The notes under the pieces: model-generated | The model's input: the letters and a program-made list of their open reading frames with translations, nothing else | What the model was told of the DNA's origin: nothing | The model's database searches: none | DNA from: an uncultured Cellvibrio sp. | GTDB lineage: Bacteria; Pseudomonadota; Gammaproteobacteria; Pseudomonadales; Cellvibrionaceae | Assembly: GCA_937958105.1 (NCBI GenBank) | Contig: CALFXJ010000038.1 | Location: 55,555-119,554, forward strand | DNA length: 64,000 nt | Direction of reading: 5' to 3' | Made by a program: the position numbers and the translations under genes | Shown: piece after piece, positions 1 to 64,000 of the stretch | Numbering within the stretch: the first letter of the stretch is position 1 | Layout of the letters: each line of letters starts with the position of its first letter

Positions 1-8
1 ACCGCGAG

Positions 9-1757
9 ATGCCGTGGCGTTTCTGTCTCACCGCACTGCTCTTCGCGCTCGGCAATCTCGGCATGGTGTGGCAGCAATGGTTATTGGGAAGAGCCGTCCA
101 CGATGTCGAACGTGGTGCAGCCGTCGTACGTCTGGCGGACGGCAGCCTTGATTACACCATCGCACTGACCTGGCTCGCGATTTTATTTGCCGTGGCCCTG
201 GGACGTGGACTTGTGCAGTACTGCGCCGGACTCCTGGCATTGATCATCGGCCAGGATCTGCTGTTCATTCTGCGCGAGCGGATTTTTTCGCAGGTGCAGC
301 GTCTGGATCTGGCCTATCACCGCGCTCACGGCGTCGGTGGAATGGTGACCCGCACGACCCGCGATGCCGATAAACTGCGCGACGCGCTGATCAATTTCTG
401 GCGGCAGGTCTTTGAAACAGCGCTGCTGGTCATCGCCTCGGTGGGTATGCTGTGCTGGTATTCCCCGCTGCTGGGTCTGGTGCCCCTGGTGATTACCTTA
501 ATTGGCATGGCTGTATTTATTTTCCAAACAGATCATCTGGTCACCTTGGATCGAGCGGTAGGCGCCGCTTACGATCAGGTGAATCAAAATCTGAACGAAG
601 GTGTCGGCGGTGTGCGGGTGATCAAAGCCTTCGGGCTTGAACCCGTGCGTATCGACGACTTCGCTACGCAGGTCAATGCGTTTGTTGTACATGCGCGAAC
701 CGCGCTGGCCTATGCCACATCACGTATTCCTCTGCCGCAGATCATCATTGCACTCGGGCACGTATGGGTACTGTGTTACGGCGCGCATCTGGTCGGCCAG
801 GGCCACCTGAATATCGGTGAGCTGGTCGCCTCGGTGTTGCTGGTCAACACACTGGTTCTCCGGGTGGAAGGTATCGGTCGCATCATGCAGATCTTTGCCG
901 ATGCCCGCGCCTCGGCGGCCCGCATCTGGGAGCTGCTGGATGCACGGCCACGTATTACCGGTGGCCACCAGCCTGTGCCGGAAGGCGACCCGGGAATGCG
1001 TCTGATCGACGTGAGTGTTAATCCCCTGGGTCAGGGTAATCCGATTCTGTCGCACTGCTCACTCGCGATAAATGCCGGCGAGATCCTTGCGGTCGTCGGC
1101 GCAACCGGCAGCGGCAAAAGCAGTCTGCTTGCAGTTTTACCGCGTCTGCTGGATGTGGAAGCCGGTAAGGTTTTAATTGGTAATGACGAGCATGGCTGGG
1201 TCGACATCCGCACTGTGGGTACCGAGGCGCTGCGCCAGCACGTGCACGTTGTGCCCCAGGAAAGTTTTTTATTTTCCGATACTCTCGCCGCTAACCTGCG
1301 CATCGCCCGGCCCGACGCCAGTGACGAGGCATTAATGGATGCTCTGCGTATGGCCGGAGCCGAAGACGTTGTGCAGCGCCTTGAACAAGGACTGCAGACC
1401 CGTATCGGCGATCGGGGACTGACCCTTTCCGGCGGCCAGCGGCAACGTATCTGTCTTGCACGTGCGCTGCTCAGCCAGGCCGCCATCCTCGGCCTGGACG
1501 ACGCTACCAGTGCTCTCGACGCAACAACCGAGCGCAGAATTCTCGACAACATCCGCAACTTTAAACAGACACATGGCCGCAGCGTCAGCCTGGTGATCGT
1601 TTCCAGTAAATTGTCGACCGTCCTGCTCGCTGACCGCGTTGCGGTGCTTTCGCACGGAAAAATTATTGCGCAGGGTACGCACCAGATGCTCGCTGCGCAC
1701 AACACCGTTTATCGTGATTTGATGGGGATAGAAGATGGCACCACCTGGCCGCGGTAA
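9..1757 (+). CDS. ABC exporter, fused permease/ATPase, subunit 1 of a heterodimer (N-terminus may extend beyond the window)
   Basis: N-terminal TM helices; Walker A GATGSGKS; signature LSGGQ; degenerate Walker B (LGLDDATSALD) and H-loop (SSKLST). The frame is open to the window edge. Confidence 0.9.
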   Translation: MPWRFCLTALLFALGNLGMVWQQWLLGRAVHDVERGAAVVRLADGSLDYTIALTWLAILFAVALGRGLVQYCAGLLALIIGQDLLFILRERIFSQVQRLDLAYHRAHGVGGMVTRTTRDADKLRDALINFWRQVFETALLVIASVGMLCWYSPLLGLVPLVITLIGMAVFIFQTDHLVTLDRAVGAAYDQVNQNLNEGVGGVRVIKAFGLEPVRIDDFATQVNAFVVHARTALAYATSRIPLPQIIIALGHVWVLCYGAHLVGQGHLNIGELVASVLLVNTLVLRVEGIGRIMQIFADARASAARIWELLDARPRITGGHQPVPEGDPGMRLIDVSVNPLGQGNPILSHCSLAINAGEILAVVGATGSGKSSLLAVLPRLLDVEAGKVLIGNDEHGWVDIRTVGTEALRQHVHVVPQESFLFSDTLAANLRIARPDASDEALMDALRMAGAEDVVQRLEQGLQTRIGDRGLTLSGGQRQRICLARALLSQAAILGLDDATSALDATTERRILDNIRNFKQTHGRSVSLVIVSSKLSTVLLADRVAVLSHGKIIAQGTHQMLAAHNTVYRDLMGIEDGTTWPR

Positions 1758-3663
1758 TACCGCCCTGAGCGATATCGAACTTGAAGAAGCTCTGGCAAAA
1801 AAATCATTGGAGCGCGGCGTGCTCATGCGTCTGCTGCCGCTGTTGTATCCAGTACGTGGATGGGTGATCGGTGCGGTATTGATCGAAGCCCTGTTAGTGG
1901 GTGCTATCTTTCTGCGACCCTGGCTCGTCAGTGAAGTGATCGATGAGGGGTTTATTCCTTCTGACAGCGGCATCGATGTGAATTACCAGGTAATCCTGTG
2001 GACCGGTATCGCCTTTACGCTGACCTGGATTGCGCGCTTTATCCTGGCCGGATTGGGCCAGTACGTGGCGGGCCGGGCAGCAATCAATGTGATCAATAGC
2101 CTGCGGGTGCGCGTCTTTACCCATGTGCAGCGTCTCAGCATCGGTTATTTCGATCGCACCAAGGCCGGTCGTATCACCACCCGCGCAGACAGCGATGTCA
2201 ACACACTCGAACCCTTGTTGATCCAGGGTCCGCCGGAACTCTTGTCCGCCCTGCTTCGCTGCATCGTGGCCGGTACCATGCTGTGGCTGATCTCGCCGCT
2301 GCTGTTTTTCAGCGTTGCAGCGGTGGTACCGATTCTGGTGGTAGCGACGGTCATCTTCAAAAAAATCTCTCAGCGCAACTGGGGCATTGTAGCGGAAAAC
2401 CGCAGCCGTTTTACCGCGCATCTGGTGGAAACCGTCGCGGGTGCACGCACCATTAAACAGAATAATTTTGAAGCACCCAACCAGCTGCGTTACCGGCAGC
2501 TGGTGAGAAACTTTAATCAGTCACTGGTACGCGGCAATATCCGTTCGAGCTGGTTTGCACCACTCACCACCGTACTTACCACCAGCGCCATGGCCATCCT
2601 GCTGGTCGTGGGCGGACGCGGTGTGGCACTGGAACAGATTACACTGGGCCAGGTGGCTGCCAGTTTATTTTATGTGTTTATCTTTCTCGCACCGCTGCAG
2701 GAACTGAGTGACCTTTTTGAACGCTATGCCAATGGCGCAGCCTGCGCCCAGCGGATCTTTCTGTTGCTGGATACCGATCCTGACATTGTCGATCGCGAGG
2801 ATGCCACGCATCTGCCTCAGGTTACGGGTGAAGTTGCCTTCAACCAGGTACGCTTCGCCTACACACCGGATGCCAGTCGCTGGATCATCGATGGTCTTGA
2901 TCTGCATATCGCGGCCGGTGAAGTACTGGCGATTGTCGGTCCGACCGGTCATGGCAAAAGTACACTGGTACAACTGCTGACCCGGTTCTACGACGTGGGC
3001 CGCGGCAGCGTGACCATCGACGGACAGGATGTACGACACTTCACCCAGCGCAGCCTGCGCCGTCACGTCGGTGTGGTGCTGCAGGATAATGTGCTGTTCA
3101 GCGGTTCCATCCTCGACAACCTGCGCCTTGCTGCGCCGGATGCCAGCGATGAACAGCTGATTGCAGCAGCCCGGGAACTGGGGGCTGACGATCTGCTGGA
3201 AAATCTGCCCGACGGTTATCACACCCAGGTCGGTCCGCTCGGCTCTCTGCTCAGTCACGGCCAACGTCAACTGGTGTGTCTGGTACGCGCTTATCTCGCC
3301 AATCCTGCGATCCTGGTACTCGATGAAGCCACCTCAGCTGTGGATGTAAAAACCGAACGGCGCATTCAGCTGGCATTGCGCCGTTTGTGCGAAGGACGCA
3401 CCGCCATCATCATCGCTCACCGCCTTTCCACCATACGCGATGCGGACCGCATTGCGGTAATCCGTGAAGGGAAACTGGTAGAACTGGGTAATCACACGGA
3501 CCTGATTGCACAGGGAGGTTTTTATGCGTCGCTTTATCAGGCTTATGAGGAAAACAGTCTGGGAGTAAATGTAAAACCCCGAGATGAATTCAGGCAGAAA
3601 AATCTTGAAGAAAAAATCGAGGATAATCCTGCAGAAGAAAATGTGATTGACGCGCTGGCTTAG
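1735..3663 (+). CDS. ABC exporter, fused permease/ATPase, subunit 2 of a heterodimer
   Basis: TMD + NBD; Walker A GPTGHGKS; degenerate signature LSHGQ; canonical LVLDEATSAVD and IIAHRLST. Overlaps the upstream gene. Confidence 0.92.
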   Translation: MAPPGRGNTALSDIELEEALAKKSLERGVLMRLLPLLYPVRGWVIGAVLIEALLVGAIFLRPWLVSEVIDEGFIPSDSGIDVNYQVILWTGIAFTLTWIARFILAGLGQYVAGRAAINVINSLRVRVFTHVQRLSIGYFDRTKAGRITTRADSDVNTLEPLLIQGPPELLSALLRCIVAGTMLWLISPLLFFSVAAVVPILVVATVIFKKISQRNWGIVAENRSRFTAHLVETVAGARTIKQNNFEAPNQLRYRQLVRNFNQSLVRGNIRSSWFAPLTTVLTTSAMAILLVVGGRGVALEQITLGQVAASLFYVFIFLAPLQELSDLFERYANGAACAQRIFLLLDTDPDIVDREDATHLPQVTGEVAFNQVRFAYTPDASRWIIDGLDLHIAAGEVLAIVGPTGHGKSTLVQLLTRFYDVGRGSVTIDGQDVRHFTQRSLRRHVGVVLQDNVLFSGSILDNLRLAAPDASDEQLIAAARELGADDLLENLPDGYHTQVGPLGSLLSHGQRQLVCLVRAYLANPAILVLDEATSAVDVKTERRIQLALRRLCEGRTAIIIAHRLSTIRDADRIAVIREGKLVELGNHTDLIAQGGFYASLYQAYEENSLGVNVKPRDEFRQKNLEEKIEDNPAEENVIDALA

Positions 3664-3670
3664 CCAGCGC
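3652..3670. terminator. Inverted repeat between convergent genes (possible bidirectional terminator)
   Basis: gcgctggct-t-agccagcgc overlaps the ABC gene stop codon. The 1-nt loop and weak U-tract make it a poor canonical terminator. Confidence 0.35.
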
Positions 3671-3681
3671 ATCGCAACGGT

Positions 3682-3897
3682 TTAAAAAACTGCGACTGAC
3701 ACCTCGGTAGCCTTGATCAACGCTACGACTTCCTTACCCACTTCCAGCCCCAGATCATCCACAGAGCGTGTGGTGATAACCGAGGTGATAATTCCAGCGG
3801 GCGTATCAATATCCACTTCCGACACCACCGAGCCACGCACTATCTCGCGGATCTTGCCATGAAACTGATTGCGTACATTCACTGCTGTAATAGCCAT
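3682..3897 (-). CDS. ssuF: TOBE/molybdopterin-binding protein, SsuF/Mop-like
   Basis: 71 aa: MAITAVNVRNQFHGKIREIVRGSVVSEVDI...SVITTRSVDDLGL...ALIKATEV. Lies directly downstream of the SsuB-like ATPase. Confidence 0.85.
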   Translation of the reverse strand: MAITAVNVRNQFHGKIREIVRGSVVSEVDIDTPAGIITSVITTRSVDDLGLEVGKEVVALIKATEVSVAVF

Positions 3898-3923
3898 ATA
3901 AATTTCCTCTTGAAAAATTTGAG

Positions 3924-4763
3924 TTACCAGGACAAACGGTATTCACCTAAACGATTGAAATCCACGTAGTTTCGAGGTGGTTCTTCCTGCGGCACTTCAC
4001 CACCGATTTCGGCGATCACCTGCCGCTTGATTGCATTGAAATGAGGACTGTTCCTGTCCCGCGGGCGCGCCGCATCAACCGGGATAACACGCCGAATGCG
4101 ACCCGGGCGCGGTTCCATCACCACCACGCGGTCACCGAGAAACACAGCCTCATCGACGTCGTGGGTGACGAGGATCATAGTGATGCGTTCTTTCTGCCAG
4201 ATGCGCTGCAACTCCTGCTGAAGATAACTGCGCGTCATTGCATCCAATGCACCAAAGGGTTCGTCGAGCAGCAATATCTGTGGACGATTCACCAGCGCGC
4301 GGGCGATGGCAACGCGCTGGGACATACCGCCGGATAATTGATGAGGCCAGGCTTTCTCAAAACCTTTCAGCCCCACCAGCTCAATATGCTCCTGAATCCG
4401 CTCTGCTTTCTCCTGCGCCGACATTGACGAATTCTCCAGCGCCAGAGCTATATTGTCGGCAACGGACAGCCAGGGCAGCAGGCGATGCTCCTGAAAAACA
4501 ATACCGCGTTGCAGGCTGGTGCCTTTGATCACCTGATCGCCCAGCTGAATGCTGCCCTGATAGTCATTGTCCAGACCGACCACCAGACGCAGCAGGGTTG
4601 ACTTGCCGCATCCGCTGCTGCCGACAATGCTGACGAACTCACCAGGCAGGATCGTGAGATTAAAATTTTCCAGCACCGTCAACGACTGCTGATCATGCGA
4701 ATATTCTTTGGTGATACTTTTTAACTGCAGCACCGGACGATTCTTTACATCAGCACTCATCAC
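3924..4763 (-). CDS. ssuB: Sulfonate/nitrate/taurine-family ABC importer ATPase (SsuB/TauB-like)
   Basis: [47 protein letters not shown]. Confidence 0.85.
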   Translation of the reverse strand: MMSADVKNRPVLQLKSITKEYSHDQQSLTVLENFNLTILPGEFVSIVGSSGCGKSTLLRLVVGLDNDYQGSIQLGDQVIKGTSLQRGIVFQEHRLLPWLSVADNIALALENSSMSAQEKAERIQEHIELVGLKGFEKAWPHQLSGGMSQRVAIARALVNRPQILLLDEPFGALDAMTRSYLQQELQRIWQKERITMILVTHDVDEAVFLGDRVVVMEPRPGRIRRVIPVDAARPRDRNSPHFNAIKRQVIAEIGGEVPQEEPPRNYVDFNRLGEYRLSW

Positions 4764-5332
4764 GCAATCGCCTGTACAGTTACCGCTGCCGGCTCGCGTT
4801 TGCCCGCCAGGCTTGAGTGAATGGAGACCGCTTCAGCAATGGCTTCCCGCGCGCGCTGCAACACCGGCTCGTTGGTAAGTTCATACCCGGTAAAGTCGCT
4901 GGACTGGCTGTAGATGCCGGTCGGTACAGTAAACGCGCCGAGGCTGCTGAACAGCGGACGGAGATGGCTTTCGATCACCAGCGCGTGATGAGCACTGCCG
5001 CCGTTGGCGGCCAGGATGACGGGCTTATGTTCCAGCCCGCCCCGCTCCACCAGATCAAACACATGCTTGAACAGTCCCGGATAAGCCGCACGATAAACAG
5101 GCGAAGCCACCACCAGCACATCTGACTGCTCAATATCATTCAACAGACTTTCATGAAAACCGTTTAACTGGTTGCGATACAGCACCGCACCAAAGCCAGT
5201 GGCCAGCTGCGCCAGATCAATGATCTCGACGTCCACCTGGTGCAGGTGAGAAAATTCATTCACGATCGCCTGCACCAGCCCCAATGTTTTGGACGGATTG
5301 CTCAGCCCGCCCGAAAAACCTAATACACGCAT
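4760..5332 (-). CDS. ssuE: NAD(P)H-dependent FMN reductase (SsuE/MsuE/SfnF family)
   Basis: GFSGGLSNPSKT, VVASPVYRAAYPGLFKHVFDL, GGSAHHALVIESHLRPLF. Start moved to ATG 5332, which has an AGGAG RBS (the ORF track starts at 5356). Confidence 0.85.
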   Translation of the reverse strand: MRVLGFSGGLSNPSKTLGLVQAIVNEFSHLHQVDVEIIDLAQLATGFGAVLYRNQLNGFHESLLNDIEQSDVLVVASPVYRAAYPGLFKHVFDLVERGGLEHKPVILAANGGSAHHALVIESHLRPLFSSLGAFTVPTGIYSQSSDFTGYELTNEPVLQRAREAIAEAVSIHSSLAGKREPAAVTVQAIA

Positions 5333-5371
5333 AACAACTCCTGAGTTAACAACCATGGATCAGACATAACC

Positions 5372-5387
5372 AGCAATAGCTGTGCCA
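5372..5387 (-). promoter_or_regulatory. Sigma54 (-24/-12) promoter upstream of the FMN reductase
   Basis: Minus strand reads TGGCAC-AGCTA-TTGCT, an exact match to TGGCAC-N5-TTGCW, 40 bp upstream of the ATG. Confidence 0.8.
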
Positions 5388-5634
5388 GCCACCCATCCCC
5401 AGCCAATAGTGACCTCGAATAAAAACAGGTGTTGAAAATTTAACAGCGGCAATACCGACCATTGAAGCACCTGTTGATTTTGAAGCAGCTGATCAAGGTA
5501 TTTGATCCATCAAAAACAGTTTGCAGAGCTCAAGAAATAATTTTTTAAGACTCAATTTTTTATTTCGTGAATCCTGAAAAAGACGTGTAGATATAAGCGT
5601 ATAAGAAATTATTATTTTGATTTTCGAGAGCCGA

Positions 5635-6066
5635 TGTCGGATTACGCCTGCGGCTAATCCGACCTACGATTTAAGGGAATATTGTGTGGCCGCGGCTTGT
5701 GTCGGATTACGCCTTGCGGATAATTCGACCTACGATTTAAGGGAGATTGTGTGGTGGTGGTTTGTGTCGGATTACGCCTTGTGGCTAATCCGACCTACGA
5801 TTTGAGGGGAGATTGTGTGGTGGTGGCTTGTGTCGGATTACGCCTTGTGGCTAATCCGACCTACGAGTTGAGGGAATATTGTGTGGTGGTGGATTGTGTG
5901 GTGGTGGTTTGTGTCGGATTACGCTGCGCTAATCCGACCTACGGGGAATAAATTGGGCGCGTAGAACATGTAGGTCGGATTAGCGCAGCGTAATCCGACA
6001 ACCCCGCCAATAAACAACCACACCCACCAAACCCGTAGGTCGGATTAGCCGCAGGCGTAATCCGAC
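5635..6066. repeat. REP/BIME array: 7 GTAG-family REP palindromes (5 in one orientation, then 2 inverted)
   Basis: TGTCGGATTACGC(N)GCTAATCCGACCTAC at about 5635, 5700, 5765, 5831 and 5912; inverse copies at 5970 and 6035. The linkers are themselves repeated (GATTTRAGGGARWATTGTGTGGTGGTGG). Confidence 0.9.
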
Positions 6067-6165
6067 GATCCCATCAATAGGCGCCATGAGCAGAATTGAC
6101 AATTTTTTAATACAGGGATCTTGTGGCGAAAGCCGCCGATGACTTGCACCGGCGGCCTTGCATCA

Positions 6166-7002
6166 TCAAGCAGGCGTGGTGTGTTTTTTATTCTGCAGAT
6201 ATTCGAAGATAGTCTTCAGGATCAAGGTCAACAGCGCTATCGAAGCGAGTAACAACGCAGCGGTAAAGGCACCGACACTGTTGTAATCCTGCTGCAACAA
6301 CTGCACGTGAAGCGGCAAGGTGTTGGTCTGGCCGCGAATGGAACCGGAGATCACCGCAACAGAACCGAACTCACCCACGGCCCGCGCAGTTGTCAAAACA
6401 GTACCGTACAACAGAGCCCATTTAATGTTGGGCAAGGTAATCCGGCGGAACATTGCCCAGCCGCTGGCTCCGAGCAGAATAGCTGCTTCTTCTTCATCAT
6501 TGCCCTGCGACTCCATCAAGGGGATTAATTCCCGCGCTACGTAGGGACTGGTTACAAAGATCGTCACCAGGACAATACCCGGCCAGGCAAAGATCACCTG
6601 AATCCCATAATCATCCAGCCAGCCACCAATCAATCCCTGATTGCCGTAGAGCAACAGATAACACAAACCGGCTACCACCGGAGAGATGGCGTAAGGCGTA
6701 TCGATCAGTGCAATAATCAGTTTCTTCCCAAAAAACTGGAATTTGGTAACGCACCAGGCGATGAGGGTACCAAAGACCAGATTCACGGGAACCGTCAGCA
6801 CCGCCACCAGCAGGGTCAGCTTGATGGCAGAAATCATGTCGCTGTCCATGAGGTTACTGGTAAATAACTGCCAGCCGCTGCGGAACGCCGAAAAAAAGAT
6901 AAGAACCAGCGGCAGCACCAGCAGTGTGACGACAAAAAATAATCCAAGGCCTACAAGTACCTTGCCGGTTCTGTCCGGTTTGCGAGGGATGTATGTATGC
7001 AT
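6166..7002 (-). CDS. cysW: Sulfate/thiosulfate ABC permease CysW (copy 1)
   Basis: [40 protein letters not shown]. Confidence 0.92.
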   Translation of the reverse strand: MHTYIPRKPDRTGKVLVGLGLFFVVTLLVLPLVLIFFSAFRSGWQLFTSNLMDSDMISAIKLTLLVAVLTVPVNLVFGTLIAWCVTKFQFFGKKLIIALIDTPYAISPVVAGLCYLLLYGNQGLIGGWLDDYGIQVIFAWPGIVLVTIFVTSPYVARELIPLMESQGNDEEEAAILLGASGWAMFRRITLPNIKWALLYGTVLTTARAVGEFGSVAVISGSIRGQTNTLPLHVQLLQQDYNSVGAFTAALLLASIALLTLILKTIFEYLQNKKHTTPA

Positions 7003-7004
7003 AA

Positions 7005-7868
7005 TTAAATTTTTCGATGACGTCTGCCGTAGTAGCTCTGAATCACCTGAATCACCAGCAGCAACAGCAGCGAAGCAGCCAGAATCAACATTGCCACGGC
7101 AGCAGCGGCCGGATAATTGTATTCACCGATGTAGGTGAAGATCATCAGTGATACCACTTCCGTTTCGTAAGGCATATTGCCTGCAATAAAAATCACCGCC
7201 CCGAATTCACCCAGGCTGCGCACAAAGGACAGCGCCATCCCGATCAGCAGTGCCGGGCGAATATGCGGCAGGATAATACGCCGGAAAATCTGGGATCGGC
7301 TTGCACCCAGCGATGCGGCGGCTTCTTCATACTCCGGTGATAAATCTTCCAGAACCGGCTGCAGTGTTCTGACCACAAACGGAATGCTGGTGAACAGCAT
7401 GGCGATAACGATACCGATGAAGGTGTAAGAGACCTTGATATCCAACGGCACCAGCCAGCGCCCCAGCCAGCCGTTCTGGGCAAACAGCGCTGACAGGGTC
7501 AGCCCTGCAACAGCAGTCGGCAGAGCAAACGGAAGGTCAACCAGCGTATCCACCAGTTTCTTGCCGGGGAATTCATAACGCACCAGTATCCAGGCAAGCA
7601 GCAACCCGAGAGCACCGTTGAACAGCGAGGCACAGGCAGCGGCCGCAAAGGTGACCTTGAAGGCGGCGATCAGACGGGGATCGGTGAGGTAAAAGACAAA
7701 CTCATCCCAGCTGATTTCGAGAGTCTGGAGCACCAGCGTGATCGCTGGCAGCAAAACGATGAGGCTCAAATAAAACACGCCCAGTCCTAGACTGAGCTTG
7801 AATCCGGGCAGCACACGGGCTGCCCCTGAAGATCTGGCTAAAGATTTCGTCACATCATCATCCAACAA
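7005..7868 (-). CDS. cysT: Sulfate/thiosulfate ABC permease CysT (copy 1)
   Basis: [49 protein letters not shown]. Confidence 0.92.
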   Translation of the reverse strand: MLDDDVTKSLARSSGAARVLPGFKLSLGLGVFYLSLIVLLPAITLVLQTLEISWDEFVFYLTDPRLIAAFKVTFAAAACASLFNGALGLLLAWILVRYEFPGKKLVDTLVDLPFALPTAVAGLTLSALFAQNGWLGRWLVPLDIKVSYTFIGIVIAMLFTSIPFVVRTLQPVLEDLSPEYEEAAASLGASRSQIFRRIILPHIRPALLIGMALSFVRSLGEFGAVIFIAGNMPYETEVVSLMIFTYIGEYNYPAAAAVAMLILAASLLLLLVIQVIQSYYGRRHRKI

Positions 7869-7875
7869 CGGAAAG

Positions 7876-7899
7876 CGCCGCCAGATAAGGCTGGCGGCG
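7876..7899 (-). terminator. Hairpin between cysP and cysT
   Basis: cgccgccag-ataagg-ctggcggcg (9-bp stem); only a short U-run follows on the minus strand. Confidence 0.4.
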
Positions 7900-8005
7900 T
7901 TCGAGGAGGAGCTTCCGATGCAGAAGCCCCCGGGGAAATCACTGGGAGCATATTAATGCGCTGCCCTCAAATTTCCTAGGAAACCTCGAAAATTTCATCC
8001 GGTTC

Positions 8006-9049
8006 CTAGCGGCGTTTGGCCTGGCGCAGCAACTGGTCGAGCACTCCGCCGGTACCGAAGTGGGTTTTGTTGATATCGTTCCAGCTGCCAAACAGAGATT
8101 CTACAGCCACCAGCTCGACCTCAGGAAACTGTTTGGCGTAGTCAGCTTTAACTTTTTCATCGTGGACCCGGTAGTAAAAGCCGGCAAGCACATCCTGGGC
8201 ATCGGTAGAGTACAGATAATTGAGGTACTCAGTCGCGACCTTTTCGGTGCCCTTTTCTTTGGCAACCTTCTCTACCAGCGCGACAGGAAATTCTGCCAGC
8301 ACACTGATCTTGGGTACTACGGTATCGTACTTGTCTTCGCCGTATTGCTTGCGAATCAGGTTGACCTCTGATTCGAAGGTCAGCAGCACATCGCCCAGCT
8401 CACGGTCCACGAAAGAGGTGGTCGCGCCGCGACCGCCGGTATCAAACACCACAACATTGGCCAGCAGTTTACCGACAAATTCCTTGATTTTTTTCTCGTC
8501 GCCATTGAACGCCTTGTTCGCATAAATCCAGGCAGCCAGATACGTATAGCGGGCGTTACCGGAAGTTTTGGGGTTGGGGAACACCAGCTTCACGTCGCTG
8601 CGTATCAGGTCATCCCAGTCTTTGATGTTTTTCGGGTTGCCCTTGCGTACCAGAAACGCGGTAGTGGAGTAAAACGGTGATGCATTATTGGGGAATTTAT
8701 TCCGCCAGTCGGGGCTGACAAATTTGCCGCGCTCGTGCAGTACATCCACATCCGTCGATTGGTTAAACGTGACAACGTCCGCCTTCAAGCCCTGCAGAAT
8801 AGCCGCAGCCTGGGCCGAAGAACCTGCATGGGACTGCTGGATAGTGATGTCTTCACCGGTTTTTTCTTTCCAGTAAGCCTGAAATTTCGGGTTGATTTCC
8901 GCAAATAATTCACGGGCAACATCGTAAGACGTATTCAATATTTCCTGGGCGGCAAGCGTTGTATGAGCAACCAGCAAAGCCGCAGTCAACGCAACAACCC
9001 GGGCAAAGCGGGTTTTAATGAAGGTTTTTGCAGTCGGCGTATGAGCCAT
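8006..9049 (-). CDS. cysP: Thiosulfate/sulfate-binding periplasmic protein (CysP-like)
   Basis: Signal peptide; ILNTSYDVARELF, QSHAGSSAQA, PNPKTSGNARY, DTGGRGATTSF. Confidence 0.88.
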   Translation of the reverse strand: MAHTPTAKTFIKTRFARVVALTAALLVAHTTLAAQEILNTSYDVARELFAEINPKFQAYWKEKTGEDITIQQSHAGSSAQAAAILQGLKADVVTFNQSTDVDVLHERGKFVSPDWRNKFPNNASPFYSTTAFLVRKGNPKNIKDWDDLIRSDVKLVFPNPKTSGNARYTYLAAWIYANKAFNGDEKKIKEFVGKLLANVVVFDTGGRGATTSFVDRELGDVLLTFESEVNLIRKQYGEDKYDTVVPKISVLAEFPVALVEKVAKEKGTEKVATEYLNYLYSTDAQDVLAGFYYRVHDEKVKADYAKQFPEVELVAVESLFGSWNDINKTHFGTGGVLDQLLRQAKRR

Positions 9050-9199
9050 TTTTTGATCTCCTGGAATTACGGGTGTTCGACAAAAGTAATGGCGCCTAGT
9101 TAACCATACTTACGCGTGGCAGGTTAGATTATTAATTCCTATGCTTATTACCCGGGGAAAGTCATGGAGTTCAATGGGTGGTGGTGGATTGGCGCGGTG

Positions 9200-9229
9200 G
9201 TGTCGGATTACGCTGCGCTAATCCGACAC
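9200..9229. repeat. Single REP palindrome immediately after cysA
   Basis: gtgtcggattacgctgcgctaatccgacac, same family as the 5.6-6.1 kb array. Confidence 0.85.
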
Positions 9230-9240
9230 CCACCGCATCC

Positions 9241-10302
9241 TCAATCCTTCAAAAAAACCTTGGAATTGGTTGGTCTGGCGTATACGGTGACGCCGGGACG
9301 CAGGTCGATGAGGCGTTCCTGGGAGCGTGGCAGTTCCACGTGGAAGATGTCGTTGCTGAGAGCATGGCGCAACTCTATTCGCAATACCGAACCAGCAGTG
9401 CTGACGTTGTCCACTGTTGCCTCAATAAAGCCTTCGCCCTGCGGCTCGGCCTGCAGCTCGATATCGTGGGGACGCACATAAGCTACCGCTGCGCTGTCTT
9501 TGATCTCCGCATGTTCCGGTGCGGGCAGTTTGTAATCGCCGATGTGGGCCCAGCCTTCGCTGACGCGGCTGTGAAATAAATTCACCTGACCGATAAAGTC
9601 ATACACAAACGGACTTGCGGGATTGTTATAAACCTCATCCGGCGATCCTATCTGCTCAATCTTGCCTTTATTCAGCACCACAATGCGATCCGCCACTTCC
9701 ATGGCTTCTTCCTGATCGTGGGTGACGAAGATGGAGGTGATATGCAGCTCGTCATGCAGGCGACGCAGCCAGCGGCGCAGGTCTTTACGCACTTTCGCAT
9801 CAAGGGCGCCGAAGGGCTCGTCGAGCAGCAACACTTTAGGTTCCACCGCCAGCGCACGGGCCAGTGCGATCCGCTGGCGCTGACCGCCTGAGAGCTGATC
9901 AGGATATCGGTCTGCCAGCCAGTCCAGCTGAACCAGCCGCAGCAGTTCGTGCACGCGCTCAGCTATCTCTGATTTGCTGGGCCGCTTGTCTTTCGGCCGT
10001 ACGGTCAAGCCAAACGCCACGTTATCGAACACCGTCATGTGACGAAACAAGGCGTAATGCTGGAATACAAAACCAACCTGACGCTGGCGCACGTGTACAT
10101 GAGTGGCATCCTCACCGTGAAACTCCACTACCCCGTGGTCCGGTTGTTCAAGGCCGGCAATAATACGCAGCAGTGTCGTCTTACCGCAGCCGGACGGGCC
10201 AAGCAGAGCCACCAGTTCGCCGGTGGGAAAATCCAGAGAGACGTCGTTCAGGGCAGAGAAATTGCCAAAGTTCTTTTGGATGTTTTTAACCTGGATACTC
10301 AT
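9241..10302 (-). CDS. cysA: Sulfate/thiosulfate ABC ATPase CysA
   Basis: [40 protein letters not shown]; C-terminal TOBE-like region. Confidence 0.95.
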
Positions 10303-10331
10303 CTTCGTTCTCGTTGAAAAAATTCTTTAAT

Positions 10332-10362
10332 GTCTGGCGGATCAAGCCTGCGGCTAATCCGG
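10332..10362. repeat. Degenerate REP between cysW and cysA
   Basis: cggatcaagcctgcggctaatccgg retains the REP core GCCTGCGGCTAATCCG. Confidence 0.5.
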
Positions 10363-10377
10363 CCGGCGAATGTTCGG

Positions 10378-11274
10378 TCAGGCTTGCTGGCTGGCGGCGC
10401 GCACGGCTTTTTCCCGCTCGCGGACGTGATGCCATTCCAGTAACGATTTCACCACCAGGGTGATCAACGCCAATCCTGCCAGCAGCGACGCTGCGGCGAA
10501 GGCGGCAGCAAACTGGTATTCGTTGTACAGGATTTCAATATGCAGCGGCAAGGTATTGGTTTGACCACGGATATGGCCGCTCACCACACTGACCGCACCG
10601 AATTCCCCCATCGCCCGCGCGTTACACAGAATAATGCCATACAACAGCCCCCATTTGATGGACGGCAGCGTCACCCGCCAGAAAGTCTGCCAGCCGCTGG
10701 CACCGAGGGTCAGCGAGGCTTCCTCATAGGAGGTGCCCTGCTCTTCCATCAGCGGAATCAATTCGCGTGCGATAAACGGAAAGGTCACAAAGACAGTAGC
10801 CAGTACAATCCCCGGTACGGCAAAGATGATCTTGATGTTGTTGTCCGACAGCCAAGGGCCGAGCCAGCTCTGGGCGCCGAACAACAATACATAGATCAAA
10901 CCTGCGACAACCGGCGAAACCGCAAAAGGTAAGTCGATCAGGGTAATCAATGCCTGCTTGCCACGAAAGTGAAATTTGGTAATCGCCCAGGCCGCGGAGA
11001 GACCAAACACGACATTAAGGGGCACTGAAATGGCTGCGGCCAGCAAGGTCAGCTTGATAGCATGCCAGGCGTCAGGTTCGGTAATCGCTGCCCAGTAAAC
11101 ATCAGCACCGCGTGAAAAAGCTTCCGTGAATACCGCAATCAAGGGTATAACCAGAAACAAGGCAAGAAAACTCAACGCAATGGCGGTCAGTAAGATGCGT
11201 ACCCACAGCGGCTCGGTTGTGGCATCCGTAGCGCGCAGGGCGCGACGGTTTAATGAAGAAACGGCTCCACTCAT
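10378..11274 (-). CDS. cysW: Sulfate ABC permease CysW (copy 2)
   Basis: [43 protein letters not shown]. Confidence 0.94.
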
Positions 11275-11275
11275 A

Positions 11276-12097
11276 TCAGGCTCCTGCTCGCTTACTGCTC
11301 CAGTGTTGCAACAGATTGATCAGCAACAAGAGAACAAAGGAAAACATCAATAACACCACGGCCAGGGCCGCTGCGCCCGCATAGTTGTACTGTTCAAGTT
11401 TAGAGACAATCAACAACGGGGTAATCTCAGTACGGAACGGCATGTTGCCGCTGATAAAGACTACTGAACCGTACTCACCCACTGCCCGCGCAAAAGCCAG
11501 CGCAAAGCCCGTTAGCAGTGCCGGCAGCAAGGCCGGTAGCAGAATACGGCGGAAGGTATGCCAGCGGTTTGCACCCAGACTTGCCGCCGCTTCTTCAATT
11601 TCTTTTTCCAGCTCTTCCAACACTGGCTGGACAGTTCTTACTACAAACGGCAGCCCGATAAAAGTCAGGGCTACGATCACACCCAGGGGCGTATAGGCAA
11701 CCTTGATACCCAGGGGCGTCAGCCACTGGCCCACCCAGCCCTGGGGCGCATAAAGCGAGGTCAATGCGATACCGGCTACAGCAGTAGGCAGCGCAAATGG
11801 CAGATCAACTAATGCATCGACAATTTTTTTGCCGAAAAACTGGTAGCGCACCAGGACCCAGGCCACGATAAAGCCGAACACGAGATTAATCAGCGCACCG
11901 ATAAACGCGGCTCCCAGGCTGAGGCGGTAACTTGCGATCGCCTGTGGATCGAGTACCGTTTGCCAGAATTCCGCCCAGGTCAGGGTGAAGGCTTTGGCAA
12001 ATAAAAATGCGAGGGGAATGAAGACAATCAGGCTTGCGTAAAAAGCAGCGTAGCCAAGTGATAACCCGAAACCGGGAATGACAGATGGACGACTCAT
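11276..12097 (-). CDS. cysT: Sulfate ABC permease CysT (copy 2)
   Basis: [43 protein letters not shown]. Confidence 0.94.
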
Positions 12098-12171
12098 GGA
12101 ACACCTTTGTGGTTGTCGCGGTGTTTTACGGACTTGTATGAAACAACGAAACAGCGTTCTTCAACAGGTTG

Positions 12172-12210
12172 AAAAAAGCCCGCGATGATGTTGTGGCGTT
12201 CATCGCGGGC
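12172..12210 (-). terminator. Rho-independent terminator/attenuator after sbp
   Basis: 11-bp stem gcccgcgatga/tcatcgcgggc followed by U6 on the minus strand. Confidence 0.75.
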
Positions 12211-12225
12211 ATGCCCTAACAAAAA

Positions 12226-13242
12226 TTATCGCGCGCCGGGCTTGTAGATCTGGTCAAAGACACCGCCATCGTTGAAGTGCTCAGCCTGAGCTTTGCTCCA
12301 GCCGCCGAAGGCTTCATCAATGGTTACCAGATTAATCTCCGGAAATACGTCAGCGTATTTAGCAGCAACTTCTGCATCGCGAGGGCGATAGTAGTTCTTG
12401 CCGGCAATGTCCTGACCGGTCTTGGTATAAAGAAACTTCAGATAAGCTTCCGCAACTTTACGAGTACCATGTTTTTCCACATTCTTGTCGACCACGGCAA
12501 CAGAAGGCTCAGCCAGGATGGACAAGGAAGGCACAACAATTTCGAATTTGTCTTTGCCCAGTTCGTTCAGGGCCAGGAAAGCTTCGTTTTCCCACGAGAG
12601 GAATACGTCACCGATACCGCGCTGTACAAACGTGGTAGTTGATCCACGTGCGCCGGAATCCAGCACAGGAACATTCTTGAACAGCTTGGTGACAAACTCC
12701 TTGGCCGCCTCGTCAGAACCCTGGGTTTGCTTGGCGTACGCCCAGGCTGCCAGGTAATTCCAGCGCGCACCGCCAGAGGTTTTCGGGTTGGGGGTAATAA
12801 CTTCTACACCCGGCTTCACCAGATCATCCCAGTCTTTGATTTTTTTCGGGTTGCCGGAGCGAACCAGAAAGACAATCGTTGATGTATAGGGAGCACTGTT
12901 GTTAGGCAGTTTTGACAACCAGTCTTCCGGAATCAGTTTGGCTTCCTGATACAGAGCGTCCACATCGTAAGCAAGAGCAAGGGTTACTACGTCGGCTTCC
13001 AGACCATCAATCACAGCACGCGCCTGCTTGCCCGAACCACCGTGAGACTGGCTGATGGTAACCTTTTGCTTCTCGGTTTTTTGCCAGTGTTCAGCAAAGG
13101 CCTTGTTGAATTCCACATACAGCTCACGGGTGGGGTCATAAGATACGTTCAACAACTTAACATCCTGAGCCTGGGTTGCTGCAGTAAAGCCCAGAGATAA
13201 AATCAGCAGCGTTTTCTTCAAATTTTTAAGTAACATGATCAA
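12226..13242 (-). CDS. sbp: Periplasmic sulfate-binding protein Sbp
   Basis: Signal peptide; [54 protein letters not shown]. Confidence 0.93.
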
Positions 13243-13363
13243 ATTCCTTACAATAAATCGTTCAGAGAAAAATCGATTAGGTGTGGTGCGAGAGCAAGGC
13301 GCATCAACAACATCGATAAACAGGTCGCTGGTTTTTCATTTACCTTGCTCTCCCTGATTGCCG

Positions 13364-14422
13364 TTAGAAACTATGATCAAAACCAACCGCGAAGGTGTTG
13401 TCCGCCAGATCGGCGTTATCAACATCCAGCGCTGAGAAGTAGGTGTAAACCTTGGTTTTTGCACCCAGGCTGTAATCCAGTCCGAGCGCAGCAAGCGTGC
13501 CTTTCTCATCGCTTACCTTGGCTTCGGCGATACCGTATTGTGCTTTCAGTTTCACCTTACCGAGATTCCAGCCGCCGGATACGAGGTAGTTGGTGTCTTC
13601 TGCATCGCTGCCCGGGGCCACATCTTTGGCCTGTTGAACCAATGCGCCCAGCTCAAAATCACCGAGCTTTGCTGTACCCACAGCCCGGATAACGTCGGCG
13701 CGGACAATGCCGTCGAGGCTGCGGCGCGCCAGTTGATTAGCGTCATAAGCGATTGCGCCGAAGAAAGTACCGTTGTCAGCAACCAGCGATGCCGAAATGG
13801 TTTCGGTCAGGCCATCATCCGGCTCGCCGTCGAGATCCACATCAGTGCCTTCCGCCGCGACAAACGCAATATTGGCGGTAAACAGCTGACCGAGTTTCGG
13901 GGTTGAGTATTGGATAATGTTGTTGACGCGGTTCTGGCCACCGACCAGCACATCAATGTCGGCCCGCAGATCATTGAACTGATCCACTTTGCCTTCGATC
14001 ACTTTTAACGGTGTATCAAATTTACCGGCGATTACACGGCCGAAATTACCCTGCAGACCTGCATAGATATTGCGCTGAGAAAAGGGGCTGCTGCCGCCAT
14101 CGTCTGCATCCGTTTCGTACTCAGCGAGATAAACCACTTTCAGGCCGGTACCCTCAAGGGCGACTTCACCTTTGATACCCAGACGTGATGCGTTGGAGTT
14201 CAATTCCCACTGATCAACCTCGGCCGGACCCTGAGCGGAAAATGCGCGGGCAGCACCTTCGTGATCAAAACTGTCGAGGGAAACGTTAATCTTGCCGTAA
14301 ATCGTTGGTGGGTTTGCCAGTGCGTCATCAGTGCTTACACCAAGAGCAGCAGCAATCGCCAGGGATAAAACAGTTGGGGCATAAAACGATCGACGCAGCG
14401 ACCGCAGTTGTTGAAATGACAT
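13364..14422 (-). CDS. Gram-negative (trimeric-type) outer-membrane porin
   Basis: Signal-like N-terminus; YGKINVS, SRLGIKG, RNIYAGLQGNFG, NNIIQYSTP; terminal Phe (GFDHSF); GGAG RBS. Confidence 0.85.
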   Translation of the reverse strand: MSFQQLRSLRRSFYAPTVLSLAIAAALGVSTDDALANPPTIYGKINVSLDSFDHEGAARAFSAQGPAEVDQWELNSNASRLGIKGEVALEGTGLKVVYLAEYETDADDGGSSPFSQRNIYAGLQGNFGRVIAGKFDTPLKVIEGKVDQFNDLRADIDVLVGGQNRVNNIIQYSTPKLGQLFTANIAFVAAEGTDVDLDGEPDDGLTETISASLVADNGTFFGAIAYDANQLARRSLDGIVRADVIRAVGTAKLGDFELGALVQQAKDVAPGSDAEDTNYLVSGGWNLGKVKLKAQYGIAEAKVSDEKGTLAALGLDYSLGAKTKVYTYFSALDVDNADLADNTFAVGFDHSF

Positions 14423-14645
14423 GCTAATCTCCAGAATTAACTTATCACTTCCGGCGGTCCGGTCAGTGTTCGTGTGTGTGTTTTACGTTTTAATCTTGCG
14501 CATCACCAGAAGTTGTCTCTGCTCTGCTCAATGACGGCGCCATACTAAACAAAGCGTTTCAGCCTGAAAAAGATTTGTTTTTTATTAGCTTATAACTAGT
14601 TTCAGTAAAACTGATAAGGCAGAGTCCGCCTTGCCTGGAGCGGCG

Positions 14646-15545
14646 TCAGCCGTGGGCGAGCCGTTCGGTATTGCGGATATCCTGGGCGGGAGGAGCGCCA
14701 AACATCTGGCGATAATCGCGGGTGAAATGGGGGACACTTTCGTAACCCACCGCATAGGCAGCGTTGCTGGCCGTTGACCCCTGATACAGCATCAAACGTC
14801 TTGCCTCGATCAGGCGCAAACGCTTCTGGTATTGCCCCGGTGTCAACGATGTAAGTTCCTTGAAGTGTTTATGAAAGGCGGTCACGCCCATAGCCGCAGC
14901 CTGGGCCAGCCGCTCCACTGGAATACGCTGCTGAAATTCAGCACGCAGGATGGCGATGGCACGGCGCAGCCGGTTGGGATAGCTGTCTGCGGCGGCCAAG
15001 GCCCGCAGCTGCTCACCATTAGGGCCGTCGAGCAGCCAGAAATGCAGTTCTTTCATGATGCCCGGCAGCAGTACCGGAATCGCATCAGGGCGATCAATCA
15101 AGCGCATGAGGCGGGTGCTGCAGTCGAGGATGATCTCGTCGATGTTCTGCATGAACACCACATTGCTTGCGCTGCTCCGCACGCGGCTGCTGGCCTGTTC
15201 ATCTGCCAGCTCCTGCAGCAGCGCCATATCCAGTTCAATAGCCAGCGCAACATAGGGCACGGTTGCGCTGGCTTCCACCACCTGACCAAGCACCGGCATA
15301 TCTGCGCTCACGATCACCGACTCGCCAGCGGTACAGAGCTGTTGCTGATGTCCGACCAGCAGCTGTTTCCGCCCCTGTAATACGAGGCAAACCAGAGGAC
15401 GATAAACCGACTGGAGTTTTCGGTTCGGGACGCTCAGACACATCATCCGCAGCCCCGGCACAGGCGTGATAGCAAGCCCGTCACTGTTGGCGTGGCGGCG
15501 GGCGTAGCGTTGAGCAGCATCGATCAGCAATTGATAAGTCTTCAT
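14646..15545 (-). CDS. AraC-family transcriptional regulator (AraC_N-type sensor + double HTH)
   Basis: C-terminal LAQAAAMGVTAFHKHFKELT...AVGYESVPHFTRDYRQMFG; divergent from the SDR pair. Confidence 0.92.
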   Translation of the reverse strand: MKTYQLLIDAAQRYARRHANSDGLAITPVPGLRMMCLSVPNRKLQSVYRPLVCLVLQGRKQLLVGHQQQLCTAGESVIVSADMPVLGQVVEASATVPYVALAIELDMALLQELADEQASSRVRSSASNVVFMQNIDEIILDCSTRLMRLIDRPDAIPVLLPGIMKELHFWLLDGPNGEQLRALAAADSYPNRLRRAIAILRAEFQQRIPVERLAQAAAMGVTAFHKHFKELTSLTPGQYQKRLRLIEARRLMLYQGSTASNAAYAVGYESVPHFTRDYRQMFGAPPAQDIRNTERLAHG

Positions 15546-15681
15546 GACTACAGGCTAACGCAAGAATCCGGCGGAGGCTATTGCGCTGCAGAATCCGGCA
15601 AGCATGGTGAAGCCTCAGGCAAAAACGGTCAGGCCATTGGTTTTACTGTTCACTTGTCATAACCAACCAAGGAACAGTGCC

Positions 15682-16551
15682 ATGAAAACACCTTCTGACG
15701 AAACCACGCTCTCCCGCAAAGGCCAGGGCCGCCGTGGACTGGTCACGGCGATGGCAGCCGCCCCCCTGATGCTCGGCGTCGCATCCAGTTTCGGCGCAAC
15801 CAGCGCCACGCCACCTGCAGGCAATGGCAAAGCGGCTATCGTTACCGGCTCCTCCCGCGGTATCGGTGCCGCTACCGCGAGACGGCTGGCCCGCGAAGGC
15901 TACGCCGTTACCGTCAACTGTGAAAAAAATCGTGAACTCGCCGCCGCTGTTGTGGCCGAGATAGAAGCCGCCGGCGGCAAGGCGATCTGGGTGCAGGCGG
16001 ATGTGAGCGATCCCAAAGCTGTCAGCCGCCTGTTCGATGCCTGCGAAAAAGAATTCGGCGGCGTGGATGTCGCGGTAGCCAATGCGGGCATCATGCATCT
16101 GGGTGCGTTCAGTGAATTGTCCGATCAGGCGTTTGACCGCATGTGGGCGGTGAACGCTAAAGGCAGCTTCAATACCCTGCGCGAAGCCGCCCGTCGCATT
16201 CGTGATGGTGGGCGGATTATCTGCCTGTCCTCCAGTATCACCCAGCTGCGCACCGCGACTTATGGCCCCTACGCAGCCACCAAGATGGCTCAGGATATGT
16301 TTGTCGGCAGCCTCGCCAAGGAACTTGAAGGGCGTGGGATCTCGGTCAATGCCATTGCGCCGGGCGTAGTCAATACACCACTGTTTACCGACGGCAAAAC
16401 CCCGCAGCAGATCGCCGCCTTTGCCCAGCGCACGCCTCACAAACGGCTGGGCGAGCCTGCCGATATTGCCGATGTCATTGCCGCACTCTGCAGCGATAAG
16501 GGCGCGTGGGTAAATGGCCAGACGATATTCGCCAATGGCGGACTTGTTTAA
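15682..16551 (+). CDS. Short-chain dehydrogenase/reductase (classical SDR) with a possible Tat-like leader
   Basis: TGSSRGIG, NAG, YAATK, VNAIAPG. Start set at ATG 15682 (AAGGA RBS); the ORF track starts at 15604. Confidence 0.9.
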   Translation: MKTPSDETTLSRKGQGRRGLVTAMAAAPLMLGVASSFGATSATPPAGNGKAAIVTGSSRGIGAATARRLAREGYAVTVNCEKNRELAAAVVAEIEAAGGKAIWVQADVSDPKAVSRLFDACEKEFGGVDVAVANAGIMHLGAFSELSDQAFDRMWAVNAKGSFNTLREAARRIRDGGRIICLSSSITQLRTATYGPYAATKMAQDMFVGSLAKELEGRGISVNAIAPGVVNTPLFTDGKTPQQIAAFAQRTPHKRLGEPADIADVIAALCSDKGAWVNGQTIFANGGLV

Positions 16552-16561
16552 GGAGACTCCT

Positions 16562-17308
16562 ATGAATATGACAGGCAACACGATATTGATTACCGGCGGC
16601 AGCGCCGGCATCGGTAAAGCACTCGCCATCGCGTTCCATCAACGGGGCAATCAGGTCATCATCACCGGTCGCCGTCGGGCCGCGCTGGAAGCCGTTGTGC
16701 AGGATTATCCGGGCATGCGGTGGATGGAACTGGATATGCAGGACGCCGACGCCATCCGCGCGTTCAGCGACAGCCTTGTGACCGAGCATCCCGAGCTGAA
16801 TGTACTCATCAATAACGCCGGCATCATGATCAGTGAAGATCTTCTGGCAGACCCCGTAGATCTCACAACCGCAGAAGACACTGTTGCGACCAACCTGTTG
16901 GGGCCGATCCGCCTCACGGCGGCGCTGCTGCCTCACCTGAGAAGGCAGGCCCGCGCAACGGTGATGATGGTGTCTTCCGGGCTGGCGTTTATCCCGCTCA
17001 CGCACACGCCGACCTACTGCGCCACCAAGGCCGCCATCCACTCCTACGCCCAGTCTCTGCGCCATCAGCTGCGGGGCACTGCCGTGGAGGTTCTGGAACT
17101 CGCGCCGCCCGCCGTAGCCACCGACCTGATGCCCGGGCACCGCGACAGTCCACACTGCATGCCGCTGGAGGATTTTATCGAGGAAAGTCTGGCACGCCTC
17201 GAACAGGCAACGGATGAAATTCTGGTGGATCGCGTCAAGCCTTTGCGGAATGCGGAAAGCAGTGGCGAATACCGCAAGGTGTTCGCGCTGCTTAACGGAG
17301 GGCGCTGA
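16562..17308 (+). CDS. Short-chain dehydrogenase/reductase (DltE-like)
   Basis: ITGGSAGIG, NNAG, YCATKAA, VLELAPPAVAT; AGGAG RBS before ATG 16562. Confidence 0.9.
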   Translation: MNMTGNTILITGGSAGIGKALAIAFHQRGNQVIITGRRRAALEAVVQDYPGMRWMELDMQDADAIRAFSDSLVTEHPELNVLINNAGIMISEDLLADPVDLTTAEDTVATNLLGPIRLTAALLPHLRRQARATVMMVSSGLAFIPLTHTPTYCATKAAIHSYAQSLRHQLRGTAVEVLELAPPAVATDLMPGHRDSPHCMPLEDFIEESLARLEQATDEILVDRVKPLRNAESSGEYRKVFALLNGGR

Positions 17309-17434
17309 TCCGGATTGTGGGTACTGGAGGGCGGCAATCTTTGCCCAGGTCGGTCTGCCTATACCATAAACAAGGTATATTGACCCCCGCCGGGCTCTGC
17401 CATGATGGGGTCCGATAGAACAGGCACAGATTCC

Positions 17435-18109
17435 ATGACCCACACAACAGCTGACAACGACCCTGCTTCACCGGCGGTGCGGGTACTTTTACTCGAAGAT
17501 GACGCACCGCTGCGCGAACGCTTTGCCCGCATCCTGCAGGACTGGCCCGGCGGGGAGCTGGTTGCTGCCTGCGCCACTTTGGGCGAAGCACTGGAGGTCC
17601 TCCACAGCCAGCCGGTAGATCTGCTGATGGCTGATCTGAATCTGCCCGACGGCCATGGAATTGAAGCCATTCAGCTGCTCCGCCGCCGCTACCCCGAAGC
17701 GGATGCCATGGTGATCTCAGCCCTGGCCGACGACGAAACCGTATTGGGAGCCATTGAGGCCGGCGCCGTGGGCTACCTGCTGAAGGATGCTGACTCACTG
17801 GAGCTGGTGGAAGCCATTCAGGAGCTGCGTGCCGGGCGCTCACCGATATCCTCGTCTATCGCCCGCATCCTGGTGCGCCGCATGAACGGCACCACCCCTG
17901 CTGTTCCCGCGCCCGAACTGACACCCCGCGAAACTGAAATCCTGCGCGGCATTGCCAAGGGTTTTACCTATACTGAACTGGCGGAGTGGTTAGGCATTTC
18001 GCGCCATACTGTGCCGGTGCACATCAAGAACATCTATCGCAAACTGGCGGCCAATAATCGCTCTGAGGCCGTATATGAAGCATCAAAAAGGGGTCTGTTG
18101 AAACTGTGA
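17435..18109 (+). CDS. NarL/LuxR-family response regulator
   Basis: Receiver (LLEDD, DLNLPD, GYLLKD) + LuxR HTH (LTPRETEIL...HIKNIYRKL). The start may be 17402. Confidence 0.92.
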   Translation: MTHTTADNDPASPAVRVLLLEDDAPLRERFARILQDWPGGELVAACATLGEALEVLHSQPVDLLMADLNLPDGHGIEAIQLLRRRYPEADAMVISALADDETVLGAIEAGAVGYLLKDADSLELVEAIQELRAGRSPISSSIARILVRRMNGTTPAVPAPELTPRETEILRGIAKGFTYTELAEWLGISRHTVPVHIKNIYRKLAANNRSEAVYEASKRGLLKL

Positions 18110-19923
18110 TCCGGCAGTTCGGTTTAGGGGTGCTATGGCTGGCGCTGGGGATTCTCGCCAGCGCGCCCTTATGGCTGAGCCCGGCGGAGCCACAGACGCT
18201 CGCCATCAGCGAGGCACTGCGGCTGGATGGCGATGACTGGCAACCGGTCAAGCTGCCGCAGGCCCGTCGACCTGCCTATCAGGCCGAGCATTACCGCGTC
18301 ACCCTGCCGCTCCAGGAAACTGCACCGCTTTATCTGTTTATCCCCACCATCAGCCATCAGGTTGTGGTCGAGCTGGCGGGCCATGAACTCGCGGATACCC
18401 GGCATCGCACCACCATGATCGGGCTGGCGTCCGGCACTCCCGCGCTGATCCCCCTGCCCGCCTGGCTGCTGCAGCCGGGAGACAACATCATCGACATCCA
18501 TCTGCAGTCCATGAGCCTGGTACCCGGTTACCTGTCGACCTTGTATGTGGGGACTGCGGAGGAACTGGCACCCCATTACCGCAGCCGGGTATTCCTGCTG
18601 GAATACCTGCGCCTGATGGTGCCAGCCGGCCAGCTGCTGATGACCCTGGTGGTGCTGGTGCTATGGCTGTATCGTCCCCAGGAGGCACTGTTCGGCTGGC
18701 TGACACTGCTTCTGCTGACCTCCATGTTTATCTATCTGGGCATGCTGCAGAACCTGCTGCCATTCCTCAGCCAGCTCATGCCTTACCTCCATATTCTGGG
18801 TTCAGCGGCCAGTATCATCCTGGTCATCACGGTGCTGCTGGTGGCAGGTATTCCGCCACCGCGCTGGCTGAAACTGGCGGCGGGCGGAGTGCCGGCCCTG
18901 TGCCTGCTGCTGGCGCTGCTTGATCTGGTTGCCGCATCCAAACTGGTGATGTTCGTCAATGCGCCGGTCAATATGACCGGCCTGCTGGTGAGTCTCAGTA
19001 TCGCCATCTGGGCGGCGGTGACGAAACGGCTCGGGGAAGCCTGGTTGCTGCTGTTTCCGCTGCTGCTGGCACTGGTCACGGCCCTGCACGATTACGGCAT
19101 AGTCGCGGGGCAGCTTGATGGGCCGGTGCTGCTGTCCGTGTATTACCGTCCCGCCATGATGATCGGCATCGCCATGATCCTGATGCGTCGGCTGGGCATC
19201 AGCCTCAATCAGCTGGATAACATTAATGCGTATCTGACCCTGCGCCTTCAGGAGCAGGAACAGGAACTGGCGAGACTGCACGCGGAAGAACGCAAAGAAG
19301 CAGCCCGGAGAACCCTGAGCGAAGAGCGCCAGCGCCTGACCGCGGACCTGCACGACGGCCTGTCCGGCCACCTGGCTTCGATCATCGCTCTGTCTGAGCG
19401 GGAGCAGTCGACGCAGGTGGAGCGCGCCGCGCGGGAAGCACTGGATGATCTGCGGCTGGTGATCCACTCACTGGATATCCAGGACCATGAATTTCCCGTC
19501 GCCCTGGCCGGATTGCGCGAGCGACTGGAGCGCCAGCTCAAACGCATGGGGATCTCACTCCAATGGTCCATGGTGCGCCTGCCGGATGTTACGGGCGTGA
19601 CGCCGTCTCACGTGCTGAACGTACTGCGAATCCTGCAGGAAGCCGTCACCAACGCTATCAAGCATGGCAAAGCCACCGCCATCAGCGTGATGGGCAGTCA
19701 GAGCGATGACGGCGCAGCGTGTATCACCGTGGAGAACGATGGGATTCCCTTTCCCCGCCAGCCGAATCGCACCGGCACCGGTCTGGCCAACATGCGCCGC
19801 CGCATCCGCCAGCTCAATGGCAGCATTGAGATCGAAGGATTTGAGAAAGGACTGGAAACAGGTACGCGCCTGACCCTGAAGCTTCCTCTGCAACTCCCCG
19901 AGACCGCTAACACGTCCAGCTGA
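18106..19923 (+). CDS. Membrane sensor histidine kinase (HisKA_3 type), periplasmic domain plus multiple TM helices
   Basis: H-box DLHDGLSGHL, N-box QEAVTNAIKHG, G-boxes NDGIPF/GTGLANMRRR; 4-bp overlap with the regulator. Confidence 0.9.
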   Translation: MIRQFGLGVLWLALGILASAPLWLSPAEPQTLAISEALRLDGDDWQPVKLPQARRPAYQAEHYRVTLPLQETAPLYLFIPTISHQVVVELAGHELADTRHRTTMIGLASGTPALIPLPAWLLQPGDNIIDIHLQSMSLVPGYLSTLYVGTAEELAPHYRSRVFLLEYLRLMVPAGQLLMTLVVLVLWLYRPQEALFGWLTLLLLTSMFIYLGMLQNLLPFLSQLMPYLHILGSAASIILVITVLLVAGIPPPRWLKLAAGGVPALCLLLALLDLVAASKLVMFVNAPVNMTGLLVSLSIAIWAAVTKRLGEAWLLLFPLLLALVTALHDYGIVAGQLDGPVLLSVYYRPAMMIGIAMILMRRLGISLNQLDNINAYLTLRLQEQEQELARLHAEERKEAARRTLSEERQRLTADLHDGLSGHLASIIALSEREQSTQVERAAREALDDLRLVIHSLDIQDHEFPVALAGLRERLERQLKRMGISLQWSMVRLPDVTGVTPSHVLNVLRILQEAVTNAIKHGKATAISVMGSQSDDGAACITVENDGIPFPRQPNRTGTGLANMRRRIRQLNGSIEIEGFEKGLETGTRLTLKLPLQLPETANTSS

Positions 19924-19944
19924 CCGGCATACCATATTCATGGT

Positions 19945-22326
19945 ATGCCCCGCTCCACCTCCGCGCGCAATAATGCGCCAACTGGTTTCGGACAAACCGA
20001 TAACGGGATGAGCATTTCCCGCCCGCCAGACCGCTATCACAGCAACAGGCTAACAATAATCATGCTCGGGCATCGCCTTGCTTACCTCAGTGTTCTTATG
20101 TTCATCGCTGCCCTGTGGGCCAGCGTTCTATGGGTAACGGCGGATAACATGCCCTCATCTGCTGAGCGGGTGACAGCGAGGCCCCACCTGGTGGACGAAG
20201 CGCAATGCCGCCAATGCCATCTTCCACAGGTTGAAGACTGGCAAGGCTCGCACCATCAGCTGGCCATGCTGGCTCCTGCACCAGACACCGTGCTCGGCGA
20301 CTTCAACAACACCCTCTTCACCAGCGACACGGAAACTACGCATTTTTTGCAACAACAGATTGCGCAGCACACGCATCAGTACCGCCTGCGCACACCCGAC
20401 GGCTCCGGGCAGCAGCGGGAATTTACCCTGGCTTATACCTTCGGCTGGTCGCCCCTGCAGCAATACCTGCTGGCGCTGGATGACGGCCGCCTGCAGGCAT
20501 CGGGCGTGGCCTGGGATACGGAAAAGCAGGAGTGGTTTCACCTATACGACGGCCAAGGCGTGGATAGCCATCACGCGCTGCACTGGAGTAAGCCCGCCCA
20601 CAACGCCAATACCCAATGCATTGAGTGCCACACCACCGGCTACCAGCCCGGCTATGACCCGATAGAAGACCGTTTCGACAGCCAGTGGCACGCGGCGGGT
20701 ATTACCTGCCAGGGCTGTCATGGGCCTGCGTCGGATCACCTGCGTTGGGCCGCAGCACCGGATGCCAGCCCGACCAGAGGATTTGCTCTGTCATTGAGCA
20801 CACAACAGCCAAGCCTGCAGCTGGAGGTCTGTGGCCGCTGCCACAGCCGCCGAACCCCCTTGGGCGATCCGACACTCTGGCCGCGGCTTGAGGATGCTTA
20901 TCTCGTCAGTCCCCTGACGGCAGAGCTCTATGAAGTGGACGGCAAGATCAAGGATGAAGTCTTTGAATATGGCTCCTTCCTGCAAAGCCGTATGCATCAG
21001 GCAGGTGTGGTCTGCAGCGATTGTCACAACGCCCACAGCGGCAGGTTGCGCCTCGACGGCAACGCCGTCTGCACCCAGTGCCACAACCCCGGCGGCATCG
21101 CGGTACGCGCCTTGTCCACCGACCGCTTGCGGGCAGCGGCCTACGATGATCCCTCTCACCACCACCACGCCCCCGGCTCTGCCGGTTCGGCCTGTGTCGC
21201 CTGCCATATGCCGGGCAAGGTGTACATGGGCAACGACCTGCGTCACGACCACAGTTTCAGTTCACCGAATCCGGCTCAGGCACTGGCCCTGGGTCACAGC
21301 GATGCGTGCCTGAGCTGCCACAACGACCGTCCCGCCAGCCCACTGCCGCCCCAGGAATTGATAGCGCAGTTCGACCAATGGTACCCCGACCACCGACCGC
21401 GCGATGGCGGCTATGTGGAAGCGTTAGCCAAAGCCCGGCAAGGGAAACCCGGCGCTGCGGCAGCCCTGCTGGAACAGCTTTCCCGCACCGATCTGCCGGG
21501 ACTGCGCCGCGCCGCTCTGCTCGCAGAACTCCCGGCCTATCCCTCGCGCCCGGCCCAGCAACAACTCATTGCTGCCCTTGAACACCCGGACGCCCCCGTG
21601 CGACGGGCAGCCATCGAGGCCCTCGCCGCACTGGACCCGCTCCAGCTTGAAAGCCAGTTCGCGCCATTGCTGACAGACCCGGTACGGGCGGTGCGCATCA
21701 CCGCCGCTGAACAGATGCTCATGCTCGCGGAACAGTCCGGACGCACCCTGGCCCCTGAACCCTTTGCGGAGTACGAACAGGCGCAGAAAGACCTGCTCGC
21801 AAATGCCGAGGCCTGGTTCAACCTGGCCAACCTTTACCGCCTCACCGGTCGCACCGATCAGGTTGCCCCCGCACTGGAGGCAGCGCTGAGGCGCAATCCG
21901 GCTTTTGCACCAGCCGTGACAGCACTGGCCCAGTGGCGGGAGTTCGTCGATGGCCAGCCTGCGGCCGCACACCAACTGCTGGAGCAGGCCCGGAGCACGT
22001 ATCCGAACGAGGCAAGCCTGCACCATGCGCTGGGCCTTGCCCACATCCGCGCCAGTCAACTCGCTGCCGGAGTGAGTTCGCTGGAGCAGGCCCACCACCT
22101 GCAGCCGGACAACGAGACCTACACCTACGTGCTGGCCGTGGCCTGGTATGACACTGGCCGGCGTGAACAGGCAGTACAGCTGCTGCGGGAGCAACTTCGC
22201 AAGGCCCCGGCAAGCCGGCTGTTGCGCTTGACCCTGCTGACTTACCTCCCCCCAGGCGAGGACCGGGCCGGACTGCTTGATGCACTGCGACAACAAAATC
22301 CAGAGGACCCGGCGCTGGCGCTGTAA
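19945..22326 (+). CDS. Multiheme (8 CXXCH) cytochrome c fused to HEAT and TPR repeats
   Basis: CRQCH, CIECH, CQGCH, CGRCH, CSDCH, CTQCH, CVACH and CLSCH; C-terminal helical repeats (PVRRAAIEAL, AWFNLANLYR, LHHALGLAH). True start uncertain. Confidence 0.85.
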   Translation: MPRSTSARNNAPTGFGQTDNGMSISRPPDRYHSNRLTIIMLGHRLAYLSVLMFIAALWASVLWVTADNMPSSAERVTARPHLVDEAQCRQCHLPQVEDWQGSHHQLAMLAPAPDTVLGDFNNTLFTSDTETTHFLQQQIAQHTHQYRLRTPDGSGQQREFTLAYTFGWSPLQQYLLALDDGRLQASGVAWDTEKQEWFHLYDGQGVDSHHALHWSKPAHNANTQCIECHTTGYQPGYDPIEDRFDSQWHAAGITCQGCHGPASDHLRWAAAPDASPTRGFALSLSTQQPSLQLEVCGRCHSRRTPLGDPTLWPRLEDAYLVSPLTAELYEVDGKIKDEVFEYGSFLQSRMHQAGVVCSDCHNAHSGRLRLDGNAVCTQCHNPGGIAVRALSTDRLRAAAYDDPSHHHHAPGSAGSACVACHMPGKVYMGNDLRHDHSFSSPNPAQALALGHSDACLSCHNDRPASPLPPQELIAQFDQWYPDHRPRDGGYVEALAKARQGKPGAAAALLEQLSRTDLPGLRRAALLAELPAYPSRPAQQQLIAALEHPDAPVRRAAIEALAALDPLQLESQFAPLLTDPVRAVRITAAEQMLMLAEQSGRTLAPEPFAEYEQAQKDLLANAEAWFNLANLYRLTGRTDQVAPALEAALRRNPAFAPAVTALAQWREFVDGQPAAAHQLLEQARSTYPNEASLHHALGLAHIRASQLAAGVSSLEQAHHLQPDNETYTYVLAVAWYDTGRREQAVQLLREQLRKAPASRLLRLTLLTYLPPGEDRAGLLDALRQQNPEDPALAL

Positions 22327-22386
22327 CAAACCGGGAAGACAAAGGCCGCACCTGCGGCCACTATCACCAAAGAGGACTTAACCATC

Positions 22387-24708
22387 ATGAAAACCCCAAT
22401 GATATTGGCCGGTCTGGGGCTGTTGGGCGCGCTGGCGATCAGCGGCTGCGGCTCCAGCTCAAATTCCAGTTCCGGCGCCAGTTCCAGCCCGGCCTCAAGC
22501 GCAGCCTCCAGCCCGACATCCAGCGCAAGCGCCAGCTCCGACCCGGGCGGCGTTGTCGATGTATCGCCCCCCAACATTCTCTTTATCGTTATGGACGACG
22601 CTGGCGTGGACCAGTTTGAAGTGATGGGCTATGGCGGAGCCGTCCCTGCCCAGACCAACAGCATCAACGCCATTGCCAACGCCGGAGTACGCTTCCGCAA
22701 CACCTGGTCGATGCCCACCTGCTCACCGACCCGCTCCACCTTCTTCAACGGACTCTATCCGTTTCGCAGCGGGGTACAGAACGCCATCGTCTCCAAGGAC
22801 CTCGCCAATTCCCAGGTCTCGCCCTATACCCTCACCACGCCCAAGCTGCTCAAGCAGGAAGCCGGCTATGTCAGCGCGCTTATCGGCAAGATGCACCTCA
22901 CCGGCTCTGAACTGGAACCCCGCAACCACCCGCTGGGTGACGATGCCATGCGCGAACTGGGCTGGGATTACTTTGCCGGGTATCTCGATGGAGCTCCCTA
23001 TCCCATCGATACCACAGCAGGCGGTGTAGCCCCGGAAGGCACCTATCACTGCGGGTTTGTGCCTAACACCCTGGCCGATGCGGAGCATGGTGCAGATACG
23101 GGCGTCTGCTACATGGCAGACGGCGGGCATCTGGTGATGAACGACCCCGAGAGCTTTCCGCAGCCCGGACGCGCCTGCGTCGAGCGGGGCGGCATCTTCG
23201 ACCCCAACGCCACCGCCTACAGCGAGACACGCTGGGCTGAGCTCAACTTTTCCGTGCAGAACGGTTACTACACCGGAGCCTGGAAGATCAACGAACCTGA
23301 CGGCAGCAATGAAACCCTGCCCGTCTCCGACCCCCGTGCCCGTGGTTATCGCACCACCCTGGAAACCAATCGAGCCATCCAGTGGATACAGCAGACCCGG
23401 GAACAGCAACCCGGCACGCCCTGGATGATGAGCCTCGGCTATTCCGCGCTCCACGCACCGCTGCAACCGCCACCCGCCTCGCTCCTGCCTCACCCGGACG
23501 CAACCCTGAGCCTGCTCGGCTGCGGCACACCAGTGGCTGCTAACCTCGCGGAACTCGGCGTGCTGCCAGCGGACCCCGTCGACCTCGCAGAATTTGCCCA
23601 GCAGCGCGCTGTAGCCCAGCACATGCTGGAAGCCATCGACCACGAGATCGGCCGTCTGCTGGAAGAAACCGGCATAGCCATCCGACAGGAAGACGGCAGC
23701 CTGCAATACAACCCGGAAAGCAACACCGTCGTCATCATCGCCAGCGACAACGGCACCTACATGCCCACGGTCAAACTGCCCTTCGACCCCATGCGCGCCA
23801 AAGGCTCCCTGTACCAGACCGGCATCTGGGTTCCACTGATCGTGGCCGGACCCGAATCCATCGTGAACCATCCGGATCGCGACGTACCGCATATGGTCAA
23901 TACCACCGACCTCTACAGCCTGTTTCGCGAGATAGCCGGCATCGAAGAAGAACGCCTGCCGGACTGGCTGCAGCTGGACGCACAACCGGTACTGCCCTAC
24001 CTCGCCGACCCCGAGCAGGACAGCATCCGCACCACCAACTTCACCGAGCAAGGCACCAACATCAGCGCTGAAACCTCCCCACCCTGCGTAATCCCCGCAG
24101 CCAACACCTGCGTCCAGATATTCCCGCAGCGCCAGGTCTGCGAAGACCAAAGCGGCGTCTGGTACGGCCCCGGCAGCGACATCGAACCCGCCGGCATCTC
24201 CTCCTGCTGCGCCGTAAATGCCTACCTGGAAACCCAGGGAGAAAGCCCAACCGTACTCTTCCCGCGTCACCAGAGCGCACTGCGCGACACCCAATACAAA
24301 CTCGTCCGCCTCAGCCGCATGGACTGCGCCACTGAAACCTACGTGGACACAGAAGAGTTCTACGAAATCAACGAAAGCACCAACCCGGAAGAACTCAAAC
24401 TCGACCGCGCCGACCTCAACCTCCTGGCCGATAAAACACCGGACGAACTGACACCGGAACAACAAACCCACTTCACCACCCTGAGCAACGCCCTGACCGA
24501 ACTGCTCAACAGCGGCATCAGCTGCCCCGGCGACGGAAACGGCGACCTGCGCGTCGACGAAACCGACCTGGAAGAATGGACCTACTGGGCCGACCCCGAA
24601 CAAGGCGGCGGACTGTCAAGCTGGTACGACCTGAATCACGACGGCCTGACCGACGAAGCGGATAAGGAGATCATTCAGGCTAATCTGGGGAATGATTGTC
24701 GGTTGTAG
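22387..24708 (+). CDS. Lipoprotein Cys-type sulfatase with a Ser-rich linker and a C-terminal dockerin/EF-hand-like Ca-binding pair
   Basis: Lipobox ISGC; PNILFIVMDD; CSPTR (CxPxR); GKMH; SDNG; GSLYQTGIWVPLIV; GDGNGDLRVD...DLNHDGLTD. Confidence 0.9.
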   Translation: MKTPMILAGLGLLGALAISGCGSSSNSSSGASSSPASSAASSPTSSASASSDPGGVVDVSPPNILFIVMDDAGVDQFEVMGYGGAVPAQTNSINAIANAGVRFRNTWSMPTCSPTRSTFFNGLYPFRSGVQNAIVSKDLANSQVSPYTLTTPKLLKQEAGYVSALIGKMHLTGSELEPRNHPLGDDAMRELGWDYFAGYLDGAPYPIDTTAGGVAPEGTYHCGFVPNTLADAEHGADTGVCYMADGGHLVMNDPESFPQPGRACVERGGIFDPNATAYSETRWAELNFSVQNGYYTGAWKINEPDGSNETLPVSDPRARGYRTTLETNRAIQWIQQTREQQPGTPWMMSLGYSALHAPLQPPPASLLPHPDATLSLLGCGTPVAANLAELGVLPADPVDLAEFAQQRAVAQHMLEAIDHEIGRLLEETGIAIRQEDGSLQYNPESNTVVIIASDNGTYMPTVKLPFDPMRAKGSLYQTGIWVPLIVAGPESIVNHPDRDVPHMVNTTDLYSLFREIAGIEEERLPDWLQLDAQPVLPYLADPEQDSIRTTNFTEQGTNISAETSPPCVIPAANTCVQIFPQRQVCEDQSGVWYGPGSDIEPAGISSCCAVNAYLETQGESPTVLFPRHQSALRDTQYKLVRLSRMDCATETYVDTEEFYEINESTNPEELKLDRADLNLLADKTPDELTPEQQTHFTTLSNALTELLNSGISCPGDGNGDLRVDETDLEEWTYWADPEQGGGLSSWYDLNHDGLTDEADKEIIQANLGNDCRL

Positions 24709-25080
24709 GGAGGAAGTTTTTGATAAGAGCTCGGAAAGGTTTGCGTTTTTTGCAGGCCTTTCTGGGGTTTTTGCGGGGGTAGAAAAGGTGCAGGCCTGCT
24801 CTGGATTAAAACAGGTAATTGGCTTCCTCGTCGTTGTAATTTCTAATGCGATCACAATAAAGGATGCCGGGACGGATCATGGTTGGTGTTCTGGCTGTGT
24901 TAAAAAATCAAATCGACATTTACCTCCCATAACCCCCAGTCAGACGGCAATCTTCAACCGATCGCTGTGGCAAAGCTTTTCCGCTTGCTGGTATAGAAAC
25001 CTACGTACTGTCATCTAAACCCTGATTTAGATAATGGCACGTTCCCTGCGCGTGCTCATATATACATAACGGAGGTGTAC

Positions 25081-25557
25081 ATGTCAGCCATTACCCAACT
25101 AACCAGTACAGTCAATGCATTGCGATTAAAATTTACTAATAATGAGCATGCTCTGCACACCGCCAGCCAAGCCGCTGCCACCATTAACGCCGGCCCTTCG
25201 AACCCCGCTCGCCATCATGGCTGGGATCACTTTCTTCCGAAGGTTGAGGCTAATCCAGAATTTGCAAAAACCATGGCGAAAGATGTGGCTTTTATTCCAG
25301 ACAAGCTCTTAGTCAATTTGAATGAGGCTCCACCGCTCAATGATGCAGAAGCCTGGCGCAGATGGACAAACCAATCAGTCGAGTTTGATAACACCGCCGC
25401 GAAGGTAACAGAGCAAAGAATTGAGATATATAACGATATGAAACTCCACGGTTCTACAGATGCAGAAATCTTCAAAGCTCTAATAGAATTTAACCACTCC
25501 CTACCCATGGACTACCAGATCAAATCTGGATTGATAAAATTAAATGCTTATGCGTAA
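25081..25557 (+). CDS. Hypothetical protein (158 aa)
   Basis: GGAGG RBS before ATG 25081; no recognisable motif. Confidence 0.65.
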   Translation: MSAITQLTSTVNALRLKFTNNEHALHTASQAAATINAGPSNPARHHGWDHFLPKVEANPEFAKTMAKDVAFIPDKLLVNLNEAPPLNDAEAWRRWTNQSVEFDNTAAKVTEQRIEIYNDMKLHGSTDAEIFKALIEFNHSLPMDYQIKSGLIKLNAYA

Positions 25558-25677
25558 TTCCCTGGACTCCATTGAATTTGAATGTCTTTGCCTGAGGTGA
25601 TCGCTTCAATTAATTATTAATTGCATCAATGACAGCAGCATCTCGCTTGCGCCTGTCTCAGGATAGGGGAAGTGGAC

Positions 25678-25890
25678 AGGATGTGCCGAGTGACTCTCTC
25701 AACAAGCAGCACAATCTAAAAAAGAAATAAAAAACGGTAACGAATTTCCATCCGTTACCGTTTACGTTTTACTGCTTGTAGAATTGTGTCGTTACTGCAA
25801 CACGTCAGGATCATTTAATAATGGATCATGCATCTCCGGGATCAACTGATCAGTTTGACCGGGACATTCGCTTTTGGAGGGATAGCCTTT
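25678..25890. repeat. Direct repeat copy A (partner-gene 3' end + terminator + downstream tail)
   Basis: Closely matches 28939-29152 (offset about 3,261 bp), including non-coding aggatgtgccgagtga...caagcagcacaatct...aaaaaacggtaacgaa. Confidence 0.92.
25721..25763 (-). terminator. Rho-independent terminator ending the minus-strand cassette
   Basis: Stem aaacggtaacgaa/tccgttaccgttt (25732-25763). The single mismatch becomes a G-U pair in minus-strand RNA, and a U-rich tail follows. Confidence 0.85.
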
Positions 25891-26841
25891 TTGCCAAGTA
25901 AGTTGTTTGGCGGTGAGCCAGCCTTTTACAACCGATGATTCCGTATCTTGTTTTTTATATTCCCCATCAATAAGTTTGTAATGAACAAGAAGCTCACCTA
26001 TTTTAAAGAAACCTGGCACGGGATCATTAACCAATTTTGATTGATAGAGCTTTCTCCACAACACAATGTCACGTGACTGACTGCTCTCAAAACCGCCAAA
26101 GTAAAGCTTTGATATAGACCGTAATGCGGGGTACAAAACTCTCCTGTCTTTCACTTCCAGTGTGGAATAAGCAATATACGCGGGGTCACTGGATTTATTG
26201 TTGGTCAATCCTGAGTTCTGAGCTTCTTCCTGGGAAAGTTCATCGCTCAGGTAGTAATGCGCGCTGAAAATTACGTTCTTCTTTTGCGGTGAAAAAACGA
26301 CAAAATCCTTGCCAATCGTTAATACGAGTTCTTGCTGTGCGTCTTCGTTAATATCACCATACCGCAATGGGTTGGCTTCCATACATCCAACACGATCTTT
26401 TAAATCTCCGGGAGACATAAAGTAGCTCGGTTCATAGTCGGGCACGATTGCCAAGGTATCTGTGCGATTAAACTGCTCGCCATAAGCGGCTGCAATGGCT
26501 TCAGTCGCTAGAGAGTCTTCTCCGCCGATTTTTAGATGTTCTGAGTAGGGTTCGAGAGACCATGAACCGATAAGATCTCGGCTAGAATAACGCGTTGCGT
26601 ATAACTTCATCCTCTCAGACAGCGAATACACAACGCCAGTATCTTCAGAATGAAGAAATGCTCTAACTACCGGGTCACCAACCGATCTTTGCCCTGTTCT
26701 AGCAACAGAAAGTGGCAAGCTTGTTTGAGCAAGCGTAGAAAGGTTCTCCATTGTTACCCCAACACCTTGACTCAAAGCCAATTCCTGCGAACTCACCGAT
26801 ATCGAAGCAAACAATACTGCTGATAAAAAACAATTCCTCAT
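25792..26841 (-). CDS. Exported partner protein, paralog 2 (putative immunity protein of the orphan cassette)
   Basis: Signal peptide MRNCFLSAVLFASISVSSQ; ATGA overlap with the orphan-tip stop; homologous to 29054-30046 with an identical last 32 aa. The longer ORF-track start (26940) is rejected. Confidence 0.75.
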   Translation of the reverse strand: MRNCFLSAVLFASISVSSQELALSQGVGVTMENLSTLAQTSLPLSVARTGQRSVGDPVVRAFLHSEDTGVVYSLSERMKLYATRYSSRDLIGSWSLEPYSEHLKIGGEDSLATEAIAAAYGEQFNRTDTLAIVPDYEPSYFMSPGDLKDRVGCMEANPLRYGDINEDAQQELVLTIGKDFVVFSPQKKNVIFSAHYYLSDELSQEEAQNSGLTNNKSSDPAYIAYSTLEVKDRRVLYPALRSISKLYFGGFESSQSRDIVLWRKLYQSKLVNDPVPGFFKIGELLVHYKLIDGEYKKQDTESSVVKGWLTAKQLTWQKGYPSKSECPGQTDQLIPEMHDPLLNDPDVLQ

Positions 26842-28884
26842 GGTATAGCCACCCCTGTTACACAATCTATACGCCCTACTGGAGCTATTGGAGGCACTGC
26901 CAAAGGGTCGCCAACAGCAGCATCCAATGCATGAACCCACGTAGTTCCATTAGTCCACTCATTCTCCCCATAAGCAAAACACCAAGGCTCCGTTGTTTCT
27001 ATCACACCGGCAACCGGTGGAGTCGCTGTTGGGTCAGCAGGAATATCCTGAATAATACCATCACCATTAACATCAACACCTAAACCGCCTTGCCATACAT
27101 AAGTCCTATAGGGAAGATTCAATTTATCCACATCATGCATCACTCGCATGGCATAACGCATGGATTCCGTATTAGCAAACAACTGCCGTTGCTGAGCTGT
27201 CCTCTGACGATAACTGAGCCCACGAGCAGTAATAAAGCTTGGGTCCAGAGGGGTTACCCTGTCCAATAACATATTGATCCAGGAGCGTCCTGTACCTCCA
27301 CCAAAAATTGCTGCCCCCTGGTTGTAACCACCTAACCCCTTCGCCAGTAATTCGTAATCATCATCCGTATGGTTTGTTCCCGTAACAACAGAAGACACTG
27401 CCGTTGTTTCTATTTTCCTCAAGGGTGTTGCCACTGGCCATTGATAAATATCCCGATAACTCCTGCCGCCTGTGGTAGCAAATGCTCGATAAAAACTACC
27501 GCCACCACCACCGTTCTGACGAGGGACATCATCAATTGCCAGCCATACCGCTTTGGCAATCAGATTATGACGTGCATCATAATGATTAACCGCACTCACG
27601 CCAGCCGCGGTATAACCGGTAACCTCTTCCGCTGCGCTGCCATTTCCATCCTGTGCGCTCCCACCATAAGTGTAAGTATTCAGTAACTGGTTAAAGCCTT
27701 TACTACCTCGCTCATCACCACCACCGACAATTATTCGATAGTCAGCTTGATGCCTACCATTGGCTTCCATTTGCGCCATAGCTTTGAGAATCTGATGTCG
27801 TTCAAAGGTAGAGCCTGTCAACGTCTGTATATTGCTGTGTCTGGCTGCTGTATATGTCGGCGGGATGTTAGCGAAGCTTGGTCCGCCAGGATAATTAACG
27901 ACGCCATCCCAAACCGCTTCCGCCGCCTGAATCGCATTACCAGCTTGTGCACTCGTTTGTCCGCTAGCATTCGGTTCAAGATTCGCGTAATTAATCGTAG
28001 CACTCCCCTGCCAATGTGTATGTGCCAATATAAAATGACGCCAATGCCTGCCTATTTCAGCGATGGGCTGTTCACCAGTTACCGGTCCAGTATGCATTTC
28101 TTGTGTTTCATAGACTACCGGGCCATAGCTGATGTAATTAAATCGTCCGACCATGCGCCCCACTGACGGCGTAGAAGTAACAAATCGGTTACGATCTGCA
28201 ACACCCAGTCTTACGCCATATACTCCTGGTTTAGCGCTGGGCGACATGCCAATATTCCACATTACCGCCTCCAACATCGCCACGTCGCTGCCCGTCATCG
28301 GATTACTTGGATTAGCGTGAAACTCACGAGTTTTTACACGAAAATTGGTCCGATAATCACGCGGTACGCGCAATCCATCAACACCTGATGGAATGGTATA
28401 GCGGGCATAGAGGCTCGCCTCAATACCAGTATCTGTGGTTTGGGTGCCCGCCCAGTTTGACCAGTCAGTATCACCATTGGCGTCGACCGGCTCCCAGTAA
28501 ATATTGCCGTCATACAGATTACCTTGGGAATCCTCCTGTACATAAGGAATGTTAGCCTCAACCAGTGCGCAGGCATCCGCTGTTGTGTTAGTAACGCCAT
28601 AACGACGGCAGAAACGCCCACGATGGCCAAAGCGCCACTCCAGCCGGGTTAATTCAGTTCCGGCTAATGACGGGGGAATATAGCGATAACGTAACCGCAT
28701 GCCACCCAAGGTCCGAACACTGGGTATTTCCAGCATCGTCGCCGGTGCATTGACCGGTGTGCCCTGCTCTCCCGTTTCAAGCAAGCCAAGGATTTCAATA
28801 TCCGTTTCCACAACCCCGTTGCGGTTTTCCGTGTCGCCCGGTACCTGGTAATACACATGCAACCCGTTGCGGGTAAAGGCCCAC
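26838..28884 (-). pseudogene. Start-less orphan C-terminal module (PG-binding + lytic-transglycosylase-like), paralog of residues ~942-1634 of the 30060-34964 protein
   Basis: Intact 681-codon frame beginning WAFTRNGLHVYYQVPG. No signal peptide or RBS; the ORF-track start (28973) falls in non-coding repeat DNA just after a terminator. Confidence 0.8.
28789..28884. repeat. 96-bp homology anchor, copy 2
   Basis: 92/96 identical to 32047-32142 by hand alignment. Confidence 0.95.
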
Positions 28885-28948
28885 AAAAATGCAGGAAAGC
28901 ATTTTTGCACGGCGAAGCCGCCCGCAGGGCGAGGCACAAGGATGTGCC
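28884..28948. other. Compact four-hairpin element at the cassette junction
   Basis: caaaaatgc/gcatttttg, cggc/gccg, gccc/gggc and ggcaca/tgtgcc in tandem. Confidence 0.7.
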
Positions 28949-29152
28949 GAGTGATTCCCTCGACAAGCAGCACAATCTGAAAGAAGAAATAAAAAACGGT
29001 AACGAATTTTCATTCGTTACCGTTTACGTTTTACCGCCTATTGATTTATTTCGTTACTGCAACACGTCAGGATCATTTAGCAATGGATCATGCATCTCAG
29101 GAATTAACTGATCAGTTTGGCCGGGACATTCACTTTTAGAAGGATAGCCTTT
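28939..29152. repeat. Direct repeat copy B (partner-gene 3' end + terminator + downstream tail)
   Basis: Matches 25678-25890. Confidence 0.92.
28981..29025 (-). terminator. Rho-independent terminator ending the main operon
   Basis: Perfect 13-bp stem aaacggtaacgaa-ttttca-ttcgttaccgttt (28994-29025) followed by a U-rich tail on the minus strand. Confidence 0.88.
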
Positions 29153-30046
29153 TGACCAAGTAAGCTGTTTGGTAGTAAGCCATGTTTTGATGGTGGCTTC
29201 TTCGGTATCCTGTTTCTGATATGTGCCTTCGATGAATTTATAATGACGCACAACTTCTTTTTTGAGTTCAAATCCTTTTATGGGATCTTCCTGTAAACGA
29301 GATTCGTATCGTTTACGCCAAACCAAAATATCAAGCTCCTCATCTCCATCAAAATCATCAAAATAAACTTTTGCATAAGCTCGACGACCTACCCCACCAA
29401 TACGCCCCAACGCATCAGAAAGGTATTGCACTTTGCTGCCCGGAGGTGCCTCCACAGAATCTTGCAGGGCCAATCGGGCAGAAAATTCAATGGCAGCAGA
29501 CTGCGGAGAAAACAGTATCCAATCAAGTTGCTGGTCATTCTTTCCCATGTAAATAACCAAACTATCCTTGCCATTATTTTCCAAAGCACCATATCGCAAA
29601 GGCGTATTCGCCAAGCAACCTAATGAGCTCGTATTAAGTAAACGTTCATGAGCATATAAATGCCAAACATCACCCTCTGAGGCACCTTCCATGTCATAAA
29701 TAGACGCAACTTCTTTATCGATTAACTCGGTAGGCCAGCGAGTGAGGAGCCAGCCCGGATTAAACTGCTTTGTATTTACGTTAAAAAATACCACCCTACC
29801 GTCTGCCTTTAATGCATAGTATTCACCATCAATATCAGATTGAATAAAAGCTAGCGGTGACGAAGTATTTTCTGGGCAAGGATTATTCCATCCACAAAAA
29901 GACGCTGCATACGGCAAGCTTGTGGCTGCAAGATCCATAATGGTTTGGTCATTAACGCTGACTCCCTTTTCCAGTTGGATTTGGGAATATACCGATGAGC
30001 AGGACAAAAGAAAGCTTATTGAAAATATATACAATATTGATTTCAT
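29054..30046 (-). CDS. Exported partner protein, paralog 1 (putative immunity protein of the full-length effector)
   Basis: Signal peptide MKSILYIFSISFLLSCSSVYSQ; GGAG RBS right after the upstream stop; paralog of 25792-26841. Confidence 0.8.
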   Translation of the reverse strand: MKSILYIFSISFLLSCSSVYSQIQLEKGVSVNDQTIMDLAATSLPYAASFCGWNNPCPENTSSPLAFIQSDIDGEYYALKADGRVVFFNVNTKQFNPGWLLTRWPTELIDKEVASIYDMEGASEGDVWHLYAHERLLNTSSLGCLANTPLRYGALENNGKDSLVIYMGKNDQQLDWILFSPQSAAIEFSARLALQDSVEAPPGSKVQYLSDALGRIGGVGRRAYAKVYFDDFDGDEELDILVWRKRYESRLQEDPIKGFELKKEVVRHYKFIEGTYQKQDTEEATIKTWLTTKQLTWSKGYPSKSECPGQTDQLIPEMHDPLLNDPDVLQ

Positions 30047-30059
30047 CAAATTACTCCAG

Positions 30060-33000
30060 TCATTGACAAGCTATTCTTCCGACAGCAGGATTAAGCATAC
30101 TTCCTATAGCAGCTGTCCGCACGTCGGCATATCTTCGCCCGGCCATCCACTCCTTCTCCCCATAGGCGAAACACCATTCAGGCTGCCCCGCATTGAGATG
30201 CGGCTGGCCGGTAACCGGGTCTGTCTGGGGATATCGAGCGCCCACCCAAATATAGGTAACAAATGGTAAATAACCACCGATATCTGCTTGAATCGTCCAA
30301 CTTTGTTGCTTGACACCTAGCCAGTAACCAAAATGGGTGGGGGAGAAATTGCCTGCCGGAGTGCGACGCGGCATACCTTGCAAAGCAGTAAAATATGAGT
30401 TGTTTCGTAGGTTGTTAGCATTGGCACCTTGATTATAAGCAATTACCGCTTTACCCAAGAGGTTGTAACCATCGTCGTGAGTGCTATTAAAAGCAATCCA
30501 GTTAGCTTGGTTACCGGCGCGAGAACATCGCGGACCGACCATATCGCCAGGTGCGGTTGTTTCATAACAGTATGACAGCGGAGTGTTTTGCTGAGGATGG
30601 GCAACCACATAATCAGGGGTAGTTTGGCCCTGTGTTGTGATGTAAGCGTTGTATAAACCTCGTGAGTATGTACAGGCACTGTCGGAAGCCGCAGCGAGAA
30701 ACGCCAGCGCACTGTTTACCGGGTGGTAAAGATTAATATTTTCCACGCCATTGGTCAGGAAACCTCGATTGGATTCACAACTGTTTTCCGCCCCGTACAT
30801 ACGTTTCCAAACAATGTGGTTATAACCCATACTACCCTCTTCATCTCCACCCCCTTCGTTAATACGGTAGGGGCTAGGTTGGTAATTGGAGATATTGTTA
30901 CCCCAGAAAATTGCACCATTACCAACCTCTTGGAGTATCCATGATTTGAATACTCCCTCACGAGCAATGCCTTGGGCAACTTGGGGGAACTCAGCGACGA
31001 TATCGTCATGGATTGCTTGCGTGTACGTTGCCTCTAATGTGTAGGTAGCAGGTAAATTACCCGAGTAAGGTATGTCGCCGCCCTGATCCGCTAACTGTTC
31101 GATATCCACCCAAAGACTTGCGGGAAGTTGCCGATAAGTAAACACAGGATGTGCTGCATACGTTTCCACAGCCCGAAAATAATGGGACCAAATCCGTTGC
31201 AAGCGTCTCAAGGTAACATTGTTCACAATACCGCTTACATCAGTTGTTGTATTAGTGCCTGCTAAATCGTTGATATTGACATTCCTGGCCTGAAACCGAC
31301 GAATCATACCCTCCAAAGAAACTTGTCCTACCAGACATTGGGCACCCCATCCGTAGTAATACATACCCCTATTGTCAGCAGGAGCTCCCTGACAATTTTG
31401 AGTCCAGTTACTTAACCCGCTGCCATTTCGAGAAGAGTTTATCCTCGCTCCCAAGTATCCTGAGTTGTAGTTTGGATTCGCTCCATACTGCGGACTAATC
31501 CCCAACTGCCACAACATCGCCTCCAGCATCGCCACATCACTGCCTTCCATCGGATCAGCCGGGTCTGGCCTCAGTTCGCGGGTCTTGATATGGAAAGTCT
31601 GCTCATAAGTGCGCGGAACACGGTTGCCTCCAGAGCTGGAGGGGATGGTGTAATGTGCTTTCAGGCTAGCTTCAACACCTGTATCAGCCGTTTGCGTACC
31701 CGCCCAGTTGGACCAGTCCACGTTCGTGGTACCTGCCATGGGTGGTGCAGGTTGGTCCGTCAGGGGTTCCCAATACACATCGGCGGTGTCACCGGGTGGG
31801 ATGTTGGTTTGTTTGTAAACTACACCCGCATCAACAACCGTGCACTGCCCTTGCGGATCATCAACCCCATAGCCCTGGCAGTAGCGGCCACGTTTGTTGA
31901 TGGTCCAGTCGACGTAGGTAATTTCTGTACCGGCAAGTGATGGCGGTATATAACGATAACGCAAGCGCATGCCACCCAAGGTACGTACTACCGGGTCCTG
32001 AACCGGCATAACACCGGAACCCGCTTCACCCGGCTCAAGCAGGCTCAGGATTTCAATATCCGTTTCCACAACCCCGTTGCGGGTTTCCGTGTTGCCCGGC
32101 ACCTGGTAATACACATGCAACCCGTTGCGGGTGAAGGCCCACTCCCACAATGTATTCCCAGCGTCGTGGTTGAGGTACAAACGGATCGTGAGCAGATCAG
32201 TCGGGTCGAGATAATCAAGTTGCTCAAGATTGTCAAAACGAATTTCGCCCGTGTCTGTCACGGTAACCTTGAGTTCATGAGCACCAAGACTCATCACCAG
32301 TTCCTGTTCGCCCTCAATAGCGGTAAGGCGTGGAACGGTTTGTTGTACCAACGAATAAAACACGGAGACCAGATCATCGTCGCTGCGAATGGTGGGGATC
32401 TTGCCGTCGATTAATTGTTCCGTCAGTAATTCCTGTTCGTGGGCTTGGCCGCTTTCATCGGTATACTCACGCAGGATGCTATCGATCTCCAATTGGAACT
32501 GACTGAACTGGTATTCAGGGCGGTAGGTCCAGCCGTAGCTGGGCAAGGGCTTGGTCGGTTCGGTATCAATGACTTCCGCATCGTAGGCTTTCCTGGCCTG
32601 ATTCCAGGCAGAGAAGACTTGCCATTCCTTATCTTCGTCGTGTAACGGCACAAGGAAGGGAGTCAGCACGCGGGGGCGGTACTGCATCATATCCGAGGCA
32701 GCCGCGCCCCCCATGTCAAAACTGGGATTTTCGTCCTTCGGGGTGCCGGATACGTGGATGTAATAGTGTTCCGGCACCGTCAGGTTACTCCTGACCTGCA
32801 GAACTTGCATATTACGCCCTGCGGCAATGGGAAAGTTGGACAGGTCATTGTCCGTCACTGCCTGAATAAGATTGGGCGTTACGATCTTGGCCAAACGTCC
32901 AGTTAGACCATATTGCTCGCCGTGGTCTACACTCAATCCTTCCGGCAAAGGACGGCCATCATGATCAAACCATTCGGTGTAGATGGTAATGCGATCATCC

Positions 33001-34964
33001 GATACCCGGCCTGCGCCTTCCGCGCCAATAATATTATTCCGGCTTTCCCGCTGACGGGTTAAGCCGTTGTCATGCGTATAATCGCGCTCCGCCCAGACTT
33101 TCAGGTTCGGCGGTCGCAGGACAATGTCTTTTACCGGCACATTTAAGTAGCCACCGGGATTTCGGCTGGCATCGCTTAGCTGAACACGTTGGGTATCCAT
33201 GTAGCCGGTAGCGCGATTAATAACAACCAGGCGTATCCACTCGCCGGGTTTCAAATGATCCGACTCCTGGCTTTGGAATGAAGCAGTTAGTTTATTGCGT
33301 GAGGCCCAGTCGTCCCAACTACCGGAACGATTTGTGCCACCTATATTGAGATTACCGTCGCGCGGGCCGCGCAGCATGACCCGGTAGAAGACGTTGTCAT
33401 CGCCCTGCCCCATCCCCACTTGAGCACGCCCGTCAATCTCCGCATCGCGCAATCCCCTCCGCTCCATCACCAACTGGCCGGTAGATTCACGGAATACGAG
33501 AATGTCCGTGTTTTTAAAATCATCTTCGCTGATGCTGCTGAGAAGACCGTTGCTTTTGAATGCATTGCTTCCTTCGCGTTTTTTTTCTCTGTCGGCTTGA
33601 CGTATAACATTTGGCTGGCCAGTTGTTCCTCTCGAACTAAAATAAACGCCTTGGACACTGCCTGCGGGATCAGCCTCAAATATCGTTTCCACACTTCCAT
33701 CCGGTTGTGGTTGTTGCACCAGTTTACCCAAGACAGCCGTGTCGGGCTTTCCATCACCATCAAAGTCATAAAACGCTTGCGCGACAGGCGTAACAGAAGA
33801 CGCCTGCACTACATACTCAGTCGTATCTCCAATCGGAATAGGCACAACCGAGCCAGGTGTTCCCCCCGGATTGCCAATCAATATACGCCCAGTCAGAAAC
33901 ATTACATCCACCCGCAAATCAATGGCGTAATTGGGTGTGGACATGGTGGCAAGTGAGGCTATCGTATTAGTGTAGGCCATGGCGCCGCCCAGGCTCATGT
34001 CATACATTGCAGCGCCGTTACAATAGCTCCAATCCTGCCGACGCAGATAGTAAGGCAACACCGGTGCACCATTTGGGCTGAAGTTGGTGTAATAAAGTTC
34101 CGCCCATACATCCGTAGTGTGTTCAAAACTGAAACCCGGGCATGGAGGCAAACGAAAATTAAGACGGTACTTTCCCTCTCTGTCGGTCACATCCACGCCG
34201 CCCGGATAAACCCATTCATCCACATACACTTTTACGAATGGAACTGGCCCAAAAATTTGGTCTTCAGATCCGCGTGTGTAGCCTCCATAAAAGTCCTGTG
34301 CCTCTTTGGGATCTCCGAAGAAGCCGGACCGGGGCGCAATATTAAGATGTGAAAAAGCTATAATTCGCCCCTGCTCGTTCATGACAAGACTGACAGCATC
34401 ATCCGGTGGTGATGGCTGCGTAAGGTCAACACTGAAGGACATTAATATCAGTTGATCCGGGGCTGTCGTCAGGCGGTTACTGCGCCCGCGGACCAGCACA
34501 CTCTTCTGATGCTCCAACAATCCTGGTTTGTCAATAGATTCGCCACTTACCGTTAAAAAGTTGGCTTGCTTGTATTGTTCCCCACTCAACAATTGCGCGT
34601 CTTGCGCCAGAGGATTGCTAGGACGCTCAGTAAACTCTTTCCATCGATTATATTCACTTGTGTATTCGTAGGCGCTGATGATTTGTAGACGGTCAACCTT
34701 GTCCGCATATTCCCCCAAAGCCACTTCACCAGCCTCGGATCCATCCTCGTTGTACTGAACAAGGATAGGTTGACCTTTCTCATCCAAGGCCATTGCACGG
34801 GCCATCACTGCACCGTGTTTATAAACCTGGTTCTGGTAATAAGCAATCGCAAAGACAGTGTGTGCAGATAGCGTCAATGCAACCGCAACAGCAAACCGGT
34901 AAACAGGCGGTATACATTCCTTAACTAACTTCATTTTCATGTGGTTATGGTTCCCTGACATCAT
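30060..34964 (-). CDS. Large Sec-exported modular protein: ~940-aa N-terminal stalk + C-terminal PG-binding/lytic-transglycosylase-like module (putative polymorphic muralytic effector)
   Basis: Signal peptide (RFAVAVALTLSAHTVFA); GSDVAMLEAMLWQLG...IRRFQARN...SGIVNNVTL (PG_binding_1-like); SWILQE / GSMGYNHI / IAYNQG (SLT-like motifs I-III). Confidence 0.75.
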   Translation of the reverse strand: MMSGNHNHMKMKLVKECIPPVYRFAVAVALTLSAHTVFAIAYYQNQVYKHGAVMARAMALDEKGQPILVQYNEDGSEAGEVALGEYADKVDRLQIISAYEYTSEYNRWKEFTERPSNPLAQDAQLLSGEQYKQANFLTVSGESIDKPGLLEHQKSVLVRGRSNRLTTAPDQLILMSFSVDLTQPSPPDDAVSLVMNEQGRIIAFSHLNIAPRSGFFGDPKEAQDFYGGYTRGSEDQIFGPVPFVKVYVDEWVYPGGVDVTDREGKYRLNFRLPPCPGFSFEHTTDVWAELYYTNFSPNGAPVLPYYLRRQDWSYCNGAAMYDMSLGGAMAYTNTIASLATMSTPNYAIDLRVDVMFLTGRILIGNPGGTPGSVVPIPIGDTTEYVVQASSVTPVAQAFYDFDGDGKPDTAVLGKLVQQPQPDGSVETIFEADPAGSVQGVYFSSRGTTGQPNVIRQADREKKREGSNAFKSNGLLSSISEDDFKNTDILVFRESTGQLVMERRGLRDAEIDGRAQVGMGQGDDNVFYRVMLRGPRDGNLNIGGTNRSGSWDDWASRNKLTASFQSQESDHLKPGEWIRLVVINRATGYMDTQRVQLSDASRNPGGYLNVPVKDIVLRPPNLKVWAERDYTHDNGLTRQRESRNNIIGAEGAGRVSDDRITIYTEWFDHDGRPLPEGLSVDHGEQYGLTGRLAKIVTPNLIQAVTDNDLSNFPIAAGRNMQVLQVRSNLTVPEHYYIHVSGTPKDENPSFDMGGAAASDMMQYRPRVLTPFLVPLHDEDKEWQVFSAWNQARKAYDAEVIDTEPTKPLPSYGWTYRPEYQFSQFQLEIDSILREYTDESGQAHEQELLTEQLIDGKIPTIRSDDDLVSVFYSLVQQTVPRLTAIEGEQELVMSLGAHELKVTVTDTGEIRFDNLEQLDYLDPTDLLTIRLYLNHDAGNTLWEWAFTRNGLHVYYQVPGNTETRNGVVETDIEILSLLEPGEAGSGVMPVQDPVVRTLGGMRLRYRYIPPSLAGTEITYVDWTINKRGRYCQGYGVDDPQGQCTVVDAGVVYKQTNIPPGDTADVYWEPLTDQPAPPMAGTTNVDWSNWAGTQTADTGVEASLKAHYTIPSSSGGNRVPRTYEQTFHIKTRELRPDPADPMEGSDVAMLEAMLWQLGISPQYGANPNYNSGYLGARINSSRNGSGLSNWTQNCQGAPADNRGMYYYGWGAQCLVGQVSLEGMIRRFQARNVNINDLAGTNTTTDVSGIVNNVTLRRLQRIWSHYFRAVETYAAHPVFTYRQLPASLWVDIEQLADQGGDIPYSGNLPATYTLEATYTQAIHDDIVAEFPQVAQGIAREGVFKSWILQEVGNGAIFWGNNISNYQPSPYRINEGGGDEEGSMGYNHIVWKRMYGAENSCESNRGFLTNGVENINLYHPVNSALAFLAAASDSACTYSRGLYNAYITTQGQTTPDYVVAHPQQNTPLSYCYETTAPGDMVGPRCSRAGNQANWIAFNSTHDDGYNLLGKAVIAYNQGANANNLRNNSYFTALQGMPRRTPAGNFSPTHFGYWLGVKQQSWTIQADIGGYLPFVTYIWVGARYPQTDPVTGQPHLNAGQPEWCFAYGEKEWMAGRRYADVRTAAIGSMLNPAVGRIACQ
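32047..32142. repeat. 96-bp homology anchor, copy 1 (internal to the effector gene)
   Basis: Encodes WAFTRNGLHVYYQVPGNTETRNGVVETDIEIL; 92/96 identical to 28789-28884. Confidence 0.95.
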
Positions 34965-37900
34965 TGCTGCAGTGCACTGCGCAATTGCTGTAACGTTTTT
35001 GTGCCGTCTACAACATCTTGTAGAAGCGGCTGCTGGGAAAGATCAACTAATGCATAGCCTATGTAATCCAGTGTATTGATCTGGACCTTTCCTACACTTA
35101 TTATCCTGTAGTTTTCGATCTGCCCGATACCAACTGGCTCGATAACTTCTCGATCCGGGTTGTAACCCAGCAACACAACATATTTTATTTCCGGAGAAAT
35201 GTAATCGTAGGTGCCGGCTAGCATCGGGACTTTAATGTCGATACTAATGGGATTTTCCACCGCAACTCCCCGCGGCTGGCCAGCGAACATCCACTGCGGC
35301 CAAGCACCGGGAGTTACAGCTGCATTAAGCTGGCTGTAAGGCATGAATTGCACCTGCAGATTGCCGGAGGTCCGGCCGTTTTTAAACAATAATCTGGCTC
35401 CGGTTAAATCCAGCCGTAATTCATCGCCTGCCAGGCTGACGAGCCCCTGATCGGCGCTGATTAACTGGAACGGGATATCAGGGTGAAGCTCTGGTAAGCG
35501 TGACAAGCTGATTTCATTCTTGCGTCCTTGTTGCAGGTTAATAGTTCGCACCTGTGTCCCGTATCCCGGCACGGCAAAATCGGGATTAATGATCAGCTCA
35601 TGACGGCCACCAGGAATTTCATTACCAGCAGCCTCTTGAAAGCCAAAGGCAAAGCTGCCGTCATTATTTGTCGTGGTGGTGCGATTAAGAGACGTCAGCT
35701 TTACCGGCACTCCTGATAACGGCTGGCCGAATTGATCAACTACACCACCGATAATAAAAGTAGGCAGCTGACGTATTTTGAAATTGAATCGACCCAGTTC
35801 GTTACCATCGTAGATTACATCTACATAAACATCTGCATTAAAGCCGAAATGACGATTCGCGTAATATGCAAAACTCTGGTTGCCAGGTAAAACAGACACT
35901 GCACCTGGGACTATCTCGTTGTCGCGGTGCACTTCCTGAAGCTGATAGCCCTGCGCGGTCAGGAAATCAGCACCGGATGGATCAAGATTCAAGTAGGTAT
36001 TACCATGCAGCGTTTCACTGACCGTTATCGTCAATTTGGAAGGATCGATCGCTTTATTGAAGTAAAGCTCAACAGGCTGGTTTGGCTCGCGGTTATTTGC
36101 GTTATTCTCGGGCGAGTAGCGTACCAGTTCCACCGGTATCGCTGTCTCATCAGTCACTCGTACCTGACGCGTCGTAGACGCAACGATTATATTCTGTGCG
36201 TTTAAGACTTGATAATTGAGCGTGTATGTACCAGCTTGTGGAGGAACTGTAACGTCTCCGCTGGCCAAGGTCCCAACAACGGTCAGCTCTGTTTGTTGAG
36301 TATTTACTACAACTACTACACGATGCCCTTCACCGATTTCCGTAAGTCGAGCTGCAGCCTGGACTTTTATGGGATCACCTCGCCCCAGAAGCTCGGCATT
36401 TTCACCAGGCAATAACGGTGTAATCGAGGCTTGTGCTGTGGATTGAAAAATATATGCCACACTGGTCCGGTTGCCACTTATGTCGTACGCATTAAAGACC
36501 AATTGGGCTTGTGCGCCCGCGGCTAAAGATACAGGCAGGGTGAAGTCGTATTGGCCGACGCTTGCTCCCGGGCGTAATACCAGGGGCTGGTCATTAACAG
36601 TGATGCTGGACAGATTGTCATCACTTACTGTGCCATTTACAACGAAGGGTGATTGGATAACATTGTTAACTGCAGGGCTGGGCTGCAGGCTTGCATCAAG
36701 TATTAGCCGTGGCGGTGTACCGTCACGATGATACTGCGCAACAAGCCTGGAGGTCTTACCAAGTGCATCGCGAGCTTCAACCGTCACATCGACAGTGTCT
36801 ATGCCTTCAGGAAACGAAATTACCTGTTCGAAATAATAATCCTGCAAATTACCGGCTGGGGCAGAAACCGCCATACCATTTACTGTCACCTCAGCGAAAC
36901 CCGCGTGACTAATGACTCGCCCTTTGAAGCGAAAACTGCTATCGCGCAACTGGCTGCCATTAGCAGGCGCGACTATCGAGAGCCTAGGCTCCTCAATAGC
37001 ATCCGGATCTTCCGGTGTGTAGGTAATCGTCAATGTTTGAGAGTCTGCACCAGCAAGCGACTCAACCCGCAGAACAAATACATTCTGTCCTTGTTGCAGG
37101 CGAATATCTGGCAAAGCGAAAGCATATAAGCCTTCCTGACCGGTACCATCCGGGGTTATCTGCCATTCGTTAATGTAAAAACGTATAGCATCCAGAGCTA
37201 ACAGGGTCTCCACCTGGCCCTTGATAGTCACGGTTTCTTCGGATATTACCGCACCATTAGCAGGGGAAATATTTACGAGACGCGGCGGGGAACTACGTTG
37301 CACCTGATGAGTAGCCTGAGTCATATTGCCAGAAAAATCCGCTGCCACCACTGTCAGCAGATTCATCCCGACCGCCAGCGGTACTTCCGCCATAAACTGA
37401 TTCGCTGTAATTGTTGCTGTAACAGCTGATGCAGGAAACCGGTCCGAGGTTACAGTCACGCTTTGAATACCGCTGTATGGCTGAGCCGGATCAGATACAG
37501 ACCCTCGCAATACAACTGTGGGGGATTGCACCATTTCATCGGGGGTATTGGATATTTGCAGTAATGGAGCAACACGATCCGGGTAATCGTTAACATCGTC
37601 AGGATTGGTCCCTGCTTGAAGTTCTTCTTCATTGGAAAAGCCGTCACCATCACGATCCGGGTCGCTGTTATCACCGATACCATCACCATCCATATCAGAT
37701 GATTCATTGGGATCATCCGGGAATGCATCTTCATCATCAGGAATACCGTCGCCATCACGATCGGGTTTTGAATATTTGATATTCAACGATTGGCTAACAC
37801 TACCATCCGGTGAAGTTGCTTCTAACGTTAATACGTTATTTCCTTCCTGCAGCATCACCAAGAAAGAGAATAAATAAGCCCCAGCGGTGCCAGACAGGGG

Positions 37901-40111
37901 ACGCAGTGTATCGTCAAGATAAAGCTGTACATCATCTAACGACCAGGCAGTTATGACTTCACCAGTGACTGTAACAGTCGGAGCTGACACTTCAGAGCCA
38001 TCAAACGGTCCGCTAACGATTAATTGAGGAAGTGATATTCTGTGAACAAGAATAGAATCTACCGTTATGTTGCCGGAAAAATCTCGTGCCTCAACTTGAA
38101 TAAGGTTGCCCCCCAGCACCAGCGGGACACTTGCAGAGAAAGTTTGCTCATTGAGCGCAGCCGTAATCTGGTGGCCTTGTGTAGTGGACAGGACTACCGA
38201 TGCGATACCGCTATTTTCCTGTACCGGATCAATAACATTGCCTGTGATGAGGATTTCGCCAGCATCTATTGGCGTATCCGGCTGGTCAATCTGTAACTGC
38301 GGGGGAGTCAGATCTGGAGCAGGAGAAGTTCCTTGGCAGAGTTCACCAAAGTCAGCTAGTGAGACTGCGTTTGGCGTATAGGTCACATGACTGTCACTAT
38401 CTAAGGTAATTCCTTTGCCGTTCACTGCACCAAAGATCTGGGTTTGATAGTTCAACCTTACTTGACCACGACTATAAACCAGGGCGTGAGCGCTGCTGCT
38501 AGTATGAAATTCAATATCACCATAGCCATAGATAATGAGTTTGGCCGAATCCTCGGTGTTGCCATTAAGTTGAGCAGACCATGGAATATATAAGGGGTCC
38601 CTGATAAATAATCGCGCCGTTCCATTACCCACTACCTCTATCCTGGTGTCTGCTTCAAGTGCTAGACGCTCGATCCAATAATCCCCGGCGGGCAATCTTA
38701 GAGTGCTGCCGTAGCCTACATTCATTTCGCGAATCAGGTACGCATCAGGTTGAGCGGTAAAGTTTACTGTTGCATCAGCGGCAAGTGTGACCTGTCCGTG
38801 CTCCAGCTCATCGCTACCATTAATCGTGAATATGGATGACCAAGGCACCATTATCGTATTAGTTGCCAGTGTTGACTTAAAATCTCCCGCAGTTAATGTT
38901 TGGCTGGGAACGCCTGTCGCAACGCATTGAGTATCCTCACAGCTCTGAGCCGATCCACCCATAGTAATCACATCAACTGCTGATAACTGATGTGATGAGC
39001 CGCTGCGTAACTGCGCATTCTGCTGAAAGCTTATGGTTCCCACGTCGCCATGAGCCTGGAGTCCATTACCGAATGCCGCACGACATATGTTTCCAACAGG
39101 AGGTGGTGAGCTGCCCACAGGTGGCTCCTGGCTCCCATCACCACCTGTTCCTCCACAAAATGTGGATAATTCAGTCTGAGCAAGCGATCCGACGTCTGCA
39201 TAAATTTTTCCGGAGGAGCCAAGATTAGCCTGATGAAAACTGGCAACGCCGTAGAGCTTGGCTTGCGCGATACTAAGCCTGTTTTTACTGTAGCTCACCG
39301 CAGATACTTCAGAACCCGCCTGAAGGGTCAGATCTCCGTGGGTATAGATAAATAGTTTGCTGGCATTATCCGGGCTGCCTGCCGATGTCATGTTTGCATA
39401 GGACTGCCAGGGAAATGTTAGTCCGTTCTTAACGTAGAGCTGGGCAGTTCCCTCACCTACCACGTTGATTCGGCTCCCTGTGGCCAATGTCAGATTATCA
39501 ACCCAATAAATACCTGGCGATAAATTTAACGTAGCTGCATAACCAAGATTTAATTGATTGATATGGTATGAAGTTGTAATGGGTGAAAAAGTTAAAACTC
39601 CTTCTCCATTAACAGTAACGGATCGAAATTGATTATATTGATGCGTGCCTAAGGTAGCACTGCCTTGATAGACCACCTGGTAGTCAACACTACTGGTGTT
39701 TTCTGGAAAATCTATGTTAACAGCCTCAGCGTGTTGCGCAGAGGCACTGCAGCGGCGTGTACCACAACTGGGCAAAACGGACCAAGCAGAGTCATTGACG
39801 CGTGCCACCATTAATGATTCTTCTGCGGCATCCAACAGCTGTGCGTTCCAATCAAAACTGATTTCACCATCCGGCTGATGGCTCTGAACAGCCACGGGAA
39901 AAATGCTTTCACATGGTAGAGATGCTCCGAATACCGGGCTGCAAAGCGTTAGAAAAACCCATCCCATCAATTCAGAAATGCCCTTTTTCCTGGCATTGCT
40001 AAATGACCATCCCTCGAGAGCCGAGTCCTGTCTATTTAAATAATTTTCCATACGACCCTGTCTCATGTAGCCCAAGAGAGACCCTGCTCTCGCTGATAGT
40101 AAAGAACCCAT
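34961..40111 (-). CDS. Large exported Ig-like/TSP3-repeat protein with a duplicated N-terminal domain
   Basis: Repeated Ig-like units (PPQLQIDQP, PRLVNISPANG, PRLSIVAPANG); Ca-binding DxDxDG repeats at about 37580-37770; SbsA-Ig-like ELVRYSPENN; carboxypeptidase-regulatory-like GGVVDQFGQPLSGV. Overlaps the next gene (ATGA). True start uncertain. Confidence 0.8.
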   Translation of the reverse strand: MGSLLSARAGSLLGYMRQGRMENYLNRQDSALEGWSFSNARKKGISELMGWVFLTLCSPVFGASLPCESIFPVAVQSHQPDGEISFDWNAQLLDAAEESLMVARVNDSAWSVLPSCGTRRCSASAQHAEAVNIDFPENTSSVDYQVVYQGSATLGTHQYNQFRSVTVNGEGVLTFSPITTSYHINQLNLGYAATLNLSPGIYWVDNLTLATGSRINVVGEGTAQLYVKNGLTFPWQSYANMTSAGSPDNASKLFIYTHGDLTLQAGSEVSAVSYSKNRLSIAQAKLYGVASFHQANLGSSGKIYADVGSLAQTELSTFCGGTGGDGSQEPPVGSSPPPVGNICRAAFGNGLQAHGDVGTISFQQNAQLRSGSSHQLSAVDVITMGGSAQSCEDTQCVATGVPSQTLTAGDFKSTLATNTIMVPWSSIFTINGSDELEHGQVTLAADATVNFTAQPDAYLIREMNVGYGSTLRLPAGDYWIERLALEADTRIEVVGNGTARLFIRDPLYIPWSAQLNGNTEDSAKLIIYGYGDIEFHTSSSAHALVYSRGQVRLNYQTQIFGAVNGKGITLDSDSHVTYTPNAVSLADFGELCQGTSPAPDLTPPQLQIDQPDTPIDAGEILITGNVIDPVQENSGIASVVLSTTQGHQITAALNEQTFSASVPLVLGGNLIQVEARDFSGNITVDSILVHRISLPQLIVSGPFDGSEVSAPTVTVTGEVITAWSLDDVQLYLDDTLRPLSGTAGAYLFSFLVMLQEGNNVLTLEATSPDGSVSQSLNIKYSKPDRDGDGIPDDEDAFPDDPNESSDMDGDGIGDNSDPDRDGDGFSNEEELQAGTNPDDVNDYPDRVAPLLQISNTPDEMVQSPTVVLRGSVSDPAQPYSGIQSVTVTSDRFPASAVTATITANQFMAEVPLAVGMNLLTVVAADFSGNMTQATHQVQRSSPPRLVNISPANGAVISEETVTIKGQVETLLALDAIRFYINEWQITPDGTGQEGLYAFALPDIRLQQGQNVFVLRVESLAGADSQTLTITYTPEDPDAIEEPRLSIVAPANGSQLRDSSFRFKGRVISHAGFAEVTVNGMAVSAPAGNLQDYYFEQVISFPEGIDTVDVTVEARDALGKTSRLVAQYHRDGTPPRLILDASLQPSPAVNNVIQSPFVVNGTVSDDNLSSITVNDQPLVLRPGASVGQYDFTLPVSLAAGAQAQLVFNAYDISGNRTSVAYIFQSTAQASITPLLPGENAELLGRGDPIKVQAAARLTEIGEGHRVVVVVNTQQTELTVVGTLASGDVTVPPQAGTYTLNYQVLNAQNIIVASTTRQVRVTDETAIPVELVRYSPENNANNREPNQPVELYFNKAIDPSKLTITVSETLHGNTYLNLDPSGADFLTAQGYQLQEVHRDNEIVPGAVSVLPGNQSFAYYANRHFGFNADVYVDVIYDGNELGRFNFKIRQLPTFIIGGVVDQFGQPLSGVPVKLTSLNRTTTTNNDGSFAFGFQEAAGNEIPGGRHELIINPDFAVPGYGTQVRTINLQQGRKNEISLSRLPELHPDIPFQLISADQGLVSLAGDELRLDLTGARLLFKNGRTSGNLQVQFMPYSQLNAAVTPGAWPQWMFAGQPRGVAVENPISIDIKVPMLAGTYDYISPEIKYVVLLGYNPDREVIEPVGIGQIENYRIISVGKVQINTLDYIGYALVDLSQQPLLQDVVDGTKTLQQLRSALQQ

Positions 40112-40120
40112 GTGAAAAAC

Positions 40121-41020
40121 TTAGTCAGCTTGAGAGATGATCTCAACCTGAACCTTTTCTCGCGCCTCTTGTGAAGCATTCTTAACAGCCTCGCGTAGCA
40201 TTATCGGAGCCAAACGCTGGCGAATATCCCCGCTCACCTCAGCTAAAGATTTAGGAGGGGTTTTGACGAGATTGGTTACTCGTACCAGGTGTAATTGTCC
40301 ATCAATATAAAAAACATTGGACGTATTGCCTTTATCAAGGGCATTAACTTGCTGCTCTAAGACCTTATTCAACAGGCCTTCTGTGACCCTTGCCTTTTGA
40401 TGCCTGAGCCCCCACCGCTCATCCCACTTTGCAGCAGAAGACGACCAGTTGGTGGTTTGTCTTATTTCTGGAATGCTCCCCAGCAGATCATCTCGCATAG
40501 CATCTGAAATATTGGCTGGCGCAACCAACATTTCATAATCACGGATATCTACCGAACCAAACTCCTCCGGGTGCTTCTCATAATATTCATTAATCATCTC
40601 GGGCGTGACGGGCGTTGGTGTTACATGAGCCTGAAGATATTCTTTTACATACAGCTCTTCCTGATAAACTCGAGTCAGATTTGCAATTTTCTGAAGCTGA
40701 TCTTCAGAAAGCTCCTGCAGAGCCAGCTGCTTCATAGCGCGACTCGCGATCAGGCTATCAAGTACTTTTTGACGGAGGCTTTCATCGAAATTGAACATGT
40801 CTGCCTGGCTGAACGTGCGCTCTATAGAGAATAGCAGGTCATCTTCAGTAATCTCTTCACCGTTAACCTTGGCCAGGACCAGAGAGGATTGGGCTGTATC
40901 CTGCCCCTCCTGCTTCTGGTCACAACCAGTCAACCCGATACTCAAGAAAATGAGCAGAGCTGATATTCGAGGCATAGTCACCCGAGAGACTTCGGTGGGG
41001 ATTTTCCTGTACAACAACAT
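40121..41020 (-). CDS. Lipoprotein SurA/PrsA-like chaperone with a degenerate parvulin domain
   Basis: Lipobox LTGC; LAKVNGEEITEDDL; LAEVSGDIRQRL; lacks the HIL and GGDLG motifs. The start may be 40975. Confidence 0.75.
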   Translation of the reverse strand: MLLYRKIPTEVSRVTMPRISALLIFLSIGLTGCDQKQEGQDTAQSSLVLAKVNGEEITEDDLLFSIERTFSQADMFNFDESLRQKVLDSLIASRAMKQLALQELSEDQLQKIANLTRVYQEELYVKEYLQAHVTPTPVTPEMINEYYEKHPEEFGSVDIRDYEMLVAPANISDAMRDDLLGSIPEIRQTTNWSSSAAKWDERWGLRHQKARVTEGLLNKVLEQQVNALDKGNTSNVFYIDGQLHLVRVTNLVKTPPKSLAEVSGDIRQRLAPIMLREAVKNASQEAREKVQVEIISQAD

Positions 41021-41023
41021 AAA

Positions 41024-41839
41024 TTAATCCTTTCGGCTCACTTTGATCGTTTTCAAAAGGCGTTCAGTCTCGACAATCTTGGTTTCGTTACGTAACTGAT
41101 AACGAATATCACCTTCAACAGCATCCAAAGGACGCGTTACTTTTTGCGGGCCCTCTACTGCCTTAATCACATGAAAGCCAAAAGGGGTCAAAAATGGCTC
41201 AGATACATCACCGGGCTTCATGGAGAACAATCTTTCAGAAAACTCAGGATCAACAGACCCTTCGGCCAGCCATCCAAGATCTCCGCCCTTCTTTGCTGAT
41301 ACCGTATCTTCTGAATAAATTTTCGCTACATCTGTAAATTCTTCGCCTTTTTGAATGCGGCTGTAAGCCTCATGTGCTGTACTGAGTTTCGCCTGCCGCT
41401 CTGTTTCGCTCATTTTTGAATCGACGCGGACAAGTATGTGTGCAACGTGCATCCGCTGAGTCTCATAATCAGCCATGTTATTAGTGTAAAAATTCCGCAC
41501 AGCGTCATCGTCCACTGATTTTTTGAGATGCTCCTCAAAATAGCGTCCAATCAGCATTTGTCGACGAAACTCTTCCAGCTCGGCACCAATTAAGTCGGCA
41601 TCAAGCTTTTCTGTCTTCTCTATTGCTGCCGCTAACGCAGCTCGCTGTACGTATTCGTCCAATGCTCTATCAACACGAGCCTTGTCTTGCTCGGGAACAC
41701 GTTTGAATTTTAAATACGCATCAAACTCCGCTTGGGTGATATCGCGTCCATTTACGGTCGCAATAGTGCCTGAATCACTGCATCCTGACAGAGCCAGAAA
41801 AGCGCAAAAACATAATGTTGAAACTTTTACTGCATTCAT
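41024..41839 (-). CDS. Lipoprotein parvulin (PpiC-type) peptidyl-prolyl isomerase/foldase
   Basis: Lipobox LSGC; IATVNGRDIT; HVAHILV; SAKKGGDLGW; TPFGFHVIK. Confidence 0.92.
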   Translation of the reverse strand: MNAVKVSTLCFCAFLALSGCSDSGTIATVNGRDITQAEFDAYLKFKRVPEQDKARVDRALDEYVQRAALAAAIEKTEKLDADLIGAELEEFRRQMLIGRYFEEHLKKSVDDDAVRNFYTNNMADYETQRMHVAHILVRVDSKMSETERQAKLSTAHEAYSRIQKGEEFTDVAKIYSEDTVSAKKGGDLGWLAEGSVDPEFSERLFSMKPGDVSEPFLTPFGFHVIKAVEGPQKVTRPLDAVEGDIRYQLRNETKIVETERLLKTIKVSRKD

Positions 41840-41883
41840 GATTTATCACCTTATTCAATCTGCATATCTAAATAAAAATACTG

Positions 41884-44800
41884 TTACCAACCGTAGCCAT
41901 AACCGTAACCGCTGTCTGGTTCACTGCCCCACCAGTCACCGCCGCCGGAGCCATATCCACTGCCGTAACCACTACCTGAACATTCAAAGTCTGCATAATC
42001 GCTCATCTCTGGCACGTAGGCCTCTACAAAAAACTCACCGTTTTGGTCACTTAAGCTTCCAACCATCAGGTAATAAACTCCTCTGGGAAGAAGCGCAATA
42101 AATCCAAGGTCCTTTTCACACGTTTCTGGTGCAAGAGCGACGACAGCACCTGCTGCAGTACGGATCAAGACTTTCGGCTCAAAATCCTGACTGCTAACCC
42201 GAATAACGTAATAGTCATCGGTTGTGATTTCCAAAGGAACAATAACGGCATCGGGAGCCATCAACTCTCGAATCGCAATGATGTCCGGATACATCCTTTC
42301 CTGCGGAACAGGAATGGGAACTGGCGCAGGTATAAGGCGGCGATAATACCGCGTGCCATCGCCTAGCTCTCCATAATAGTTGCTTCCCCATCCCCACAGA
42401 TTGTTCTGTGTATCCTTCATAAGGACATGGCTATATCGAGCTTTAATCTTGATGGGTTTTACGTTCCCGAGCTTATCCAAGTTAACCAGGTCCGGTATTA
42501 CACGGGAATAGGAATCTCCATCGCCTAGTTGACCCTCTCCATTACGCCCCCAACCCCATATACGAGACAGGTCATCGAGAATTAAGCTGAACCCATCACC
42601 TGCAGCAATCGCGACAATTTCAGCATCATCTAAGAAGCTGGTATCCATCAAAGTAGGTAACGATCTTAAAGTTGTTGTTCCATCACCCAGCTCTCCGTAG
42701 TTATTGCTCCCCCAACTCCATAAACGACCAGCGCTATCCAAAGCAAGAGTGTGCGAAAGCCCGACGGATACATTACTCCAGCGATCAACCCCTAAAGCCA
42801 TATTATCAATCAATGTTGGCACCAACCGATTTGTGCGAGAATTATCACCTAATTGGCCATAATAGTTGTAACCCCAACCCCATAGTCGCCCCTGATCATC
42901 CAGCATCAGGTTGTGGTACGTTCCTGATGCTATGGCAACTGGTTTGGCATCGCCAAAAATGGACGATGGCAGTAAGTAGGGTTCTCGCAGTGCGACCGTT
43001 GTTGAATTTCCTAATTGCCCTTCATAGTTACGTCCCCAGACCCAAATGCCATTGTCCTCATCCAGCGCGACACTGTGACCGTAACCAGCCGCAACGGAGA
43101 CGATAGGCTTGTTATCGAATAGGGCAGCATCCAACAGGAAAGGAGTCCCGACTCTATATTCACCTACAACGCCCACTTGGCTGTAGTAATTATAGCCCCA
43201 TGCCCTCACACGACCATCACTGGTTAAAAGCAGGTTATGCTGGCCCCCACTCACAACACTCAACACCTGAGTATTCGCAGGTAACGTCAAATTGAAAGGC
43301 AAAGGACGATCTTGAGGTATATAAGTTCCGTTACCTAACTGCCCGTCACCGTTCGCCCCCCAGCTCCACAGGCGGGATTTTTCGTCGCTTGCAATACTAT
43401 AGTTTTGACCTACAGAGAATAGATAATGATCATCTCTTGGGCAGCGAATTGTGTGACGGTCAATTTGCTGTGACTGAGCATCCAGGATTTCTATAGTTCC
43501 CATTGCAGCCACCTCAAAACGGGAGCAACTGTAGTCGGTATCAATAGTTAGTTCGCAACCGCTGCAGAGGATTCTTTCAACACTCGATTCGCCATCAACA
43601 GTTACAGCACCGTTTCCAGTAAAACGTACGAAGTAATCTTCTTCGGACGTATTGCGATGAATTATCTTTGCCGTGCCGTTTTCTTCCTTTTCTATGGCGA
43701 TATGAATATTTGGCAGGCACCTCAGCTGGAAACTGGCGGATGCGAGTTCGATATTGTTCTGATCCACCAACTCAAAATACTGAGTTGTCAAACCGGATTC
43801 CACGCAAATTGCGGGGTCAACTTCCAGGGTTCCACCGACCTCCTTCGGTCCACTGATTACAAACTCGTCACCTATTGATGAAAAACGAACATATGAATTA
43901 GTGGAGGTAATGCGCTGGACATTAAAGTATTCATTCTTCGCAACAATTCCTGTCAATCGTACGAAAGCATCCTGCCCAATTACAATGGATACCGGATCAG
44001 CCATTGCAGTTAATGAAAGTGAAGCCAGAGCATCCGCTTCTAACTCATTAATATGGCCAATAAAGGTAGGGGCGGCTCGCCCTGTTGTTGTACCGTCTCC
44101 CAACTGGCCGTAGTAATTTGCACCCCATGCCCATAGGCCACCATCCTCATCTATGGCCAGCGCATAGTTATAACCTGCATATACTTCTATTATCTTTCTT
44201 CCACCAAAGAGAGCTGGGTCAACCAATCCCGGATAATCACGGTAATATTCAGTTCCACTACCTAATTGTCCTTCCCAGTTTGAACCCCATGACCAGAGTC
44301 GGCCATCATCATCAAGGATAATGCTGAAAGCAGAGCCAGCTGTGATTGAAATGATTTTGTTGCCGGCTAACTGAGTCGTATCAACCAATCTCAGTGTGTG
44401 AAGCTCACCATTAGAACCGTCTTGCTCACTATCGCCCCACACCCACAGACGCCCCAAATCATCAAGCAAAAGGCTGTGGAAAGCACCCGCGACAATGGCG
44501 TTAATTCTTTGGCCGGCAAGATTCGAAATATCGACTAGAGTTGGCTTACCGACGCTATCCTCACCTCCAATTCCAAGCTGCCCCAGATCATTGGCCCCCC
44601 AGGCCCAAAGCCTTCCTTCGACATCTACTGCCAGGCTGTGAGCATACCCTGCTGCGACCGCTACAACAGCTGTATTATTAAAATAGGCCGCCTTGATAGG
44701 AGCAGGTATCCTGGCTTTAGGTTTTTCCGAACCGTTACGTCCCAGCTGACCATAATCATTGTTCCCCCAAGCCCAAACCTGACCCTGATCGTCGAGCAAC

Positions 44801-47800
44801 AGGCTGTGCTGATAACCAGATTCAAGAGCCTTGTATTTTGCATCCGGAACCAATGTAGATTTAAAGATCTCTTTTTCAAGCCATAGATTTCCGGCGCTAT
44901 CCAAGGCATAGGTAGCGTTGTTAGTAGCAGCTATGGACACCAGATCGTGCATACCATATCTGGCAGTGTTAACAAGATCGGGGCGAGTGTAGACATCGTC
45001 GTTAGGCTTTAACCCCCATGCCCAGAGTCGATTTAGATCGTCAAGAAAAACACTTCGATATTCATTTGTCTCCACCCGTTTTCTGGCTGGGGGACAGAAT
45101 AGTTTTTTCTTGTAAACAACATGATTGTCACTATCAAGAACTTCGATACTACCCAACTCGGTAATCATTTCTTTTGTAGGGCAACTGAAGTCCGTTAAGA
45201 AGCTGTTATGGCAACTGGGGCATAACTGCATCTCCGCCAACTGTGCCCCCGCGACCGTTACTCCTGGAGCTCCAATAAATCTAATTCGGTAGTCTTCACT
45301 GGATTCGTTAGTAACATCAATTTCAGCGCCATCATGTATGACTACCGATATATTGATAGATGGAGAACATTGAATACTGACGGTGTCAGAGGCCAGTGAA
45401 CGACCAGTCATATCTATAAGCTCGACAGGAACTTTTTGTTCTCCCACCGCTTTACATACTGAAGGATCTACCTCGATAAAATCTTCTTCTGCCCGCATTA
45501 ACGGCCCGCCGACCACAAAACTCGTACCGGATTTGAGAAAAGTTACAGACGTGTCACCCAGCAATATTTCATGCTTGTTAAAGAATGGGTTCGTTATGTT
45601 GACTTTTCCAACAGATACGGGGTGAGCTTCACCAACAGTGATCTGAGCATTACCTGCAAATAAAACTATATCCGCTAATGCAGCTCCGTCATCGAGCTTG
45701 CCCACAGGCTCCGGGATGTGAGAGCGGTAATCGGAGTTGCCTGTACCAAGTTGTCCAGAGCCATTTCTACCAAAAGCCCAGAGATTATTGTTTTCATCTA
45801 GGGCCAAGACGTGCCCCCTCCCAGCGGCGACCGTTGATATTCTGGCCCGTGATGGGATTTTTACTGGTACCAGTTCATTGTATGATTCTCTAGCGAGCTG
45901 GCCATCGCCACTATATCCCCAGCCCCATAACCCACCAGAATTATCCACAGCCAAACTATAAACTTCGCCCAAAGCTACTTGCGTTATTCTCCCCCCATCG
46001 AATTCTGGAATAATTACTTGAACAGGCTGCAGATTTTGCATCGTAGTTCCGGTGCCAAGCTGACCATATCCGTTGTAGCCCCACATCCATAAGCGGCCAA
46101 ATTCATCCAAAGCTGCGCTGTGACTATCGCCCGCTGCTATGGCTATAACTTTTGCCCCTTCCAGCATTGCCAGATCTATTTGAACAGGAACACTGGAGCT
46201 AACAGTCGTACCATTGCCCAGTTGACCAGATCCGTTGTAACCCCAAGCCCAAACACGCCGCTGACTGTCCAATGCCAGAGTATGTGAACTCCCAGTGACG
46301 ACGGTTAACCACCGGTCACCCGCTTGCAATACAGAACTAATTAAGGCTGGAACAGGTTGATAATAGCTGTTTCCTGGTATCCCCAATTGACCATCTCCGT
46401 TGTAACCCCACGCCCAGATCTCACCTGACTCATCTATGACGAAGCTGTGGTTACCTCCCGCTGCAATAACCTCTATCTTTTTGCCGTTAAATTTATCTTT
46501 TGCTATAGGTTTAGGTAGCGAAGCACCATAACGTTGACCGTTGCCTAGCTGACCATCGGAGTTCATACCCCAAACCCAAACCTGCCCTTGTTCATCTAAT
46601 GCCAAACTATGACTGTATCCAGAAGCAATGCTGAGCAAGCTGCGATCAAGGAATGTTTTACGCTCGATAGAGATTGGTATGATGTGATAGTCATTACCAC
46701 CTGTCACACCCAAGTCAAACTGGCGATTATCTCCCCAACCCCAGAGTTCATTCTCTTTATCTAATACAAAACTTTGATAACCGCCTGCGGCAATTCTCTG
46801 GATATCTTTCCGGGGACAGATCAGCTGTTGTCTGTCTATGACTACACCTTGACCATTAATGATCTCGATGTTCCCAAACAACAAATTGGAGGAATAGTCT
46901 GGACATGTAAAAGTCGATGGAATAACAACTTCACAGCCACGGCATAAATTGTATTGCAGCGGTATCGGTGAACCTTGGTCACTTTCAAATTCAAAACTCC
47001 AAACGATTGCATCAGCCTCATCGTTGTAGAACGCAAAGTATGGGCTTGTATACTGCTCCAAACCAAATGACCAGGATGTGGCACCATCTATCTCCTGCAC
47101 AACAATAGCATCTTCTGAAGATACATTAATGACGGTCGCGCTTGATGCTTGTTGGATCGTCAAATTAAACTTCAGGTTCTTTATGTCAGGCTGATCCAGC
47201 ACTACCCGCAACCCATTACCGCCTATTGCAAATGCCAGTTCAGAGATAGCTATAGCGCCTTTCGGAGTATCGATAACACGTTGAGAGATTTGCGTGTCCC
47301 CACGACCATTGCCCCAGTATCCAGCAATTGTCCCCGTGTTAGGAAACTCCGGAAAATGACCACCTCCGTTGTCCGTATATGTGTTCCACATAGAAATAGA
47401 TGAGTGATTTAGTGCAACAGGTGAATAGCGAACCACATAATCGTCGTTAAAATTATTTTTAACTTTGACTTCCGCTTCACCAGTCATTGATTGCTGAACA
47501 CGCACCTCAACATCTGGTAAACAATTGATAGAAACGGCTAGCTCTGCCAGTTCATTACCCTGCTCATCCCCTAAAGTAAATGAATAGGGAAACAGTCCTA
47601 TCTCTGAGCAGATTGAAGAATCCACCATTAAAGTCTCTGATACAGTCATTTCGGCAGGAACAATTACATCTTTTTTGCCAAAGGTGAAACCAAACAGGCT
47701 GTTACTGGCAAATACAGATGGATCGCTAAAGTACGCCCCACCTGCGAAGGTCACATTCGCAACAGAAATAGAGCGATTCTCGCCGATGCGAACCGGAATA

Positions 47801-50800
47801 ACGTCTGATACCTGTTCGATGTCCACGCTTACTTCGTTCGAATAGATATTCCCTATGTTTATGAGGCTGTCGCTATCCACGTAAGATCCATCACCGAGTT
47901 GCCCCCAGCTGTTGTCCCCCCAACCCCAGACATTGCCTGCACTGTCTAATATTAAACTGAATCCGAGATCACCAGCTGAAAAGCTAACCACCTCTGCATC
48001 GCCCATTGGAGTTAAGTCTACCCTTTCTATATCACCGTAAGAGCCGTCAGCGTAGGAGTTCACTACCCACAATTGATTGGTATCGTCCAGGATTAATTGA
48101 TGATGTACTCCAGCATCAATATCTACAACGGATGCTGAACCTAATGGAGAGAGGTCAACCTTCTCGGGACTCTCATACATTCCCATTCGCCAGAGATGAC
48201 TATGTGTATCTAATATAAAAGCCCTGCTCGGGTTAGCTGAGGAAACCTCAACTTTTTTAATCTTGGCAGCGCCTAAAAAGCCCGTATTCAGCTTCGTTGG
48301 AAGATTACTTTGTCCCCACCATAAAATCACATCCTGTCCATAGGCAAAATTGTACGCGTACGCATAGCGATCACCGCCGCTATTTGTGGCAACAGCTTCA
48401 ACAAACTGATTCGTTCCTAACAACACAGGATCTCTAGATGAGACAAATCCTATCTTGGAAGAGCCTAAGCCCCCCGTCTCATTTTGCCCCCAACCCCATA
48501 TGCGTCCTTGATCATCAGCTAAAATGTTGACGTATTCTCCGGCGGAGATGGCAACCACTTTGGCAGAGTCAAGGCCAGTGGTGTCAACTAACACTGGAGA
48601 TTTTCCGCTATATCGATCAAAAGGACCACCCCAGGTCCATACCCTGTTCTCGCTATCCAGTATCAACAAGCCCGAGGTACTGCCAGACATCTCAACAATT
48701 GATGCTCCACCCAGGAACTCAGTTGGCATAAGCTGCGGGCGGCCATCCGTATCGGGCATTTCCCACTCAGAGGTGTTACCCCAATGCCAAAGCCTACCCT
48801 CGTGCAATAACGCACCGTAATCACGCCCCGTAACTATCAGAGTCTTTTGCGGAGCAACTACTTCTTCAGTAACAGTTAGCGTTACGGATTTTGCTATATT
48901 TTTTTCGATAAAAATGACTGTCAGCTCAGCCTCACCCACGGCGAGGGCTGTGTAGTCACCATCATAATTAACTGATGCAACCGACATATCGCTCGTACGG
49001 AACTCGAACAGCCCCGTGTCTGCCTTGATATGTACACCCTCATATATCAAGCCTTCGTATTCGAATTTTGCGAAAACATTCAGTTTGAATGTAGGAACAT
49101 CCACTCCCAGACGATGGGTGATCTGATTCGGTGTAATACTTATATCGGTGATGTAGTAAGGATCTACCTCTGCTTGCAAATCGCTTGTAGGATCAGATTC
49201 AGAAATAACTTCGACATAATCAGGTACACCGTCGCCATCCGTATCAGGATTATTCGGATTGGTGTAATGAATGTAGATCTCATCATAATCACTAAGCCCA
49301 TCACCATCGCTATCACTATCAGTCAAGCTGGTTCCAGCAGTCACTTCTTCGAGATTGCTTAAGCCGTCTCCGTCGAGGTCGTCTTCACCGTCAGGTATTC
49401 CGTTGCCGTCGGAATCAGGATTGGTGGGATCAAGTCCGACCGCAATTTCCAACTCATTCGTCAGGCCATCGCCATCGAAGTCGCCACCCACCTGTAAAAC
49501 ACGCAAGCTGATTTCGTTAGCCAGAGTGAGTGCTTTATTGGCATACATACCGGAGACAGTAACACGAACGATCTGCCCGTCAGGATATTCACCCTCCGGG
49601 TAAACAGGGACAGCGACTGTTGGATTATTCCAGTTAAAAGCAACTGGACTTGCTGCCACACCCTCAGGTGCAATTCTCACAAAGCCGCTGGTAATTGTTG
49701 AAATGTTTATGTTCTCTGCCGTCGCAACAGCTAACGGATAGGAGCTTCCTTCAAGAGCGTAGTTTCGCTGTGGAATATCAAGGCGTGCTTCTGGAGCGCA
49801 GACAGAGATGCTTTGTGCAAGAACTTCGTCGTTTGCTGCAACGCCGCGTAATAGCGAGTTGTGTGAGCTGACCTCATAACAACGGGCAAGCGCTAAAGGT
49901 TGCAGAGGTACAAAGGTGATCTTTTGACCATCAAGCGTGAACTCACCTTCTACCGGGTCATCCTCCAGCGTGATCCGTAGAGGCAGCTCATTACCAATAT
50001 TGTTCACCGGCTCACTGTAACTGAAGTGAAGCGGATTGATCAGGCTGTCTACAACCGGTTGAACAATGCTTTGCTCAATTGCTGGGTAAGGCTTGAGGAA
50101 GTCAAGCGAGAGCACAGCGTATTTGGCCAACCCTGGCAACTGAGGAAGCGTTGTATTTCCGGTGATATCAACCTGTTCAGTAACCTCCGTAGTCACCTGG
50201 AAAGTGCCATAACCCTGCTTTAGAGCAATGTCTGCGGTTTGCGCAATATTATTGATGACAGCTGAGCCATTAACTGTGGCGCTCAACTGCAAATCAGCAT
50301 GCGAAGAACTGCCCTGCGAATCAATTTCATAAATACGGTTGTAGTATTTATCCACCAATGTTGCAGCAACAGTGACTTGCTCGCCAACCTCAAGACGGTT
50401 GATATCGCCCAGCGGCAAGTTAGTTCTGGATTCTTCGACGAAGTTGATCATGAATGCGTCGCCGGCAACAACCTCCACCAACAGGTTATCGGAGGCAATC
50501 ATTCGACCATCGCCGTTGACATCATAGTAAGTCGTCAACTGGTCATCTATCGTTTTCAAATCTGCAAGATAGCTACCCGCTGTAGTGCTAGCCACTATCG
50601 GCACTTGTGCTTCCCCAAAGTGCAGACGGATTTCGGCCATCTCTCCACCACTAGACAGCGGGGCGGAATTAACACCGTTAGCAAAGCCGAAGTGGAAGCC
50701 GGCATAAGGTAGAGCAATATTGACTACTGTATGTGAATCCTGTTGTGTCCAGTTACCGCCCTCATCGTAGCTTCGAATATTCAGAGTAAAGACATCGCCG

Positions 50801-53800
50801 GCTTTTACGCGCTCGATATGGTTGATGTGAATATCTTTGGTCTCACCCGCGATAACACGGATCCCAATCGCAGTATTGATAGCCTCGTTCCCTACGAGCT
50901 CGACGCTCACTTTATAGCGGCCGGCTTTTAGCGCGGAATTGAGATTTATTCGAGCCAGGCCGTAACCGTCAGCCTGAGTTTCGCCCAACCCCTGAATCGG
51001 CGCCGGAGCCTGATCCGCAGCGGTTATTTCCTGCAGTTTCCAGCGCACTGTCTGATAAGGTACACGCCGGTTGGTCTTATCTACAACTTCAATCTGATAA
51101 CCCACCGAGTCACCCACAGTGACGTAAGCAAGATTCAGGTTTACATCCTGATCACTGTGGAAGAAACGAAGCGCATTAGGTTTGTGCGTTAAAGCAACAG
51201 AGTGCTCTACCGTTTCACTGGCCTGACCTAGGTGATCCGTCAGGCGAACACGGAAGCGATAAGTATTATCTGCAAGATCGCTATTTGGCATAGCGATAGT
51301 GCGACGGAGCTCCTGTGTCAGCTGCGAGTGCTTCACACGGGTTTCTTTGGCTGTTGCAGGATTGGTTTCAATAAAGGATACCAACACAGGATCATTGCCA
51401 TCATTAGCAGATCTAAATCCGCTTATGCGAACCGGGATCGATGTACCGTAAAAAGCAGTCTCCGGATACGTAATGGACAAACGGTTAGCATCTGGCACCT
51501 GGTCTGTTGTCACCGTTACAGACAACTGTTCTTCAGTTTGCTGCCCAAGGTCGTCTGTTACTCGCAGGCTTATCTGCTCAACGGTGTCCTCCTGAAGACG
51601 TTCAGTACGACGATCACGAACTGTTACGCTCGTCAGATTCACCTTCGAAGATGGCTTGTTAAATGCCACATTCTGAGTGTGCCCATTCCAGATCAATTCG
51701 ATTTTTTCAATCGCAACCTGATCCTGTACACCAAGATTAACAACAAAGCCTCCCTGTTCGATCACAGGGTTAGGTGAGAATCCGAACGCGAGAATATCTG
51801 GAGCGGCATCCTCTACAACATTATAAATCTCAGTAAATTCGTAACGATTTCCAGCTCTGTCTCGAACTTCCAAGACATATTCCAGCGACTCATCTTTCTG
51901 AGCGCCTTTTTCGTTAACGGTGAAGCTGCCGTCTTCAAATTGCGCAGCGATGATCAAGCCGTTGCGACGCAGGATGGCTGATTCGACACCACTTTCAGTA
52001 TCTTCGACCTCTATATTTATTTGATACGGATGTCTCTCAATAATCTGATTACCAGGCAGCACAGACCCCCGCAGTTCAAAACTGCGAACCACCGGAGGCT
52101 GGTCATCCTGAAGACGTGTAAATTGCAGCGGCGAAGACTCAGTTAGGTTACCGAAGGCATCAACGGCGCGAACCTTTAAGTACTTACCGCTATCTTCAAC
52201 ATTATATGCCCGATAAATGACGAACTCAGGTCCATAATGCTTACCAATAATTTTATATGGGCCTTCTAGAGCATCTGCTTCGTAATACTCAACCTGATGT
52301 ATAGGTTGTGAACTGTTCTTAACTTCGGCGCGCAGCTCCAGAGGCTTAGGAACGTAGGTCGGAACACCTGGCTGTGGGTGCACAATCACCACACTAAATG
52401 GATTACCGGGTAAATCTTCACCTTGTAAAGCCACTTTACGGGCACTGGAACGCAAGACCTGCCCCGTGAAAGTTTCAACTTCTACCGTCAGATTGAATGG
52501 CTGTCCATTTCGCAGATTCGGCGGAACCAGCGCATAAAGGTAAAAGGGGAATTGAGCAGTTCCACCGAGAAGAATGTCATTAGCATAGAAACGAACACTA
52601 TTAATATTCTTAGTATCGGACAGGGTGAGATGCATGATATCCCCCTGAACAAATACAGTTCCTATTGCTGGCGAAGCTAACGCAGGATTTACAGAGCGAG
52701 CCTGTCCGTTCAAATCAATGATTTGCAGACCACTATCGCCCAGCCCAACAGCAAGATAACCATGATCCTCTGCCAGGTCTGTAACCAGCTGATCAAATGA
52801 TAAGCGAATAGAGTCAATAATTGTCCACGAAGCCGCATCTATTACACGCACCTCACTGGAAGTTGAGGTTCGATGCGCGACCCATAGGTTACTGTTTGCA
52901 TAGTGCAATGCATTAATCGCAGCAGATTCAGGAAGCTCGATAACGGAATCGACATAGGTATTTAAGTCGAGACGATGAACCGACGTACCGATATTGAAAT
53001 AAATATGGTCGCCGGAAGTCTGCAGGTTCTCAATATTGTCGCTCGCACCGTCGATAATGCTTTCGATCACGACCGCGTAGGAGTTGAGCGGCAGCTCACC
53101 AGGCAATACGCGATACAGACGCCGGTTGTTAGTACTTGCATAGATCACATCACCAAACGCTGCAAGGCTGATTATGGCTTCACCCTGAGGTAAAGAAAGA
53201 GTACCAGTAACCTTGAGATTATCTTTCTTAGCAAGGTGTATAAAGTTGCTTTCACTGGCGACAACATGGGTGTTTGTTACAGCCAGATCCTGCACCGCAA
53301 CATTATTGAAAACCAATGAGGTTTTGGGTGATGAGTATTCGTCAAGATCAAAAGTATCAATAGCTACTACCTGACGCTTTTCTGCATGAGCAAGATAGGC
53401 TTTTTCCTCATCAAACAAGACTCGATCTACAGCAAGAGACCATCCTTTTTCCGGATAGATTTTAGAGTTCCAGCCACTACCCTCTTTTCCAAGATAGATC
53501 GCGCCATAATGACTTGCTGCTGCTAATACCTGACCGTTGGTAATGGCCACGTCTACCACATGTCCCCGTGGATTATCGCTGGCGTATACAGTTACCGGTT
53601 CGCCGGACTGCTGTTGAATCCCAATAACACTACCTGAGGCATCACCCAGCCATAACGCGCCGTTAAAGAGTTGCGCCTGTGAAATATGACCCTGAATGTC
53701 ACGCTGATAGTTTCCAGCCTGCTGTACATGATATGGATTGGTAACATCGAACAACTGAATGCCGCCATTTTCCGAAAGCCCAACCAAATAGCGTCCCATG

Positions 53801-56800
53801 GAGATCATACGCACAGTCCCAGTATTCACTTCACCGTGATATAGAACTTCCGAGCTATTCGCAAAAGACAGTAGTCGGTTACTATTGGTTGCCACGTACC
53901 AGCGGCCACCAGATCTGATCATGGTACGGGCATCTTCAAGTATGACTTCACTAGACGGTTCGGTTTGCCATTGACTATTGATAGCGATAGCGGAGCCGCT
54001 GCGGAGCACCATAAAGCCATCTTTATAGGCGTTTACATCTAATGCGGACTCATCATCGACGTAAAGAGCTTGGCCGGTAGCTGAGCCATCTCGAATTGGT
54101 GTTGCACTAATCCAGTTGCCACTGACCTCAAATCCTTGCAGGCGACCATCAACAATCGCAAGCAGTTTCTCACCATTCAACGCAACATCCGAAACTTCTC
54201 CAGCCAACGGGTAGAAGCTCAGCGCCATAAAGTTCTCCGCCGGATCAACTATCATTAAACCTTGATCTCGGAGTGCAACCAGAAGCCGATCCCCCACACG
54301 AGTCATTGCTGTGATATCTGCGTCAAGTGTGGTGAGCAGCTGGCCTTCCTGGTTACGCAGGTTACGTCCCTCGGCAAGCCATGCAACCGATACATCCGGC
54401 AACATAACTGAAAAGGTCTTTCCGGAATTCAGGTCTGATAACTTGAGTCCCGCAAGGACTTGAACAGGATAAGTAACACTTTCTACATTTCCGTTTCCAT
54501 CAGAAATGGTCGCAACAACAGTAAAGCCTGTAATACTTTCTGGAACCAGCATCTCCAGCAATGTACTCCCCGAGGCCAGTAAGTCGCCACCAGCGCCCCA
54601 GATCTCTATGCGGCTTTGATATTGCTCCAGATCGTTCGCATCCATGCGGTATTGGACAGTACTACCGGAAAACACTGTGTCACTTACACCAGTAAGCACT
54701 GGTTTTGGTACTTGCAGCTGAGGGTAGACCTGTAACGAAATTTCACGATCAGCGTAATGATATTCGCTACCAAAGTAACCACGGACTCTGAGAAAATAAG
54801 TATCTTTTGCTGCGACGGTGGGAACTCGTATATCAAGCAGCCCTTCTGCCCCTCTCATCAGTACACGGCTAATGATATTACGATCAAAATCCATCAAGGA
54901 AATATCAGCATAGCGAAGGGTATCGCCCACGGCATTCTGAGCGGAGTAGCGAACCGACAGGCGTTTACCCGCATCAATGGCAATATTATTGATGGGGGAC
55001 AGAATAGTTACTGATGATGTCTCACTGTTATTGGGAACAACAGTCGTAGACCCGACCACGGCCTCTATTTCGTCAGCATGCAATGCCCACGTAAATATAC
55101 CCTCCTCTGCGGGCAAGGTAATCCACTGGTATGCACTCACGGAGCCTAAAGCTAATGAGCCAGATTGATTATCTGTAACAACACTGAGGTTACCGATAAC
55201 AGCGGATGCTTGTGCATGAGCAGTTAATGGAACCTGAGCACCAGTGGCGTGCGTAGTAGCCGTTGCCAAGGGTACATTTACATCGGCTATAGGCGTCCTG
55301 TCCACAACAACAGTTGATGCTGTTTCACTGGTATGTGATCTCGCTACTATCGTTACCTCATCCCCTTTCAACTGGTCACGAGCTACCACCAGATACCGAT
55401 GGCCCTCTCTATCTTCACGCCGCGCAGGTATAAGGTCACGAGACGTGGTCTCGAGATGAATAAACAAATCACCTATAGGGTCAGTCAAAGAATCGATTGT
55501 GAATTGCACCACGTGAGGCAATGGCTCTATTCCTACAGCTATCTGAATTTCGTCAGATACGGGTTTGATATTGCGTGACCAAACTGAGGTATTGCCGTCC
55601 GCCATTACATCGAAATAAATCTTTCCGGGAGCTACCACTAACTCACGGGACGACGTCGGGAAAACAGCAACAATATTGTCATTTTCTATCGCAAGCCATT
55701 GCGGACCATCAGCGTGGTTAATCCTGACCCACAGCAATTCATCATCACTGATAACGCGTTCGATGGCACCAGGCAGCATCGAAGATGAAATATTGGCCAG
55801 TGCACCATCAGGCAGCATTTCATAATGCGTCAGCAATTCGTCTTGCCAGGTAAAGATTTCATCACCAAGCACCAGGAAATTATCCTGATCGGGCAATGCA
55901 ACAAAGTGACTCTGCTCTATAAAGGGCAGCTCCTCTACAGCGATCTCAAATTGATACAACCCTGCATCACTCAGACCATACATCACGTTGCCGCTTATCT
56001 GATATGCATGTATCGGTTCTAGCACGGTGTGACCAAGCACCGGTACCAAAGTCTGCTCAACCATTGTTTCCGCCGACAAAGCGTTGCCGTACCGCAGCCA
56101 GACGGTTTCGCCACTTACGCCCAAGAATTCACCAGTTGTCGCCCAGATGTCTGAGACACCAGCCAAACCAGTTCCAGTCAGTGGGTATCGCTTAATGTAT
56201 TCATCACCATTCTGACGAATCTGCATGAACAAAGCCGTTCCGCTGTATTCCAGAGCGATGATCTCACCTTGTGCGGCAGAATCAACAACACGAGAACCCG
56301 CCACCAAGCGGTATCCCCCAGAACGATTGTTGAACGCCACCAGCAGCTCTTCCTCCCTGCCTGCTCCTGGAATCGCGAGCGCTTTAAACAATAACTCATT
56401 ACTGTTAAGCCCTTTTAAGTATTCAACAGCTGGAGCATCGCTAAAGAATGGCTTCTTGGTCAGTTGATGTACTCGCGTTTTTTCATGTCCCGATTTATCT
56501 TTCAACAGGGTTTCAACGTTGGTTGATTCACCTTCACCGGACACTATGGCAATCAATGTGGAGTTAAGAGCAGAACTCGCAATGACACTAGCTCCTGCAG
56601 GGTCCTTCACAACGACTTGTGAATCAGCGGAGTAATCCATCATAGAAGCCGGAACAGCTGTAGTAACCCACAATGCAGAGCCACCCAGAATGCTAGTTTC
56701 CGGTATCAGACGTGTCTGAACCTCCTCATCAATACCCTCATCGTTAACAACATTGAGGAACTTATATGCTTTCAAATTAGCTTTTTGCAGACGAGCCAGA

Positions 56801-59800
56801 ACGACAACATTTTCGTCAACTGCAGGAAGGTCAAGCGTGACAAACTGCCGCTCTGCTCCATCTACATCTCGTGTCAACTCAGCACTGGCGGTGTCGGCCT
56901 CCACACCGCCAATATCCAGGAACAGCTCAGCATCTATTACGTTTCGCAATAGAACTTCAAAACGAACTGATTCACCTTCCTGGAAGCTGGAACCATTTGC
57001 AGGTGAGAGAATTTCGACTTTCGGGGCGCCGGCCTCTGCATCATAAGGATATAAAGTCACTGTCTGAACAGGGCTGATATTGCCATTAGGATCAGTAGCG
57101 CGTGCCGCTACCGTAATGCCGTGCTCAATATCGTCGACGGTAGCTTCAAAACTGAAACGAGTTGGATCGCTAAGCTCCTGCCAAACACCACCGTTATAGC
57201 TAACTTCGACTGTTTCGATGCCATATTTATCGAAGGCTTTAAGGATGACGTCTGTACGATCGCCAATTGCAACAAAGTCTCCATTAGCTGGCGAGACGAT
57301 CTCCAATGATGGAGGAGTTCTATCCAGATATAAGGTGTAGCTTTCGTTAAAGACTTTGGTGTATCCAAAACCATAGGTTACCTGAAGCAACGTGTTCATC
57401 TGTACAGGGGCAACAGGCGCATCAGCAGGAATAATGTCACGTATCTTGGGATTAACGAATGAAGCAAATACATGTCCCGTTACCGGGTTGTATTTATCTG
57501 ATGCGTCTATCGTGCCTTGCTTGATCTTGTCAACACTTATCACAGTCTGCCCGACCATGTCGATATCGCCGCTCAGTGTGAAATGCATTTCAGCACGAAC
57601 CGACTCTTCCGGTTCCGCAGGATTAGTGTGGAAAGATTCAAGTTCTATAACGGGATCACGCAAAGATGCACGGAAGGTTTGAATAGCAACCGGTGAGTTG
57701 TTTCCATCACGCGCTTCAACCAAGACCTCCATGTAAACATGGTGTTCTAATGCATCGAATGTGAATACATTCTCCCTGCCCGGCTGCAGCCAGCCGGTCT
57801 CCGGCGCTCCGAATGCGGTAGCGATTCGGTAGCGATAGTTAATTGCCGAGGCCGCAGTGTAATTATCAATTGCACTTAACATGAACCGATGCGACCTGCC
57901 CTTGGTCAGCTGCATAGCTTCGTTGACGTCAATCCCGTCGGTTAATCGGACTAAACGCAGGTTACGCGGTGCAAGTGTGTCAGGTGCGGTAAGGTTAGCA
58001 CTATAGCGTCCCGCCTCCGTCAGTGAACCGCCCAAGGCCAGATTACCAGCCGAGTCCGCTATCCCGTTAATTACTATGCGATAGGTTGCGTTTGCATCCA
58101 GCAGCTGTCCAGGCAACAGGCGTAAGCTGATGGATTGAGCGGCGATATTCACCAGTTCAAAACGATTTGAAATATCTACATCAGAACTATCAGTGTAGTC
58201 CTTGAACTGCTTGATGACCTGATAGCCTTCTGCACTGACAGGTTCATCAAATGTCAGACGCAAAGGCTCCGACATGGTCAATGCCTTGTGACCACTCGAG
58301 CCTGACAATAAAACAGGTGCAGTATCATCAACCCCCGTTAATAAAAGTTGCTGTGGAGCAAATACCGTCTCTTCTGTTTCTTTGCGAATAATTACTAACT
58401 GATATTTTCTTCCCGCAATAACCTTAGGTGAGTTGTCAATAAACAGCTGCCCACCTTGCACGCGATGACGTACCAGATTAGAGCTATCGGGGATGAATCC
58501 CTGGTCATATGGAACAAGATGGACGGCTAGATTACCCTGCAGGCCCAGCCCTTGAACTGTAATACGATTATTACCACTGTCACTGAGTGCTTTTTCACCA
58601 CCTTTAACGTTATTGGTAGTAATGTCCGCAATTTCTATAGCTTGTGCGACCAGCACTGCTGCTGGCATAGATGCCACTTGAGCATTGTCTTGTTGAGATA
58701 CCCGCAGTGTCTTCACACCAGGCGTAGCAAAGACCGCAGAGAATGTCATCTCCGTTCCAGCGGTATTAACAGAATACTGATCCGCTGAAAGAACAGCCTC
58801 ACCGAGCTCCACCTTATCGGCGTTTTGCAGTTGATATCCTTGAACCTTAAATTGGGTAACACGGTCCGTTATTGCATTACCTGGTATCACTGACAGTGTA
58901 CGGATAGGCGATAGACCAAATAAAGGCTCTGCAGAAACAGACCAAGGAAGATCAATATCTACCATCGCACCGTCAATATGATTACGAGGCTGATTAAAAA
59001 GAGCAATTCGATAATTCGCACTTGGCCTATAGCTATTTCCGTATACCTGAAATTGGAGCTGGTCGCCCACCAGTGCAGTACTTCCATTCAGCACGACTGA
59101 AGATGCTTCCTCCACAACTTCCAGGAGTACGTCTCTCCAATTGTCAGATGCACCAGCCACACGGCCTGCCAGCATAGCTGCCTCAGCCCCGATGTGGTTT
59201 GGCTGAACATTCCACAGGTTGTTAAACGGTAAACGTGTATTGAAGTAACGGTTATTCATCCGCCACTCCAACAAGTCATCATGAGACGTTATTTGCTGAA
59301 GATTATTGATACCTGTAGCACGGATATCGCTAAGTAGTTTCAGATTGAGTTGTTGCCCGTTTTGATTTACATCGTACACGCTCAACCGCTGTGCTGACCT
59401 GGTCAGCACAGTCAACAGTTCACCGTTCAGAACTGCTTCGTCCTGATTAAGTAGAGCTTTCCCAATAACAGCGTTGCCGCCACGCTTCAGTACAGGCGCA
59501 TTCAACAATTCAACTTCGGTCGCTGAACGAAGAAGTAATCGCTGTTCACTGACAGCAATGGATTTAGGTGCTATCAGAGAGTGCTCAAATACCTGCGTGA
59601 CCAATTCCAGCTCATCATAACGGCGGAACTCAACACGGTCGTCATAAAGGCCCCACAACCCCTCCTGGTCATACCCAACATCAAGCAGAGTGGTTGACAA
59701 CTGAGTCTCATGGACGTTATTGCCCCGAACAGCAGAGCTATAAAGCGTGTTGTTAGTAACTGATACCCAATTATCACCAGCAATGTGTACATCGGTTAGA

Positions 59801-62800
59801 GCAATCCCTGAAGGATTATCGAATCGATTGATTAACTGAGGAGCATAAACATTCTGTATATCGTAGAAGTAAATAACAGGTTTCGTTTCATTAACCATCA
59901 AGGCTAAATAGCGATCACTGATAGCTGCAGCAATAATCGAGCTTGTCATCGCACCGCGCGACAGCAGCAAGGGGACCTGACTTTCCATTGTTCCGTAAAG
60001 AGCCCAGTTAGCTGCCCCACTGGAATATGCACCAACAGTTAAGAGCAAATCTCCGTGACGTTTGAAGGTAATGACATCGGCAAGCTGTTCGCTAGCGCCT
60101 AGTTCAATGTATATATCGGTGTTATCAAATCCATCTACAGTAGTATCAAGATTACTTACAGTGATGGTTAACCGGCCGAGGGTATTGTCAGGAACTCGGA
60201 AGCTGATTACATCAGGATCTTCCATGCGTAGACCAAGCGGGGCTTTGTCATTGACATAAACACGTGTAGCTGCACTGAACCCACGGCCCTGAATAGCGAT
60301 CGTATCGCCTGAGTTGAATAGATACCGATGAGCATTTGTATCTATTGTGCCTGACAGGGAATTGAATTTACCGATACGGTCGATTACTGGATCGGCAACA
60401 TAGGTGAAGGCAGCATGCCGGCTGTGGCTCAGCTGACCGTTCACGACTTTTAAACCGACAACATAATTGTCATTTGGCGACGCGGCTAATGCTGGCAAGC
60501 GGAAGCGCATCTCCTGATCACTTACTACTTCTATATTCTCAATCGCAACATCACCGATCTCCACTTGCGAATAACTGGAGAAATTCTCACCGTATATTCT
60601 TACGTATTCTCCGCCACGCCAACTTGCAAAACGAGGCTGAACGTCGGCTATCTCTGGCTGCCTATACGTGGATGCAACAAAACGGAAGCTATAATCAGAA
60701 CCCAGCGATTTGCCATGGAGATCACGTATCGCTCCAGCTACAGTGACGCGGTAGCGGCGGCCATCAATTAAAGGGGCAACAGGGCGGAAAACGATTTTAG
60801 ATCCAATATTATTAACTTGAGAGCTGATATTTCCAGCAATTTTTGCACCATCCAGAACAACGGTTAACAGCTCATCTTTGTTTGCTTGAAGCTGTTCCCC
60901 ATCCAACAATCGATTAAATTGAATCTCAATCGCAACATCAGATGGTATTGTTGATTCAGCATCTGGAGTGTGGCTGACAATTACCAACTGATCATTAACG
61001 ATGGTATTTAACCGACCGCCGATGTGATTGATACTGCTGGCGTCTTCAACGGGGTTCTCAATAGGCAGATCATTCAGGTAAGCAAACGTAGAGCCTGCAT
61101 AAAGCGCCCGAGAGTGGAACGCCACGTTCACAACATCGCCTATAACAGAGAAATAGTTTTTCAGTGTTATGGGTGCCTTATAGCGACCCTCCATCCATGG
61201 GGAAATGTCGTAAAGTTGCAGATCCCCCTGTCCTGCTGCTACATAGAGAGTTTGTCCCTGCAAGATCATTTGACCTGCATAGATGTCGCCATTGCGAACG
61301 AGATAAGCCAGATTAAGTGATGCTACTGGCGTAGCTCCGCCACTGCTGTTCTCTTGATATAGAACAACTGAGCCGGCAGTTCCGCTGGAAACAAGAATTA
61401 GGTTATTTTTTACCAGAATATTCCTGGGTTTAAATCGATTGCCACCCTCGTCAATTGTCTCAAAGTCACGAACAATGCGGTATTCCCCTGACATTAACTC
61501 AACTTCCACGATGCGACGTGAATCAGTCAACGAAATCCACAGGCTGTCACCGACCACATCGATAGCATGCGGCGTAGCTTTCAAGAGCAAACGATCAATG
61601 ACTGCCAGTCTGCGCAGTTCCCTTCGATCTGTCAGTTGATAGATCGAAACGCCATCAACACTTGATACATACAAAAGCCCATCACGTGCGACCAGATCGC
61701 GAACCTGTCCTGCCAATGTAACTTCATTGATCAGTAAAGGATCTGCGGCCAGAGTAATATCGAAATGATAGAGACGATCTGAACCGACGGCGAACAGATC
61801 ATTATTCATAGCCTCCAGAGCGACAAATCCTTGCGCTCCCAGACCACCAGTTACATCAAAATGGTAGGGTCTCGTTACGTTAGAGAATTCCTTTTCCAAG
61901 ATAACCGGGCGCACAGGGTCAGAAACATCTGCCGCAATCAATCGAGCCACATTAGAGCGTAATCGTTTAGCTAATCGCCCTTCTCGATTAATAACCTCAT
62001 ACTCTCCACCGGTAACTGTATAAAGGATTTGATCACGTAAGAGCACCGCAGAAATAGGGCTTGGCTTATCTGAAGCAAGATCTACCGACCCGGTTTCCCG
62101 GCCAGCATAGAAGTAATCGATTGGAGATACCGCAGATTCGCCTGCGAACTGGAGGCTCTCAATCTTAATTTGTGCATATCCAAACGGATTTGCAGGCGCT
62201 CTCACCTGGATATGGTTGCCACTGATGACGCGCAAATCACCCGCCACTTTGCCGCCTATGGTGACTCTCATACCGTGGTTGAAACCGCGGCCATAGATAT
62301 CAATAACATTTCCGCCTTGTGGAGGACCACGCAATGGATTTGCATCCTCGATCACTACGCGAGGTAAAACGACAATAGCTCCATGTTTGATATACGAAAG
62401 ATCACCTTTCGTAATGCGTACCGGTAATGCGGCCACATTGCTGCTCAGGAAGAGCTTGGGAACCTTGATTTCTATTTCACCATCGGATACTGATGTAATA
62501 GCAGCAGGTGGAACAACTGTTTCGCCAATAGATAGCTGTATCGCCCCAGAATCGCTGCCAAATCCTATTCCCTTAATAACCGCATGCTCGCTACCGTCCC
62601 CGTGGAAGTAATGGCCGCCGACACTTGTATCAGTTTTACGCACTACATCTGTTATTAAAGGGTTAATGCCATCACCCAAGTCATAGACTGCACCAGCCGG
62701 AGCAATTAATGCCTCGCCTGTAACCGCCCTTAGATCTTGAGTAACTACTACCTGCAATTTGTTACCGGGGATATTCTGACCATTGAGTTTTACATCGATA

Positions 62801-64000
62801 TATCCTCCCGCAAACGTGTTAGTTCCTTCCAGTATTAAATTGCCGGTATCGAGCGGTTCCCCATTGCCATCGATAACAAGAACCGCTTGGGACAGATGAT
62901 CCTGATTTGTGTTGATGAGATTGTTAAGCTGGATACGAATAACACTATTAAGACCTAAACGGGTTCCTGCAGCCGGTGTTATGCTGCTGACGGTTAATCC
63001 CGGGCTGCGGCTGTCAACAACACCGCCACGATTGGAAACGAATACTCCCCCGTTATTAGCAATCAACTCAGCACCTGACCGATCTATCGCATCCCAATAG
63101 GCGGCAGAAAATGATCCATTCGCCTGCTGCTGATAAACGATTCTCTCTAAGCCAGCTGTAACAGTGATCTGCCCATGTTGCACCAACATGGAAGCGTTTG
63201 AATCAGAGGTCGAACCACGCTCCAACAGTTGAATGGAGTAGCTGTTTTTGTTAGGTAAATCATCAAATATAGCAAGATGTAATCTATCTCCGCGTTTCAG
63301 CAGCACATAGAGCTTTTGATCATGCCATTTAACATCTAATGGTTGTCCCTGTAGTTCTTCACCGCTGAAAATTATTGGGTTATAACCCAGCGGGGGGTTT
63401 AACTCGTCATTGGACAAGTCAAAGAATCGAATAAAACCGCTGCCGAAATCATCCATATAAGAAGCGGCAAGCATATTGCCAACAGGGTCATATGTAACAT
63501 CTGTAACTCGGTGCCCAGGTGCAGGATAGCTCGTGAGTCTCAGCGGTTGTCGAGGATCCTTGACATCAACAACCAATAAACCTTCCTGTGTAGCCGCAAG
63601 ATAAGCCGTATTACCAACAACTTCTACGCCGGTAACAGGTGCGTTCGTTCTGAGCTGGCTGAGTCGAATTGGGTTTTCCCAGATGCTGATATCAAATATC
63701 TCAAAACCATAGGGCATTAAGAAACGATTGGTGCTCGTCGGGGCAGCACCAGCTCTTACACCCACATACATAACATCGTCGACAATATCTGCACCGCCAA
63801 TCACATGCGGGGGATAATTAGGCAATCCCGCTGAACGGCCTTCCGGTAACGTATATGAAATATTGCCTACATATATCTCTTGCCCATTTACCAACAAGTA
63901 AATTCTGTATAGCTGTGGAGTGTTGACTGTGGGTAAACGGAAAGTGAACTCCTTAAGAGTTACCACATCATCTTTTAAGTCAACAACAGTTACGCCGTCA
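41884..64000 (-). CDS. Giant multidomain surface/secreted protein (>7,370 aa; 5' end outside the window)
   Basis: Uninterrupted 22-kb frame, still open at position 64000. Contains LVIVD-like propellers, SbsA-Ig-like and IPT/TIG domains, many bacterial Ig units, DxDxDG repeats (about 49200-49490), Big_2, four RCC1-like blocks (about 42320-48830), a PPC-like domain and a Gly/Tyr tail. Confidence 0.9.
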   Translation of the reverse strand, partial: DGVTVVDLKDDVVTLKEFTFRLPTVNTPQLYRIYLLVNGQEIYVGNISYTLPEGRSAGLPNYPPHVIGGADIVDDVMYVGVRAGAAPTSTNRFLMPYGFEIFDISIWENPIRLSQLRTNAPVTGVEVVGNTAYLAATQEGLLVVDVKDPRQPLRLTSYPAPGHRVTDVTYDPVGNMLAASYMDDFGSGFIRFFDLSNDELNPPLGYNPIIFSGEELQGQPLDVKWHDQKLYVLLKRGDRLHLAIFDDLPNKNSYSIQLLERGSTSDSNASMLVQHGQITVTAGLERIVYQQQANGSFSAAYWDAIDRSGAELIANNGGVFVSNRGGVVDSRSPGLTVSSITPAAGTRLGLNSVIRIQLNNLINTNQDHLSQAVLVIDGNGEPLDTGNLILEGTNTFAGGYIDVKLNGQNIPGNKLQVVVTQDLRAVTGEALIAPAGAVYDLGDGINPLITDVVRKTDTSVGGHYFHGDGSEHAVIKGIGFGSDSGAIQLSIGETVVPPAAITSVSDGEIEIKVPKLFLSSNVAALPVRITKGDLSYIKHGAIVVLPRVVIEDANPLRGPPQGGNVIDIYGRGFNHGMRVTIGGKVAGDLRVISGNHIQVRAPANPFGYAQIKIESLQFAGESAVSPIDYFYAGRETGSVDLASDKPSPISAVLLRDQILYTVTGGEYEVINREGRLAKRLRSNVARLIAADVSDPVRPVILEKEFSNVTRPYHFDVTGGLGAQGFVALEAMNNDLFAVGSDRLYHFDITLAADPLLINEVTLAGQVRDLVARDGLLYVSSVDGVSIYQLTDRRELRRLAVIDRLLLKATPHAIDVVGDSLWISLTDSRRIVEVELMSGEYRIVRDFETIDEGGNRFKPRNILVKNNLILVSSGTAGSVVLYQENSSGGATPVASLNLAYLVRNGDIYAGQMILQGQTLYVAAGQGDLQLYDISPWMEGRYKAPITLKNYFSVIGDVVNVAFHSRALYAGSTFAYLNDLPIENPVEDASSINHIGGRLNTIVNDQLVIVSHTPDAESTIPSDVAIEIQFNRLLDGEQLQANKDELLTVVLDGAKIAGNISSQVNNIGSKIVFRPVAPLIDGRRYRVTVAGAIRDLHGKSLGSDYSFRFVASTYRQPEIADVQPRFASWRGGEYVRIYGENFSSYSQVEIGDVAIENIEVVSDQEMRFRLPALAASPNDNYVVGLKVVNGQLSHSRHAAFTYVADPVIDRIGKFNSLSGTIDTNAHRYLFNSGDTIAIQGRGFSAATRVYVNDKAPLGLRMEDPDVISFRVPDNTLGRLTITVSNLDTTVDGFDNTDIYIELGASEQLADVITFKRHGDLLLTVGAYSSGAANWALYGTMESQVPLLLSRGAMTSSIIAAAISDRYLALMVNETKPVIYFYDIQNVYAPQLINRFDNPSGIALTDVHIAGDNWVSVTNNTLYSSAVRGNNVHETQLSTTLLDVGYDQEGLWGLYDDRVEFRRYDELELVTQVFEHSLIAPKSIAVSEQRLLLRSATEVELLNAPVLKRGGNAVIGKALLNQDEAVLNGELLTVLTRSAQRLSVYDVNQNGQQLNLKLLSDIRATGINNLQQITSHDDLLEWRMNNRYFNTRLPFNNLWNVQPNHIGAEAAMLAGRVAGASDNWRDVLLEVVEEASSVVLNGSTALVGDQLQFQVYGNSYRPSANYRIALFNQPRNHIDGAMVDIDLPWSVSAEPLFGLSPIRTLSVIPGNAITDRVTQFKVQGYQLQNADKVELGEAVLSADQYSVNTAGTEMTFSAVFATPGVKTLRVSQQDNAQVASMPAAVLVAQAIEIADITTNNVKGGEKALSDSGNNRITVQGLGLQGNLAVHLVPYDQGFIPDSSNLVRHRVQGGQLFIDNSPKVIAGRKYQLVIIRKETEETVFAPQQLLLTGVDDTAPVLLSGSSGHKALTMSEPLRLTFDEPVSAEGYQVIKQFKDYTDSSDVDISNRFELVNIAAQSISLRLLPGQLLDANATYRIVINGIADSAGNLALGGSLTEAGRYSANLTAPDTLAPRNLRLVRLTDGIDVNEAMQLTKGRSHRFMLSAIDNYTAASAINYRYRIATAFGAPETGWLQPGRENVFTFDALEHHVYMEVLVEARDGNNSPVAIQTFRASLRDPVIELESFHTNPAEPEESVRAEMHFTLSGDIDMVGQTVISVDKIKQGTIDASDKYNPVTGHVFASFVNPKIRDIIPADAPVAPVQMNTLLQVTYGFGYTKVFNESYTLYLDRTPPSLEIVSPANGDFVAIGDRTDVILKAFDKYGIETVEVSYNGGVWQELSDPTRFSFEATVDDIEHGITVAARATDPNGNISPVQTVTLYPYDAEAGAPKVEILSPANGSSFQEGESVRFEVLLRNVIDAELFLDIGGVEADTASAELTRDVDGAERQFVTLDLPAVDENVVVLARLQKANLKAYKFLNVVNDEGIDEEVQTRLIPETSILGGSALWVTTAVPASMMDYSADSQVVVKDPAGASVIASSALNSTLIAIVSGEGESTNVETLLKDKSGHEKTRVHQLTKKPFFSDAPAVEYLKGLNSNELLFKALAIPGAGREEELLVAFNNRSGGYRLVAGSRVVDSAAQGEIIALEYSGTALFMQIRQNGDEYIKRYPLTGTGLAGVSDIWATTGEFLGVSGETVWLRYGNALSAETMVEQTLVPVLGHTVLEPIHAYQISGNVMYGLSDAGLYQFEIAVEELPFIEQSHFVALPDQDNFLVLGDEIFTWQDELLTHYEMLPDGALANISSSMLPGAIERVISDDELLWVRINHADGPQWLAIENDNIVAVFPTSSRELVVAPGKIYFDVMADGNTSVWSRNIKPVSDEIQIAVGIEPLPHVVQFTIDSLTDPIGDLFIHLETTSRDLIPARREDREGHRYLVVARDQLKGDEVTIVARSHTSETASTVVVDRTPIADVNVPLATATTHATGAQVPLTAHAQASAVIGNLSVVTDNQSGSLALGSVSAYQWITLPAEEGIFTWALHADEIEAVVGSTTVVPNNSETSSVTILSPINNIAIDAGKRLSVRYSAQNAVGDTLRYADISLMDFDRNIISRVLMRGAEGLLDIRVPTVAAKDTYFLRVRGYFGSEYHYADREISLQVYPQLQVPKPVLTGVSDTVFSGSTVQYRMDANDLEQYQSRIEIWGAGGDLLASGSTLLEMLVPESITGFTVVATISDGNGNVESVTYPVQVLAGLKLSDLNSGKTFSVMLPDVSVAWLAEGRNLRNQEGQLLTTLDADITAMTRVGDRLLVALRDQGLMIVDPAENFMALSFYPLAGEVSDVALNGEKLLAIVDGRLQGFEVSGNWISATPIRDGSATGQALYVDDESALDVNAYKDGFMVLRSGSAIAINSQWQTEPSSEVILEDARTMIRSGGRWYVATNSNRLLSFANSSEVLYHGEVNTGTVRMISMGRYLVGLSENGGIQLFDVTNPYHVQQAGNYQRDIQGHISQAQLFNGALWLGDASGSVIGIQQQSGEPVTVYASDNPRGHVVDVAITNGQVLAAASHYGAIYLGKEGSGWNSKIYPEKGWSLAVDRVLFDEEKAYLAHAEKRQVVAIDTFDLDEYSSPKTSLVFNNVAVQDLAVTNTHVVASESNFIHLAKKDNLKVTGTLSLPQGEAIISLAAFGDVIYASTNNRRLYRVLPGELPLNSYAVVIESIIDGASDNIENLQTSGDHIYFNIGTSVHRLDLNTYVDSVIELPESAAINALHYANSNLWVAHRTSTSSEVRVIDAASWTIIDSIRLSFDQLVTDLAEDHGYLAVGLGDSGLQIIDLNGQARSVNPALASPAIGTVFVQGDIMHLTLSDTKNINSVRFYANDILLGGTAQFPFYLYALVPPNLRNGQPFNLTVEVETFTGQVLRSSARKVALQGEDLPGNPFSVVIVHPQPGVPTYVPKPLELRAEVKNSSQPIHQVEYYEADALEGPYKIIGKHYGPEFVIYRAYNVEDSGKYLKVRAVDAFGNLTESSPLQFTRLQDDQPPVVRSFELRGSVLPGNQIIERHPYQINIEVEDTESGVESAILRRNGLIIAAQFEDGSFTVNEKGAQKDESLEYVLEVRDRAGNRYEFTEIYNVVEDAAPDILAFGFSPNPVIEQGGFVVNLGVQDQVAIEKIELIWNGHTQNVAFNKPSSKVNLTSVTVRDRRTERLQEDTVEQISLRVTDDLGQQTEEQLSVTVTTDQVPDANRLSITYPETAFYGTSIPVRISGFRSANDGNDPVLVSFIETNPATAKETRVKHSQLTQELRRTIAMPNSDLADNTYRFRVRLTDHLGQASETVEHSVALTHKPNALRFFHSDQDVNLNLAYVTVGDSVGYQIEVVDKTNRRVPYQTVRWKLQEITAADQAPAPIQGLGETQADGYGLARINLNSALKAGRYKVSVELVGNEAINTAIGIRVIAGETKDIHINHIERVKAGDVFTLNIRSYDEGGNWTQQDSHTVVNIALPYAGFHFGFANGVNSAPLSSGGEMAEIRLHFGEAQVPIVASTTAGSYLADLKTIDDQLTTYYDVNGDGRMIASDNLLVEVVAGDAFMINFVEESRTNLPLGDINRLEVGEQVTVAATLVDKYYNRIYEIDSQGSSSHADLQLSATVNGSAVINNIAQTADIALKQGYGTFQVTTEVTEQVDITGNTTLPQLPGLAKYAVLSLDFLKPYPAIEQSIVQPVVDSLINPLHFSYSEPVNNIGNELPLRITLEDDPVEGEFTLDGQKITFVPLQPLALARCYEVSSHNSLLRGVAANDEVLAQSISVCAPEARLDIPQRNYALEGSSYPLAVATAENINISTITSGFVRIAPEGVAASPVAFNWNNPTVAVPVYPEGEYPDGQIVRVTVSGMYANKALTLANEISLRVLQVGGDFDGDGLTNELEIAVGLDPTNPDSDGNGIPDGEDDLDGDGLSNLEEVTAGTSLTDSDSDGDGLSDYDEIYIHYTNPNNPDTDGDGVPDYVEVISESDPTSDLQAEVDPYYITDISITPNQITHRLGVDVPTFKLNVFAKFEYEGLIYEGVHIKADTGLFEFRTSDMSVASVNYDGDYTALAVGEAELTVIFIEKNIAKSVTLTVTEEVVAPQKTLIVTGRDYGALLHEGRLWHWGNTSEWEMPDTDGRPQLMPTEFLGGASIVEMSGSTSGLLILDSENRVWTWGGPFDRYSGKSPVLVDTTGLDSAKVVAISAGEYVNILADDQGRIWGWGQNETGGLGSSKIGFVSSRDPVLLGTNQFVEAVATNSGGDRYAYAYNFAYGQDVILWWGQSNLPTKLNTGFLGAAKIKKVEVSSANPSRAFILDTHSHLWRMGMYESPEKVDLSPLGSASVVDIDAGVHHQLILDDTNQLWVVNSYADGSYGDIERVDLTPMGDAEVVSFSAGDLGFSLILDSAGNVWGWGDNSWGQLGDGSYVDSDSLINIGNIYSNEVSVDIEQVSDVIPVRIGENRSISVANVTFAGGAYFSDPSVFASNSLFGFTFGKKDVIVPAEMTVSETLMVDSSICSEIGLFPYSFTLGDEQGNELAELAVSINCLPDVEVRVQQSMTGEAEVKVKNNFNDDYVVRYSPVALNHSSISMWNTYTDNGGGHFPEFPNTGTIAGYWGNGRGDTQISQRVIDTPKGAIAISELAFAIGGNGLRVVLDQPDIKNLKFNLTIQQASSATVINVSSEDAIVVQEIDGATSWSFGLEQYTSPYFAFYNDEADAIVWSFEFESDQGSPIPLQYNLCRGCEVVIPSTFTCPDYSSNLLFGNIEIINGQGVVIDRQQLICPRKDIQRIAAGGYQSFVLDKENELWGWGDNRQFDLGVTGGNDYHIIPISIERKTFLDRSLLSIASGYSHSLALDEQGQVWVWGMNSDGQLGNGQRYGASLPKPIAKDKFNGKKIEVIAAGGNHSFVIDESGEIWAWGYNGDGQLGIPGNSYYQPVPALISSVLQAGDRWLTVVTGSSHTLALDSQRRVWAWGYNGSGQLGNGTTVSSSVPVQIDLAMLEGAKVIAIAAGDSHSAALDEFGRLWMWGYNGYGQLGTGTTMQNLQPVQVIIPEFDGGRITQVALGEVYSLAVDNSGGLWGWGYSGDGQLARESYNELVPVKIPSRARISTVAAGRGHVLALDENNNLWAFGRNGSGQLGTGNSDYRSHIPEPVGKLDDGAALADIVLFAGNAQITVGEAHPVSVGKVNITNPFFNKHEILLGDTSVTFLKSGTSFVVGGPLMRAEEDFIEVDPSVCKAVGEQKVPVELIDMTGRSLASDTVSIQCSPSINISVVIHDGAEIDVTNESSEDYRIRFIGAPGVTVAGAQLAEMQLCPSCHNSFLTDFSCPTKEMITELGSIEVLDSDNHVVYKKKLFCPPARKRVETNEYRSVFLDDLNRLWAWGLKPNDDVYTRPDLVNTARYGMHDLVSIAATNNATYALDSAGNLWLEKEIFKSTLVPDAKYKALESGYQHSLLLDDQGQVWAWGNNDYGQLGRNGSEKPKARIPAPIKAAYFNNTAVVAVAAGYAHSLAVDVEGRLWAWGANDLGQLGIGGEDSVGKPTLVDISNLAGQRINAIVAGAFHSLLLDDLGRLWVWGDSEQDGSNGELHTLRLVDTTQLAGNKIISITAGSAFSIILDDDGRLWSWGSNWEGQLGSGTEYYRDYPGLVDPALFGGRKIIEVYAGYNYALAIDEDGGLWAWGANYYGQLGDGTTTGRAAPTFIGHINELEADALASLSLTAMADPVSIVIGQDAFVRLTGIVAKNEYFNVQRITSTNSYVRFSSIGDEFVISGPKEVGGTLEVDPAICVESGLTTQYFELVDQNNIELASASFQLRCLPNIHIAIEKEENGTAKIIHRNTSEEDYFVRFTGNGAVTVDGESSVERILCSGCELTIDTDYSCSRFEVAAMGTIEILDAQSQQIDRHTIRCPRDDHYLFSVGQNYSIASDEKSRLWSWGANGDGQLGNGTYIPQDRPLPFNLTLPANTQVLSVVSGGQHNLLLTSDGRVRAWGYNYYSQVGVVGEYRVGTPFLLDAALFDNKPIVSVAAGYGHSVALDEDNGIWVWGRNYEGQLGNSTTVALREPYLLPSSIFGDAKPVAIASGTYHNLMLDDQGRLWGWGYNYYGQLGDNSRTNRLVPTLIDNMALGVDRWSNVSVGLSHTLALDSAGRLWSWGSNNYGELGDGTTTLRSLPTLMDTSFLDDAEIVAIAAGDGFSLILDDLSRIWGWGRNGEGQLGDGDSYSRVIPDLVNLDKLGNVKPIKIKARYSHVLMKDTQNNLWGWGSNYYGELGDGTRYYRRLIPAPVPIPVPQERMYPDIIAIRELMAPDAVIVPLEITTDDYYVIRVSSQDFEPKVLIRTAAGAVVALAPETCEKDLGFIALLPRGVYYLMVGSLSDQNGEFFVEAYVPEMSDYADFECSGSGYGSGYGSGGGDWWGSEPDSGYGYGYGW

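Follow-up and report, generated by a model that had tools for sequence, protein, structure and literature searches.

We describe here an apparently horizontally acquired, putative operon of about 52.7 kb in an uncultured Cellvibrio sp., which we read as a conserved, hitherto undescribed gammaproteobacterial module centered on a polymorphic toxin/immunity pair and featuring a new delivery scaffold. We hold this composite reading with evenly balanced confidence. The DNA analyzed, hereinafter the window, is a stretch of 64,000 nt (contig CALFXJ010000038.1, positions 55,555-119,554), and coordinates are given in the numbering of the window. An earlier sequence-only reading of the same DNA had proposed one apparatus with lipoprotein PPIases and a candidate role in contact-dependent antagonism or predation. 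A conserved module, the lipoprotein PPIases and a role of the effector gene in antagonism are supported by our analysis; a wall-lytic activity of the effector is not.

The genes of the module lie on the minus strand in the order: the giant gene, PPIase1, PPIase2, the gene for a 1,716-aa protein, the gene for the 1,634-aa effector and the gene for a partner protein (ORF list). From the ORF coordinates the successive intergenic gaps are 44, 3, 9, -4 and 14 nt, practically as previously given (44, 3, 9, -4 and about 13 bp); the fourth gap is an ATGA overlap, 4 nt long, between the genes for the 1,716-aa protein and the effector. It had also been stated that no terminator precedes position 28994, and indeed the first credible one in our scan is an intrinsic terminator at 29025-28994 (minus strand), after the partner gene, which is likely to mark the end of the operon. 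Only one other strong minus-strand terminator was detected, a second copy at 25732-25763 that follows an orphan partner gene and closes a duplicated 3.26-kb cassette: the two have near-identical 14-bp stems and T-runs. All remaining terminator-like matches have stems of 5-8 bp and are as frequent as in shuffled sequences (17 found versus 16.4 expected); promoter-like matches are fewer than expected (20 versus 25). No riboswitch or other RNA was recovered from 24.5-42.5 kb or from the DNA that precedes the giant gene. We read these genes as a probable single operon, of which tight spacing would by itself be no proof. The sequence-only reading had likewise posited a coupled unit, of at least 35 kb; the close spacing stands and the unit is larger, because the giant gene extends beyond the window to 81681, bringing it to about 52.7 kb.

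Only the last 7,371 codons of the giant gene, for its C-terminal part, fall within the window (41884-64000, minus strand). The whole gene, which is complete in the contig, spans 41884-81681 (97438-137235 of the contig) and encodes a protein of 13,265 aa with an N-terminal Sec signal peptide. Pfam searches recovered LVIVD, Big_5, TIG, Big_7 and TSP3 domains and RCC1-like propellers in it, and agree with the domain calls made earlier for the giant, the two PPIases and the 1,716-aa protein. Two regions can be distinguished: a conserved colinear core comprising residues 1 to ~10,800, and a distal region in which RCC1-like propellers (residues ~10,900-13,100) lead into a PPC-like module and then a tail rich in Gly and Tyr. 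Over the ~10,800 residues of the core the giant is colinear with three distant orthologues of 12,002-14,300 aa from the Pseudomonas group, Shewanella and Thalassolituus; the C-terminus is hypervariable and unrelated between lineages. Its N-terminus is present in 11 of the 12 genomes probed, ten of which contain giant frames of 10,940-14,300 aa and the eleventh a frame of 4,438 aa. Internal repetition is low, the sequence being almost non-repetitive, and the giant is among the longest colinearly conserved, non-repetitive bacterial proteins known to us.

Downstream of the giant gene are two genes for predicted lipoproteins with PrsA/SurA-like features, namely a Rotamase domain combined with a lipoprotein signal. 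PPIase1 (41024-41839, minus strand; 271 aa, lipobox LSGC) is of the parvulin type, with Rotamase/Rotamase_3 matches in Pfam at E about 1e-27 (Rotamase 4e-27) and PrsA/SurA-like matches in NCBIfam with scores below the cut-offs; its lipobox is kept in most of 38 orthologues. PPIase2 (40121-41020, minus strand; 299 aa, lipobox LTGC) combines a SurA_N domain with a divergent Rotamase_2 domain (1e-12, Pfam) and shows weak similarity to the EpsD family in NCBIfam; both its position and its lipobox are conserved in orthologues. The earlier call of two lipoprotein PPIases thus appears sound. Sorting of the two to the inner or outer membrane was considered from the residue after the lipid-modified cysteine, and set aside as this residue is not conserved.

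The exported 1,716-aa protein (34961-40111, minus strand) displays two DUF7305 domains, Big_7, calcium-binding TSP3 repeats, four Glucodextran_B-like domains and a CarboxypepD_reg-like domain (Pfam); a phmmer search with it yielded nothing meaningful. The DUF7305 region at its N-terminus is distantly related to the DUF6701/MshQ-like proteins (E 1e-7 to 1e-28), a relationship that, along with the type II secretion linkage in relatives described below, goes beyond the sequence-only reading. This invites comparison with the MshQ/PilY1 class, the more so as the module is in some relatives embedded among genes for type II secretion (the T2SS), a type IV filament machine. MshQ is predicted to engage minor pilins via its C-terminal DUF6701 part (bioRxiv 10.64898/2026.02.14.705861). 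In contrast, a Pfam search of the 1,716-aa protein detected no DUF6701 and the locus contains no pilin genes, such that neither the C-terminus nor the placement after minor pilins that characterize MshQ-like filament tips is seen here.

The 1,634-aa effector (30060-34964, minus strand) is sharply divided in two. Its N-domain (aa 1-944; 32133-34964) comprises a signal peptide and a conserved all-β-sandwich array of ~900 aa that is always N-terminal, while the tip (aa 945-1634; 30060-32132) is the variable part. The N-domain is closed by a boundary motif, RLYxNxDAGNxLWExAF (aa 923-944, about 32133-32198), in which D923..N937, L939, W940 and F944 are invariant, and in 60 of 61 loci the homology seen by tBLASTn stops within aa 942-945. 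The family is large: 119 homologues and, at E<=1e-30, at least 504 clusters. Neither the effector nor the partner, nor their orphan paralogues, found a match in Pfam, NCBIfam or PADLOC. An AlphaFold2 (AF2) model of the N-domain (pLDDT 86.5) has no global fold match in Foldseek (TM at most 0.12). Its matches to GhpA and alpha-2-macroglobulin were rejected, as they reflect generic β-sandwich arrays; a β-barrel akin to that of inverse autotransporters, considered because Big_1/invasin_D3 domains follow in many members, was likewise rejected, as the model contains only soluble β-sandwiches. That this domain is conserved and invariably N-terminal implies a role in partner-binding or trafficking.

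The N-domain is followed by no fewer than 23 unrelated kinds of C-terminus (120 proteins fall into 26 C-terminal clusters), including Rhs, the M15 peptidase Peptidase_M15_3, a DUF900 hydrolase and a phosphodiesterase; an Rhs shell occurs in at least two family members. The commonest class, about 1,200 aa in length with Big_1/invasin_D3/LamG domains, is adhesin-like and has no recognizable toxin domain. Downstream of 77 of 83 effectors, at -60 to +200 nt and most often with a 4- or 1-nt overlap, is an ORF on the same strand, and the clusters of these partners nest within the tip clusters: tip and partner co-vary. In the Cellvibrio operon this position is occupied by a putative immunity protein of 330 aa (29054-30045, minus strand, ATG at 30045), assigned from its sequence and its co-occurrence with the tip: its family occurs only alongside the SLT-like tip (10/10 loci). 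All its homologues bear signal peptides of the ordinary type I, and its own lipobox is probably incidental.

Beyond the operon terminator is an orphan tip (26838-28883, minus strand), a paralogue of effector aa 942-1634 (BLASTP E 1e-88) that lacks the N-domain and any evident promoter; its homology to the effector begins exactly at WAFTRNGLHVYYQ. An orphan partner follows (25792-26841, minus strand; BLASTP E 3e-64), whose ATG (26841-26839) overlaps the orphan-tip stop as ATGA and whose C-terminal 55 residues hardly differ from those of the first partner. The junctions are repeated at the DNA level, upstream at 28768-28884 versus 32026-32142 (91% identity) and downstream at 25718-25984 versus 28980-29246 (82% identity). 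Given this 82-91% identity between the flanks of the orphan and operon copies, exchange of the tip by recombination would be possible. Orphan tip/partner cassettes are common in the effector family, and arrays of SLT-like tips and partners with orphans are seen in C. japonicus, Marinimicrobium, Bermanella and Reinekea. Absent from the sequence-only reading were the whole extent of the giant gene, the orphan cassette and the exchangeable tip of the 1,634-aa protein. The anatomy of the family, namely a sharp N/C boundary, a co-varying downstream gene and orphan cassettes with junction homology, is that of polymorphic toxins. Accordingly, the 1,634-aa family and its partners are best read as a polymorphic toxin/immunity system, which would support a role of the effector gene in antagonism, as suggested earlier for the apparatus.

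What the Cellvibrio tip does is the weakest step of this explanation. From an alignment of 15 tips and an AF2 model we divide it into a pair of Ig-like sandwiches, a motif block resembling PG_binding_1 and a helical domain with SLT-like motifs. Family 1 lytic transglycosylases (SLT, GH23) are characterized by the motifs ES, GLMQ and AYNxG; the tip has E1346, GSMGYNHI and AYNQG, and the SLT-like strings conserved in the 15-tip alignment are E405, GSxG[FY]NQ and YNxG. Nevertheless, the label of a muralytic effector was drawn from motifs that Pfam, PDB profile, hhalign and Foldseek searches do not confirm. No tip matched the Pfam SLT model even at E<=5; an SLT HMM scan of the genome matched six other genes and neither tip copy; and in hhalign the tip aligned with an SLT alignment built from the genus only at AYNxG (P = 0.004, not significant). 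In the motif block GSDVAMLE..LG...RRFQ resembles PG_binding_1 (PF01471). One of the 15 tips matches this model, weakly (E = 0.068); hhalign against a genus alignment was not significant (P = 0.009-0.07); and neither tip copy is among the matches listed for PF01471 in the genome and 12 relatives. Profile searching of the PDB with the aligned tips gave nothing meaningful, and Foldseek with the AF2 model (pLDDT 68) matched only the Ig-like part, e.g. to PAD N-domains. The tip would probably attack the cell envelope, possibly peptidoglycan.

This absence of a verified enzymatic fold in the Cellvibrio tip is consistent with another reading, namely that of an adhesion or biofilm-matrix operon with no part in antagonism: a surface fiber built from the giant, the 1,716-aa protein and the 1,634-aa family would carry exchangeable binding or substrate-processing heads (lectin-like, or wall- or polymer-modifying), with the partner acting as a dedicated chaperone or inhibitor that holds the head inactive until export. 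The adhesin-typical domains of the commonest tip class, the richness of the giant and 1,716-aa proteins in Ig-like, TIG, TSP3 and propeller domains, the resemblance of the 1,716-aa N-terminus to the pilus-associated MshQ, and the glycosyltransferase genes that accompany the module in three lineages all fit such a fiber. However, the same N-domain also bears Rhs-cage, M15 peptidase, DUF900 hydrolase and phosphodiesterase tips; promoterless spare cassettes and strict tip-partner co-variation are hallmarks of toxin/immunity systems not known for adhesin heads; and all partners have export signals, as periplasmic immunity proteins would. We therefore consider an adhesion operon unlikely.

The module itself is conserved. 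We counted synteny in 44 related loci with enough flanking sequence, from more than ten gammaproteobacterial families: in 37 of these the effector gene is directly preceded by one like that of the 1,716-aa protein, and in 36 the PPIase1 gene (ppi1) is upstream, such that the order PPIase-PPIase-1,716-aa-effector is kept in 36-37/44. In 36 of 38 loci ppi1 is preceded, at a distance below 400 nt, by the end of a long frame that is open at its 5' end. Loss of synteny elsewhere had been named in advance as grounds for abandoning the module; instead, order, strand and very short gaps persist in 84% of loci at only 28-55% protein identity.

This bears on the view that we are dealing with two independent things co-inherited on an island, a giant surface cassette and a free-standing, bacteriocin-like polymorphic toxin released by Sec and the T2SS, with the effector needing none of the upstream genes. 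Five of the 44 genomes have the effector family with no detectable giant N-terminus, some genomes have extra effector copies and orphans at a great distance from the PPIase genes, and neither sequence similarity nor a known docking domain was found to connect the effector with either large protein, the giant or that of 1,716 aa. Against this, the conservation of order across such divergent families goes far beyond passive co-inheritance, and both the 4-nt overlap of the 1,716-aa and effector genes and the role implied for the 900-aa N-domain speak for a link between the effector and its neighbors. Independence of the two parts appears quite improbable to us.

The GC content of the island is 0.47-0.49 versus 0.54 for the genome, and it adjoins tRNA-Leu/Cys. 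The N-domain occurs in only two of 40 relatives and two of 400 sampled members of the class. An att-like repeat of the tRNA end was not seen by eye at the far island border and no integrase was found; on balance, the module looks to have been horizontally acquired as a genomic island. That it targets eukaryotic hosts or prey (in symbiosis, grazing defense, or algal or animal attachment), the variable ends of giant and effector tracking host surfaces, strikes us as very unlikely: the eukaryote-like RCC1, TSP3, LamG and IPT/TIG domains, the hypervariable giant C-terminus and the presence of the module in the animal-associated Thiodiazotropha, Endozoicomonas and Endobugula would agree with it, but the M15 peptidoglycan peptidase tips and the exported self-protection partners point to the bacterial envelope and the carriers are mostly free-living marine or soil bacteria.

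For export, the clues come from gene neighborhoods. In Ectopseudomonas oleovorans gspD and gspC are divergently upstream of the module and gspE-M downstream; in Metapseudomonas otitidis the module is likewise embedded in gspDC/gspE-M, with the secretin placed in the same way. In nine Pseudomonas-type loci gspE/F/G follow the module, and gsp genes adjoin it in Neptuniibacter. In the Cellvibrio genome no secretion genes flank the module, its only T2SS being on another contig, and no secretin is near the giant gene in eight of 11 other genomes checked. A Shewanella secretin 15 kb upstream of the giant was rejected as a further T2SS linkage: it is PilQ of pilMNOPQ-aroKB. The giant, the effector and the partners have signal peptides, and genomic linkage in relatives suggests a possible dependence of the module proteins on the T2SS.

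Returning to a delivery module for a polymorphic toxin, its parts might work as follows. The large proteins would be exported by Sec, because each has a signal peptide; the membrane-anchored PPIases would chaperone or fold these very large β-rich proteins in the periplasm; and exit would be via type II secretion, by a dedicated, adjacent system in the Pseudomonas group and Neptuniibacter and by the general T2SS in the Cellvibrio genome. The giant, with its 10,800-residue core and lineage-specific distal end, might then form a cell-surface scaffold with the 1,716-aa protein, on which the effector N-domain would dock to place the toxic tip on or in neighboring bacteria, the exported partner protecting the producer's own periplasm. 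To our knowledge a substrate of 1.4 MDa would far exceed any cargo known for type II secretion, and this counts against the proposal. We suggest only tentatively, as a possibility on the doubtful side, that these systems represent an unrecognized class of interbacterial toxin delivery: an ~11,000-residue scaffold with a lineage-specific targeting end, folded by dedicated lipoprotein PPIases, exported by the T2SS and joined by an MshQ-like adaptor, which carries exchangeable effectors via their 900-aa N-domain. If true, there would be contact-dependent inhibition that relies on none of the type IV, V, VI and VII secretion routes, and type II secretion could handle megadalton cargo.

As in the sequence-only reading, we can assign the module to no named system: this agrees with the Pfam, NCBIfam and PADLOC results, and literature searches (by locus tags, DUF7305, and the combination of giant, T2SS and polymorphic toxin) found no description of it. 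Nonetheless, it shares traits with several. In anatomy there are parallels with CDI (CdiB/CdiA/CdiI, type Vb): an exported protein of very large size; a conserved body, short boundary motif and variable toxic C-terminus; an immunity gene directly downstream; and promoterless orphan cassettes with flank homology permitting tip exchange. In contrast to CDI, the locus and its flanks have no CdiB/Omp85, TPS domain, FHA repeats or VENN motif (Pfam), the variable tip is on a separate 1,634-aa protein rather than the giant, two PPIases and an MshQ-like protein are added, and in relatives the module is linked to type II secretion. Neisseria reportedly has the MafB/MafI polymorphic toxins with the lipoprotein MafA encoded upstream, which Jamet et al. 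are said to have described in 2015. The Cellvibrio module is like these in the Sec signal peptide of the toxin, a conserved N-domain with no assigned role in trafficking, C-terminal toxins that vary, immunity genes, orphan cassettes, an upstream lipoprotein gene and an unknown route across the outer membrane. It differs in lacking DUF1020, in its unannotated N-domain of ~900 aa of β-sandwiches and in being about ten times larger, with a 13,265-aa protein. Polymorphic C-terminal toxins, immunity genes and orphans are likewise shared with the Rhs/YD-repeat toxins; unlike those delivered by the T6SS, the Cellvibrio effector has no Rhs repeats or PAAR and no T6SS genes neighbor it.

The giant, for its part, recalls the type I-secreted adhesins LapA, SiiE and MpIBP, which also run to thousands of residues with Ig-like and calcium-binding modules and, like it, are presumed to be cell-surface fibers. 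However, it has a Sec signal instead of a C-terminal T1SS signal, no RTX repeats (Pfam) and no ABC/MFP/TolC genes nearby, and is almost non-repetitive and colinear over 10,800 residues between families, whereas those adhesins are repeat-expanded. Giant surface proteins are reportedly used in predation, namely the Aureispira grappling hook GhpA and the products of the Omnitrophota giant genes. The idea of a very long surface protein coupled to envelope attack on other bacteria is common to these and the Cellvibrio module, as an analogy only: there is no homology (the Foldseek match to GhpA has probability 0.07 and TM 0.05), and the phyla and secretion routes differ.

Polymorphic toxins are a main currency of bacterial competition, and each known class is tied to a defined export machine (T5, T6, T7 and others). 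Here an effector family of more than 500 sequence clusters, with no Pfam or NCBIfam model, is tied to a different and much larger gene set. Even on a minimal reading, toxin/immunity discovery would gain a new trafficking domain, the motif at its boundary, and a catalog of tips and partners. Should the parts act jointly, they would constitute a new delivery route for competition toxins and bring into question both the cargo-size limit of the T2SS and the reason for dedicated periplasmic PPIases. A tractable model would then be at hand in Cellvibrio japonicus Ueda107, a non-pathogen amenable to genetics, whose module has four tip/partner pairs.

The cluster is characterized by a run of minus-strand genes on contig C38 (the window being C38:55555-119554 of a 3.96-Mb genome in 63 contigs). 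The first encodes a giant protein, whose frame runs from 41884 to beyond 64000 in the window and is complete on the contig at window 41884-81681: it is 13,265 aa long, stop-free and headed by an N-terminal Sec-type signal peptide. There follow genes for two lipoprotein PPIases, ppi1 (271 aa, 41024-41839) and ppi2 (299 aa, 40121-41020), a 1,716-aa protein (34961-40111), a 1,634-aa effector (30060-34964) and its partner, a putative immunity protein of about 330 aa (29054-30045, ATG at 30045). The spacing is 44, 3, 9, -4 and 14 nt, in agreement with the gaps reported by the sequence-only reading. Beyond these lie, on the same strand, an orphan copy of the effector's C-terminal tip (a 711-aa frame, 26838-28973) and an orphan partner (25792-26841). 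A terminator scan found just two strong minus-strand terminators, at 29025-28994 and 25763-25732, which are near-identical 14-bp hairpins followed by T-runs; the remaining terminator-like and promoter-like matches do not exceed shuffle expectation. For the putative coupled unit proposed in the sequence-only reading, the gene run and spacing stand, but not the extent: since the giant frame is complete at 81681, the co-directional unit covers about 52.7 kb rather than 35 kb.

The effector has no match in Pfam, NCBIfam or PADLOC, and neither its N-domain (aa 1-944) nor its tip (aa 945-1634) is covered by a curated family model. A search with aa 40-945 recovered 119 proteins of 944-2,834 aa in total length, from Cellvibrio japonicus (CJA_2502, CJA_2509), Neptuniibacter, Colwellia, Corallincola, Microbulbifer, Pseudomonas-group genera and Saccharophagus, among others. 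Their C-terminal domains differ and include Big_1/invasin_D3/LamG, Peptidase_M15_3, DUF900, Rhs, phosphodiesterase and PAD, with Rhs, DUF900 and M15 re-confirmed; the C-termini of 120 family members fall into 26 clusters. The N-domain homology, in turn, ends at residue 942-945 in 60 of 61 genomic loci, its end being marked by the conserved motif RLYxNxDAGNxLWExAF. A profile of the N-domain matched 504 clusters among 1.84 billion representatives (E<=1e-30), and in the best 150 of the matches listed it starts at the N-terminus or close to it, proteins cut off by a contig end being allowed for. Its AlphaFold model (51 sequences; pLDDT 86.5, pTM 0.86) predicts a beta-sandwich array with a few helices, and with neither a barrel nor a membrane segment. 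Foldseek returned no global match for it (TM at most 0.12); kinship with complement/alpha-2-macroglobulin and with the Aureispira grappling-hook base was rejected, the matches being to generic sandwich arrays. There is no sequence similarity between the N-domain and either the giant or the 1,716-aa protein. As the N-domain is soluble, conserved and always N-terminal, a putative role in trafficking or docking fits. One rival reading is an adhesion fibre with exchangeable heads.

A same-strand ORF follows 77 of the 83 complete effector genes, most often with an overlap of 4 or 1 nt. The partner clusters are nested within the tip clusters, the window's tip type and partner type occur together in all ten of ten loci, and all partners bear signal peptides. 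The C-terminal 690 residues of the window's effector are duplicated in the 711-aa orphan frame, the match beginning exactly at WAFTRNGLHVYYQ (aa 942); in the DNA, tip and partner form a tandem 3.26-kb cassette with junctions that are 91% and 82% identical and a diverged middle. The orphan tip sits behind a terminator, lacks an N-domain and still overlaps its own partner by ATGA. Judged from their sequence, the flanks of this cassette are recombination-competent. Tips and partners of the window's type are often arranged in arrays with orphans: C. japonicus has four pairs and Marinimicrobium three partner genes. In C. japonicus Ueda107 (CP000934 2875136-2900106), a 1,959-aa DUF7305 protein is followed by the four pairs, two with full-length effectors and two orphans, and one IS element with a SymE-like gene lies in between; this strain offers a ready model organism for the module. 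Effector and partner have every sequence-level attribute of a polymorphic toxin/immunity system, with the toxicity itself putative. The effector end follows the same logic as the CDI, Rhs and MafB systems, but a search for the features that define these families found them to be absent at the locus.

The sequence-only reading had called the effector muralytic. An alignment of 15 tips displays two Ig-like sandwiches, a PG_binding_1-like block (GSDVAMLE..LG...RRFQ) and a helical domain with a conserved glutamate (E1346 in the window's effector) and the motifs GSxG[FY]NQ and YNxG, which recall the ES/GLMQ/AYNxG signature of family 1 lytic transglycosylases; the likeness is confined to these motifs. 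None of the 15 tips matches Pfam SLT at E<=5, one of the 15 matches PG_binding_1 (E = 0.068), a PDB profile search with the tip gave nothing, and an SLT HMM run on this genome matched six other genes and neither tip copy. Comparison by hhalign gave P = 0.004 against SLT, with only AYNxG aligned, and P = 0.009-0.07 against PG_binding_1, the Ig-like part as control reaching about 0.5; the AF2 model (pLDDT 68) has structural matches to the Ig-like part only. Since no statistical method confirms the motifs, muralytic activity is a plausible but unproven guess. The export of the partner and the occurrence of M15 peptidase tips in other family members indirectly favour the envelope as predicted target.

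The claim of two lipoprotein foldases is borne out at the family level, given that both proteins have domains of parvulin-type PPIases (Rotamase, E 4e-27, in ppi1; SurA_N and a divergent Rotamase_2 in ppi2) and a lipobox, which most of the 38 orthologues of each retain. The 1,716-aa protein comprises two DUF7305 modules and four Glucodextran_B-like domains, along with Big_7, TSP3 and a CarboxypepD_reg-like domain. The DUF7305 region has distant relatives (E 1e-7 to 1e-28) among the DUF6701 proteins, in Aeromonas and elsewhere, that make up the MshQ family of the MSHA type IV pilus; in a recent preprint (bioRxiv 10.64898/2026.02.14.705861), MshQ is modelled as a tip protein resembling PilY1. 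The DUF6701 part of MshQ is, however, absent from the 1,716-aa protein, and hence we treat the relationship as a lead and not as membership. This genome has a further DUF7305-containing frame on the short contig C23 (about 2889-4109), which shares about 30% identity with aa 343-748 of the 1,716-aa protein.

The giant protein combines LVIVD, Big_5, IPT/TIG, Big_7, DUF4625 and TSP3 domains with seven RCC1-like stretches at residues of about 10,900-13,100, and ends in a PPC-like module and a Gly/Tyr-rich tail in which no known sorting signal was found. Outside the RCC1 zone it has almost no repeats, which sets it apart from classical giant adhesins. With residues 1-400 as query, a single gene was recovered in 11 of 12 other genomes; the frames span 10,940-14,300 aa in ten of these and 4,438 aa in the eleventh, Ectopseudomonas oleovorans. 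Compared at full length with its orthologues in Metapseudomonas otitidis (14,300 aa), Shewanella nanhaiensis (12,510 aa) and Thalassolituus (12,002 aa), the giant is colinear from residue 1 to about 10,800, with chunk-by-chunk identities of 20-49% and positional offsets mostly below about 160 residues. Past residue 10,800 the lineages are unrelated over the C-terminal 1.2-3.6 thousand residues. In the giant, therefore, the core is fixed while the distal end varies.

Synteny was assessed in 74 loci (one genome per species, 10-kb flanks) scanned with the window's proteins, with upstream counts restricted to the 44 having at least 9 kb upstream. A 1,716-like gene lies directly upstream of the effector on the same strand in 37 of the 44, and ppi1 is also present in 36, with ppi2 between and the order kept. 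A frame still open at the locus edge precedes ppi1 in 36 of 38 loci, its end being less than 400 nt away. Seven loci have no such upstream genes; the giant is found elsewhere in two of these genomes and in none of the other five. The sequence-only reading had named loss of synteny as the refuting outcome: as co-occurrence and gene order persist across loci, the module is not refuted. A second rival reading is that of two unrelated neighbours sharing one island.

No secretion genes were found on the contig beyond 64000, where the sequence-only reading had advised looking, and this genome has a single T2SS, which lies on contig C4. In E. oleovorans, a full T2SS surrounds the module: gspC and gspD are divergent just upstream of the giant, and gspE-F-G-H-I-J-K-L-M come after the effector/partner genes. 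A secretin is similarly placed in M. otitidis, gspE/F/G follow the module in nine Pseudomonas-type loci, and gspF-M adjoin it in Neptuniibacter. Eight of the 11 genomes checked, in contrast, have no secretin near the module; a Shewanella secretin considered as a T2SS linkage was rejected, being PilQ. The linkage to type II secretion is therefore recurrent, in two lineages, and not universal, and export of the module proteins through the T2SS is a tentative proposal that we hold at somewhat short of even chances. An S26 (type I) signal peptidase paralogue adjoins the module in 16 loci (e.g. 18247-18882 of comparison locus L021) and may act as the module's dedicated signal peptidase; no such gene lies near the module in this genome.

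In the mechanism we propose, Sec would export all the large proteins, the two PPIases would handle them in the periplasm, and they would then pass through the T2SS; the giant and the MshQ-like 1,716-aa protein would assemble a surface scaffold on which the effector would dock via its N-domain, its tip acting on a neighbour's envelope and the partner protecting the producer itself. At the sequence level its basis is the conserved module, the exchangeable tip, the co-varying exported partner, the orphan cassette, the signal peptides and the lipoprotein PPIases. A function directed at eukaryotes is a further rival reading. The sequence-only reading recognized no named system with this gene set, and the upstream genes indeed match no described secretion or delivery system in the literature searched. 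We file the cluster as a putative polymorphic toxin system whose accessory module is novel and very large; the stronger reading, a new class of delivery machine, seems to us rather unlikely.

The 5' side of the giant has a 340-bp spacer, followed by genes for a GT1/GT28-like glycosyltransferase, a GT2 glycosyltransferase and an NAD-dependent epimerase (window about 82021-85085; 276-3340 of locus L002). A GT1-like homologue adjoins the module in Neptuniibacter and Corallincola as well, and this linkage may indicate that the large proteins are glycosylated. Past the epimerase lie tRNA-Leu(taa), tRNA-Cys(gca) and the housekeeping genes pgsA-uvrC-response regulator-murB-kdsB-lpxK-comEC. From about 24.8 to about 85 kb the GC content is 0.46-0.53, mostly 0.47-0.49, as against about 0.54 for most contigs, and the effector family occurs in just two of 40 relatives and two of 400 genomes sampled evenly across the class. 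Low GC, sparse presence among relatives and tRNA neighbours together mark the region as an accessory island beside tRNA genes; neither an integrase nor an att repeat was found for it. Outside the island, beyond 24.7 kb on the downstream side, the genes for a sulfatase, a multihaem cytochrome with TPR/HEAT repeats and a histidine kinase (17400-24708) have a GC of 0.60-0.63, much higher than the mean of the genome (0.54). A plus-strand frame of 160 aa with no Pfam match (25075-25557), flanked by the orphan cassette and the sulfatase gene, sits where GC changes abruptly from about 0.63 to about 0.50. At the other edge, a minus-strand frame of about 95 aa containing cysteines (L002 about 3390-3690) lies between tRNA-Leu and the epimerase gene.
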